From NCBI GenBank assembly GCA_051362555.1, contig CM120640.1, positions 32,073,967 to 32,137,966 of the forward strand: a DNA stretch of 64,000 bases, in the 5' to 3' direction. This stretch comes from Lingula anatina (taxonomy: Eukaryota > Animalia > Brachiopoda). Below are positions 1 to 64,000 of this stretch, piece by piece; positions within the stretch are counted from its first letter, which is position 1, and each line of letters opens with the position of its first letter. The translations under genes and the position numbers were made by a program. Below the pieces are notes generated by a model. That model worked only from the letters and a program-made list of their open reading frames with translations. It was not told the DNA's origin and ran no database searches.

Positions 1-132
1 CTCTACCCAGACACAGACTTCACACGTCGATAGAAGTTAAGGTTAGTAAACTTTTTATTTGGGGGAGGGGGGGGGGAGGATACGGGAGAGGTAAATTAAA
101 AAGATCTAACCTCATTCCTGTTTCTTTTACAG

Positions 133-212
133 GACATAGAAGATGATGTATGCATAGAAGACGATGAGCGACTCTACCCAGACACAGACTTCACACATCG
201 ATAGAAGTTAAG
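133..212 (+). other. Representative type A exon-like unit (80 nt)
   Basis: Preceded by TTTCTTTTACAG (ends 132) and followed by AAG|GTTAGT (213). Contains an imperfect 18-nt tandem duplication, GACATAGAAGATGATGWA / TGCATAGAAGACGATGAG. Frame 1 reads DIEDD(E/V)CIEDDERLYPD(T/I)DFTHR*. Confidence 0.75.
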
Positions 213-303
213 GTTAGTAAACTTTTTATTTGGGGGAGGGGGGGGGGAGGATGGGGGAGAGGTAAATTAAAAAGTTCTAACCTCATTCCTATTTCTTTTA
301 CAG
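213..303 (+). other. Representative type A GT-AG intron-like unit (91 nt here; length varies with the G run)
   Basis: GTTAGT donor at 213, G-tract at 232-262, CTAAC branch motif at 277-281 (branch A ~23 nt before the acceptor), pyrimidine tract CTCATTCCTATTTCTTTT, and CAG at 301-303. Confidence 0.8.
232..262 (+). other. G-quadruplex-capable tract G5-A-G(6-14)-AGGAT-G5-AGAGG, present in each type A intron
   Basis: Read directly. It provides four runs of at least 3 G when the long central run is split. It is always on the + strand. Confidence 0.7.
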
Positions 304-472
304 GACATAGAAGATGATGAATGCATAGAAGACGATGAGCGACTCTACCCTGACATAGACTTCACACATCGATAGAAGTTAAGGTTAGTAAACTTTTTAT
401 TTGGGGGAGGGGGGGAGGATGGCGGGAGAGGTAAATTAAAAAGATCTAACCTCATTCCTGTTTTTTTTACAG

Positions 473-551
473 GACATAGAAGATGATGAATGCCTACCAG
501 CCTACCAGCCTACCATCAAGCATTGACTACTCTTTGGATCAAGAATTTAAG
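473..551 (+). other. Representative type B exon-like unit (79 nt) with internal (GCCTACCA)x3 octamer repeat
   Basis: TACAG| at 472 and AAG|GTTAGT at 552. It shares its first 21 nt with exon A, then continues CTACCAGCCTACCAGCCTACCATCAAGCATTGACTACTCTTTGGATCAAGAATTTAAG. I counted 68 copies by eye. Confidence 0.75.
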
Positions 552-679
552 GTTAGTAAATTTCATTTTTTGGAGGGGATAGGTAAATTGAATTAAAATC
601 TAATCTAGTTTTATTTCCTTTACAGAACACAGAAGACGATGAAAGACTCTACCCAGACATAGACTTCACACATCGATAG
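483..679 (+). CDS. Candidate spliced 40-aa small ORF join(483..551,626..679) MMNAYQPTSLPSSIDYSLDQEFKNTEDDERLYPDIDFTHR*, repeated in most B-C dimers
   Basis: ATG in AAGATGA context, 23 codons to the exon B donor (phase 0), then 17 codons plus TAG in exon C. It exists only after splicing. I recognise no homolog, and many copy variants are non-synonymous. Confidence 0.2.
552..625 (+). other. Representative type B GT-AG intron-like unit (74 nt), a diverged paralog of intron A
   Basis: GTTAGTAAATTTCATTTTTTGGAGGGGATAGGTAAATTGAATTAAAATCTAATCTAGTTTTATTTCCTTTACAG. The donor, CTAAT branch motif, pyrimidine tract and TACAG are kept, while the interior is diverged and the G-tract reduced. Confidence 0.8.
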
Positions 680-687
680 ACGTTAAG
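626..687 (+). other. Representative type C exon-like unit (62 nt); always follows intron B
   Basis: AACACAGAAGACGATGAAAGACTCTACCCAGACATAGACTTCACACATCGATAGA(A/C)GTTAAG, which equals exon A minus the 18-nt duplication. Frame 1 reads NTEDDERLYPDIDFTHR*. Confidence 0.75.
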
Positions 688-3600
688 GTTAGTAAACTTT
701 TTATTTGGGGGAGGGGGGGGGAGGATGGGGGAGAAGTAAATTAAAAAGATCTAACCTCATTCCTATTACTTTTACAGGACATAGAAGATGATGAATGCAT
801 AGAAGACGATGAGCGACTCTACCCAGACATAGACTTCACACATCGATAGAAGTTAAGGTTAGTAAACTTTTTATTTGGGGGAGGGGGGGGGGGAGGATGG
901 GGGAGAAGTAAATTTAAAAGATCTAACCTCATTCCTATTACTTTTACAGGACATAGAAGATGATGAATGCATAGAAGACGATGAGCGACTCTACCCAGAC
1001 ACAGACTTCACACATCGATAGAAGTTAAGGTTAGTAAACTTATTATTTGGGGGAGGGGGGGGGGGAGGATCGGGGAGAGGTAAATTAAAAAGATCTAACC
1101 TGATTCCTGTTTCTTTTACAGGACATAGAAGATGATGTATGCATAAAAGACGATGAGCGACTCTACCCAGACACAGACTTCACACATCGATAGAAGTTAT
1201 GGTTAGTAAACTTTTTATTTGGGGGAGGGGGGGGGAGGATGGGGGAGAGGTAAATTAAAAAGATCTAACCTCATTCCTATTTCTTTTACAGGACATAGAA
1301 GATGATGAATGCATAGAAGACGATGAGCGACTCTACCCTGACATAGACTTCACACATCGATAGAAGTTAAGGTTAGTTAACTTTTTATTTGGGGGAGGGG
1401 GGGGGGGTAGGATGGCGGGAGAGGTAAATTAAAAAGATCTAACCTCATTCCTATTTCTTTTACAGGACATAGAAGATGATGAATGCCTACCAGCCTACCA
1501 GCCTACCATCAAGCATTGACTACTCTTTGGATCATGAATTTAAGGTTAGTAAATTTCATTTTTTTGGAGGGGATAGGTAAATTGAATAAAAATCTAATCT
1601 AGTTTTATTTCTTTTTACAGAACATAGAAGACTATGAGCGACTCTACCCTGACATAGAATTCACACATCGATAGAAGTTAAGGTTGGTAAACTTATTATT
1701 TGGGGAAGGGGGTCATGTGGGGAGAGGTAAATTAAAAAGATCTAACCTCATTCCTATTTATTTTACAGGACATAGAAGATGATGAATGCATAGAAGACGA
1801 TGAGCGACTCTACCCAGACACAGACTTCACACATCGATAGAAGTTAAGGTAAGTAAACTTTTTATTTGGGGGAGGGGGGGGGGGAGGATGGGGGAGAGGT
1901 AAATTAAAAAGATCTAACCTCATTCCTATTTCTTTTACAGGACATAGAAGATGATGAATGCCTACCAGCCTACCAGCCTACCATCAAGCATTGACTACTC
2001 TTTGGATCAAGAATTTAAGGTTAGTAAATTTCATTTTTTGGAGGGGATAGGTAAATTGAATTAAAATCTAATCTAGTTTTATTTCCTTTACAGAACACAG
2101 AAGACGATGAAAGACTCTACCCAGACACAGACTTCACACATCGATAGAAGTTAAGGTTAGTAAACTTATTATTTGGGGGAGGGGGGGATGTGGGGAGAGG
2201 TAAATTAAAAAGTTCTAACCTCATTCCTATTTCTTTTACAGGACATAGAAGATTATGAATGCCTACCAGCCTACCAGCCTACCATCAAGCATTGACTACT
2301 CTTTGGATCAAGAATTTAAGGTTAGTAAATTTCATTTTTTGGAGGGGATAGGTAAATTGAATTAAAATCTAATCTAGTTTTATTTCCTTTACAGAACACA
2401 GAAGACGATGAAAGACTCTACCCAGACACAGACTTCACACATCGATAGAAGTTAAGGTTAGTAAACTTTTTATTTGGGGGAGGGAGGGGGGGTAGGATGG
2501 CGGGAGAGGTAAATTAAAAAGATCTAACCTCATTCCTATTTCTTTTACAGGACATAGAAGATGATGAATGCCCACCAGCCTACCAGCCTACCATCAAGCA
2601 TTGACTACTCTTTGGATCAAGAATTTAAGGTTAGTAAATTTCATTTTTTGGAGGGGATAGGTAAATTGAATTAAAATCTAATCTAGTTTTATTTCATTTA
2701 CAGAACACAGAAGACGATGAAAGACTCTACCCAGACATAGACTTCACACATCGATAGAAGTTAAGGTTAGTAAACTTTTTATTTGGGGGAGGGGGGGGAG
2801 GATGGGGGAGAAGTAAATTAAAAAGATCTAACCTCATTCCTATTACTTTTACAGGACATAGAAGATGATGAATGCATAGAAGACGATGAGCGACTCTACC
2901 CAGACATAGACTTCACACATCGATAGAAGTTAAGGTTAGTAAACTTTTTATTTGGGGGAGGGGGGGGGGGGGGGTAGGATGGCGGGAGAGGTAAATTAAA
3001 AAGATCTAACCTAATTCCTATTTCTTTTACAGGACATAGAAGATGATGAATGCCTACCAGCCTACCAGCCTACCATCAAGCATTGACTACTCTTTGGATC
3101 ATGAATTTAAGGTTAGTAAATTTCATTTTTTTGGAGGGGATAGGTAAATTGAATAAAAATCTAATCTAGTTTTATTTCTTTTTACAGAACATAGAAGACT
3201 ATGAGCGACTCTACCCTGACATAGAATTCACACATCGATAGAAGTTAAGGTTGGTAAACTTATTATTTGGGGAAGGGGGTCATGTGGGGAGAGGTAAATT
3301 AAAAAGATCTAACCTCATTCCTATTTATTTTACAGGACATAGAAGATGATGAATGCATAGAAGACGATGAGCGACTCTACCCAGACACAGACCTCACACA
3401 TCGATAGAAGTTAAGGTAAGTAAACTTTTTATTTGGGGGAGGGGGGGGGGGGAGGATGGGGGAGAGGTAAATTAAAAAGATCTAACCTCATTCCTATTTC
3501 TTTTACAGGACATAGAAGATGATGAATGCCTACCAGCCTACCAGCCTACCATCAAGCATTGAGTACTCTTTGGATCAAGAATTTAAGGTTAGTAAATTTC

Positions 3601-6600
3601 ATTTTTTGGAGGGGATAGGTAAATTGAATTAAAATCTAATCTAGTTTTATTTCCTTTACAGAACACAGAAGACGATGAAAGACTCTACCCAGACACAGAC
3701 TTCACACATCGATAGAAGTTAAGGTTAGTAAACTTATTATTTGGGGGAGGGGGGGATGTGGGGAGAGGTAAATTAAAAAGTTCTAACCTCATTCCTATTG
3801 CTTTTACAGGACATAGAAGATGATAAATGCATAGAAGACGATGAGCGACTCTACCCTGACATAGACTTCACACATCGATAGAAGTTAAGGTTAGTAAACT
3901 TTTTATTTGGGGGAGGGGGGGGGAGGATGGCGGGAGAGGTAAATTAAAAAGATCTAACCTCATTCCTATTTCTTTTACAGGACATAGAAGATGATGAATG
4001 CCTACCAGCCTACCAGCCTACCATCAAGCATTGACTACTCTTTGGATCAAGAATTTAAGGTTAGTAAATTTCATTTTTTTGGAGGGGATAGGTAAATTGA
4101 ATAAAAATCTAATCTAGTTTTATTTCTTTTTACAGAACATAGAAGACTATGAGCGACTCTACCCTGACATAGAATTCACACATCGATAGAAGTTAAGGTT
4201 GGTAAACTTATTATTTGGGGAAGGGGGTCATGTGGGGAGAGGTAAATTAAAAAGATCTAACCTCATTCCTATTTATTTTACAGGACATAGAAGATGATGA
4301 ATGCATAGAAGACGATGAGCGACTCTACCCAGACACAGACCTCACACATCGATAGAAGTTAAGGTAAGTAAACTTTTTATTTGGGGGAGGGGGGGGGGGG
4401 GAGGATGGGGTAGAGGTAAATTAAAAAGATCTAACCTCATTCCTATTTCTTTTACAGGACATAGAAGATGATGAATGCCTACCAGCCTACCAGCCTACCA
4501 TCAAGCATTGAGTACTCTTTGGATCAAGAATTTAAGGTTAGTAAATTTCATTTTTTGGAGGGGATAGGTAAATTGAATTAAAATCTAATCTAGTTTTATT
4601 TCCTTTACAGAACACAGAAGACGATGAAAGACTCTACCCAGACACAGACTTCACACATCGATAGAAGTTAAGGTTAGTAAACTTATTATTTGGGGGAGGG
4701 GGGGATGTGGGGAGAGGTAAATTAAAAAGTTCTAACCTCATTCCTATTGCTTTTACAGGACATAGAAGATGATAAATGCATAGAAGACGATGAGCGACTC
4801 TACCCTGACATAGACTTCACACATCGATAGAAGTTAAGGTTAGTAAACTTTTTATTTGGGGGAGGGGGGGGGGAGGATGGCGGGAGAGGTAAATTAAAAA
4901 GATCTAACCTCATTCCTATTTCTTTTACAGGACATAGAAGATGATGAATGCCTACCAGCCTACCAGCCTACCATCAAGCATTGACTACTCTTTGGATCAA
5001 GAATTTAAGGTTAGTAAATTTCATTTTTTGGAGGGGATAGGTAAATTGAATTAAAATCTAATCTAGTTTTATTTCCTTTACAGAACACAGAAGACGATGA
5101 AAGACTCTACCCAGACACAGACTTCACACATCGATAGAAGTTAAGGTTAGTAAACATATTATTTGGGGGAGGGGGGGGGATGTGGGGAGAGGTAAATTAA
5201 AAAGTTCTAACCTCATTCCTATTTCTTTTACAGGACATAGAAGATGATGAATGCATAGAAGACGATGAGCGACTCTACCCAGACACAGACTTCACACATC
5301 GATAGAAGTTAAGGTTAGTAAACTTTTTATTTGGGGGAGGGGGGGGATGGGGGAGAGGTAAATTAAAAAGATCTAACCTCATTCCTGTTTCTTTTACAGG
5401 ACATAGAAGATGATGCATGCATAGAAGACGATGAGCGACTCTACCCAGACACAGACTTCACACGTCGATAGAAGTTAAGGTTAGTAAACTTTTTATTTGG
5501 GGGAGGGGGGGGGAGAATACGGGAGAGGTAAATTAAAAAGATCTAACCTCATTCCTGTTTCTTTTACAGGACATAGAAGATGATGTATGCATAGAAGACG
5601 ATGAGCGACTCTACCCAGACACAGACTTCACACATCGATAGAAGTTAAGGTTAGTAAACTTTTTATTTGGGGGAGGGGGGGGAGGATGGGGGAGAGGTAA
5701 ATTAAAAAGTTCTAACCTCATTCCTATTTCTTTTACAGGACATAGAAGATGATGAATGCATAGAAGACGATGAGCGACTCTACCCAGACACAGACTTCAC
5801 ACATCGATAGAAGTTAAGGTTAGTAAACTTTTTATTTGGGGGAGGGGGGGGGGAGGATATGGGAGAGGTAAATTAAAAAGATCTAACCTCATTCCTATTT
5901 CTTTTACAGGACATAGAAGATGATGAATGCATAGAAGACGATGAGCGACTCTACCCTGACATAGACTTCACACATCGATAGAAGTTAAGGTTAGTAAACT
6001 TTTTATTTGGGGGAGGGGAGGGGGGGTAGGATGGCGGGAGAGGTAAATTAAAAAGATCTAACCTCATTCCTATTTCTTTTACAGGACATAGAAGATGATG
6101 AATGCCCACCAGCCTACCAGCCTACCATCAAGCATTGACTACTCTTTGGATCAAGAATTTAAGGTTAGTAAATTTCATTTTTTGGAGGGGATAGGTAAAT
6201 TGAATTAAAATCTAATCTAGTTTTATTTCATTTACAGAACACAGAAGACGATGAAAGACTCTACCCAGACATAGACTTCACACATCGATAGAAGTTAAGG
6301 TTAGTAAACATATTATTTGGGGGAGGGGGGGGGGATGTGGGGAGAGGTAAATTAAAAAGTTCTAACCTCATTCCTATTTCTTTTACAGGACATAGAAGAT
6401 GATGAATGCATAGAAGACGATGAGCGACTCTACCCAGACACAGACTTCACACATCGATAGAAGTTAAGGTTAGTAAACTTTTTATTTGGGGGAGGGGGGG
6501 GGGATGGGGGAGAGGTAAATTAAAAAGATCTAACCTCATTCCTGTTTCTTTTACAGGACATAGAAGATGATGCATGCATAGAAGACGATGAGCGACTCTA

Positions 6601-9600
6601 CCCAGACACAGACTTCACACGTCGATAGAAGTTAAGGTTAGTAAACTTTTTATTTGGGGGAGGGGGGGGGGAGGATACGGGAGAGGTAAATTAAAAAGAT
6701 CTAACCTCATTCCTGTTTCTTTTACAGGACATAGAAGATGATGTATGCATAGAAGACGATGAGCGACTCTACCCAGACACAGACTTCACACATCGATAGA
6801 AGTTAAGGTTAGTAAACTTTTTATTTGGGGGAGGGGGGGGGAGGATGGGGGAGAGGTAAATTAAAAAGTTCTAACCTCATTCCTATTTCTTTTACAGGAC
6901 ATAGAAGATGATGAATGCATAGAAGACGATGAGCGACTCTACCCTGACATAGACTTCACACATCGATAGAAGTTAAGGTTAGTAAACTTTTTATTTGGGG
7001 GAGGGGGGGAGGATGGCGGGAGAGGTAAATTAAAAAGATCTAACCTCATTCCTGTTTTTTTTACAGGACATAGAAGATGATGAATGCCTACCAGCCTACC
7101 AGCCTACCATCAAGCATTGACTACTCTTTGGATCAAGAATTTAAGGTTAGTAAATTTCATTTTTTGGAGGGGATAGGTAAATTGAATTAAAATCTAATCT
7201 AGTTTTATTTCCTTTACAGAACACAGAAGACGATGAAAGACTCTACCCAGACATAGACTTCACACATCGATAGACGTTAAGGTTAGTAAACTTTTTATTT
7301 GGGGGAGGGGGGGGGAGGATGGGGGAGAAGTAAATTAAAAAGATCTAACCTCATTCCTATTACTTTTACAGGACATAGAAGATGATGAATGCATAGAAGA
7401 CGATGAGCGACTCTACCCAGACATAGACTTCACACATCGATAGAAGTTAAGGTTAGTAAACTTTTTATTTGGGGGAGGGGGGGGGGGAGGATGGGGGAGA
7501 AGTAAATTTAAAAGATCTAACCTCATTCCTATTACTTTTACAGGACATAGAAGATGATGAATGCATAGAAGACGATGAGCGACTCTACCCAGACACAGAC
7601 TTCACACATCGATAGAAGTTAAGGTTAGTAAACTTATTATTTGGGGGAGGGGGGGGGGAGGATCGGGGAGAGGTAAATTAAAAAGATCTAACCTGATTCC
7701 TGTTTCTTTTACAGGACATAGAAGATGATGTATGCATAAAAGACGATGAGCGACTCTACCCAGACACAGACTTCACACATCGATAGAAGTTATGGTTAGT
7801 AAACTTTTTATTTGGGGGAGGGGGGGGGAGGATGGGGGAGAGGTAAATTAAAAAGATCTAACCTCATTCCTATTTCTTTTACAGGACATAGAAGATGATG
7901 AATGCATAGAAGACGATGAGCGACTCTACCCTGACATAGACTTCACACATCGATAGAAGTTAAGGTTAGTTAACTTTTTATTTGGGGGAGGGGGGGGGGT
8001 AGGATGGCGGGAGAGGTAAATTAAAAAGATCTAACCTCATTCCTATTTCTTTTACAGGACATAGAAGATGATGAATGCCTACCAGCCTACCAGCCTACCA
8101 TCAAGCATTGACTACTCTTTGGATCATGAATTTAAGGTTAGTAAATTTCATTTTTTTGGAGGGGATAGGTAAATTGAATAAAAATCTAATCTAGTTTTAT
8201 TTCTTTTTACAGAACATAGAAGACTATGAGCGACTCTACCCTGACATAGAATTCACACATCGATAGAAGTTAAGGTTGGTAAACTTATTATTTGGGGAAG
8301 GGGGTCATGTGGGGAGAGGTAAATTAAAAAGATCTAACCTCATTCCTATTTATTTTACAGGACATAGAAGATGATGAATGCATAGAAGACGATGAGCGAC
8401 TCTACCCAGACACAGACTTCACACATCGATAGAAGTTAAGGTAAGTAAACTTTTTATTTGGGGGAGGGGGGGGGGAGGATGGGGGAGAGGTAAATTAAAA
8501 AGATCTAACCTCATTCCTATTTCTTTTACAGGACATAGAAGATGATGAATGCCTACCAGCCTACCAGCCTACCATCAAGCATTGACTACTCTTTGGATCA
8601 AGAATTTAAGGTTAGTAAATTTCATTTTTTGGAGGGGATAGGTAAATTGAATTAAAATCTAATCTAGTTTTATTTCCTTTACAGAACACAGAAGACGATG
8701 AAAGACTCTACCCAGACACAGACTTCACACATCGATAGAAGTTAAGGTTAGTAAACTTATTATTTGGGGGAGGGGGGGATGTGGGGAGAGGTAAATTAAA
8801 AAGTTCTAACCTCATTCCTATTTCTTTTACAGGACATAGAAGATTATGAATGCCTACCAGCCTACCAGCCTACCATCAAGCATTGACTACTCTTTGGATC
8901 AAGAATTTAAGGTTAGTAAATTTCATTTTTTGGAGGGGATAGGTAAATTGAATTAAAATCTAATCTAGTTTTATTTCCTTTACAGAACACAGAAGACGAT
9001 GAAAGACTCTACCCAGACACAGACTTCACACATCGATAGAAGTTAAGGTTAGTAAACTTTTTATTTGGGGGAGGGAGGGGGGGTAGGATGGCGGGAGAGG
9101 TAAATTAAAAAGATCTAACCTCATTCCTATTTCTTTTACAGGACATAGAAGATGATGAATGCCCACCAGCCTACCAGCCTACCATCAAGCATTGACTACT
9201 CTTTGGATCAAGAATTTAAGGTTAGTAAATTTCATTTTTTGGAGGGGATAGGTAAATTGAATTAAAATCTAATCTAGTTTTATTTCATTTACAGAACACA
9301 GAAGACGATGAAAGACTCTACCCAGACATAGACTTCACACATCGATAGAAGTTAAGGTTAGTAAACTTTTTATTTGGGGGAGGGGGGGGGAGGATGGGGG
9401 AGAAGTAAATTAAAAAGATCTAACCTCATTCCTATTACTTTTACAGGACATAGAAGATGATGAATGCATAGAAGACGATGAGCGACTCTACCCAGACATA
9501 GACTTCACACATCGATAGAAGTTAAGGTTAGTAAACTTTTTATTTGGGGGAGGGGGGGGGGGTAGGATGGCGGGAGAGGTAAATTAAAAAGATCTAACCT

Positions 9601-12600
9601 AATTCCTATTTCTTTTACAGGACATAGAAGATGATGAATGCCTACCAGCCTACCAGCCTACCATCAAGCATTGACTACTCTTTGGATCATGAATTTAAGG
9701 TTAGTAAATTTCATTTTTTTGGAGGGGATAGGTAAATTGAATAAAAATCTAATCTAGTTTTATTTCTTTTTACAGAACATAGAAGACTATGAGCGACTCT
9801 ACCCTGACATAGAATTCACACATCGATAGAAGTTAAGGTTGGTAAACTTATTATTTGGGGAAGGGGGTCATGTGGGGAGAGGTAAATTAAAAAGATCTAA
9901 CCTCATTCCTATTTATTTTACAGGACATAGAAGATGATGAATGCATAGAAGACGATGAGCGACTCTACCCAGACACAGACCTCACACATCGATAGAAGTT
10001 AAGGTAAGTAAACTTTTTATTTGGGGGAGGGGGGGGGGGAGGATGGGGGAGAGGTAAATTAAAAAGATCTAACCTCATTCCTATTTCTTTTACAGGACAT
10101 AGAAGATGATGAATGCCTACCAGCCTACCAGCCTACCATCAAGCATTGAGTACTCTTTGGATCAAGAATTTAAGGTTAGTAAATTTCATTTTTTGGAGGG
10201 GATAGGTAAATTGAATTAAAATCTAATCTAGTTTTATTTCCTTTACAGAACACAGAAGACGATGAAAGACTCTACCCAGACACAGACTTCACACATCGAT
10301 AGAAGTTAAGGTTAGTAAACTTATTATTTGGGGGAGGGGGGGATGTGGGGAGAGGTAAATTAAAAAGTTCTAACCTCATTCCTATTGCTTTTACAGGACA
10401 TAGAAGATGATAAATGCATAGAAGACGATGAGCGACTCTACCCTGACATAGACTTCACACATCGATAGAAGTTAAGGTTAGTAAACTTTTTATTTGGGGG
10501 AGGGGGGGGGAGGATGGCGGGAGAGGTAAATTAAAAAGATCTAACCTCATTCCTATTTCTTTTACAGGACATAGAAGATGATGAATGCCTACCAGCCTAC
10601 CAGCCTACCATCAAGCATTGACTACTCTTTGGATCAAGAATTTAAGGTTAGTAAATTTCATTTTTTGGAGGGGATAGGTAAATTGAATTAAAATCTAATC
10701 TAGTTTTATTTCCTTTACAGAACACAGAAGACGATGAAAGACTCTACCCAGACACAGACTTCACACATCGATAGAAGTTAAGGTTAGTAAACATATTATT
10801 TGGGGGAGGGGGGGGGATGTGGGGAGAGGTAAATTAAAAAGTTCTAACCTCATTCCTATTTCTTTTACAGGACATAGAAGATGATGAATGCATAGAAGAC
10901 GATGAGCGACTCTACCCAGACACAGACTTCACACATCGATAGAAGTTAAGGTTAGTAAACTTTTTATTTGGGGGAGGGGGGGGGGGATGGGGGAGAGGTA
11001 AATTAAAAAGATCTAACCTCATTCCTGTTTCTTTTACAGGACATAGAAGATGATGCATGCATAGAAGACGATGAGCGACTCTACCCAGACACAGACTTCA
11101 CACGTCGATAGAAGTTAAGGTTAGTAAACTTTTTATTTGGGGGAGGGGGGGGGGGAGGATACGGGAGAGGTAAATTAAAAAGATCTAACCTCATTCCTGT
11201 TTCTTTTACAGGACATAGAAGATGATGTATGCATAGAAGACGATGAGCGACTCTACCCAGACACAGACTTCACACATCGATAGAAGTTAAGGTTAGTAAA
11301 CTTATTATTTGGGGGAGGGGGGGGGAGGATGGGGGAGAGGTAAATTAAAAAGTTCTAACCTCATTCCTATTTCTTTTACAGGACATAGAAGATGATGAAT
11401 GCATAGAAGACGATGAGCGACTCTACCCAGACACAGACTTCACACATCGATAGAAGTTAAGGTTAGTAAACTTTTTATTTGGGGGAGGGGGGGGAGGATA
11501 TGGGAGAGGTAAATTAAAAAGATCTAACCTCATTCCTATTTCTTTTACAGGACATAGAAGATGATGAATGCATAGAAGACGATGAGCGACTCTACCCTGA
11601 CATAGACTTCACACATCGATAGAAGTTAAGGTTAGTAAACTTTTTATTTGGGGGAGGGGAGGGGGGGTAGGATGGCGGGAGAGGTAAATTAAAAAGATCT
11701 AACCTCATTCCTATTTCTTTTACAGGACATAGAAGATGATGAATGCCCACCAGCCTACCAGCCTACCATCAAGCATTGACTACTCTTTGGATCAAGAATT
11801 TAAGGTTAGTAAATTTCATTTTTTGGAGGGGATAGGTAAATTGAATTAAAATCTAATCTAGTTTTATTTCATTTACAGAACACAGAAGACGATGAAAGAC
11901 TCTACCCAGACATAGACTTCACACATCGATAGAAGTTAAGGTTAGTAAACTTTTTATTTGGGGGAGGGGGGGGGGAGGATGGGGGAGAAGTAAATTAAAA
12001 AGATCTAACCTCATTCCTATTTCTTTTACAGGACATAGAAGATGATGAATGCATAGAAGACGATGAGCGACTCTACCCAGACACAGACTTCACACATCGA
12101 TAGAAGTTAAGGTTAGTAAACTTTTTATTTAGGGGAGGGGGGGGGAGGATATGGGAGAGGTAAATTAAAAAGATCTAACCTCATTCCTATTTCTTTTACA
12201 GGACATAGAAGATGATGAATGCATAGAAGACGATGAGCGACTCTACCCAGACACAGACTTCACACATCGATAGAAGTTAAGGTTAGTAAACTTTTTATTT
12301 GGGGGAGGGGGGGGGGAGGATGGGGGAGAAGTAAATTAAAAAGACCTAACCTCATTCCTGTTTCTTTTACAGGACATAGAAGATGATGTATGCATAGAAG
12401 ACGATGAGCGACTCTACCCAGACACAGACTTCACACATCGATAGAAGTTAAGGTTAGTAAACTTTTTTATTTGGGGGAGGGGGGGGAGGATGGGGGAGAG
12501 GTAAATTAAAAAGTTCTAACCTCATTCCTATTTCTTTTACAGGACATAGAAGATGATGTATGCATAGAAGACGATGAGCGACTCTACCCAGACACAGACT

Positions 12601-15600
12601 TCACACATCGATAGAAGTTAAGGTTAGTAAACTTTTTATTTGGGGGAGGGGGGGGGAGGATGGGGGAGAAGTAAATTAAAAAGATCTAACCTCATTCCTA
12701 TTACTTTTACATGACATAGAAGATGATGAATGCATAGAAGACGATGAGCGACTCTACCCAGACACAGACTTCACACATCGATAGAAGTTAAGGTTAGTAA
12801 ACTTTTTATTTGGGGGAGGGGGGGGGGGAGGATGGGGGAAAGGTAAATTAAAAAGTTCTAACCTCATTCCTATTTCTTTTACAGGACATAGAAGATGATG
12901 AATGCATAGAAGACGATGAGCGACTCTACCCAGACACAGACTTCACACATCGATAGAAGTTAAGGTTAGTAAACTTTTTATTTGGGGGAGGGGGGGGGGA
13001 GGATGGGGGAGAAGTAAATTAAAAAGACCTAACCTCATTCCTATTACTTTTACAGGACATAGAAGATGATGAATGTATAGAAGACGATGAGCGACTCTAC
13101 CCAGACACAGACTTCATACATCGATAGAAGTTAAGGTTAGTAAACTTTTTATTTGGGGGAGGGGGGGGGGGAGGATATGGGAGAGGTAAATTAAAAAGAT
13201 CTAACCTCATTCCTGTTTCTTTTACAGGACATAGAAGATGATGTATGCATAGAACACGATGAGCGACTCTACCCAGACACAGACTTCACACATCGATAGA
13301 AGTTAAGGTTAGTAAACTTTTTATTTGGGGGAGGGGGGGGGAGGATGGGGGAGAGGTAAATTAAAAAGTTCTAACCTCATTCTTATTTCTTTTACAGGAC
13401 ATAGAAGATGATGAATGCATAGAAGACGATGAGCGACTCTACCCAGACACAGACTTCACACATCGATAGAAGTTAAGGTTAGTGACCTTTTTATTTGGGG
13501 GAGGGGGGGAGGATATGGGAGAGGTAAATTAAAAAGATCTAACCTCATTCCTATTTCTTTTACAGGACATAGAAGATGATGAATGCATAGAAGACGATGA
13601 GCGACTCTACCCTGACATAGACTTCACACATCGATAGAAGTTAAGGTTAGTTAACTTTTTATTTGGGGGAGGGGGGGGGGGGTAGGATGGCGGGAGAGGT
13701 AAATTAAAAAGATCTAACCTCATTCCTATTTCTTTTACAGGACATAGAAGATGATGAATGCCTACCAGCCTACCAGCCTACCATCAAGCATTGACTACTC
13801 TTTGGATCAAGAATTTAAGGTTAGTAAATTTCATTTTTTGGAGGTGATAGGTAAATTGAATTAAAATCTAATCTAGTTTTATTTCCTTTACAGAACACAG
13901 AAGACGATGAAAGACTCTACCCAGACATAGACTTCACACATCGATAGAAGTTGAGGTTAGTAAACTTTTTATTTGGGGGAGGGGGGGGGGGAGGATATGG
14001 GAGAGGTAAATTAAAAAGATCTAACCTCATTCCTATTTCTTTTACAGGACATAGAAGATGATGAATGCATAGAAGACGATGAGCGACTCTACCCAGACAC
14101 AGACTTCACACATCGATAGAAGTTAAGGTTAGTAAACTTTTTATTTGGGGGAGGGGGGGGGGAGGATGGGGGAGAAGTAAATTAAAAAGACCTAACCTCA
14201 TTCCTATTACTTTTACAGGACATAGAAGATGATGAATGTATAGAAGACGATGAGCGACTCTACCCAGACACAGACTTCATACATCGATAGAAGTTAAGGT
14301 TAGTAAACTTTTTATTTGGGGGAGGGGGGGGGAGGATATGGGAGAGGTAAATTAAAAAGATCTAACCTCATTCCTGTTTCTTTTACAGGACATAGAAGAT
14401 GATGTATGCATAGAAGACGATGAGCGACTCTACCCAGACACAGACTTCACACATCGATAGAAGTTAAGGTTAGTAAACTTTTTATTTGGGGGAGGGGGGG
14501 GAGGATATGGGAGAGGTAAATTAAAAAGATCTAACCTCATTCCTATTTCTTTTACAGGACATAGAAGATGATGAATGCATAGAAGACGATGAGCGACTCT
14601 ACCCAGACACAGACTTCACACATCGATAGAAGTTAAGGTTAGTTAACTTTTTATTTGGGGGAGGGGGGGGTAGGATGGCGGGAGAGGTAAATTAAAAAGA
14701 TCTAACCTCATTCCTATTTCTTTTACAGGACATAGAAGATGATGAATGCCTACCAGCCTACCAGCCTACCATCAAGCATTGACTACTCTTTGGATCAAGA
14801 ATTTAAGGTTAGTAAATTTCATTTTTTGGAGGTGATAGGTAAATTGAATTAAAATCTAATCTAGTTTTATTTCCTTTACAGAACACAGAAGACGATGAAA
14901 GACTCTACCCAGACATAGACTTCACACATCGATAGAAGTTAAGGTTAGTAAACTTTTTATTTGGGGGAGGGGGGGGGAGGATGGGGGAGAAGTAAATTAA
15001 AAAGATCTAACCTCATTCCTATTACTTTTACAGGACATAGAAGATGATGAATGCATAGAAGACGATGAGCGACTCTACCCAGACACAGACTTCACACATC
15101 GATAGAAGTTAAGGTTAGTAAACTTATTATTTGGGGGAGGGGGGGGGAAGATGGGGGAGAGGTAAATTAAAAAGATCTAACCTGATTCCTGTTTCTTTTA
15201 CATGACATAGAAGATGATGTATGCATAGAAGACGATGATTGACTCTACCCAGACACAGACTTCACACATCGATAGAAGTTAAGGTTAGTAAACTTTTTAT
15301 TTGGGGGAGGGGGGGGGGAGGATGGGGGAGAAGTAAATTAAAAAGATCTAACCTCATTCCTATTACTTTTACAGGACATAGAAGATGATGAATGCATAGA
15401 AGACGATGAGCGACTCTACCCAGACACAGACTTTACACATCGATAGAAGTTAAGGTTAGTAAACTTATTATTTGGGGGAGGGGGGGTAGGATGGCGGGAG
15501 AGGTAAATTAAAAAGATCTAACCTCATTCCTATTTCTTTTACAGGACATAGAAGATGATGAATGCCTACCAGCCTACCAGCCTACCAGCCTACCATCAAG

Positions 15601-18600
15601 CATTGACTACTCTTTGGATCAAGAATTTAAGGTTAGTAAATTTCATTTTTTGGAGGGGATAGGTAAATTAAATTAAAATCTAATCTAGTTTTATTTCCTT
15701 TACAGAACACAGAAGACGATGAAAGACTCTACCCAGACATAGACTTCACACATCGATAGAAGTTAAGGTTAGTAAACTTTTTATTTGGGGGAGGGGGGGG
15801 GAGGATGGGGGAGAAGTAAATTAAAAAGATCTAACCTCATTCCTATTTCTTTTACAGGACATAGAAGATGATGAATGCATAGAAGACGATGAGCGACCCT
15901 ACCCAGACACAGACTTCACACATCGATAGAAGTTAAGGTTAGTAAACTTTTTATTTGGGGGAGGGGGGGAGGATATGGGAGAGGTAAATTAAAAAGATCT
16001 AACCTCATTCCTATTTCTTTTACAGGACATAGAAGATGATGAATGCATAGAAGACGATGAGCGACTCTACCCTGACATAGACTTCACACATCGATAGAAG
16101 TTAAGGTTAGTTAACTTTTTATTTGGGGGAGGGGGGGGGGGTAGGATGGCGGGAGAGGTAAATTAAAAAGATCTAACCTCATTCCTATTTCTTTTACAGG
16201 ACATAGAAGATGATGAATGCCTACCAGCCTACCAGCCTACCATCAAGCATTGACTACTCTTTGGATCAAGAATTTAAGGTTAGTAAATTTCACTTTTTGG
16301 AGGGGATAGGTAAATTGAATTAAAATCTAATCTAGTTTTATTTCCTTTACAGAACACAGAAGACGATGAAAGACTCTACCCAGACATAGACTTCACACAT
16401 CGATAGAAGTTAAGGTTAGTAAACTTTTTATTTGGGGGAGGGGGGGGGGGAGGATGGGGGAGAAGTAAATTAAAAAGACCTAACCTCATTCCTATTACTT
16501 TTACAGGACATAGAAGATGATGAATGCATAGAAGACGATGAGCGACTCTACCCAGACACAGACTTCACACATCGATAGAAGTTAAGGTTAATAAACTTAT
16601 TATTTGGGGGAGGGGGGGGGGAGGATGGGGGAGAGGTAAATTAAAAAGATCTAACCTGATTCCTGTTTCTTTTACAGGACATAGAAGATGATGTATGCAT
16701 AGAAGACGATGAGCGACTCTACCCAGACATAGACTTCACACATCGATAGAAGTTAAGGTTAGTAAACTTTTTATTTGGGGGAGGGGGGGGAGGATGGGGG
16801 AGAAGTAAATTAAAAAGATCTAACCTCATTCCTATTACTTTTACAGGACATAGAAGATGATGAATGCATAGAAGACGATGAGCGACTCTACCCAGACACA
16901 GACTTCACACATCGATAGAAGTTAAGGTTAGTAAACTTATTATTTGGGGGAGGGGGGGGGGAGGATGGGGGAGAGGTAAATTAAAAAGATCTAACCTGAT
17001 TCCTGTTTCTTTTACAGGACATAGAAGATGATGTATGCATAGAAGACGATGAGCGACTCTACCCAGACACAGACTTCACACATCGATAGAAGTTAAGGTT
17101 AGTAAAATTTTTATTTGGGGGAGGGGGTGGGAGGATGGGGTAGAGGTAAATTAAAAAGTTCTAACCTCATTCCTATTTCTTTTACAGGACATAGAAGATG
17201 ATGAATGCATAGAAGACGATGAGCGACCCTACCCAGACACAGACTTCACACATCGATAGAAGTTAAGGTTAGTAAACTTTTTATTTGGGGGAGGGGGGGA
17301 GGATATGGGAGAGGTAAATTAAAAAGATCTAACCTCATTCCTATTTCTTTTACAGGACATAGAAGATGATGAATGCATAGAAGACGATGAGCGACTCTAC
17401 CCTGACATAGACTTCACACATCGATAGAAGTTAAGGTTAGTTAACTTTTTATTTGGGGGAGGGGGGGGGGTAGGATGGCGGGAGAGGTAAATTAAAAAGA
17501 TCTAACCTCATTCCTATTTCTTTTACAGGACATAGAAGATGATGAATGCCTACCAGCCTACCAGCCTACCATCAAGCATTGACTACTCTTTGGATCAAGA
17601 ATTTAAGGTTAGTAAATTTCATTTTTTGGAGGGGATAGGTAAATTGAATTAAAATCTAATCTAGTTTTATTTCCTTTACAGAACACAGAAGACGATGAAA
17701 GACTCTACCCAGACATAGACTTCACACATCGATAGAAGTTAAGGTTAGTAAACTTTTTATTTGGGGGAGGGGGGGGGGAGGATGGGGGAGAAGTAAATTA
17801 AAAAGATCGAACCTCATTCCTATTACTTTTACAGGACATAGAAGATGATGAATGCATAGAAGACGATGAGCGGCTCTACCCAGACACAGACTTCACACAT
17901 CGATAGAAGTTAAGGTTAGTAAACTTATTATTTGGGGGAGGGAGGGGGAGGATGGGGGAGAGGTAAATTAAAAAGATCTAACCTGATTCCTGTTTCTTTT
18001 ACAGGACATAGAAGATGATGTATGCATAGAAGACGATGAGCGACTCTACCCAGACACAGACTTCACACATCGTTAGAAGTTAAGGTTAGTAAACTTTTTA
18101 TTTGGGGGAGGGGGGGGGGGGGAGGATGGGGGAGAAGTAAATTAAAAAGATCTAACCTCATTCCTATTACTTTTACAGGACATAGAAGATGATGAATGCA
18201 TAGAAGACGATGAGCGACTCTACCCAGACACAGACTTTACACATCGATAGAAGTTAAGGTTAGTAAACTTATTATTTGGGGGAGGGGGGGGGGAGGATGG
18301 GGGAGAGGTAAATTAAAAAGATCTAACCTCATTCCTGTTTCTTTTACAGGACATAGAAGATGATGTATGTATAGAAGACGATGAGCGACTCTACCCAGAC
18401 ACAGACTTCACACATCGATAGAAGTTAAGGTTAGTAAACTTTTTATTTGGGGGAGGGGGGGGGGGAGGATGGGGGAGAGGTAAATTAAAAAGTTCTAACC
18501 TCATTCCTATTTCTTTTACAGGACATAGAAGATGATGAATGCATAGAAGACGATGAGCGACTCTACCCAGACACAGACTTCACACATCGATAGAAGTTAA

Positions 18601-21600
18601 GGTTAGTAAACTTTTTATTTGGGGGAGGGGGGGGGAGGATATGGGAGAGGTAAATTTAAAAGATCTAACCTCATTCCTGTTTCTTTTACAGGACATAGAA
18701 GATGATGAATGCCTACAAGCCTACCAGCCTACCATCAAGCATTGACTACTCTTTGGATCAAGAATTTAAGGTTAGTAAATTTCATTTTTTGGAGGGGATA
18801 GGTAAATTGAATTAAAATCTAATCTAGTTTTATTTCCTTTACAGAACACAGAAGACGATGAAAGACTCTACCCAGACATAGACTTCACACATCGATAGAA
18901 GTTAAGGTTAGTAAACTTTTTATTTGGGGGAGGGGGGGGGGAGGATGGGGGAGAAGTAAATTAAAAAGATCTAACCTCATTCTTATTACTTTTACAGGAC
19001 ATAGAAGATGATGAATGCATAGAAGACGATGAGCGACTCTACCCAGACATAGACTTCACACATCGATAGAAGTTAAGGTTAGTAAACTTATTATTTTGGG
19101 GGAGGGGGGGGGGGGAGGATGGGGGAGAGGTAAATTAAAAAGATCTAACCTGATTCCTGTTTCTTTTACAGGACATAGAAGATGATGTATGCATAGAAGA
19201 CGATGAGCGACTCTACCCAGACACAGACTTCACACATCGATAGAAGTTAAGGTTAGTAAACTTTTTATTTTGGGGGTGGGGGTGGGAGGATGGGGTAGAG
19301 GTAAATTAAAAAGTTCTAACCTTATTCCTATTTCTTTTACAGGACATAGAAGATGATGAATGCATAGAAGACGATGAGCGACTCTACCCTGACATAGACT
19401 TCACACATCGATAGAAGTTAAGGTTAGTTAACTTTTTATTTGGGGGAGGGGGGGGGTAGTATGGCGGGAGAGGTAAATTAAAAAGATCTAACCTCATTCC
19501 TATTTCTTTTACAGGACATAGAAGATGATGAATGCCTACCAGCCTACCAGCCTACCATCAAGCATTGACTACTCTTTGGATCAAGAATTTAAGGTTAGTA
19601 AATTTCATTTTTTGGAGGGGATAGGTAAATTGAATTAAAATCTTATATAGTTTTATTTCCTTTACAGAACACAGAAGACGATGAAAGACTCTACCCAGAC
19701 ATAGACTTCACACATCGATAGAAGTTAAGGTTAGTAAACTTTTTATTTGGGGGAGGGGGGGGGGAGGATGGGGGAGAAGTAAATTAAAAAGATCTAACCT
19801 CATTCCTATTACTTTTACAGGACATAGAAGATGATGAATGCATAGAAGACGATGAGCGACTCTACCCAGACATAGACTTCACACATCGATAGAAGTTAAG
19901 GTTAGTAAACTTTTTATTTGGGGGAGGGGGGGGGAGGATGGGGGAGAAGTAAATTAAAAAGATCTAACCTCATTCCTATTACTTTTACAGGACATAGAAG
20001 ATGATGAATGCATAGAAGACGATGAGCGACTCTACCCAGACACAGACTTCACACATCGATAGAAGTTAAGGTTAGTAAACTTATTATTTGGGGGAGGGGG
20101 GGGGGGAGGATGGGGGAGAGGTAAATTAAAAAGATCTAACCTGATTCCTGTTTCTTTTACAGGACATAGAAGATGATGTATGCATAGAAGACGATGAGCG
20201 ACTCTACCCAGACACAGACTTCACACATCGATAGAAGTTAAGGTTAGTAAAATTTTTATTTGGGGGAGGGGGTGGGAGGATGGGGTAGAGGTAAATTAAA
20301 AAGTTCTAACCTCATTCCTATTTCTTTTACAGGACATAGAAGATGATGAATGCATAGAAGACGATGAGCGACCCTACCCAGACACAGACTTCACACATCG
20401 ATAGAAGTTAAGGTTAGTAAACTTTTTATTTGGGGGAGGGGGGGAGGATATGGGAGAGGTAAATTAAAAAGATCTAACCTCATTCCTATTTCTTTTACAG
20501 GACATAGAAGATGATGAATGCATAGAAGACGATGAGCGACTCTACCCTGACATAGACTTCACACATCGATAGAAGTTAAGGTTAGTTAACTTTTTATTTG
20601 GGGGAGGGGGGGGGGGGTAGGATGGCGGGAGAGGTAAATTAAAAAGATCTAACCTCATTCCTATTTCTTTTACAGGACATAGAAGATGATGAATGCCTAC
20701 CAGCCTACCAGCCTACCATCAAGCATTGACTACTCTTTGGATCAAGAATTTAAGGTTAGTAAATTTCACTTTTTGGAGGGGATAGGTAAATTGAATTAAA
20801 ATCTAATCTAGTTTTATTTCCTTTACAGAACACAGAAGACGATGAAAGACTCTACCCAGACATAGACTTCACACATCGATAGAAGTTAAGGTTAGTAAAC
20901 TTTTTATTTGGGGGAGGGGGGGGGAGGATGGGGGAGAAGTAAATTAAAAAGATCTAACCTCATTCCTATTACTTTTACAGGACATAGAAGATGATGTATG
21001 CATAGAAGACGATGAGCGACTCTACCCAGACACAGACTTCACACATCGTTAGAAGTTAAGGTTAGTAAACTTTTTATTTGGGGGAGGGGGGGAGGATGGG
21101 GGAGAAGTAAATTAAAAAGATCTAACCTCATTCCTATTACTTTTACAGGACATAGAAGACGATGAATGCATAGAAGACGATGAGCGACTCTACCCAGACA
21201 CAGACTTTACACATCGATAGAAGTTAAGGTTAGTAAACTTATTATTTGGGGGAGGGGGGGGGAGGATGGGGGAGAGGTAAATTAAAAAGATCTAACCTCA
21301 TTCCTGTTTCTTTTACAGGACATAGAAGATGATGTATGTATAGAAGACGATGAGCGACTCTACCCAGACACAGACTTCACACATCGATAGAAGTTAAGGT
21401 TAGTAAACGTTTTATTTGGGGGAGGGGGGGGGAGGATGGGGGAGAGGTAAATTAAAAAGTTCTAACCTCATTCCTATTTCTTTTACAGGACATAGAAGAT
21501 GATGAATGCATAGAAGACGATGAGCGACTCTACCCAGACACAGACTTCACACATCGATAGAAGTTAAGGTTAGTAAACTTTTTATTTGGGGGAGGGGGGG

Positions 21601-24600
21601 GAGGATATGGGAGAGGTAAATTAAAAAGATCTAACCTCATTCCTATTTCTTTTACAGGACATAGAAGATGATGTATGCATAGAAGACGATGAGCGACTCT
21701 ACTCTGACATAGACTTCACACATCGATAGAAGTTAAGGTTAGTAAACTTTTTATTTGGGGGAGGGGGGGGGAGGATGGCGGGAGAGGTAAATTTAAAAGA
21801 TCTAACCTCATTCCTGTTTCTTTTACAGGACATAGAAGATGATGAATGCCTACAAGCCTACCAGCCTACCATCAAGCATTGACTACTCTTTGGATCAAGA
21901 ATTTAAGGTTAGTAAATTTCATTTTTTGGAGGGGATAGGTAAATTGAATTAAAATCTAATCTAGTTTTATTTCCTTTACAGAACACAGAAGACGATGAAA
22001 GATTCTACCCAGACATAGACTTCACACATCGATAGAAGTTAAGGTTAGTAAACTTTTTATTTGGGGGAGGGGGGGGGGAGGATGGGGGAGAAGTAAATTA
22101 AAAAGATCTAACCTCATTCTTATTACTTTTACAGGACATAGAAGATGATGAATGCATAGAAGACGATGAGCGACTCTACCCAGACATAGACTTCACACAT
22201 CGATAGAAGTTAAGGTTAGTAAACTTTTTATTTGGGGGAGGGGGGGGGGAGGATGGGGGAGAGGTAAATTAAAAAGATCTAACCTGATTCCTGTTTCTTT
22301 TACAGGACATAGAAGATGATGTATGCATAGAAGACGATGAGCGACTCTACCCAGACACAGACTTCACACATCGATAGAAGTTAAAGTTAGTAAACTTTTT
22401 ATTTGGGGGAGGGGGGGGGGAGGATGGGGGAGAGGTAAATTAAAAAGTTCTAACCTCATTCCTATTTCTTTTACAGGACATAGAAGATGATGAGTGCATA
22501 GAAGACGATGAGCGACTCTACCCTGACACAGACTTCACACATCGATAGAAGTTAAGGTTAGTAAACTTTTTATTTGGGGGAGGGGGGGGGGAGGATATGG
22601 GAGAGGTAAATTAAAAAGATCTAACCTACTTCCTATTTCTTTTACAGGGCATAGAAGATGATGAATGCATAGAAGACGATGAGCGACTCTACCCTGACAT
22701 AGACTTCACACATCGATAGAAGTTAAGGTTAGTAAACTTTTTATTTGGGGGAGGGGGGGGGTAGGATGGGGGAGAGGTAAATTAAAAAGATCTAACCTCA
22801 TTCCTATTACTTTTACAGGACATAGAAGATGATGAATGCATAGAAGACGATGAGCGACTCTACCCAGACACAGACTTCACACATCGATAGAAGTTAAGGT
22901 TAGTAAACTTATTATTTGGGAGAGGGGGGGGGGAGGATGGGGGAGAGGTAAATTAAAAAGATCTAACCTCATTCCTGTTTCTTTTACAGGACATAGAAGA
23001 TGATGTATGCATAGAAGACGATGAGCGACTCTACCCAGACACAGACTTCACACATCGATAGAAGTTAAGGTTAGTAAACTTTTTATTTGCGGGAGGGGGG
23101 GGGGAGGATATGGGAGAGGTAAATTAAAAAGATCTAACCTCATTCCTGTTTCTTTTACAGGACATAGAAGATGATGTATGCATAGAAGACGATGAGCGAC
23201 TCTACCCAGACACAGACTTCACACATCGATAGAAGTTAAGGTTAGTAAACTTTTTATTTGGGGGAGGGGGGGAGGATGGGGGAGAAGTAAATTAAAAAGA
23301 TCTAACCTCATTCCTATTACTTTTACAGGACATAGAAGATGATGTATGCATAGAAGACGATGAGCGACTCTACCCAGACACAGACTTCACACATCGATAG
23401 AAGTTAAGGTTAGTAAACTTTTTATTTGGGGGAGAGGGGGGGGGAGGATGGCGGGAGAGGTAAATTAAAAAGATCTAACCTCATTCCTATTTCTTTTACA
23501 GGACATAGAAGATGATGAATGCCTACCAGCCTACCAGCCTACCATCAAGCATTGACTACTCTTTGGATCAAGAATTTAAGGTTAGTAAATTTCATTTTTT
23601 GGAGGGGATAGGTAAATTGAATTAAAATCTAATCTAGTTTTATTTCCTTTACAGAACACAGAAGACGATGAAAGACTCTACCCAGACATAGACTTCACAC
23701 ATCGATAGAAGTTAAGGTTAGTAAACTTTTTATTTGGGGGAGGGGGGGGGGGAGGATGGGGGAGAAGTAAATTAAAAAGATCTAACCTCATTCCTATTAC
23801 TTTTACAGGACATAGAAGATGATGAATGCATAGAAGACGATGAGCGACTCTACCCAGACACAGACTTCACACATCGATAGAAGTTAAGGTTAGTAAACTT
23901 ATTATTTTGGGGAGGGGGGGGGAGGATGGGGGAGAGGTAAATTAAAAAGATCTAACCTGATTCCTGTTTCTTTTACAGGACATAGAAGATGATGTATGCA
24001 TAGAAGACGATGAGCGACTCTACCCAGACACAGACTTCACACATCGATAGAAGTTAAGGTTAGTAAACTTTTTATTTGGGGGAGGGGGGGGGAGGATGGG
24101 GGAGAAGTAAATTAAAAAGATCTAACCTCATTCCTATTACTTTTACAGGACATAGAAGATGATGAATGCATAGAAGACGATGAGCGACTCTACCCAGACA
24201 CAGACTTTACACATCGATAGAAGTTAAGGTTAGTAAACTTATTATTTGGGGGAGGGGGGGTAGGATGGGGGAGAGGTAAATTAAAAAGATCTAACCTCAT
24301 TCCTGTTTCTTTTACAGGACATAGAAGATGATGTATGCATAGAAGACGATGAGCGACTCTACCCAGACACAGACTTCACACATCGATAGAAGTTAAGGTT
24401 AGTAAACTTTTTATTTGGGGGAGGGGGGGGGAGGATGGGGGAGAGGTAAATTAAAAAGTTCTAACCTTATTCCTATTTCTTTTACAGGACATAGAAGATG
24501 ATGAATGCATAGAAGACGATGAGCGACTCTATCCAGACACAGACTTCACACATCGATAGAAGTTAAGGTTAGTAAACTTTTTATTTGGGGGAGGGGGGGG

Positions 24601-27600
24601 GGAGGATATGGGAGAGGTAAATTAAAAAGATCTAACCTCATTCCTATTTCTTTTACAGGACATAGAAGATGATGAATGCATAGAAGACGATGAGCGACTC
24701 TACCCTGACACAGACTTCACACATCGATAGAAGTTAAGGTTAGTAAACTTTTTATTTGGGGGAGGGGGGGGGGGAAGGATGGCGGGAGAGGTAAATTAAA
24801 AAGATCTAACCTGATTCCTGTTTCTTTTACAGGACATAGAAGATGATGTATGCATAGAAGACGATGAGCGACTCTACCCAGACACAGACTTCACACATCG
24901 ATAGAAGTTAAGGTTAGTAAACTTTTTATTTGGGGGAGGGGGGGGGAGGATGGGGGAGAAGTAAATTAAAAAGATCTAACCTCATTCCTATTACTTTTAC
25001 AGGACATAGAAGATGATGAATGCATAGAAGACGATGAGCGACTCTACCCAGACACAGACTTCACACATCGATAGAAGTTAAGGTTAGTAAACTTTTTATT
25101 TGGGGGAGGGGGGGGAGGATGGGGGAGAAGTAAATTAAAAAGATCTAACCTCATTCCTATTACTTTTACAGGACATAGAAGATGATGAATGCATAGAAGA
25201 CGATGAGCGACTCTACCCAGACACAGACTTTACACATCGATAGAAGTTAAGGTTAGTAAACTTATTATTTGGGGGAGGGGGGGTAGGATGGGAGAGAGGT
25301 AAATTAAAAAGATCTAACCTCATTCCTATTTCTTTTACAGGACATAGAAGATGATGTATGCATAGAAGACGATGAGCGACTCTACCCAGACACAGACTTC
25401 ACACATCGATAGAAGTTAAGGTTAGTAAACTTTTTATTTGGGGGAGGGGGGGGGAGGATGGGGGAGAAGTAAATTAAAAAGATCTAACCTCATTCCTATT
25501 TCTTTTACAGGACATAGAAGATGATGTATGCATAGAAGACGATGAGCGACTCTACCCAGACACAGACTTCACACATCGATAGAAGTTAAGGTTAGTAAAC
25601 TTTTTATTTGGGGGAGGGGGGGGGAGGATGGGGGAGAAGTAAATTAAAAAGATCTAACCTCATTCCTATTACTTTTACAGGACATAGAAGATGATGAATG
25701 CATAGAAGACGATGAGCGACTCTACCCAGACACAGACTTTACACATCGATAGAAGTTAAGGTTAGTAAACTTATTATTTGGGGGAGGGGGGGTAGGATGG
25801 GGGAGAGGTAAATTAAAAAGATCTAACCTCATTCCTGTTTCTTTTACAGGACATAGAAGATGATGTATGCATAGAAGACGATGAGCGACTCTACCCAGAC
25901 ACAGACTTCACACATCGATAGAAGTTAAGGTTAGTAAACTTTTTATTTGGGGGAGGGGGGGGGAGGATGGGGGAGAGGTAAATTAAAAAGTTCTAACCTT
26001 ATTCCTATTTCTTTTACAGGACATAGAAGATGATGAATGCATAGAAGACGATGAGCGACTCTATCCAGACACAGACTTCACACATCGATAGAAGTTAAGG
26101 TTAGTAAACTTTTTATTTGGGGGAGGGGGGGGGGAGGATATGGGAGAGGTAAATTAAAAAGATCTAACCTCATTCCTATTTCTTTTACAGGACATAGAAG
26201 ATGATGAATGCATAGAAGACGATGAGCGACTCTACCCTGACACAGACTTCACACATCGATAGAAGTTAAGGTTAGTAAACTTTTTATTTGGGGGAGGGGG
26301 GGGGGGGAAGGATGGCGGGAGAGGTAAATTAAAAAGATCTAACCTGATTCCTGTTTCTTTTACAGGACATAGAAGATGATGTATGCATAGAAGACGATGA
26401 GCGACTCTACCCAGACACAGACTTCACACATCGATAGAAGTTAAGGTTAGTAAACTTTTTATTTGGGGGAGGGGGGGGGGAGGATGGGGGAGAAGTAAAT
26501 TAAAAAGATCTAACCTCATTCCTATTACTTTTACAGGACATAGAAGATGATGAATGCATAGAAGACGATGAGCGACTCTACCCAGACACAGACTTTACAC
26601 ATCGATAGAAGTTAAGGTTAGTAAACTTATTATTTGGGGGAGGGGGGGTAGGATGGGGGAGAGGTAAATTAAAAAGATCTAACCTCATTCCTGTTTCTTT
26701 TACAGGACATAGAAGATGATGTATGCATAGAAGACGATGAGCGACTCTACCCAGACACAGACTTCACACATCGATAGAAGTTAAGGTTAGTAAACTTTTT
26801 ATTTGGGGGAGGGGGGGGGAGGATGGGGGAGAGGTAAATTAAAAAGTTCTAACCTTATTCCTATTTCTTTTACAGGACATAGAGGTAAATTAAAAAGATC
26901 TAACCTGATTCCTGTTTCTTTTACAGGACATAGAAGATGATGTATGCATAGAAGACGATGAGCGACTCTACCCAGACACAGACTTCACACATCGATAGAA
27001 GTTAAGGTTAGTAAACTTTTTATTTGGGGGAGGGGGGGGGAGGATGGGGGAGAAGTAAATTAAAAAGATCTAACCTCATTCCTATTACTTTTACAGGACA
27101 TAGAAGATGATGAATGCATAGAAGACGATGAGCGACTCTACCCAGACACAGACTTTACACATCGATAGAAGTTAAGGTTAGTAAACTTATTATTTGGGGG
27201 AGGGGGGGTAGGATGGGGGAGAGGTAAATTAAAAAGATCTAACTTCATTCCTGTTTCTTTTACAGGACATAGAAGATGATGTATGCATAGAAGACGATGA
27301 GCGACTCTACCCAGACACAGACTTCACACATCGATAGAAGTTAAGGTTAGTAAACTTTTTATTTGGGGGAGGGGGGGGGAGGATGGGGGAGAGGTAAATT
27401 AAAAAGATCTAACCTCATTCCTGTTTCTTTTACAGGACATAGAAGATGATGTATGCATAGAAGACGATGAGCGACTCTACCCAGACACAGACTTCACACA
27501 TCGATAGAAGTTAAGGTTAGTAAACTTTTTATTTGGGGGAGGGGGGGGGAGGATGGGGGAGAGGTAAATTAAAAAGTTCTAACCTTATTCCTATTTCTTT

Positions 27601-30600
27601 TACAGGACATAGAAGATGATGAATGCATAGAAGACGATGAGCGACTCTATCCAGACACAGACTTCACACATCGATAGAAGTTAAGGTTAGTAAACTTTTT
27701 ATTTGGGGGAGGGGGGGGAGGATATGGGAGAGGTAAATTAAAAAGATCTAACCTCATTCCTATTTCTTTTACAGGACATAGAAGATGATGAATGCATAGA
27801 AGACGATGAGCGACTCTACCCTGACACAGACTTCACACATCGATAGAAGTTAAGGTTAGTAAACTTTTTATTTGGGGGAGGGGGGGGGGGAAGGATGGCG
27901 GGAGAGGTAAATTAAAAAGATCTAACCTGATTCCTGTTTCTTTTACAGGACATAGAAGATGATGTATGCATAGAAGACGATGAGCGACTCTACCCAGACA
28001 CAGACTTCACACATCGATAGAAGTTAAGGTTAGTAAACTTTTTATTTGGGGGAGGGGGGGGGAGGATGGGGGAGAAGTAAATTAAAAAGATCTAACCTCA
28101 TTCCTATTACTTTTACAGGACATAGAAGATGATGAATGCATAGAAGACGATGAGCGACTCTACCCAGACACAGACTTTACACATCGATAGAAGTTAAGGT
28201 TAGTAAACTTATTATTTGGGGGAGGGGGGGTAGGATGGGGGAGAGGTAAATTAAAAAGATCTAACCTCATTCCTGTTTCTTTTACAGGACATAGAAGATG
28301 ATGTATGCATAGAAGACGATGAGCGACTCTACCCAGACACAGACTTCACACATCGATAGAAGTTAAGGTTAGTAAACTTTTTATTTGGGGGAGGGGGGGG
28401 GAGGATGGGGGAGAGGTAAATTAAAAAGTTCTAACCTTATTCCTATTTCTTTTACAGGACATAGAGGTAAATTAAAAAGATCTAACCTGATTCCTGTTTC
28501 TTTTACAGGACATAGAAGATGATGTATGCATAGAAGACGATGAGCGACTCTACCCAGACACAGACTTCACACATCGATAGAAGTTAAGGTTAGTAAACTT
28601 TTTATTTGGGGGAGGGGGGGGGAGGATGGGGGAGAAGTAAATTAAAAAGATCTAACCTCATTCCTATTACTTTTACAGGACATAGAAGATGATGAATGCA
28701 TAGAAGACGATGAGCGACTCTACCCAGACACAGACTTAACACATCGATAGAAGTTAAGGTTAGTAAACTTATTATTTGGGGGAGGGGGGGTAGGATGGGG
28801 GAGAGGTAAATTAAAAAGATCTAACCTCATTCCTGTTTCTTTTACAGGACATAGAAGATGATGTATGCATAGAAGACGATGAGCGACTCTACCCAGACAC
28901 AGACTTCACACATCGATAGAAGTTAAGGTTAGTAAACTTTTTATTTGGGGGAGGGGGGGGGAGGATGGGGGAGAGGTAAATTAAAAAGTTCTAACCTTAT
29001 TCCTATTTCTTTTACAGGACATAGAAGATGATGAATGCATAGAAGACGATGAGCGACTCTATCCAGACACAGACTTCACACATCGATAGAAGTTAAGGTT
29101 AGTAAACTTTTTATTTGGGGGAGGGGGGGGGGAGGATATGGGAGAGGTAAATTAAAAAGATCTAACCTCATTCCTATTTCTTTTACAGGACATAGAAGAT
29201 GATGAATGCATAGAAGACGATGAGCGACTCTACCCTGACACAGACTTCACACATCGATAGAAGTTAAGGTTAGTAAACTTTTTATTTGGGGGAGGGGGGG
29301 GGGAAGGATGGCGGGAGAGGTAAATTAAAAAGATCTAACCTCATTCCTATTTCTTTTACAGGACATAGAAGATGATGAATGCCTACCAGCCTACCAGCCT
29401 ACCATCAAGCATTGACTACTATTTGGATCAAGAATTTAAGGTTAGTAAATTTCATTTTTTGGAGGGGATAGGTAAATTGAATTAAAATCTAATCTAGTTT
29501 TATTTCCTTTACAGAACACAGAAGACGATGAAAGACTCTACCCAGACATAGACTTCACACATCGATAGAAGTTAAGGTTAGTAAACTTTTTATTTTGGGG
29601 AGGGGGGGAGGATGGGGGAGAAGTAAATTAAAAAGATCTAACCTCATTCCTATTACTTTTACAGGACATAGAAGATGATGAATGCATAGAAGACGATGAG
29701 CGACTCTACACAGACAGAGACTTCACACATCGATAGAAGTTAAGGTTAGTAAACTTATTATTTTGGGGAGGGGGGGGGGGGAGGATGGGGGAGAAGTAAA
29801 TTAAAAAGATCTAACCTCATTCCTATTACTTTTACAGGACATAGAAGATGATGAATGCATAGAAGACGATGAGCGACTCTACCCAGACACAGACTTTACA
29901 CATCGATAGAAGTTAAGGTTAGTAAACTTATTATTTGGGGGAGGGGGGGTAGGATGGGGGAGAGGTAAATTAAAAAGATCTAACCTCATTCCTGTTTCTT
30001 TTACAGGACATAGAAGATGATGTATGCATAGAAGACGATGAGCGACTCTACCCAGACACAGACTTCACACATCGATAGAAGTTAAGGTTAGTAAACTTTT
30101 TATTTGGGGGAGGGGGGGGGGAGGATGGGGGAGAGGTAAATTAAAAAGTTCTAACCTTATTCCTATTTCTTTAACAGGACATAGAAGATGATGAATGCAT
30201 AGAAGACGATGAGCGACTCTATCCAGACACAGACTTCACACATCGATAGAAGTTAAGGTTAGTAAACTTTTTATTTGGGGGAGGGGGGGGGGAGGATATG
30301 GGAGAGGTAAATTAAAAAGATCTAACCTCATTCCTATTTCTTTTACAGGACATAGAAGATGATGAATGCATAGAAGACGATGAGCGACTCTACCCTGACA
30401 TAGACTTCACACATCGATAGAAGTTAAGGTTAGTAAACTTTTTATTTGGGGGAGGGGGGGGAAGGATGGCGGGAGAGGTAAATTAAAAAGATCTAACCTC
30501 ATTCCTATTTCTTTTACAGGACATAGAAGATGATGAATGCCTACCAGCCTACCAGCCTACCATCAAGCATTGACTACTATTTGGATCAAGAATTTAAGGT

Positions 30601-33600
30601 TAGTAAATTTCATTTTTTGGAGGGGATAGGTAAATTGAATTAAAATCTAATCTAGTTTTATTTCCTTTACAGAACACAGAAGACGATGAAAGACTCTACC
30701 CAGACATAGACTTCACACATCGATAGAAGTTAAGGTTAGTAAACTTTTTATTTGGGGGAGGGGGGGGAGGATGGGGGAGAAGTAAATTAAAAAGATCTAA
30801 CCTCATTCCTATTACTTTTACAGGACATAGAAGATGATGAATGCATAGAAGACGATGAGCGACTCTACACAGACAGAGACTTCACACATCGATAGAAGTT
30901 AAGGTTAGTAAACTTTTTATTTGGGGGAGGGGGGGGGGAGGATGGGGGAGAGGTAAATTAAAAAGTTCTAACCTTATTCCTATTTCTTTAACAGGACATA
31001 GAAGATGATGAATGCATAGAAGACGATGAGCGACTCTATCCAGACACAGACTTCACACATCGATAGAAGTTAAGGTTAGTAAACTTTTTATTTGGGGGAG
31101 GGGGGGGGGGAGGATATGGGAGAGGTAAATTAAAAAGATCTAACCTCATTCCTATTTCTTTTACAGGACATAGAAGATGATGAATGCATAGAAGACGATG
31201 AGCGACTCTACCCTGACATAGACTTCACACATCGATAGAAGTTAAGGTTAGTAAACTTTTTATTTGGGGGAGGGGGGGGAAGGATGGCGGGAGAGGTAAA
31301 TTAAAAAGATCTAACCTCATTCCTATTTCTTTTACAGGACATAGAAGATGATGAATGCCTACCAGCCTACCAGCCTACCATCAAGCATTGACTACTATTT
31401 GGATCAAGAATTTAAGGTTAGTAAATTTCATTTTTTGGAGGGGATAGGTAAATTGAATTAAAATCTAATCTAGTTTTATTTCCTTTACAGAACACAGAAG
31501 ACGATGAAAGACTCTACCCAGACATAGACTTCACACATCGATAGAAGTTAAGGTTAGTAAACTTTTTATTTGGGGGAGGGGGGGGAGGATGGGGGAGAAG
31601 TAAATTAAAAAGATCTAACCTCATTCCTATTACTTTTACAGGACATAGAAGATGATGAATGCATAGAAGACGATGAGCGACTCTACACAGACAGAGACTT
31701 CACACATCGATAGAAGTTAAGGTTAGTAAACTTATTATTTTGGGGAGGGGGGGGGAGGATGGGGGAGAAGTAAATTAAAAATATCTAACCTCATTCCTAT
31801 TACTTTTACAGGACATAGAAGATGATGAATGCATAGAAGACGATGAGCGACTCTACCCAGACACAGACTTTACACATCGATAGAAGTTAAGGTTAGTAAA
31901 CTTTTTATTTGGGGGAGGGGGGGGGAGGATGGGGGAGAAGTAAATTAAAAAGATCTAACCTGATTCCTGTTTCTTTTACAGGACATAGAAGATGATGTAT
32001 GCATAGAAGACGATGAGCGACTCTACCCAGACACAGACTTCACACATCGATAGAAGTTGAGGTTAGTAAACTTTTTATTTGGGGGAGGGGGGGGGGGAGG
32101 ATGGGGGAGAGGTAAATTAAAAAGTTCTAACCTCATTCCTATTTCTTTTACAGGACATAGAAGATGATGAATGCATAGAAGACGATGAGCGACTCTACCC
32201 TGACACAGACTTCACACATCGATAGAAGTTAAGGTTAGTAAACTTTTTATTTGGGGGAGGGGGGGAGGATGGGGGAGAGGTAAATTAAAAAGTTCTAACC
32301 TCATTCCTATTTCTTTTACAGGACATAGAAGATGATGAATGCATAGAAGACGATGAGCGACTCTACCCTGACACAGACTTCACACATCGATAGAAGTTAA
32401 GGTTAGTAAACTTTTTATTTGGGGGGGAGGGGGGGGGGAGGATGGCGGGAGAGGTAAATTAAAAAGATCTAACCTCATTCCTATTTCTTTTACAGGACAT
32501 AGAAGATGATGAATGCCTACCAGCCTACCAGCCTACCATCAAGCATTGACTACACTTTGGATCAAAAATTTAAGGTTAGTAAATTTCATTTTTTGGAGGT
32601 GATAGGTAAATTGAATTAAAATCTAATCTACTTTTATTTCCTTTACAGAACACAGAAGACGATGAAAGACTCTACCCAGACATAGACTTCACACATCGAT
32701 AGAAGTTAAGGTTAGTAAACTTATTATTTGGGAGAGGGGGGGGGAGGATGGGAGAGAGGTAAATTAAAAAGATCTAACCTCATTCCTGTTTCTTTTACAG
32801 GACATAGAAGATGATGTATGCATAGAAGACGATGAGCGACTCTACCCAGACACAGACTTCACACATCGATAGAAGTTAAGGTTAGTAAACTTTTTATTTG
32901 CGGGAGGGGGGGGGGAGGATATGGGAGAGGTAAATTAAAAAGATCTAACCTCATTCCTGTTTCTTTTACAGGACATAGAAGATGATGTATGCATAGAAGA
33001 CGATGAGCGACTCTACCCAGACACAGACTTCACACATCAATAGAAGTTAAGGTTAGTAAACTTTTTATTTGGGGGAGGGGGGGGAGGATTGCGGCAGGGT
33101 AAATTAAAAAGATCTAACCTCATTCCTATTTCTTTTACAGGACATAGAAGATGATGAATGCCTACCAGTCTACCAGCCTACCATCAAGCATTGACTACTC
33201 TTTGGATCAAGAATTTAAGGTTAGTAAATTTCATTTTTTGGAGGGGATAGGTAAATTGAATTAAAATCTAATCTAGTTTTATTTCCTTTACAGAACACAG
33301 AAGACGATGAAAGACTCTACCCAGACATAGACTTCACACATCGATAGAAGTTAAGGTTAGTAAACTTTTTATTTGGGGGAGGGGGGGGGGAGGAGGGGGG
33401 AGAAGTAAATTAAAAAGATCTAACCTGATTCCTGTTTATTTTACAGGACATAGAAGATGATGTATGCATAGAAGACGATAAGCGACTCTACCCAGACACA
33501 GACTTCACACATCGATAGAAGTTAAGGTTAGTAAACTTTTTATTTGGGGGAGGGGGGGGGGAGGATGGGGGAGAAGTAAATTAAAAAGATCTAACCTCAT

Positions 33601-36600
33601 TCCTATTACTTTTACAGGACATAGAAGATGATGAATGCATAGAAGACGATGAGCGACTCTACCCAGACACAGACTTCACACATCGATAGAAGTTAAGGTT
33701 AGTAAACTTATTATTTGGGAGAGGGGGGGGGAGGATGGGAGAGAGGTAAATTAAAAAGATCTAACCTCATTCCTGTTTCTTTTACAGAACATAGAAGATG
33801 ATGTATGCATAGAAGACGATGAGCGACTCTACCCAGACACAGACTTCACACATCGATAGAAGTTAAGGTTAGTAAACTTTTTATTTGGGGAGGGGGGGGG
33901 AGGATGGGGGAGAAGTAAATTAAAAAGATCTAACCTCATTCCTATTACTTTTACAGGACATAGAAGATGATGAATGCATAGAAGACGATGAGCGACTCTA
34001 CCCAGACACAGACTTCACACATCGATAGAAGTTAAGGTTAGTAAACTTTTTATTTGGGGGGGAGGGGGGGGGAGGATGGCGGGAGAGGTAAATTAAAAAG
34101 ATCTAACCTCATTCCTATTTCTTTTACAGGACATAGAAGATGATGAATGCCTACCAGCCTACCAGCCTACCATCAAGCATTGACTACACTTTGGATCAAA
34201 AATTTAAGGTTAGTAAATTTCATTTTTTGGAGGTGATAGGTAAATTGAATTAAAATCTAATCTACTTTTATTTCCTTTACAGAACACAGAAGACGATGAA
34301 AGACTCTACCCAGACATAGACTTCACACATCGATAGAAGTTAAGGTTAGTAAACTTATTATTTGGGAGAGGGGGGGGGGGAGGATGGGGGAGAGGTAAAT
34401 TAAAAAGATCTAACCTCATTCCTGTTTCTTTTACAGGACATAGAAGATGATGTATGCATAGAAGACGATGAGCGACTCTACCCAGACACAGACTTCACAC
34501 ATCGATAGAAGTTAAGGTTAGTAAACTTTTTATTTGCGGGAGGGGGGGGGGAGGATATGGGAGAGGTAAATTAAAAAGATCTAACCTCATTCCTGTTTCT
34601 TTTACAGGACATAGAAGATGATGTATGCATAGAAGACGATGAGCGACTCTACCCAGACACAGACTTCACACATCAATAGAAGTTAAGGTTAGTAAACTTT
34701 TTATTTGGGGGAGGGGGGGGAGGATTGCGGCAGGGTAAATTAAAAAGATCTAACCTCATTCCTATTTCTTTTACAGGACATAGAAGATGATGAATGCCTA
34801 CCAGCCTACCAGCCTACCATCAAGCATTGACTACTCTTTGGATCAAGAATTTAAGGTTAGTAAATTTCATTTTTTGGAGGGGATAGGTAAATTGAATTAA
34901 AATCTAATCTAGTTTTATTTCCTTTACAGAACACAGAAGACGATGAAAGACTCTACCCAGACATAGACTTCACACATCGATAGAAGTTAAGGTTAGTAAA
35001 CTTTTTATTTGGGGGAGGGGGGGGAGGATGGGGGAGAGGTAAATTAAAAAGTTCTAACCTCATTCCTATTTCTTTTACAGGACATAGAAGATGATGAATG
35101 CATAGAAGACGATGAGCGACTCTACCCAGACACAGACTTCACACATCGATAGAAGTTAAGGTTAGTAAACTTATTATTTGGGGGAGGGGGGGGAGGATGG
35201 GGGAGAGGTAAATTAAAAAGATCTAACCTCATTCCTGTTTCTTTTACAGGACATAGAAGATGATGTATGCATAGAAGACGATGAGCGACTCTACCCAGAC
35301 ACAGACTTCACACATCGATAGAAGTTAAGGTTAGTAAACTTTTTATTTGGGGGAGGGGGGGGAGGATGGGGGAGAGGTAAATTAAAAAGTTCTAACCTCA
35401 TTCCTATTTCTTTTACAGGACATAGAAGATGATGAATGCATAGAAGACGATGAGCGACTCTACCCAGACGTAGACTTCACACATCGATAGAAGTTAAGGT
35501 TAGTAAACTTTTTATTTGGGGGAGGGGGGGGAGGATATGGGAGAGGTAAATTAAAAAGATCTAACCTCATTCCTATTTCTTTTACAGGACATAGAAGTTG
35601 ATGAATGCATAGAAGACGATGTGCGACTCTACCCTGACATAGACTTCACACATCGATAGAAGTTAAGGTTAGTAAACTTTTTTATTTGGGGGAGGGGGGG
35701 GAGGATGGCGGGAGAGGTAAATTAAAAAGATCTAACCTCATTCCTATTTCTTTAACAGGACATAGAAGATGATGAATATATAGAAGACGATGAGCGACTC
35801 TACCCTGACACAGACTTCACACATCGATAGAAGTTAAGGTTAGTAAACTTTTTTTTGGGGGGGGAGGGGGGGGGAGGATGGCGGGAGAGGTAAATGAAAA
35901 AGATCTAACCTCATTCCTATTTCTTTTACAGGACATAGAAGATGATGAATGCCTACCAGCCTACCAGCCTACCATCAAGCATTGACTACACTTTGGATCA
36001 AAAATTTAAGGTTAGTAAATTTCATTTTTTGGAGGGGATAGGTAAATTGAATTAAAATCTAATCTAGTTTTATTTCGTTTACAGAACACAGAAGACGATG
36101 AAAGACTCTACCCAGACATAGACTTCACACATCGATAGAAGTTAAGGTTAGTAAACTTTTTATTTGGGGGAGGGGGGGGGAGGATGGGGGAGAAGTAAAT
36201 TAAAAAGATCTAACCTCATTCCTATTACTTTTACAGGACATAGAAGATGATGAATGCATAGAAGACGATGAGCGACTCTACACAGACAGAGACTTCACAC
36301 ATCGATAGAAGTTAAGGTTAGTAAACTTATTATTTTGGGGAGGGGGGGGGAGGATGGTGGAGAAGTAAATTTAAAATATCTAACCTCATTCCTATTACTT
36401 TTACAGGACATAGAAGATGATGAATGCATAGAAGACGATGAGCGACTCTACCCAGACACAGACTTTACACATCGATAGAAGTTAAGGTTAGTAAACTTTT
36501 TATTTGGGGGAGGGGGGGGGAGGATGGGGGAGAAGTAAATTAAAAAGATCTAACCTGATTCCTGTTTCTTTTACAGGACATAGAAGATGATGTATGCATA

Positions 36601-39059
36601 GAAGACGATGAGCGACTCTACCCAGACACAGACTTCACACATCGATAGAAGTTGAGGTTAGTAAACTTTTTATTTGGGGGAGGGGGGGGGGATGGGGGAG
36701 AGGTAAATTAAAAAGTTCTAACCTCATTCCTATTTCTTTTACAGGACATAGAAGATGATGAATGCATAGAAGACGATGAGCGACTCTACCCTGACACAGA
36801 CTTCACACATCGATAGAAGTTAAGGTTAGTAAACTTTTTATTTGGGGGAGGGGGGGGGGAGGAGGGGGGAGAAGTAAATTAAAAAGATCTTACATCATTC
36901 CTATTACTTTTACAGGACATAGAAGATGATGAATGCATAGAAGACGATGAGCGACTCTACCCAGACACAGACTTCAAACATCGATAGAAGTTAAGGTTAG
37001 TAAACTTTTTATTTGGGGGAGGGGGGGGGGAGGATGGGGGAGAAGTAAATTAAAAAGACCTAACCTCATTCCTATTACTTTTACAGGACATAGAAGATGA
37101 TGAATGCATAGAAGACGATGAGCGACTCTACCCAGACACAGACTTCACACATCGATAGAAGTTAAGGTCAGTAAACTTTTTATTTGCGGGAGGGGGGGGA
37201 GGATATGGGAGAGGTAAATTAAAAAGATCTAACCTCATTCCTGTTTCTTTTACAGGACATAGAAGATGATGTATGCATAGAAGACGATGAGCGACTCTAC
37301 CCAGACACAGACTTCACACATCAATAGAAGTTAAGGTTAGTAAACTTTTTATTTGGGGGAGGGGGGGGGGAGGATTGCGGCAGGGTAAATTAAAAAGATC
37401 TAACCTCATTCCTATTTCTTTTACAGGACATAGAAGATGATGAATGCCTACCAGCCTACCAGCCTACCATCAAGCATTGACTACTCTTTGGATCAAGAAT
37501 TTAAGGTTAGTAAATTTCATTTTTTGGAGGGGATAGGTAAATTGAATTAAAATCTAATCTAGTTTTATTTCCTTTACAGAACACAGAAGACGATGAAAGA
37601 CTCTACCCAGACATAGACTTCACACATCGATAGAAGTTAAGGTTAGTAAACTTTTTATTTGGGGGAGGGGGGGAGGATGGGGGAGAAGTAAATTAAAAAG
37701 ATCTAACCTCATTCCTATTACTTTTACAGGACATAGAAGATGATGAATGCATAGAAGACGATGAGCGACTCTACATAGACAGAGACTTCACACATCGATA
37801 GAAGTTAAGGTTAGTAAACTTATTATTTTGGGGAGGGGGGGGGAGGATGGGGGAGAAGAAAATTAAAAATATCTAACCTCATTCCTATTACTTTTACAGG
37901 ACATAGAAGATGATGAATGCATAGAAGACGATGAGCGACTCTACCCAGACACAGACTTTACACATCGATAGAAGTTAAGGTTAGTAAACTTTTTATTTGG
38001 GGGAGGGGGGGGGAGGATGGGGGAGAAGTAAATTAAAAAGATCTAACCTGATTCCTGTTTCTTTTACAGGACATAGAAGATGATGTATGCATAGAAGACG
38101 ATGAGCGACTCTACCCAGACACAGACTTCACACATCAATAGAAGTTAAGGTTAGTAAACTTTTTATTTGGGGGAGGGGGGGGGAGGATGGGGGAGAAGTA
38201 AATTAAAAAGATCTAACCTCATTCCTATTACTTTTACAGGACATAGAAGATGATGAATGCATAGAAGACGATGAGCAAATCTACACAGACAGAGACTTCA
38301 CACATCGATAGAAGTTAAGGTTAGTAAACTTATTATTTTGGGGAGGGGGGGGGGAGGATGGGGGAGAAGTAAATTAAAAATATCTAACCTCATTCCTATT
38401 ACTTTTACAGGACATAGAAGATGATGAATGCATAGAAGACGATGAGCGACTCTACCCAGACACAGACTTTACACATCGATAGAAGTTAAGGTTAGTAAAC
38501 TTTTTATTTGGGGGAGGGGGGGGGAGGATGGGGGAGAAGTAAATTAAAAAGATCTAACCTGATTCCTGTTTCTTTTACAGGACATAGAAGATGATGTATG
38601 CATAGAAGACGATGAGCGACTCTACCCAGACACAGACTTCACACATCGATAGAAGTTGAGGTTAGTAAACATTTTATTTGGGGGAGGGGGGGGGGGGAGG
38701 ATGGGGGAGAGGTAAATTAAAAAGTTCTAACCTCATTCCTATTTCTTTTACAGGACATAGAAGATGATGAATGCATAGAAGACGATGAGCGACTCTACCC
38801 TGACACAGACTTCACACATCGATAGAAGTTAAGGTTAGTAAACTTTTTATTTGGGGGAGGGGGGGAGGATGGGGGAGAGGTAAATTAAAAAGTTCTAACC
38901 TCATTCCTATTTCTTTTACAGGACATAGAAGATGATGAATGCATAGAAGACGATGAGCGACTCTACCCTGACACAGACTTCACACATCGATAGAAGTTAA
39001 GGTTAGTAAACTTTTTATTTGGGGGAGGGGGGGGGGGAAGGATGGCGGGAGAGGTAAAT

Positions 39060-42000
39060 TAAAAAGATCTAACCTCATTCCTATTTCTTTTACAGGACAT
39101 AGAAGATGATGAATGCCTACCAGCCTACCAGCCTACCATCAAGCATTGACTACACTTTGGATCAAAAATTTAAGGTTAGTAAATTTCATTTTTTGGAGGT
39201 GATAGGTAAATTGAATTAAAATCTAATCTACTTTTATTTCCTTTACAGAACACAGAAGACGATGAAAGACTCTACCCAGACATAGACTTCATACATCGAT
39301 AGAAGTTAAGGTTAGTAAACTTATTATTTGGGAGAGGGGGGGGGGAGGTTGGGGGATAAGTAAATTAAAAAGATCTAACCTCATTCCTGTTTCTTTTACA
39401 GGACATAGAAGATGATGTATGCATAGAAGACGATGAGCGACTCTACCCAGACACAGACTTCACACATCGATAGAAGTTAAGGTTAGTAAACTTTTTATTT
39501 GCGGGAGGGGGGGGGGAGGATAGGGGAGAGGTAAATTAAAAAGATCTAACCTCATTCCTGTTTCTTTTACAGGACATAGAAGATGATGTATGCATAGAAG
39601 ACGATGAGCGACTCTACCCAGACACAGACTTCACACATCGATAGAAGTTAAGGTTAGTAAACTTATTATTTGGGAGAGGGGGGGGGGGGAGGAGGATGGG
39701 AGAGAGGTAAATTAAAAAGATCTAACCTCATTCCTGTTTCTTTTACAGGACATAGAAGATGATGTATGCATAGAAGACGATGAGCGACTCTACCCAGACA
39801 CAGACTTCACACATCGATAGAAGTTAAGGTTAGTAAACTTTTTATTTGGGGGAGGGGGGGGGAGGATGGGGGAGAGGTAAATTAAAAAGATCTAACCTCA
39901 TTCCTGTTTCTTTTACAGGACATAGAAGATGATGTATGCATAGAAGACGATGAGCGACTCTACCCAGACACAGACTTCACACATCGATAGAAGTTAAGGT
40001 TAGTAAACTTTTTATTTGGGAGAGGGGGGGGGGAGGATGGGGGAGAGGTAAATTAAAAAGTTCTAACCTCATTCCTATTTCTTTTACAGGACATAGAAGA
40101 TGATGAATGCATAGAAGACGATGAGCGACTCTACCCAGACATAGACTTCACACATCGATAGAAGATAAGGTTAGTAAACTTTTTATTTGGGGGAGGGGGG
40201 GGGAGGATATGGGAGAGGTAAATTAAAAAGATCTAACCTCATTCCTATTTCTTTTACAGGACATAGAAGTTGATGAATGCATAGAAGACGATGTGCGACT
40301 CTACCCTGACATAGACTTCACACATCGATAGAAGTTAAGGTTAGTAAACTTTTTTATTTGGGGGAGGGGGGGGGGAGGATGGCGGGAGAGGTAAATTAAA
40401 AAGATCTAACCTCATTCCTATTTCTTTAACAGGACATAGAAGATGATGAATATATAGAAGACGATGAGCGACTCTACCCTGACACAGACTTCACACATCG
40501 ATAGAAGTTAAGGTTAGTAAACTTTTTTTTTGGGGGGGGGAGGGGGGGGGGAGGATGGCGGGAGAGGTAAATGAAAAAGATCTAACCTCATTCCTATTTC
40601 TTTTACAGGACATAGAAGATGATGAATGCCTACCAGCCTACCAGCCTACCATCAAGCATTGACTACACTTTGGATCAAAAATTTAAGGTTAGTAAATTTC
40701 ATTTTTTGGAGGTGATAGGTAAATTGAATTAAAATCTAATCTACTTTTATTTCCTTTACAGAACACAGAAGACGATGAAAGACTCTACCCAGACATAGAC
40801 TTCACACATCGATAGAAGTTAAGGTTAGTAAACTTTTTATTTGGGGGAGGGGGGGGAGGATGGGGGAGAAGTAAATTAAAAAGATTTAACCTCATTCCTA
40901 TTACTTTTACAGGACATAGAAGATGATGAATGCATAGAAGACGATGAGCGACTCTACCCAGACACAGACTTCACACATCGATAGAAGTTAAGGTTAGTAA
41001 ACTTTTTATTTGGGGGAGGGGGGGGGGGAGGAGGGGGGAGAAGTAAATTTAAAAGATCTTACCTCATTCCTATTACTTTTACAGGACATAGAAGATGATG
41101 AATGCATAGAAGACGATGAGCGACTCTACCCAGACACAGACTTCAAACATCGATAGAAGTTAAGGTTAGTAAACTTTTTATTTGGGGGAGGGGGGGGGGA
41201 GGATGGGGGAGAAGTAAATTAAAAAGACCTAACCTAATTCCTATTACATTTACAGGACATAGAAGATGATGAATGCATAGAAGACGATGAGCGACTCTAC
41301 CCAGACACAGACTTCACACATCGATAGAAGTTAAGGTCAGTAAACTTTTTATTTGCGGGAGGGGGGGGGAGGATATGGGAGAGGTAAATTAAAAAGATCT
41401 AACCTCATTCCTGTTTCTTTTACAGGACATAGAAGATGATGTATGCATAGAAGACGATGAGCGACTCTACCCAGACACAGACTTCACACATCAATAGAAG
41501 TTAAGGTTAGTAAACTTTTTATTTGGGGGAGGGGGGGGGGAGGATTGCGACAGGGTAAATTAAAAAGATCTAACCTCATTCCTATTTCTTTTACAGGACA
41601 TAGAAGATGATGAATGCCTACCAGCCTACCAGCCTACCATCAAGCATTGACTACTCTTTGGATCAAGAATTTAAGGTTAGTAAATTTCATTTTTTGGAGG
41701 GGATAGGTAAATTGAATTAAAATCTAATCTAGTTTTATTTCCTTTACAGAACACAGAAGACGATGAAAGACTCTACCCAGACATAGACTTCACACATCGA
41801 TAGAAGTTAAGGTTAGTAAACTTTTTATTTGGGGGAAGGGGGGGGGGGAGGAGGGGGGAGAAGTAAATTAAAAAGATCTAACCTGATTCCTGTTTATTTT
41901 ACAGGACATAGAAGATGATGTATGCATAGAAGACGATGAGCGACTCTACCCAGACACAGACTTCACACATCGATAGAAGTTAAGGTTAGTAAACTTTTTA

Positions 42001-45000
42001 TTTGGGGGAGGGGGGGAGGATGGGGGAGAGGTAAATTAAAAAGATCTAACCTCATTCTTATTACTTTTACAGGACATAGAAGATGATGAATGCCTACCAG
42101 CCTACCAGCCTACCATCAAGCATTGACTACACTTTGGATCAAAAATTTAAGGTTAGTAAATTTCATTTTTTGGAGGTGATAGGTAAATTGAATTAAAATC
42201 TAATCTACTTTTATTTCCTTTACAGAACACAGAAGACGATGAAAGACTCTACCCAGACATAGACTTCACACATCGATAGAAGTTAAGGTTAGTAAACTTA
42301 TTATTTGGGAGAGGGAGGGGGAGGTTGGGGGATAAGTAAATTAAAAAGATCTAACCTCATTCCTGTTTCTTTTACAGGACATAGAAGATGATGTATGCAT
42401 AGAAGACGATGAGCGACTCTACCCAGACACAGACTTCACACATCGATAGAAGTTAAGGTTAGTAAACTTTTTATTTGCGGGAGGGGGGGGGAGGATAGGG
42501 GAGAGGTAAATTAAAAAGATCTAACCTCATTCCTGTTTCTTTTACAGGACATAGAAGATGATGTATGCATAGAAGACGATGAGCGACTCTACCCAGACAC
42601 AGACTTCACACATCGATAGAAGTTAAGGTTAGTAAACTTATTATTTGGGAGAGGGGGGGGAGGAGGATGGGAGAGAGGTAAATTAAAAAGATCTAACCTC
42701 ATTCCTGTTTCTTTTACAGGACATAGAAGATGATGTATGCATAGAAGACGATGAGCGACTCTACCCAGACACAGACTTCACACATCGATAGAAGTTAAGG
42801 TTAGTAAACTTTTTATTTGGGGGAGGGGGGGGGAGGATGGGGGAGAGGTAAATTAAAAAGTTCTAACCTCATTCCTATTTCTTTTACAGGACATAGAAGA
42901 TGATGAATGCATAGAAGACGATGAGCGACTCTACCCAGACACAGACTTCACACATCGATAGAAGTTAAGGTTAGTAAACTTATTATTTGGGGGAGGGGGG
43001 GGAGGATGGGGGAGAGGTAAATTAAAAAGATCTAACCTCATTCCTGTTTCTTTTACAGGACATAGAAGATGATGTATGCATAGAAGACGATGAGCGACTC
43101 TACCCAGACACAGACTTCACACATCGATAGAAGTTAAGGTTAGTAAACTTTTTATTTGGGGGAGGGGGGGGAGGATGGGGGAGAGGTAAATTAAAAAGTT
43201 CTAACCTCATTCCTATTTCTTTTACAGGACATAGAAGATGATGAATGCATAGAAGACGATGAGCGACTCTACCCAGACATAGACTTCACACATCGATAGA
43301 AGATAAGGTTAGTAAACTTTTTATTTGGGGGAGGGGGGGGGAGGATATGGGAGAGGTAAATTAAAAAGATCTAACCTCATTCCTATTTCTTTTACAGGAC
43401 ATAGAAGTTGATGAATGCATAGAAGACGATGTGCGACTCTACCCTGACATAGACTTCACACATCGATAGAAGTTAAGGTTAGTAAACTTTTTTATTTGGG
43501 GGAGGGGGGGGGGAGGATGGCGGGAGAGGTAAATTAAAAAGATCTAACCTCATTCCTATTTCTTTAACAGGACATAGAAGATGATGAATATATAGAAGAC
43601 GATGAGCGACTCTACCCTGACACAGACTTCACACATCGATAGAAGTTAAGGTTAGTAAACTTTTTTTTTGGGGGGGGGAGGGGGGGGGAGGATGGCGGGA
43701 GAGGTAAATGAAAAAGATCTAACCTCATTCCTATTTCTTTTACAGGACATAGAAGATGATGAATGCCTACCAGCCTACCAGCCTACCATCAAGCATTGAC
43801 TACACTTTGGATCAAAAATTTAAGGTTAGTAAATTTCATTTTTTGGAGGTGATAGGTAAATTGAATTAAAATCTAATCTACTTTTATTTCCTTTACAGAA
43901 CACAGAAGACGATGAAAGACTCTACCCAGACATAGACTTCACACATCGATAGAAGTTAAGGTTAGTAAACTTTTTATTTGGGGGAGGGGGGGGGAGGATG
44001 GGGGAGAAGTAAATTAAAAAGATTTAACCTCATTCCTATTACTTTTACAGGACATAGAAGATGATGAATGCATAGAAGACGATGAGCGACTCTACCCAGA
44101 CACAGACTTCACACATCGATAGAAGTTAAGGTTAGTAAACTTTTTATTTGGGGGAGGGGGGGGGAGGAGGGGGGAGAAGTAAATTTAAAAGATCTTACCT
44201 CATTCCTATTACTTTTACAGGACATAGAAGATGATGAATGCATAGAAGACGATGAGCGACTCTACCCAGACACAGACTTCAAACATCGATAGAAGTTAAG
44301 GTTAGTAAACTTTTTATTTGGGGGAGGGGGGGGGGGGAGGATGGGGGAGAAGTAAATTAAAAAGACCTAACCTCATTCCTATTACATTTACAGGACATAG
44401 AAGATGATGAATGCATAGAAGACGATGAGCGACTCTACCCAGACACAGACTTCACACATCGATAGAAGTTAAGGTCAGTAAACTTTTTATTTGCGGGAGG
44501 GGGGGGGAGGATATGGGAGAGGTAAATTAAAAAGATCTAACCTCATTCCTGTTTCTTTTACAGGACATAGAAGATGATGTATGCATAGAAGACGATGAGC
44601 GACTCTACCCAGACACAGACTTCACACATCAATAGAAGTTAAGGTTAGTAAACTTTTTATTTGGGGGAGGGGGGGGGGAGGATTGCGACAGGGTAAATTA
44701 AAAAGATCTAACCTCATTCCTATTTCTTTTACAGGACATAGAAGATGATGAATGCCTACCAGCCTACCAGCCTACCATCAAGCATTGACTACTCTTTGGA
44801 TCAAGAATTTAAGGTTAGTAAATTTCATTTTTTGGAGGGGATAGGTAAATTGAATTAAAATCTAATCTAGTTTTATTTCCTTTACAGAACACAGAAGACG
44901 ATGAAAGACTCTACCCAGACATAGACTTCACACATCGATAGAAGTTAAGGTTAGTAAACTTTTTATTTGGGGGAAGGGGGGGGGGGAGGAGGGGGGAGAA

Positions 45001-45200
45001 GTAAATTAAAAATATCTAACCTGATTCCTGTTTATTTTACAGGACATAGAAGATGATGTATGCATAGAAGACGATGAGCGACTCTACCCAGACACAGACT
45101 TCACACATCGATAGAAGTTAAGGTTAGTAAACTTTTTATTTGGGGGAGGGGGGGAGGATGGGGGAGAGGTAAATTAAAAAGATCTAACCTCATTCTTATT
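39060..45200 (+). repeat. Higher-order tandem duplication, ~3.0-3.14 kb period
   Basis: B exons at ~39116/42093, 40629/43766 and 41617/44755 share rare variants (GGTTGGGGGATAAG, GAAGTTGATG...GTGCGA, TTCAAACATC, GATTGCGACAGGG). Confidence 0.8.
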
Positions 45201-47449
45201 ACTTTTACAGGACATAGAAGATGATGAATGCATAGAAGACGATGAGCGACTCTACCCAGACACAGACTTCACACATCGATAAAAGTTAAGGTTAGTAAAC
45301 TTATTATTTGGGAGCGGGGGGGGGGGGGGGAGGATGGGGGAGAGGTAAATTAAAAAGATCTTACCTCATTCCTGTTTCTTTTACAGGACATAGAAGATGA
45401 TGTATGCCTACCAGCCTACCATCAAGCATTGACTACTCTTTGGATCAAGAATTTAAGGTTAGTAAATTTCATTTTTTGGAGGGGATAGGTAAATTGAATT
45501 AAAATCTAATCTAGTTTTATTTCCTTTACAGAACACAGAAGACGATGAAAGACTCTACCCAGACAAAGACTTCACACATCGATAGAAGTTAAGGTTAGTA
45601 AACTTTTTATTTGGGGGAGGGGGGGGGAGGAGGGGGGAGAAGTAAATTTAAAAGATCTAACTTGATTCCTGTTTATTTTACAGGACATAGAAGATGATGA
45701 ATGCATAGAAAACGATGAGCGACTCTACCCAGACACAGACTTCACACATCGATAGAAGTTAAGGTTAGTAAACTTATTATTTGGGAGAGGGGGGGGGGGA
45801 GGATGGGAGAGAGGTAAATTAAAAAGATCTAACCTGATTCCTGTTTCTTTTACAGGACATAGAAGATGATGTATGCATAGAAGACGATGAGCGACTCTAC
45901 CCAGACACAGACTTCACACATCGATAGAAGTTAAGGTTAGTAAACTTTTTATTTGGGGGAGGGGGGGGGGAGGATGGGGGAGAGGTAAATTAAAAAGATC
46001 TAACCTCATTCCTATTTATTTTACAGGACATAGAAGATGATGAATGCCTACCAGCCTACCATCAAGCATTGACTACTCTTTGGATCAAGAATTTAAGGTT
46101 AGTAAATTTCATTTTTTGGAGGGGATAGGTAAATTGAATTAAAATCTAATCTAGTTTTATTTCCTTTACAGAACACAGAAGACGATGAAAGACTCTACCC
46201 AGACACAGACTTCACACATCGATAGAAGTTAAGGTTAGTAAACTTTTTATTTGGGGGAGGGGGGGAGGATGGCGGGAGAGGTAAATTAAAAAGATCTAAC
46301 CTCATTCCTATTTCTTTTACAGGACATAGAAGATGATGAATGCCTACCAGCCTACCAGCCTACCATCAAGCATTGACTACTCTTTGGATCAAGAATTTAA
46401 GGTTAGTAAATTTCATTTTTTGGAGGTGATAGGTAAATTGAATTAAAATCTAATCTAGTTTTTTTTCTTTTACAGAACAAAGAAGACGATGAAAGACTCT
46501 ACCCTGACATAGACTTCACACATCGATAGAAGTTAAGGTTAGTAAACTTTTTATTTGGGGGAGGGGGGGAGGATGGCGGGAGAGGTAAATTAAAAAGATC
46601 TAACCTCATTCCTATTTCTTTTACAGGTCATAGAAGATGATGAATGCCTACCAGCCTACCATCAAGCATTGACTACTCTTTGGATCATGAATTTAAGGTT
46701 AGAAAATTTCATTTTTTTTTGGAGGGGATAGGTAAATTGAATTAAAATCTAATCTAGTTTTATTTCCTTTACAGAACACAGAAGACGATGAAAGACTCTA
46801 CCCAGACATAGACTTCACACATCGATAGAAGTTAAGGTTAGTAAACTTTTTATTTTGGGGAGGGGGGGGAGGAGGGGGGAGAAGTAAATTAAAAAGATCT
46901 AACCTCATTCCTATTACTTTTACAGGACATAGAAGATGATGAATGCATAGAAGACGATGAGCGACTCTACCCAGACACAGACTTCACACATCGATAGAAG
47001 TTAAGGTTAGTAAACTTATTATTTGGGGGAGGGGGGGGAGGATGGGGGAGAGGTAAATTAAAAAGATCTAACCTGATTCCTGTTTCTTTTACAGGACATA
47101 GAAGATGATGTATGCATAGAAGACGATGAGCGACTCTACCCAGACACAGACTTCACACATCGATAGAAGTTAAGGTTAGTAAACTTTTTATTTGGGGGAG
47201 GGGGGGTAGGATGGGGGAGAAGTAAATTAAAAAGATCTAACCTCATTCCTATTACTTTAACAGGACATAGAAGATGATGAATGCATAGAAGACGATGAGC
47301 GACTCTACCCAGACACAGACTTTACACATCGAGAGAAGTTAAGGTTAGTAAACTTATTATTTGGGGGAGGGGGGGGAGGATGGGGGAGAGGTAAATTAAA
47401 AAGATCTAACCTCATTCCTGTTTCTTTTACAGGACATAGAAGATGATGT

Positions 47450-50400
47450 ATGCATAGAAGACGATGAGCGACTCTACCCAGACACAGACTTCACACATCG
47501 ATAGAAGTTAAGGTTAGTAAACTTTTTATTTGGGGGAAGAGGGGGGGGGTTGGGGGAGAGGTAAATTAAAAAGTTCTAACCTCATTCCTATTTCTTTTAC
47601 AGGACATAGAAGATGATGAATGCATAGAAGACGATGAGCGACTCTACCCTGACATAGACTTCACACATCGATAGAAGTTAAGGTTAGTAAACTTTTTATT
47701 TGGGGGAGAGGGGGGGAGGATGGCGGGAGAGGTAAATTAAAAAGATCTAACCTCATTCCTATTTCTTTTACAGGACATAGAAGATGATGAATGCCTACCA
47801 GCCTACCAGCCTACCATCAAGCATTGACTACTCTTTGGATCAAGAATTTAAGGTTAGTAAATTTCATTTTTTGGAGGGGATAGGTAAATTGAATTAAAAT
47901 CTAATCTAGTTTTATTTCTTTTACAGAACACAGAAGACGATGAAAGACTCTACCCAGACATAGACTTCACACATCGATAGAAGTTAAGGTTAGTAAACTT
48001 TTTATTTGGGGGAGGGGGGGGGAGGATGGGGGAGAAGTAAATTAAAAAGATCTAACCTCATTCCTATTACTTTTACAGGACATAGAAGATGATGAATGCA
48101 TAGAAGACGATGAGCGACTCTACCCAGACACAGACTTCACACATCGATAGAAGTTAAGGTTAGTAAACTTATTATTTTGGGGAGGGGGGGGGAGGATGGG
48201 GGAGAGGTAAATTAAAAAGATCTAACCTGATTCCTGTTTCTTTTACAGGACATAGAAGATGATGTATGCATAGAAGACGATGAGCGACTCTACCCAGACA
48301 CAGACTTCACACATCGATAGAAGTTAAGGTTAGTAAACTTTTTATTTGGGGGAGGGGGGGGAGGATGGGGGAGAAGTAAATTAAAAAGATCTAACCTCAT
48401 TCCTATTACTTTAACAGGACATAGAAGATGATGAATGCATAGAAGACGATGAGCGACTCTACCCAGACACAGACTTTACACATCGATAGAAGTTAAGGTT
48501 AGTAAACTTATTATTTGGGGGAGGGGGGGTAGGATGGGGGAGAGGTAAATTAAAAAGATCTAACCTCATTCCTGTTTCTTTTACAGGACATAGAAGATGA
48601 TGTATGCATAGAAGACGATGAGCGACTCTACCCAGACACAGACTTCACACATCGATAGAAGTTAAGGTTAGTAAACTTTTTATTTGGGGGAGGGGGGGGG
48701 GAGGATGGGGGAGAGGTAAATTAAAGAGTTCTAACCTTATTCCTATTTCTTTTACAGGACATAGAAGATGATGAATGCATAGAAGACGATGAGCGACTCT
48801 ATCCAGACACAGACTTCACACATCGATAGAAGTTAAGGTTAGTAAACTTTTTATTTGGGGGAGGGGGGGGGAAGGATGGCGGGAGAGGTAAATTAAAAAG
48901 ATCTAACCTCATTCCTATTTCTTTTACAGGACATAGAAGATGATGAATGCCTACCAGCCTACCAGCCTACCATCAAGCATTGACTACTATTTGGATCAAG
49001 AATTTAAGGTTAGTAAATTTCATTTTTTGGAGGGGATAGGTAAATTGAATTAAAATCTAATCTAGTTTTATTTCCTTTACAGAACACAGAAGACGATGAA
49101 AGACTCTACCCAGACATAGACTTCACACATCGATAGAAGTTAAGGTTAGTAAACTTTTTATTTGGGGGAGGGGGGGAGGATGGGGGATAAGTAAATTAAA
49201 AAGATCTAACCTCATTCCTATTACTTTTACAGGACATAGAAGATGATGAATGCATAGAAGACGATGAGCGACTCTACACAGACAGAGACTTCACACATCG
49301 ATAGAAGTTAAGGTTAGTAAACTTATTATTTTGGGGAGGGGGGGGGAGGATGGGGGAGAAGTAAATTAAAAATATCTAACCTCATTCCTATTACTTTTAC
49401 AGGACATAGAAGATGATGTATGCATAGAAGACGATGAGCGACTCTACCCAGACACAGACTTTACACATCGATAGAAGTTAAGGTTAGTAAACTTTTTATT
49501 TGGGGGAGGGGGGGGGGGAGAATGGGGGAGAAGTAAATTAAAAAGACCTAACCTCATTCCTATTACTTTTACAGGACATAGAAGATGATGAATGCATAGA
49601 AGACGATGAGCGACTCTACCCAGACACAGACTTCACACATCGATAGAAGTTAAGGTCAGTAAACTTTTTATTTGCGGGAGGGGGGGGGGGAGGATATGGG
49701 AGAGGTAAATTAAAAAGATCTAACCTCATTCCTGTTTCTTTTACAGGACATAGAAGATGATGTATGCATAGAAGACGATGAGCGACTCTACCCAGACACA
49801 GACTTCACACATCAATAGAAGTTAAGGTTAGTAAACTTTTTATTTAGGGGAGGGGGGGGGAAGATTGCGGCAGGGTAAATTAAAAAGATCTAACCTCATT
49901 CCTATTTCTTTTACAGGACATAGAAGATGATGAATGCCTACCAGCCTACCAGCCTACCATCAAGCATTGACTACTCTTTGGATCAAGAATTTAAGGTTAG
50001 TAAATTTCATTTTTTGGAGGGGATAGTTAAATTGAATTAAAATCTAATCTAGTTTTATTTCCTTTACAGAACACAGAAGACGATGAAAGACTCTACCCAG
50101 ACATAGACTTCACACATCGATAGAAGTTAAGGTTAGTAAACTTTTTATTTGGGGGAAGGGGGGGAGGAGGGGGGAGAAGTAAATTAAAAAGATCTAACCT
50201 GATTCCTGTTTATTTTACAGGACATAGAAGATGATGTATGCATAGAAGACGATGAGCGACTCTACCCAGACACAGACTTCACACATCGATAGAAGTTAAG
50301 GTTAGTAAACTTTTTATTTGGGGAAGGGGGGGGGAGGATGGGGGAGAGGTAAATTAAAAAGTTCTAACCTCATTCCTATTTCTTTTACAGGACATAGAAG

Positions 50401-53400
50401 ATGATGAATGCATAGAAGACGATGAGCGACTCTACCCAGACACAGACTTCACACATCGATAGAAGTTAAGGTTAGTAAACTTATTATTTGGGGGAGGGGG
50501 GGGAGGATGGGGGAGGGGTAAATTAAAAAGATCTAACCTCATTCCTGTTTCTTTTACAGGACATAGAAGATGATGTATGCATAGAAGACGATGAGCGACT
50601 CTACCCAGACACAGACTTCACACATCGATAGAAGTTAAGGTTAGTAAACTTTTTATTTGGGGGAAGAGGGGGGGGGTTGGGGGAGAGGTAAATTAAAAAG
50701 TTCTAACCTCATTCCTATTTCTTTTACAGGACATAGAAGATGATGAATGCATAGAAGACGATGAGCGACTCTACCCTGACATAGACTTCACACATCGATA
50801 GAAGTTAAGGTTAGTAAACTTTTTATTTGGGGGAGAGGGGGGGAGGATGGCGGGAGAGGTAAATTAAAAAGATCTAACCTCATTCCTATTTCTTTTACAG
50901 GACATAGAAGATGATGAATGCCTACCAGCCTACCAGCCTACCATCAAGCATTGACTACTCTTTGGATCAAGAATTTAAGGTTAGTAAATTTCATTTTTTG
51001 GAGGGGATAGGTAAATTGAATTAAAATCTAATCTAGTTTTATTTCTTTTACAGAACACAGAAGACGATGAAAGACTCTACCCAGACATAGACTTCACACA
51101 TCGATAGAAGTTAAGGTTAGTAAACTTTTTATTTGGGGGAGGGGGGGGGAGGATGGGGGAGAAGTAAATTAAAAAGATCTAACCTCATTCCTATTACTTT
51201 TACAGGACATAGAAGATGATGAATGCATAGAAGACGATGAGCGACTCTACCCAGACACAGACTTCACACATCGATAGAAGTTAAGGTTAGTAAACTTATT
51301 ATTTTGGGGAGGGGGGGGGAGGATGGGGGAGAGGTAAATTAAAAAGATCTAACCTGATTCCTGTTTCTTTTACAGGACATAGAAGATGATGTATGCATAG
51401 AAGACGATGAGCGACTCTACCCAGACACAGACTTCACACATCGATAGAAGTTAAGGTTAGTAAACTTTTTATTTGGGGGAGGGGGGGGAGGATGGGGGAG
51501 AAGTAAATTAAAAAGATCTAACCTCATTCCTATTACTTTAACAGGACATAGAAGATGATGAATGCATAGAAGACGATGAGCGACTCTACCCAGACACAGA
51601 CTTTACACATCGATAGAAGTTAAGGTTAGTAAACTTATTATTTGGGGGAGGGGGGGTAGGATGGGGGAGAGGTAAATTAAAAAGATCTAACCTCATTCCT
51701 GTTTCTTTTACAGGACATAGAAGATGATGTATGCATAGAAGACGATGAGCGACTCTACCCAGACACAGACTTCACACATCGATAGAAGTTAAGGTTAGTA
51801 AACTTTTTATTTGGGGGAGGGGGGGGGGAGGATGGGGGAGAGGTAAATTAAAGAGTTCTAACCTTATTCCTATTTCTTTTACAGGACATAGAAGATGATG
51901 AATGCATAGAAGACGATGAGCGACTCTATCCAGACACAGACTTCACACATCGATAGAAGTTAAGGTTAGTAAACTTTTTATTTGGGGGAGGGGGGGGGAA
52001 GGATGGCGGGAGAGGTAAATTAAAAAGATCTAACCTCATTCCTATTTCTTTTACAGGACATAGAAGATGATGAATGCCTACCAGCCTACCAGCCTACCAT
52101 CAAGCATTGACTACTATTTGGATCAAGAATTTAAGGTTAGTAAATTTCATTTTTTGGAGGGGATAGGTAAATTGAATTAAAATCTAATCTAGTTTTATTT
52201 CCTTTACAGAACACAGAAGACGATGAAAGACTCTACCCAGACATAGACTTCACACATCGATAGAAGTTAAGGTTAGTAAACTTTTTATTTGGGGGAGGGG
52301 GGGAGGATGGGGGATAAGTAAATTAAAAAGATCTAACCTCATTCCTATTACTTTTACAGGACATAGAAGATGATGAATGCATAGAAGACGATGAGCGACT
52401 CTACACAGACAGAGACTTCACACATCGATAGAAGTTAAGGTTAGTAAACTTATTATTTTGGGGAGGGGGGGGGAGGATGGGGGAGAAGTAAATTAAAAAT
52501 ATCTAACCTCATTCCTATTACTTTTACAGGACATAGAAGATGATGTATGCATAGAAGACGATGAGCGACTCTACCCAGACACAGACTTTACACATCGATA
52601 GAAGTTAAGGTTAGTAAACTTTTTATTTGGGGGAGGGGGGGGGGAGAATGGGGGAGAAGTAAATTAAAAAGACCTAACCTCATTCCTATTACTTTTACAG
52701 GACATAGAAGATGATGAATGCATAGAAGACGATGAGCGACTCTACCCAGACACAGACTTCACACATCGATAGAAGTTAAGGTCAGTAAACTTTTTATTTG
52801 CGGGAGGGGGGGGGGGAGGATATGGGAGAGGTAAATTAAAAAGATCTAACCTCATTCCTGTTTCTTTTACAGGACATAGAAGATGATGTATGCATAGAAG
52901 ACGATGAGCGACTCTACCCAGACACAGACTTCACACATCAATAGAAGTTAAGGTTAGTAAACTTTTTATTTAGGGGAGGGGGGGGGAAGATTGCGGCAGG
53001 GTAAATTAAAAAGATCTAACCTCATTCCTATTTCTTTTACAGGACATAGAAGATGATGAATGCCTACCAGCCTACCAGCCTACCATCAAGCATTGACTAC
53101 TCTTTGGATCAAGAATTTAAGGTTAGTAAATTTCATTTTTTGGAGGGGATAGTTAAATTGAATTAAAATCTAATCTAGTTTTATTTCCTTTACAGAACAC
53201 AGAAGACGATGAAAGACTCTACCCAGACATAGACTTCACACATCGATAGAAGTTAAGGTTAGTAAACTTTTTATTTGGGGGAAGGGGGGGAGGAGGGGGG
53301 AGAAGTAAATTAAAAAGATCTAACCTGATTCCTGTTTATTTTACAGGACATAGAAGATGATGTATGCATAGAAGACGATGAGCGACTCTACCCAGACACA

Positions 53401-53570
53401 GACTTCACACATCGATAGAAGTTAAGGTTAGTAAACTTTTTATTTGGGGAAGGGGGGGGAGGATGGGGGAGAGGTAAATTAAAAAGTTCTAACCTCATTC
53501 CTATTTCTTTTACAGGACATAGAAGATGATGAATGCATAGAAGACGATGAGCGACTCTACCCAGACACAG
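47450..53570 (+). repeat. Higher-order tandem duplication, ~3.13 kb period
   Basis: B exons at ~47794/50921, 48950/52077 and 49937/53063. Shared rare variants GGGAAGAGGGGGGGGTTGGGG, TAAAGAGTTC and GATAGTTAAATTG sit at offset ~3127. Confidence 0.85.
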
Positions 53571-56500
53571 ACTTCACACATCGATAGAAGTTAAGGTTAG
53601 TAAACTTTTTATTTGCCGGAGGGGGGGGAGGATGGGGGAGAGGTAAATTAAAAAGATCTAACCTCATTCCTGTTTCTTTTACAGGACATAGAAGATGATG
53701 TATGCATAGAAGACGATGAGCGACTCTACCCAGACACAGACTTCACACATCGATAGAAGATAAGGTTAGTAAACTTTTTATTTTGGGGAGGGGGGGGAGG
53801 ATGGGGGAGAGGTAAATTAAAAAGTTCTAACCTAATTCCTATTTCTTTTACAGGACATAGAAGATGATGAATGCATAGAAGACGATGAGCGACTCTACCC
53901 AGACAGACTTCACACATCGATAGAAGTTAAGGTTAGTAAACTTTTTATTTGGGGGAGGGGGGGGGGGGAGGATATGGGAGAGGTAAATTAAAAAGATCTA
54001 ACCTCATTCCTATTTCTTTTACAGGACATAGAAGTTGATGAATGCATAGAAGACGAAGAGCGACTCTACCCTGACATAGACTTCACACATCGATAGAAGT
54101 TAAGGTTAGTAACCTTTTTATTTGGGGGAGGGGGGGGGGAGGATGGCGGGAGAGGTAAATTAAAAAGATCTAACCTCATTCCTATTTCTTTTACAGGACA
54201 TAGAAGATGATGAATGCCTACCAGCCTACCATCAAGCATTGACTACTCTTTGGATCAAGAATTTAAGGTTAGTAAATTTCATTTTTTGGAGGGGATAGGT
54301 AAATTGAATTAAAATCTAATCTAGTTTTATTTCTTTTACAGAACAAAGAAGACGATGAAGGACTCTACCCTGACATAGAATTCACACATCAATAGAAGTT
54401 AAGGTTAGTAAACTTTTTATTTGGGGGAGCTGGGGGGAGGATGGCGGGAGAGGTAAATTAAAAAGATCTAACCTCATTCCTATTTCTTTTACAGGTCATA
54501 GAAGATGATGAATGCCTACCGGCCTACCAGCCTACCATCAAGCATTGACTACTCTTTGGATCAAGAATTTAAGGTTAGTAAATTTCATTTTTTGGAGGGG
54601 ATAGGTAAATTGAACTAAAATCTAATCTAGTTTTATTTCTTTTACAGAACAAAGAAGACGATGAAAGACTCTACCCAGACATAGACTTCACACATCGATA
54701 GAAGTTAAGGTTAGTAAACGTTTTATTTGGGGGAGGGGGGGGGGAGGATGGGGGAGAGGTAAATTAAAAAGATCTAACCTCATTCCTGTTTCTTTTACAG
54801 GACATAGAAGATGATGTATGCATAGAAGACGATGAGCGACTCTACCCAGACACAGACTTCACACATCAATAGAAGTTAAGGTTAGTAAACTTTTTATTTG
54901 GGGGAAGGGTGGGGGCAGGATTGCGGCAGGGTAAATTAAAAAGATCTAACCTCATTCCTATTTCTTTTACAGGACATAGAAGATGATGAATGCCTACCAG
55001 CCTACCAGCCTACCATCAAGCATTGACTACTCTTTGGATCAAGAATTTAAGGTTAGTAAATTTCATTTTTTGGAGGGGATAGGTAAATTGAATTAAAATC
55101 TAATCTAGTTTTATTTCCTTTACAGAACACAGAAGACGATGAAAGACTCTACCCAGACATAGACTTCACACATCGATAGAAGTTAAGGTTAGTAAACTTT
55201 TTATTTGGGGGAGGGGGGGGGAGGAGGGGGGAGAAGTAAATTAAAAAGATCTAACCTGATTCCTGTTTATTTTAATGGACATAGAAGATGATGAATGCAT
55301 AGAAGACGATGAGCGACTCTACCCTGACATAGACTTCACACATCGATAGAAGTTAAGGTTAGTAAACATATTATTTGGTGGAGGGGGGGAGATGTGCGGA
55401 GAAGTAAATTAAAAAGTTCTAACCTCATTCCTATTTCTTTTACAGGACATAGAAGATGATGCATGCATAGAAGACGATGAGCGACTCTACCCAGACACAG
55501 ACTTCACACATCGATAGAAGTTAAGGTTAGTAAACATATTATTTGGGGGAGGGGGGGAGATGTGCGGAGAGGTAAATTAAAAAGTTCTAACCTCATTCCT
55601 ATTTCTTTTACAGGACATAGAAGATAATGAATGCATAGAAGACGATGAGCGACTCTACCCTGACATAGACTTCACACATCGATAGAAGTTAAGGTTAGTA
55701 AACTTTTTATTTGGGGGAGGTGGGGGGAGGATGGCGGGAGAGGTAAATTAAAAAGATCTAACCTCATTCCTATTTCTTTTACAGGACATAGAAGATGATG
55801 AATGCCTACCAGCCTACCAGCCTACCATCATGCATTGACTACTCTTTGGATCAAGAATTTAAGGTTAGTAAATTTCATTTTTTGGGGGGGATAGGTAAAT
55901 TGAATTGAAATCTAATCTAGTTTTATTTCCTTTACAGAACACAGAAGACGATGAAAGACTCTACCCAGACATAGACTTCACACATCGATAGAAGTTAAGG
56001 TTAGTAAACTTTTTGGGGGAGGGGAAGGGGGGGGGGATGTGGGGTCAGGTAAATTAAAAAGTTATAACCTCATTCCTATTTCTTTTACAGGACATAGAAA
56101 ATGATGAATGCATAGAAGACGATGAGCGACTCTACCCAGACACAGACTTCACACATCGATAGAAGTTAAGGTTAGTAAACTTTTTATTTGGGGAAGGGGG
56201 GGGGGGAGGATGGGGGAGAGGTAAATTAAAAAGATCTAACCTCATTCCTATTTCTTTTACAGGACATAGAAGATGATGAATGCATAGAAGACGATGAGCG
56301 ACTCTACCCAGACACAGACTTCACACATCGATAGAAGTTAAGGTTAGTAAACTTTTTATTTGGGGTAGGGGGGGGGGAGGATATGGGAGAGGTAAATGAA
56401 AAAGATCTAACCTCATTCCTATTTCTTTTACAGGACATAGAAGATGATGAATGCATAGAAGACGATGAGCGACTCTACCCTGACATAGACTTCACACATC

Positions 56501-59500
56501 GATAGAAGTTAAGGTTAGTAAACTTTTTATTTGGGGGAGGGGAGGGGAGGATGGCGGGAGAGGTAAATTAAAAAGATCTAGCCTCATTCCTATTTCTTTT
56601 ACAGGACATAGAAGATGATGAATGCCTACCAGCCTACCAGCCTACCATCAAGCATTGACTACTCTTTGGATCAAGAATTTAAGGTTAGTAAATTTCATTT
56701 TTTGGAGGGGATAGGTAAATTGAATTAAAAACTAATCTAGTTTTATTTCCTTTACAGAACACAGAAGACGATGAAAGACTCTACCCAGACATAGACTTCA
56801 CACATCGATAGAAGTTAAGGTTAGTAAACTTTTTATTTAGGGGAGGGGGGGGAGGATGGGGGAGAAGTAAATTTAAAATATCTAACCTCATTCCTATTAC
56901 TTTTACAGGACATAGAAGATGATGAATGCATAGAAGACGATGAGCGACTCTACCCAGACACAGACTTCACACATCGATAGAAGTTAAGGTTAGTAAACTT
57001 TTTATTTGGGGGAGGGGGGGGGGAGATATGGGAGAGGTAAATTAAAAAGATCTAACCTCATTCCTATTTCTTTTACAGGACATAGAAGATGATGAATGCA
57101 TAGAAGACGATGAGCGACTCTACCCTGACATAGACTTCACACATCGATAGAAGTTAAGGTTAGTAAACTTTTTATTTGGGGGAGGGGGGGGGGAGGATGG
57201 CGGGAGAGGTAAATTAAAAAGATCTAACCTCATTCCTATTTCTTTACAGGACATAGAAGATGATGAATGCCTACCAGCCTACCAGCTTACCATCAAGCAT
57301 TGACTACTCTTTGGATCAAGAATTTAAGGTTAGTAAATTTCATTTTTTGGAGGGGATGGTAAATTGAATTAAAATCTAATCTACTTTTATTTCCTTTACA
57401 GAACACAGAAGACGATGAAAGACTCTACCCAGACATAGACTTCACACATCGATAGAAGTTAAGGTTAGTAAACTTTTTATTTGGGGGAGGGGGGGGGGAA
57501 GAGGGGGGAGAAGTAAATTAAAAAGATCTAACCTCATTCCTATTACTTTTACAGGACATAGAAGATGATGAATGCATAGAAGACGATAAGCGACTCTACC
57601 CAGACACAGACTTCACACATCGATAGAAGTTAAGGTTAGTAAACTTTTTATTTGGGGGAGGGGGGGGAGGATGGGGGAGATGTAAATTAAAAAGTTCTAA
57701 CCTCATTCCTATTTCTTTTACAGGACATAGAAGATGATGAATGCATAGAAGACGATGAGCGACTCTACCCAGACACAGACTTCACACATCGATAAAAGTT
57801 AAGGTTAGTAAACATATTATTTGGGGGAGGGGGGGAGATGTGGGGAGAGGTAAATTAAAAAGATCTAACCTCATTCCTATTTCTTTTACAGGACATAGAA
57901 GATGATGAATGCATAGCAGACGATGAGCGACTCTACCCAGACACAGACTTCACACATCGATAGAAGTTAAGGTCAGTAAACTTTTTATTTGCGGGAGGGG
58001 GGGGGGAGGATATGGGAGAGGTAAATTAAAAAGATCTAACCTCATTCCTGTTTCTTTTACAGGACATAGAAGATGATGTATGCATAGAAGACGATGAGCG
58101 ACTCTACCCAGACACAGACTTCACACATCAATAGAAGTTAAGGTTAGTAAACTTTTTATTTAGGGGAGGGGGGGGGGGAAGATTGCGGCAGGGTAAATTA
58201 AAAAGATCTAACCTCATTCCTATTTCTTTTACAGGACATAGAAGATGATGAATGCCTACCAGCCTACCAGCCTACCATCAAGCATTGACTACTCTTTGGA
58301 TCAAGAATTTAAGGTTAGTAAATTTCATTTTTTGGAGGGGATAGTTCAATTGAATTAAAATCTAATCTAGTTTTATTTCCTTTACAGAACACAGAAGACG
58401 ATGAAAGACTCTACCCAGACATAGACTTCACACATCGATAGAAGTTAAGGTTAGTAAACTTTTTATTTGGGGGAAGGGGGGGGAGGAGGGGGGAGAAGTA
58501 AATTAAAAAGATCTAACCTGATTCCTGTTTATTTTACAGGACATAGAAGATGATGTATGCATAGAAGACGATGAGCGACTCTACCCAGACACAGACTTCA
58601 CACATCGATAGAAGTTAAGGTTAGTAAACTTTTTATTTGGGGAAGGGGGGGGAGGATGGGGGAGAGGTAAATTAAAAAGTTCTAACCTCATTCCTATTTC
58701 TTTTACAGGACATAGAAGATGATGAATGCATAGAAGACGATGAGCGACTCTACCCAGACACAGACTTCACACATCGATAGAAGTTAAGGTTAGTAAACTT
58801 TTTATTTGCCGGAGGGGGGGGAGGATGGGGGAGAGGTAAATTAAAAAGATCTAACCTCATTCCTGTTTCTTTTACAGGACATAGAAGATGATGTATGCAT
58901 AGAAGACGATGAGCGACTCTACCCAGACACAGACTTCACACATCGATAGAAGATAAGGTTAGTAAACTTTTTATTTTGGGGAGGGGGGGGAGGATGGGGG
59001 AGAGGTAAATTAAAAAGTTCTAACCTAATTCCTATTTCTTTTACAGGACATAGAAGATGATGAATGCATAGAAGACGATGAGCGACTCTACCCAGACAGA
59101 CTTCACACATCGATAGAAGTTAAGGTTAGTAAACTTTTTATTTGGGGGAGGGGGGGGGGAGGATATGGGAGAGGTAAATTAAAAAGATCTAACCTCATTC
59201 CTATTTCTTTTACAGGACATAGAAGTTGATGAATGCATAGAAGACGAAGAGCGACTCTACCCTGACATAGACTTCACACATCGATAGAAGTTAAGGTTAG
59301 TAACCTTTTTATTTGGGGGAGGGGGGGGGGAGGATGGCGGGAGAGGTAAATTAAAAAGATCTAACCTCATTCCTATTTCTTTTACAGGACATAGAAGATG
59401 ATGAATGCCTACCAGCCTACCATCAAGCATTGACTACTCTTTGGATCAAGAATTTAAGGTTAGTAAATTTCATTTTTTGGAGGGGATAGGTAAATTGAAT

Positions 59501-61600
59501 TAAAATGTAATCTAGTTTTATTTCTTTTACAGAACAAAGAAGACGATGAAGGACTCTACCCTGACATAGAATTCACACATCAATAGAAGTTAAGGTTAGT
59601 AAACTTTTTATTTGGGGGAGCTGGGGGGAGGATGGCGGGAGAGGTAAATTAAAAAGATCTAACCTCATTCCTATTTCTTTTACAGGTCATAGAAGATGAT
59701 GAATGCCTACCGGCCTACCAGCCTACCATCAAGCATTGACTACTCTTTGGATCAAGAATTTAAGGTTAGTAAATTTCATTTTTTGGAGGGGATAGGTAAA
59801 TTGAACTAAAATCTAATCTAGTTTTATTTCTTTTACAGAACAAAGAAGACGATGAAAGACTCTACCCAGACATAGACTTCACACATCGATAGAAGTTAAG
59901 GTTAGTAAACGTTTTATTTGGGGGAGGGGGGGGGGAGGATGGGGGAGAGGTAAATTAAAAAGATCTAACCTCATTCCTGTTTCTTTTACAGGACATAGAA
60001 GATGATGTATGCATAGAAGACGATGAGCGACTCTACCCAGACACAGACTTCACACATCAATAGAAGTTAAGGTTAGTAAACTTTTTATTTGGGGGAAGGG
60101 TGGGGGGAGGATTGCGGCAGGGTAAATTAAAAAGATCTAACCTCATTCCTATTTCTTTTACAGGACATAGAAGATGATGAATGCCTACCAGCCTACCAGC
60201 CTACCATCAAGCATTGACTACTCTTTGGATCAAGAATTTAAGGTTAGTAAATTTCATTTTTTGGAGGGGATAGGTAAATTGAATTAAAATCTAATCTAGT
60301 TTTATTTCCTTTACAGAACACAGAAGACGATGAAAGACTCTACCCAGACATAGACTTCACACATCGATAGAAGTTAAGGTTAGTAAATTTTTTATTTGGG
60401 GGAGGGGGGGGGAGGAGGGGGGAGGAGGGGGGAGAAGTAAATTAAAAAGATCTAACCTGATTCCTGTTTATTTTAATGGACATAGAAGATGATGAATGCA
60501 TAGAAGACGATGAGCGACTCTACCCTGACATAGACTTCACACATCGATAGAAGTTAAGGTTAGTAAACATATTATTTGGTGGAGGGGGGGAGATGTGCGG
60601 AGAAGTAAATTAAAAAGTTCTAACCTCATTCCTATTTCTTTTACAGGACATAGAAGATGATGCATGCATAGAAGACGATGAGCGACTCTACCCAGACACA
60701 GACTTCACACATCGATAGAAGTTAAGGTTAGTAAACATATTATTTGGGGGAGGGGGGGAGATGTGCGGAGAGGTAAATTAAAAAGTTCTAACCTCATTCC
60801 TATTTCTTTTACAGGACATAGAAGATGATGAATGCATAGAAGACGATGAGCGACTCTACCCTGACATAGACTTCTCACATCGATAGAAGTTAAGGTTAGT
60901 AAACTTTTTATTTGGGGGAGGTGGGGGGAGGATGGCGGGAGAGGTAAATTAAAAAGATCTAACCTCATTCCTATTTCTTTTACAGGACATAGAAGATGAT
61001 GAATGCCTACCAGCCTACCAGCCTACCATCATGCATTGACTACTCTTTGGATCAAGAATTTAAGGTTAGTAAATTTCATTTTTTGGGGGGGATAGGTAAA
61101 TTGAATTGAAATCTAATCTAGTTTTATTTCCTTTACAGAACACAGAAGACGATGAAAGACTCTACCCAGACATAGACTTCACACATCGATAGAAGTTAAG
61201 GTTAGTAAACTTTTTGGGGGAGGGGAAGGGGGGGGGGGATGTGGGGTCAGGTAAATTAAAAAGTTATAACCTCATTCCTATTTCTTTTACAGGACATAGA
61301 AAATGATGAATGCATAGAAGACGATGAGCGACTCTACCCAGACACAGACTTCACACATCGATAGAAGTTAAGGTTAGTAAACTTTTTATTTGGGGAAGGG
61401 GGGGGGGAGGATGGGGGAGAGGTAAATTAAAAAGATCTAACCTCATTCCTATTTCTTTTACAGGACATAGAAGATGATGAATGCATAGAAGACGATGAGC
61501 GACTCTACCCAGACACAGACTTCACACATCGATAGAAGTTAAGGTTAGTAAACTTTTTATTTGGGGTAGGGGGGGGGGGAGGATATGGGAGAGGTAAATT
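52760..61600 (+). repeat. Higher-order duplication, ~5.19 kb offset (about 52760-56400 copied at 57950-61600)
   Basis: Identical spurious ORFs at 53726 and 58919 (offset 5193). Shared variants include TTGCCGGA, GAGCTGGGG, CTACCGGCC, TTTAATGGAC and GGGGTCAGG. Confidence 0.85.
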
Positions 61601-64000
61601 AAAAAGATCTAACCTCATTCCTATTTCTTTTACAGGACATAGAAGATGATGAATGCATAGAAGACGATGAGCGACTCTACCCAGACACAGACTTCACACA
61701 TCGATAAAAGTTAAGGTTAGTAAACATATTATTTGGGGGAGGGGGGGAGATGTGGGGAGAGGTAAATTAAAAAGATCTAACCTCATTCCTATTTCTTTTA
61801 CAGGACATAGAAGATGATGAATGCATAGAAGACGATGAGCGACTCTACCCTGACATAGACTTCACACATCGATAGAAGTTAAGGTTAGTAAACATATTAT
61901 TTGGGGGAGGGGGGGAGATGTGCGGAGAGGTAAATTAAAAAAATCTAACCTCATTCCTATTTCTTTTACAGGACATAGAAGATGATGAATGCATAGAAGA
62001 CGATGAGCGACTCTACCCAGACACAGACTTCACACATCGATAGAAGTTAAGGTTAGTAAACTTTTTATTTGGGGAAGGGGGGGGGAGGATGGGGGAGAGG
62101 TAAATTAAAAAGATCTAACCTCATTCCTATTTCTTTTACAGGACATAGAAGATGATGAATGCATAGAAGACGATGAGCGACTCTACCCAGACACAGACTT
62201 CACACATCGATAGAAGTTAAGGTTAGTAAACTTTTTATTTGGGGTAGGGGGGGGGGGAGGATATGGGAGAGGTAAATTAAAAAGATCTAACCTCATTCCT
62301 ATTTCTTTTACAGGACATAGAAGATGATGAATGCATAGAAGACGATGAGCGACTCTACCCAGACACAGACTTCACACATCGATAAAAGTTAAGGTTAGTA
62401 AACATATTATTTGGGGGAGGGGGGGAGATGTGGGGAGAGGTAAATTAAAAAGATCTAACCTCATTCCTATTTCTTTTACAGGACATAGAAGATGATGAAT
62501 GCATAGAAGACGATGAGCGACTCTACCCTGACATAGACTTCACACATCGATAGAAGTTAAGGTTAGTAAACATATTATTTGGGGGAGGGGGGGAGATGTG
62601 CGGAGAGGTAAATTAAAAAAATCTAACCTCATTCCTATTTCTTTTACAGGACATAGAAGATGATGAATGCATAGAAGACGATGAGCGACTCTACCCTGAC
62701 ATAGACTTCACACATCGATAGAAGTTAAGGTTAGTAAACATATTATTTGGGGGAGGGGGGGAGATGTGGGGAGAGGTAAATTAAAAAGTTCTAACCTCAT
62801 TCCTATTTCTTTTACAGGACATAGAAGATGATGAATGCATAGAAGACGATGAGCGACTCTACCCTGACATAGACTTCACACATCGATAGAAGTTAAGGTT
62901 AGTAAACTTTTTACTTGGGGGAGGTGGGGGGAGGATGGCGGGAGAGGTAAATTAAAAAGATCTAACCTCATTCCTATTTCTTTTACAGGACATAGAAGAT
63001 GATGAATGCCTACCAGCCTACCAGCCTACCATCATGCATTGACTACTCTTTGGATCAAGAATTTAAGGTTAGTAAATTTCATTTTTTGGAGGGGATAGGT
63101 AAATTGAATTAAAATCTAATCTAGTTTTATTTCCTTTACAGAACACAGAAGACGATGAAAGACTCTACCCAGACATAGACTTCACACATCGATAGAAGTT
63201 AAGGTTAGTAAACTTTTTATTTGGGGGAGGGGGGGGGGATGTGGGGTCAGGTAAATTAAAAAGTTATAACCTCATTCCTATTTCTTTTACAGGACACAGA
63301 AAATGATGAATGCATAGAAGACGATGAGCGACTCTACCCAGACACAGACTTCACACATCGATAGAAGTTAAGGTTAGTAAACTTTTTATTTTTGGAAGGG
63401 GGGGGGGAGGATGGGGGAGAGGTAAATTAAAAAGATCTAACCTCATTCCTATTTCTTTTACAGGACATAGAAGATGATGAATGCATAGAAGACGATGAGC
63501 GACTCTACCCTGACATAGACTTCACACATCGATAGAAGTTAAGGTTAGAAAACTTTTTATTTGGGGTAGGGGGGGGGAGGATATGGGAGAGGTAAATTAA
63601 AAAGATCTAACCTCATTCCTATTTCTTTTACAGGACATAGAAGATGATGAATGCATAGAAGACGATGAGCGACTCTACCCTGACATAGACTTCACACATC
63701 GATAGAAGTTAAGGTTAGTAAACTTTTTATTTGGGGGAGGGTGGGGGAGGATGGCGGGAGAGGTAAATTAAAAAGACCTAGCCTCATTCCTATTTCTTTT
63801 ACAGGACATAGAAGATGATGAATGCCTACCAGCCTACCAGCCTACCATCAAGCATTGACTACTCTTTGGATCAAGAATTTAAGGTTAGTAAATTTCATTT
63901 TTGGAGGGGATAGGTAAATTGAATTAAAAACTAATCTAGTTTTATTTCCTTTACATAACACAGAAGACGATGAAAGACTCTACCCAGACATAGACTTCAC

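Follow-up and report, generated by a model that had tools for sequence, protein, structure and literature searches.

Organization of the tandem exon-intron array

The window, that is, the whole 64,000-nt stretch of Lingula anatina DNA analysed here, was recognized by TRF as a single tandem array (1..64000, + strand), with no end reached on either side. A fuzzy parse located 389 donors, the first at position 42 and the last at 63884, which delimit 388 whole units of 135–221 nt. All of them are on the + strand, to which every coordinate below refers. The array thus holds at least 389 copies, in line with the roughly 390 tandem exon-intron modules of the original prediction, which was made from the sequence alone. 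It has the long head-to-tail arrangement, the short homogeneous monomers and the higher-order duplications of a satellite.

Three types of unit were distinguished: intron A with exon L (253 units), intron A with exon C (68) and intron B with exon S (67). Intron A measures 86–100 nt, except for two 141-nt copies, and intron B 73–77 nt. The exons are 62, 79 or 80 nt long, a single exon C has 87 nt, and their summed length is 29,730 nt. Specifically, exon C is represented at 34777..34855 (79 nt, a 63-nt sequence lengthened by two further copies of an 8-nt unit; n = 68). It is followed by intron B at 34856..34929 (74 nt), with a GTTAGT donor, a CTAAT branch motif, a pyrimidine tract and a terminal CAG; the 67 whole copies of this intron invariably come after exon C. 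Exon S (34930..34991; 62 nt; n = 67), which invariably follows intron B, contains a phase-0 TAG. The next intron A (34992..35080; 89 nt; n = 321) carries GTTAGT, a hypervariable G tract, a CTAAC branch motif, a pyrimidine tract and CAG. Exon L (35081..35160; 80 nt; n = 253) begins like exon C, and its final 62 nt resemble exon S.

Duplication history and copy number

Exact duplicates of at least 300 nt cover 62% of the window, and the 25 longest exact duplicates lie at offsets of 0.7 to 6.6 kb. Recent multi-unit duplication is exemplified by a 2128-nt block (47390..49517) repeated exactly 3127 nt downstream. Additionally, a 51-nt duplication comprising a branch point and an acceptor (26830..26934) was copied at 28412-28516. 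Exon copies deviate from the majority by 0.9–1.6%.

The 2128-nt exact repeat, the large share of the window in exact duplicates and the freely variable lengths of the G runs would also suit a real unit whose copy number was inflated by assembly error. We consider such inflation very unlikely, since substitution variants common to nested blocks at many offsets, together with 198 distinct intron A sequences, fit real stepwise duplication.

Splice signals and selection

The donor GT was intact in all 388 units, as the original prediction had noticed, and the donor variants that it named at 1683, 1849 and 37167 were found at exactly those positions. The donor spectrum comprised GTTAGT (369), GTCAGT (6), GTTGGT (5), GTAAGT (5), GTTAGA (2) and GTTAAT (1). 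The branch motif lies 23–24 nt before the intron end, and a CTRAY motif was absent from 14 of the 388 units. The acceptor AG was lost in five of 389 introns, namely in four of the 388 whole units and in the last intron. It was changed to AT in three introns, the intron A copies at 12623..12712 and 15114-15203 and the final intron B (63884-63956), and to TG in two, the intron A copies at 55188..55277 and 60379-60478. Each of the five has an alternative YAG 7 nt downstream, inside the exon, so that the lost acceptors could be rescued.

Under a strict rule (GT donor, branch motif, pyrimidine tract and YAG acceptor in this order), 344 of 387 units passed. The observation made in the original prediction was confirmed; the lost acceptors and the missing branch motifs had not been noticed there. 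Dinucleotide shuffles of one monomer produced the donor, branch, tract and acceptor set in 5 of 5000 cases on either strand, and the real monomer satisfied the full-signal rule on the + strand only. The signals follow the order of a U2-type intron, and the predicted match to the U2-type consensus was confirmed by this comparison between units and shuffles. The 389 copies are not independent evidence for the splice signals because all descend from two intron types. One-strand-only orientation was rejected as evidence, copies of one monomer not being independent.

Special preservation of the splice signals was not supported by the mutation spectrum that the original prediction had proposed as a test, in which variants were not depleted. 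At the core five splice positions, 3 variant alleles were counted where 4.1 were expected (P = 0.38), and at nine splice positions 7 where 7.3 were expected (P = 0.55). When variants were weighted by copy, the load at the nine positions came to 0.035, the median being 0.25 (uncorrected P = 0.036); this was the one lean towards constraint among eight selection tests, which are low in power with 5–9 positions each. Moreover, 25 of 61 intron positions outside the G tract were as invariant as the GT. The splice signals were likely kept by inheritance and not by present selection.

Splicing and transcription in RNA

Eight of the nine RNA runs available under the species label, all of unstated tissue, were screened over 6–30% of each. 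Exon-to-exon joints at the predicted boundaries were detected in three of them, with 5, 47 and 25 joint counts. In run X7, five reads with five distinct starts joined an S-like end to a C-like start. Run X8 contained 5 joints skipping 91 letters, 10 S-like-to-C-like joints and 32 C-like-to-C-like joints, and the corresponding numbers in run X9 were 7, 4 and 14. The 91-letter skip equals the length of the corresponding intron A copy, and none of 13 junction 16-mers was present in the window DNA. The joint-bearing RNAs are relatives that have diverged by 5–20% from the window array, and the marker letters, where readable (S- and L-side joints and C-to-C inserts), identified diverged relatives as the source of the junction reads. 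The modules are genuine exon-intron units, and their splice sites are used in the RNA of these relatives. For the B-like intron of the relatives, unspliced reads were as frequent as spliced ones. On the G tract, X8 and X9 each had about 90–100 reads with poly-G loose ends, which were discarded as artefacts.

The window array itself yielded one inferred spliced read pair, at least 99% alike, across the eight partly read runs. Reads at least 99% alike to the array numbered 0, 2, 3 and 3 in four runs. Of the four other runs, X4 and X5 matched 0 reads and carry no weight here, and no read of exon L or intron A was found in the remaining two. The search for junction reads proposed in the original prediction thus succeeded for the predicted boundaries in diverged relatives, with a single inferred pair from the array, and the idea that the array is a substantial source of RNA was not upheld. 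The array is probably transcribed weakly.

These data bear on the idea, along the lines of the original prediction, that the array makes up the main part of a spliced repeat lncRNA with a function in a restricted tissue or stage, whose hundreds of splicing events would load U1, spliceosomes or exon-junction complexes. Such a role would be consistent with a non-coding family whose exons are nevertheless spliced into a concatemer, with the one read pair from the array, with the intact GT of all donors, with the copy-weighted nine-position test and with the acceptors that a downstream YAG could rescue. However, the allele-count tests revealed no depletion, exons summing to 30 kb yielded about one fragment in the eight runs, each read in part, and the B-like intron of the relatives stays unspliced as often as it is spliced. 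We regard a functional lncRNA as unlikely, at odds of about one in five or so in our judgement.

Coding capacity and the proposed founder unit

The spliced product of the array is non-coding. Its longest ATG frame is 40 aa, which agrees with the non-protein repeat RNA originally proposed. The open symmetric exons of an SmPoMuc-type repeat-protein gene are lacking, 385 of the 388 exons not being multiples of three, and the other frames of the exons contain TGA, TAG and TAA stops. The stop in exons L and S, and in the majority of versions from the relatives, is TAG; by hand reading, 7 of the 8 relative versions with a readable end close with a phase-0 TAG. The single 87-nt exon C (15545..15631), which has four 8-nt copies, is open throughout in phase 0 (DIEDDECLPAYQPTSLPSSIDYSLDQEFK).

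The inserts of C-to-C joints were 63-nt exons in 9 of 10 distinct inserts among those listed and 64 nt in one, and exon C with one 8-nt copy is likewise 63 nt long and open in phase 0 only. Among shuffled 63-mers, 41% had any open frame and 14% were open in phase 0; an open frame of this length is thus a poor indicator of coding. Between the exon versions of the relatives, a hand count gave about 3 synonymous against 9 replacement or stop changes, as in neutral DNA. Pfam returned no match for any of three queries, and HMMER found none for a 31-residue query among 1.84 billion protein representatives. Two protein word searches revealed no relative among proteins of up to 2000 residues; longer proteins were covered by the HMMER search alone. 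The basic exon of the family, 63 nt with a single near-open frame of acidic character, hints at a repeat-protein gene that has decayed, and we lean slightly towards a founder exon that encoded an acidic repeat of 21 residues.

Alternatively, the array might lie inside a living repeat-protein gene and be skipped or read otherwise, through other splice sites or a reassigned stop. The protein-like acidic peptide in phase 0 and the recurrence of TAG as the stop would agree with this idea. It is nevertheless very improbable, because nearly all exons shift the frame whatever TAG means, all three stops occur in the other frames and the protein searches found no relative.

Possible small-RNA precursors in the introns

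Of 197 distinct A introns, 187 have a predicted hairpin that stops 1–4 nt short of the intron end; in 19 of 19 B introns it stops 2–3 nt short. This model-based proximity to the acceptor would suit 5'-tailed mirtron-like precursors, in which the G-rich middle of the intron would base-pair with its pyrimidine tract, the hairpin would end at the acceptor and splicing would free hundreds of small-RNA precursors. However, the introns fold no better than shuffles (z = −0.65 for B, −0.33 and +0.77 for A), and the 5' arm of the hairpin is the most variable part of the unit, with 1.7 alleles per position against 0.8. In addition, Rfam matched no family in 34500-36500 beyond one chance match to Xist_exon1 (E 0.52; 14.8 bits against a cut-off of 50). 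Mirtron-like precursors, and with them the release of hundreds of small RNAs, are very unlikely. Neither Rfam nor folding revealed the miRNA or snoRNA in each intron of a small-RNA host, and the suggestion of a small-RNA source found no support. A snoRNA host was rejected because ATGATGA, which we take to be C-box-like, sits in exons and not in introns. A scaffold or small-RNA function is unsupported, and the suggestion of an NMD-turned-over host for intronic RNAs gained nothing from Rfam or folding.

Comparison with known repeated exon-intron systems

Spliced lncRNAs made of repeated exon-intron units include SNHG14 (the SNORD115/116 host), MEG8/Rian and FIRRE. These have much longer units, are strongly expressed in tissues and carry a known cargo, either snoRNAs in their introns or repeats that bind proteins. 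The repeated exon-intron build is common to these RNAs and the array, whereas their cargo and strong expression are not seen here.

We favour an amplification of exon-intron modules in tandem and in concert, of the kind seen in SmPoMuc or C19MC, although the units of the array are far smaller, more numerous and cargo-less. In the SmPoMuc genes of Schistosoma mansoni, an exon and its flanking intron are repeated head to tail with concerted homogenization. A gene has no more than 20 of these units, each about 1 kb long, and the 27-bp exon is still coding; SOWgp and spider-silk genes are cited alongside (PMC2576457). SmPoMuc and the array both intermingle two types of unit, with a purine tract in every unit, and the array differs in its 135–221-nt units, its copy number of at least 389 and its broken frame. 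The C19MC host gene is a non-coding Pol II unit with repeated spliced 123-nt exons, 37 copies in 100 kb, and introns bearing 46 pre-miRNAs in units of 400–700 nt (PMC2691840). By comparison, the array has minimal introns in which no RNA family was found and ten times more copies. The statement that known cases have kb-scale units was accordingly a little overstated (PMC2691840).

Among titles and abstract starts, with subscription papers mostly outside the scope, no non-coding satellite with a whole spliced exon-intron monomer was found. The DNA pattern of the array had no match in metagenome and viral contigs. Two loci retrieved with a second DNA pattern (L001 and L002) were dismissed; they have only the 22–23 searched letters in common, and their surroundings are unrelated.

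Probable origin and significance of the array

Taken as a whole, the array is best read, with a probability of roughly 0.6, as exon-intron modules amplified from a repeat-exon gene, with inherited splice signals, no long protein and weak transcription. Its anatomy, its multi-unit block duplications and its loss of coding capacity are observed directly, as are the use of these boundaries in the splicing of diverged relatives and the undepleted variants at splice positions. Given how little of the array turns up in RNA, and given splice signals that vary as much as the bases next to them, the likely interpretation is a decayed repeat gene that expanded without restraint; a functional RNA is not proven.

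The array likely grew by unequal crossing-over from a gene of short repeated exons. The founder unit would have been a 63-nt exon with a 75–90 nt intron, and three derivatives (62 nt, 63 + 16 nt and 62 + 18 nt) may have been amplified here once the frame broke. On passage of RNA polymerase II, the introns would be removed singly and often incompletely, and the resulting stop-riddled exon concatemer would likely be turned over.

The locus shows that complete, functioning exon-intron modules can make up an array of satellite size, and that a family of this kind is spliced unit by unit without coding, which links gene decay, the birth of a satellite and the birth of a repeat lncRNA. Its 389 near-identical introns differ naturally in donor, branch and acceptor within a single context and would offer a testbed for splice rules, and the same locus would allow a test of whether splicing as such is selected. 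A family of satellite-scale arrays of minimal exons and introns, spliced unit by unit as functional non-coding RNAs ('spliced satellite'), is a doubtful but consequential prospect. If it were true, each transcript would contain hundreds of 75–90 nt introns and, in a particular tissue or stage, would concentrate splicing machinery or exon-junction complexes or shed small RNAs. If the RNA has a job, it would set a new extreme of intron density and number per transcript.

Anatomy and growth of the exon-intron array

The entire window is a single tandem array. A unit parse with a 14-letter donor context, matched fuzzily, as its anchor recovered 389 donors and 388 whole units, all on the plus strand: intron A with an 80-nt exon L (253 units), intron A with a 79-nt exon C (68 units), and intron B (73-77 nt), found solely after exon C, with a 62-nt exon S (67 units). 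Intron A, which carries a G tract and precedes exon L or exon C, is 86-100 nt long. The donor was GTTAGT in 369 of 388 units, the variants reported in the original prediction (GTAAGT at 1849, GTTGGT at 1683, GTCAGT at about 37167, GTTAAT and GTTAGA) were all confirmed by the parse, and the branch motif lies 23-24 nt before the intron end. A strict donor-branch-tract-acceptor rule detected the tested monomer on the plus strand only; 344 of 387 real units passed it, versus 5 of 5000 shuffles on either strand. The exon-intron anatomy is therefore not due to chance, and parse and shuffle control together bear out the proposal that the monomer is a complete exon-intron unit.

Introns A and B can be aligned over their full length except for the G tract. 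Homology also links exon C to exon S, and exon L equals exon S with 18 letters added at its start; thus, all units trace to a single ancestral module. Exon copies differ by 0.9-1.6% from their own majority sequence. Exact duplicates of at least 300 nt cover 62% of the window (longest 2128 nt), with offsets of 678 to 6594 nt among the 25 longest, a pattern that, by analogy with established tandem-array behaviour, suggests repeated unequal exchange of multi-unit blocks. The G tract of intron A varies more than any other part of the unit and may promote array instability. The block of exon C, intron B and exon S is present in most higher-order units of the first 11 kb, and 33 successive intron A-exon L units lack it at about 23700-29400.

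Several further features were observed. At 26786-26926 and 28368-28508, a 51-nt segment with the branch point and acceptor is duplicated, which could yield either two rival acceptors or a 9-nt micro-exon with a 42-nt GT-AG interval after it. Both intron types contain, near their middle, a second donor-like site, AG|GTAAAT (for example, 34887-34892), which is separated from the acceptor by about 42 nt. It hardly varies among intron A copies, and none of the RNA joints listed made use of it. All 262 G-quadruplex-type motifs are intronic and on the plus strand, in the intron A G tract. On the minus strand, in intron A, AATAAA was counted 327 times, against 6 on the plus strand. Plus-strand ATTAAA, with 369 occurrences, is absent from exons; spliced sense RNA of the window contains no poly(A) signal.

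Variation at the splice signals

GT was retained in 388 of 388 introns, in line with the original prediction, which had noticed no loss; the same absence of variants holds for 25 of the 61 positions of intron A that lie outside its G tract. Five of 389 introns have lost the acceptor AG, and 14 of 388 have lost the branch motif. All five lost acceptors have another YAG 7 nt downstream, which could rescue them. Distinct alleles were counted over 319 intron A copies, with two 141-nt copies excluded. The five core splice positions had 3 alleles against 4.1 expected (P = 0.38), GT alone had 0 against 1.65 (P = 0.15), and nine splice positions had 7 against 7.3 (P = 0.55); copy-number weighting of these nine gave P = 0.036, the sole one of eight tests below 0.05. 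The protection of splice signals for which a mutation spectrum had been proposed as the check was not demonstrated by these tests, whose power is low.

Splicing in related arrays

Eight of nine RNA-seq runs matched by species label were searched, 6-30% of each being read. At 90% likeness to the copy at 34777-35160, 11 (X1), 0 (X4), 5 (X7) and 0 (X5) reads aligned; none from X1 or X7 was 99% alike or touched intron A or exon L. All five X7 reads, with five distinct starts, run directly from the end of an S-like exon into the start of a C-like one. At 80% likeness to 45856-46233, 13 (X2), 16 (X3), 174 (X8) and 151 (X9) reads aligned, about 90-100 in each of X8 and X9 being poly-G artefacts. Joints skipping 91 letters, which is how long intron A is in that copy, numbered 5 in X8 and 7 in X9; their cut was called 3 letters too early, at a point where the ends of exon and intron are alike but for one letter. 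S-like-to-C-like joints numbered 10 and 4, and C-like-to-C-like joints 32 and 14; these are joint counts, and a single read can contain two. None of 13 junction 16-mers occurs in the DNA of the 64-kb window.

Every X8 and X9 read on S and L exon ends bears marker letters missing from the target copies, and ten distinct C-like exon versions were among those listed; the spliced RNA thus originates from at least one related array at 5-20% divergence, either paralogous or belonging to another population. RNA from studies P1 and P3 differs in its marker letters on the C-like exon and represents distinct diverged relatives, pointing to several arrays used in a tissue- or population-specific manner. 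In X1, the first mate was on the minus strand in 11 of 11 reads, which fits plus-strand RNA if the library is stranded in the usual way. Unspliced reads over the B-like intron were about as many as spliced ones (depth 20-30 in X8 and X9; 9 of 11 reads in X1), indicating that splicing is incomplete. The repeat family is splice-competent. Exon-exon joints at the predicted boundaries were found in relatives; for the window's array, a single spliced fragment was reconstructed, from X3.

RNA from the window's own array

In X3, two reads were at least 99% alike and 2 of 16 lay wholly within 45856-46233. Depth 2 without marker letters covered about 46130-46233 and 45856-45893, no read crossed the ends of the target, and intron A had one divergent read at either end. 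From this depth table, since the reads fell under the listing threshold, we infer one 142-nt fragment comprising the end of intron B and exon S spliced to the start of exon L. In X2, three exon L segments without marker letters end at the exon boundary and are absent from intron A. All 389 units should contribute reads to the copy used as target, so the RNA level of the array appears very low; expression may be restricted in tissue. A functional spliced satellite RNA is unlikely.

No genuine Rfam match was found in a search of 34500-36500. The G-rich middle of each intron can pair with the pyrimidine tract in a predicted hairpin ending 1-4 nt before the acceptor, the geometry of a 5'-tailed mirtron. 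Its predicted stability is no higher than that of shuffles, and no part of the unit varies more than its 5' arm.

Coding capacity and origin

Exon length is not a multiple of three in 385 of 388 units, and the longest ATG frame in the 29,730-nt spliced product is 40 aa. Exon C consists of 63 nt plus additional copies of an 8-nt unit; with a single copy, phase 0 is its only open frame, and a natural four-copy exon C (15545-15631, 87 nt) reads through as an acidic peptide. This exon and two 78-nt exon L copies with a 2-nt deletion, open in phase 0 (53854-53931 and 59047-59124), are the three frame-keeping exons. Among the relatives' versions listed, 9 of 10 have 63-nt exons with a single 8-nt copy, and 7 of 8 with a readable end finish in a phase-0 TAG, one being open. 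The 62-nt S type is likewise spliced into their RNA. Given these TAG ends and the S type, the expressed relative is also non-coding.

Loose read ends in X1 and X3, read by hand, extend the acidic frame upstream in two further versions. We slightly favour an origin from a decayed gene that encoded a 21-residue acidic repeat (probability about 0.55), the alternative being a repeat lncRNA from the start. An open frame was present in 41% of shuffles, protein searches returned no relative, and differences among the relatives' versions look neutral by hand count.

Comparison and proposed mechanism

SmPoMuc genes contain up to 20 homogenised coding exon-plus-intron units of about 1 kb (PMC2576457); in C19MC, a non-coding exon of 123 nt occurs in 37 copies, and the introns hold miRNAs (PMC2691840). 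The array resembles SmPoMuc in its manner of growth but has no open frame, and resembles C19MC in being non-coding and spliced, with splicing seen here in relatives, but no cargo was found in its introns; membership in either type was rejected on these two grounds. Compared with both, the units here are several times smaller, and there are ten to twenty times as many of them. No comparable case was found in the literature, judged by titles and abstract openings.

A short exon and a short intron would have been duplicated together, as a single module, within a gene; once the frame was broken, several derivatives would have been amplified into arrays by unequal exchange, the window's reaching at least 64 kb. 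Splice signals would have been carried along with the module, probably evolving neutrally, the array being too young for their decay. On transcription, units would be spliced one by one, incompletely, into a stop-riddled concatemer that is likely degraded. The array itself is a real and unusual structure.

Follow-up and report, generated by a model that had tools for sequence, protein, structure and literature searches.

The window considered here (the whole stretch of DNA that was analysed, 64 kb in length) is occupied by short exon-like units which alternate with intron-like spacers, and the question that it raises is whether such a structure is what remains of a gene for a repeat protein, whether it is still at work as a gene or as a source of RNA, or whether it never encoded a protein at all. 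In the first-pass annotation it had been proposed that the exons descend from a 63-nt phase-0 exon for an acidic repeat of 21 residues, and that a gene with one symmetric exon per repeat was frameshifted and then amplified. The explanation that we favour, with moderate confidence, is that the array is a young, neutrally evolving satellite whose monomers, each an exon plus an intron, derive from a family of spliced repeat-exon genes in which an acidic repeat of 21 residues was once encoded. Coding ancestry as such, taken over all the readings discussed below, we regard as quite probable; it rests on phase-0 exon lengths divisible by three in several diverged paralogs.

Organisation of the array

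A single array (42..64000, plus strand) fills the window and continues past both of its edges. It is composed of 388 exon-like units and 389 spacers in 67 blocks of the order A(n)BC, n being 0 to 10 except in one block, where it is 32. Units of type A outnumber the others (253 of 388). They are 80 nt (251 units) or 78 nt (two units) long, while B units measure 79 nt (62), 71 nt (five) or 87 nt (one) and all 67 C units 62 nt; none of the 388 units in the window is exactly 63 nt. Together with their introns they form monomers of about 170 bp (A), 153 bp (B) and 152 bp (C). Two sites with a 51-nt partial duplication, consisting of an acceptor region and the first bases of the exon, were excluded from the parse into units and spacers; the copies, at 26875-26926 and 28457-28508, are 1,582 bp apart and mark a duplicated block.

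The units diverge from the consensus of their class by 0.9-1.6% on average, and a run of 24 consecutive identical units is repeated 41 units further on, as is another of 18 units after 19. The low divergence and the recurrence of these identical blocks indicate that amplification was recent. With head-to-tail monomers over 64 kb, homogenisation, repeated multi-monomer blocks and no coding capacity, the array has the properties of a satellite. Its mutation spectrum was free of CpG or CpA bias (4/10 CG, 13/36 CA and 15/47 CT sites), and thus gives no hint that methylation or a RIP-like process drives decay. Contig depth summed over the array was 4-8 x 10^5 as against 33-310 for most of the diverged contigs, a contrast which hints at thousands of copies genome-wide, contig depth not being itself a copy number. 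The share of array words varied from 0.00 to 0.60 among DNA runs that bear this species label (X21, X22, X8-X9), which may reflect variation among individuals, strains or sexes, or an effect of assembly. Two DNA runs with the label contained almost no array words and were left out of the alignments described below.

Structure of exons A, B and C

Exon B (79 nt; 473..551, plus strand) can be described as an open phase-0 unit of 63 nt to which two additional copies of an octamer have been added, shifting the frame. The three octamers occupy 492..515 on the plus strand, with starts at 492, 500 and 508; five B units have two copies and one has four. When the octamer is reduced to one copy the exon is 63 nt long, frame 1 is open over 21 residues and frames 2 and 3 are closed, and translation confirmed the peptide that had been reported. 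By itself the open frame is weak evidence, since frame 1 was open in 18% and some frame in 48% of 20,000 shuffled 63-mers of the composition of B. Reads of 63-nt paralogs aligned, with a gap of 8 nt, to a two-octamer variant of B (71 nt; 46027..46097, plus strand). The variant with four (87 nt; 15545..15631, plus strand) is in frame again by chance and provided a natural protein query.

Exon C (62 nt; 626..687, plus strand) corresponds to 63 nt minus one and has an in-frame TAG at codon 18. That it reads in the frame of B and is one nucleotide short was borne out; the position of the lost base cannot be fixed, at least four alignments scoring equally. The reported ending E-V-K in the shifted frame does not apply to the copy at 626-687, which ends D-V-K, and is nevertheless the majority form: 64 of the 67 C units end in GAAGTTAAG, which gives E-V-K, and two in GACGTTAAG. 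Five C units (1621-1682, 3188-3249, 4136-4197, 8213-8274 and 9776-9837) carry A-type alleles; these are either older forms of C or the product of gene conversion between A and C.

The first 21 nt of exon A (80 nt; 304..383, plus strand) are identical to B and the remainder is nearly identical to C. Judged from this alignment, the simplest reading is that A is likely to be a fusion of B and C brought about by deletion. An A variant of 78 nt (53854..53931, plus strand), which has lost 2 nt, is open in frame 1; a second copy of it lies at 59047-59124.

Introns and splice signals

There are two intron types, which are homologous and can be aligned to each other. The long type (86-100 nt; 384..472, plus strand) has a GTTAGT donor, a G-run, a CTAAC branch motif at 446 and a CAG acceptor. 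The short type (73-77 nt; 74 nt at 552..625, plus strand) has the same donor and acceptor and a CTAAT branch motif at 600. All 389 spacers begin with GT (370 with GTTAGT), 384 end with CAG, and 372 combine GT, AG and a branch motif. The AG acceptor has been lost in five introns (three CAT, two ATG), namely 12623-12712, 15114-15203, 55188-55277, 60379-60478 and 63884-63956. A motif of the G-quadruplex type was present in 262 of 321 long introns, in every case on the plus strand; G-runs of differing length account for most of the variation in monomer length and give rise to the positive GC skew across the window.

Changes at splice-critical positions showed no significant deficit (7 alleles where 9.9 were expected; P=0.21, at low power), and the signals persist through the youth of the array, not through measurable selection.

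Coding capacity and tests for selection

Frames 2 and 3 contain stops in all 388 units and frame 1 in 379, leaving nine units open. When all exons were joined (29,730 nt) the longest stop-free run was 64 codons; in the unspliced sequence it was 68 codons on the plus and 105 codons on the minus strand. When the AG and GT/GC sites in the surroundings of one A unit were enumerated, no plausible symmetric open exon emerged that alternative splicing could use. Coding on the minus strand was considered and rejected: the open stretches of up to 105 codons are mirror images of the plus-strand frame, interrupted by the same frameshift, and TACTAAC there is the reverse complement of the donor. An alternative genetic code was likewise rejected, for with TGA in frame 3 and TAG or TAA in frames 1 and 2 all three stops would need reassignment.

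The first-pass annotation had seen many of the differences between B and C as synonymous or conservative, and several, though not all, of the variants in A and C as synonymous in frame 1. No synonymous excess was found. Among array variants, 7 of 40 distinct alleles of A were synonymous in this frame (expected fraction 0.25) and 3 of 12 of C (0.26), and two parts of B gave 1 of 5 and 0 of 6, expectations across classes being about 0.11-0.26. Over codons 1-15, B and C differ at 16 positions, distributed 6/4/6 over the three codon positions. The proposed dN/dS comparison, carried out as pN/pS between B and C, gave 0.55, 0.62 and 0.70 in frames 1-3 and no significant signal in frame 1 (permutation P=0.16; with 16 changes the power is low). 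When C was pooled with the paralogs derived from reads, a hand count found 10-12 synonymous changes among 41 distinct ones as against 17.5-20.5% under neutrality (P=0.04-0.33, again with low power); by codon position the changes fell 16/11/14 (P=0.63), and one further non-synonymous change was spotted after the count. The claimed excess fails at all three levels: among array variants, in the comparison of B with C, and across paralogs.

Relatives in RNA and DNA reads

Five RNA runs, of which 6-26% each was sampled, and three sets of DNA contigs were aligned to two stretches of the window; most carry the same species label, and the tissues of the runs are not stated. One RNA run, X15, yielded 0 reads and is no test. 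Array words were listed in 10 rows of public runs, nine of them with the organism A label, with no RNA run among them. Two short contigs came from X10 (organism B), one with adapter-like ends, and are not evidence of presence in another species.

Altogether 105 RNA reads could be aligned. Only 15 of them were at least 95% and three at least 99% alike to the array, and among DNA contigs 620 of 965 (X2) and 685 of 965 (X1) reached 95%. Since so few RNA reads are nearly identical to the array, the RNA stems mostly from diverged paralogs.

Exons of 63 nt do occur among these paralogs. At the octamer, 18 of 64 reads of RNA run X19 (10 starts) were 8 nt shorter than the two-octamer B, as expected of the 63-nt form with a single octamer, and this form was also present in DNA contigs of X1 and X2 with the same species label; in X1 its summed contig depth was 118.5 of 188,696. 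Further sequences of the single-octamer form came loose from the alignment just past the first octamer (3 reads of X12, 7 of X18 and 20 of X19; 7 contigs of X2 and 5 of X1). By hand reading, frame 1 was open in diverged paralog exons of 63 nt (two, X19), of 60 or 63 nt (one, X12, 7 reads) and of 57 nt (X1 contigs, depth 64). Exon symmetry with an open frame holds for collapsed B and four paralogs derived from reads and fails for the 62-nt C and for two groups of reads with stops, one with a B-like exon ending in TAG (3 X19 reads) and one with an in-frame TAA (3 X13 reads).

Splicing of the relatives is evident from joints between exons. C-like exons were joined to B-like exons with the intron removed in 15 reads of X19 (10 starts) and 5 of X18 (5 starts), and joints between B-like exons were represented by 3, 8 and 21 reads in X19. 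No such intron-removing joints were among those listed for the DNA runs, in which contigs drop rare variants. It follows from the joints in RNA that the introns are real in the low-copy paralogs, and the intron removed there is the counterpart of the long type. The first mate lay on the minus strand in 13 of 13 X12 reads, which in most stranded libraries means RNA of the plus strand; both the joints and the direction of mates indicate this strand only.

One expressed paralog, from X19, has the 62-nt C in common with the array. Its C-like exon, about 21 reads deep, has no indel relative to the 62-nt C and has kept the TAG. Its B-C intron was covered at a depth of 22-31 with no joint across it and is therefore considered to be retained; by hand reading it contains a stop. 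In the paralog this short intron, which aligns with 46098-46171 of the window, has a T-to-G change at 46160 that adds an AG near the branch motif, and this extra AG is a possible cause of the retention. The transcript has the look of a spliced RNA that is non-coding or comes from a pseudogene. An intact parent gene was not seen among reads of the same species label, the expressed paralogs carrying stops.

No array-type splice joint, that from B to C included, was listed in the five RNA runs, where the listing threshold was 3 reads and X15 was empty. An A-type joint occurred in one X13 read, and the three reads at least 99% alike to the array were among 69 of X19. With 0 array-type joints listed and 105 reads from samples of 6-26%, the observations suggest that the array is silent. 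The notion of a direct transition from gene to satellite fits the data, while a transition from gene to lncRNA fits the low-copy paralog better than the array, in which splicing was not seen.

Searches for homologues

Protein queries were natural in-frame stretches of the window of 23-42 residues, in part derived from introns, and blank results are for this reason weak. Pfam matched 0 of three peptides. A word-indexed protein search found nothing at any of its three levels (longer, 0 of 9 candidates; near, 0; alignment, 0 of 4372 candidates), phmmer gave 0 matches against 1.84 billion representatives, and the ESM Atlas returned no usable match. The PDB gave only matches with E values of 1.1-1.7. 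Scanning with the DNA pattern gave 0 matches in viral contigs and 0 in one scan of metagenomes; one bacterial match from the metagenomes and one from the prokaryote genomes were both put down to chance. Three Rfam matches to positions 1-3000 of the window (E 0.59-0.78) were far under the gathering score and at chance level. The array was not described in the literature covered on peptide and DNA motifs, 63-nt exon repeats or exon-intron satellites, a coverage which is incomplete and includes few subscription papers.

Alternative explanations

The open unit of 63 nt might owe nothing to a protein. Its ancestor could have been a spliced non-coding RNA of repeated exons in which both the length and the open frame arose by chance, for a length divisible by three (1/3) and some open frame (48%) are expected together with a probability of about 0.16. 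The absence of a synonymous excess in every test and of a protein homologue agrees with this, as does an expressed paralog that is spliced in spite of stops and a retained intron. Against it, several diverged paralogs were found by hand reading to keep lengths divisible by three together with an open frame 1, the 57-nt form requires a net in-frame loss, and splice boundaries coincide with codon boundaries. Moreover, fast-evolving acidic repeats are often under weak constraint. A never-coding ancestor is in our view rather unlikely, although it deserves some weight. The opposite proposal, that protein is still made from the array by way of frameshifting, a non-standard code or different splice sites, could appeal to the rare variants in which the frame is restored (the 87-nt B and both 78-nt A units) and is hardly credible given stops in frames 2 and 3 of every unit and in frame 1 of 379 of the 388, the lack of a plausible symmetric open exon around one A unit, the three reassignments that would be needed and, once more, no synonymous excess.

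Function may also be sought in the RNA itself. The array could be expressed, in a tissue or stage outside the sampled ones, as a giant spliced non-coding RNA or a precursor of small RNAs whose signals are under selection. All three splice signals are present in 372 of 389 introns and GT in every one, the low-copy relatives give spliced plus-strand transcripts, and there are the three X19 reads nearly identical to the array and the X13 read with the A-type joint. Splice-critical positions, however, are not significantly protected (P=0.21), the 95% level is reached by only 15 of 105 RNA reads as compared with the majority of DNA contigs, and the B-to-C joint of the array type reached the threshold of 3 reads in no RNA run; we consider such a function improbable. 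A piece of exon and intron might instead have been captured or carried by a Helitron- or CACTA-like transposon and then amplified, the parent being a transposon gene or a captured fragment. Many diverged low-copy relatives are found in DNA contigs, and there is a precedent in Aa1500 of Arabidopsis, which resembles part of SAP2 and has a Helitron nearby (bioRxiv 10.64898/2026.09.10.749358). Yet the 64 kb contain no transposon, everything parses as exon and intron save for the two 51-nt partial duplications, and Pfam matched none of the three peptides, which makes this origin very improbable.

Proposed history of the array

On the reading that we favour, a satellite derived from a repeat-exon gene family, an ancestral phase-0 exon of 63 nt would have been duplicated in tandem together with a short intron. 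The joining of 63-nt exons in RNA (X18, X19) supports the one-exon-per-repeat architecture that had been postulated; the coding role of the exon is a probable one, and neither a coding parent with an intact frame nor a homologous protein came to light. C would then have lost 1 nt and gained its in-frame stop. This probably preceded amplification, because the same 62-nt C occurs in the expressed low-copy paralog, and the postulated order of frameshift and amplification is thus likely to be correct. In one B-intron-C pair the octamer may have risen to three copies by slippage, and A could have arisen when a deletion fused the two exons, since A combines the 5' end of B with the body of C. Higher-order blocks would finally have grown from A and BC by unequal crossing-over or gene conversion, and the repeated identical blocks are the visible product.

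A more speculative extension, which we put forward as doubtful, is that we see a newborn satellite of the centromere or pericentromere, formed from single units of exon plus intron when a gene for a repeat protein broke down. The monomer of about 170 bp that arose by fusion of B and C would in that case be outnumbering its parents of 152-153 bp, and RNA directed at the array could come from the transcribed, spliced relatives.

Comparison with known systems

The origin of new satellite monomers is an open question, and most of the cases that have been traced point to transposons. Symmetric exons that were duplicated with their introns and homogenised are familiar from the DAZ repeats, flagelliform spidroin and the exon arrays of mucins. 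The present array resembles these in the duplication of exon and intron together and differs from them in that their frame is open and its own is not. It shares with mammalian lncRNAs derived from lost genes the loss of the frame and the retention of a spliced transcript; the latter are single-copy with a known coding orthologue, whereas here the remnant was amplified into a satellite and no orthologue was found.

Among gene-derived satellites, Aa1500 of Arabidopsis arenosa is centromeric, with a monomer of about 1.5 kb that resembles part of the expressed gene SAP2 (bioRxiv 10.64898/2026.09.10.749358). Both are large tandem arrays of gene-like monomers of which an expressed relative persists. 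Unlike Aa1500, with its monomer of about 1.5 kb, named coding gene and centromeric location, the array described here has a monomer of one exon and one intron, 152-170 bp in size, and three monomer types in higher-order blocks. Three types of exon-intron monomer amplified in tandem into higher-order repeats are also characteristic of NBPF with its Olduvai (DUF1220) domains, which has two-exon monomers of about 1.6 kb in protein-coding genes and 50 canonical triplets in human (PMC9584774). In contrast to these, the monomers here are a tenth of that size, a frameshift affects each of the common types, and no fewer than 388 stand in one run. The expressed paralog, for its part, resembles the lncRNA Firre, a spliced non-coding RNA with exons that are copies of one repeat: the exonic local repeat RRD is found in 7 of 13 exons in human and 11 of 23 in mouse (PMC4820808). 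The repeats of Firre are discontinuous in the locus and their function has been shown, whereas here the introns are homogenised along with the exons in a head-to-tail array. Within an incomplete coverage of the literature we found no paper on a satellite with a monomer of a single exon plus intron and relatives that are still spliced.

What the array adds to these systems is a record at the level of exons, in which splice signals, a shared frameshift, slippage of an octamer and fusion of exons can be placed in a likely order while spliced relatives are still expressed. It bears on how a repeat-exon gene becomes a higher-order satellite and on whether monomers of about 170 bp are favoured. For gene finders, hundreds of near-perfect introns without a protein are a warning. 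The introns even resemble introns whichever strand is read: on the minus strand the donor GTTAGTA becomes TACTAAC (361 copies), and the branch region in turn resembles a donor.
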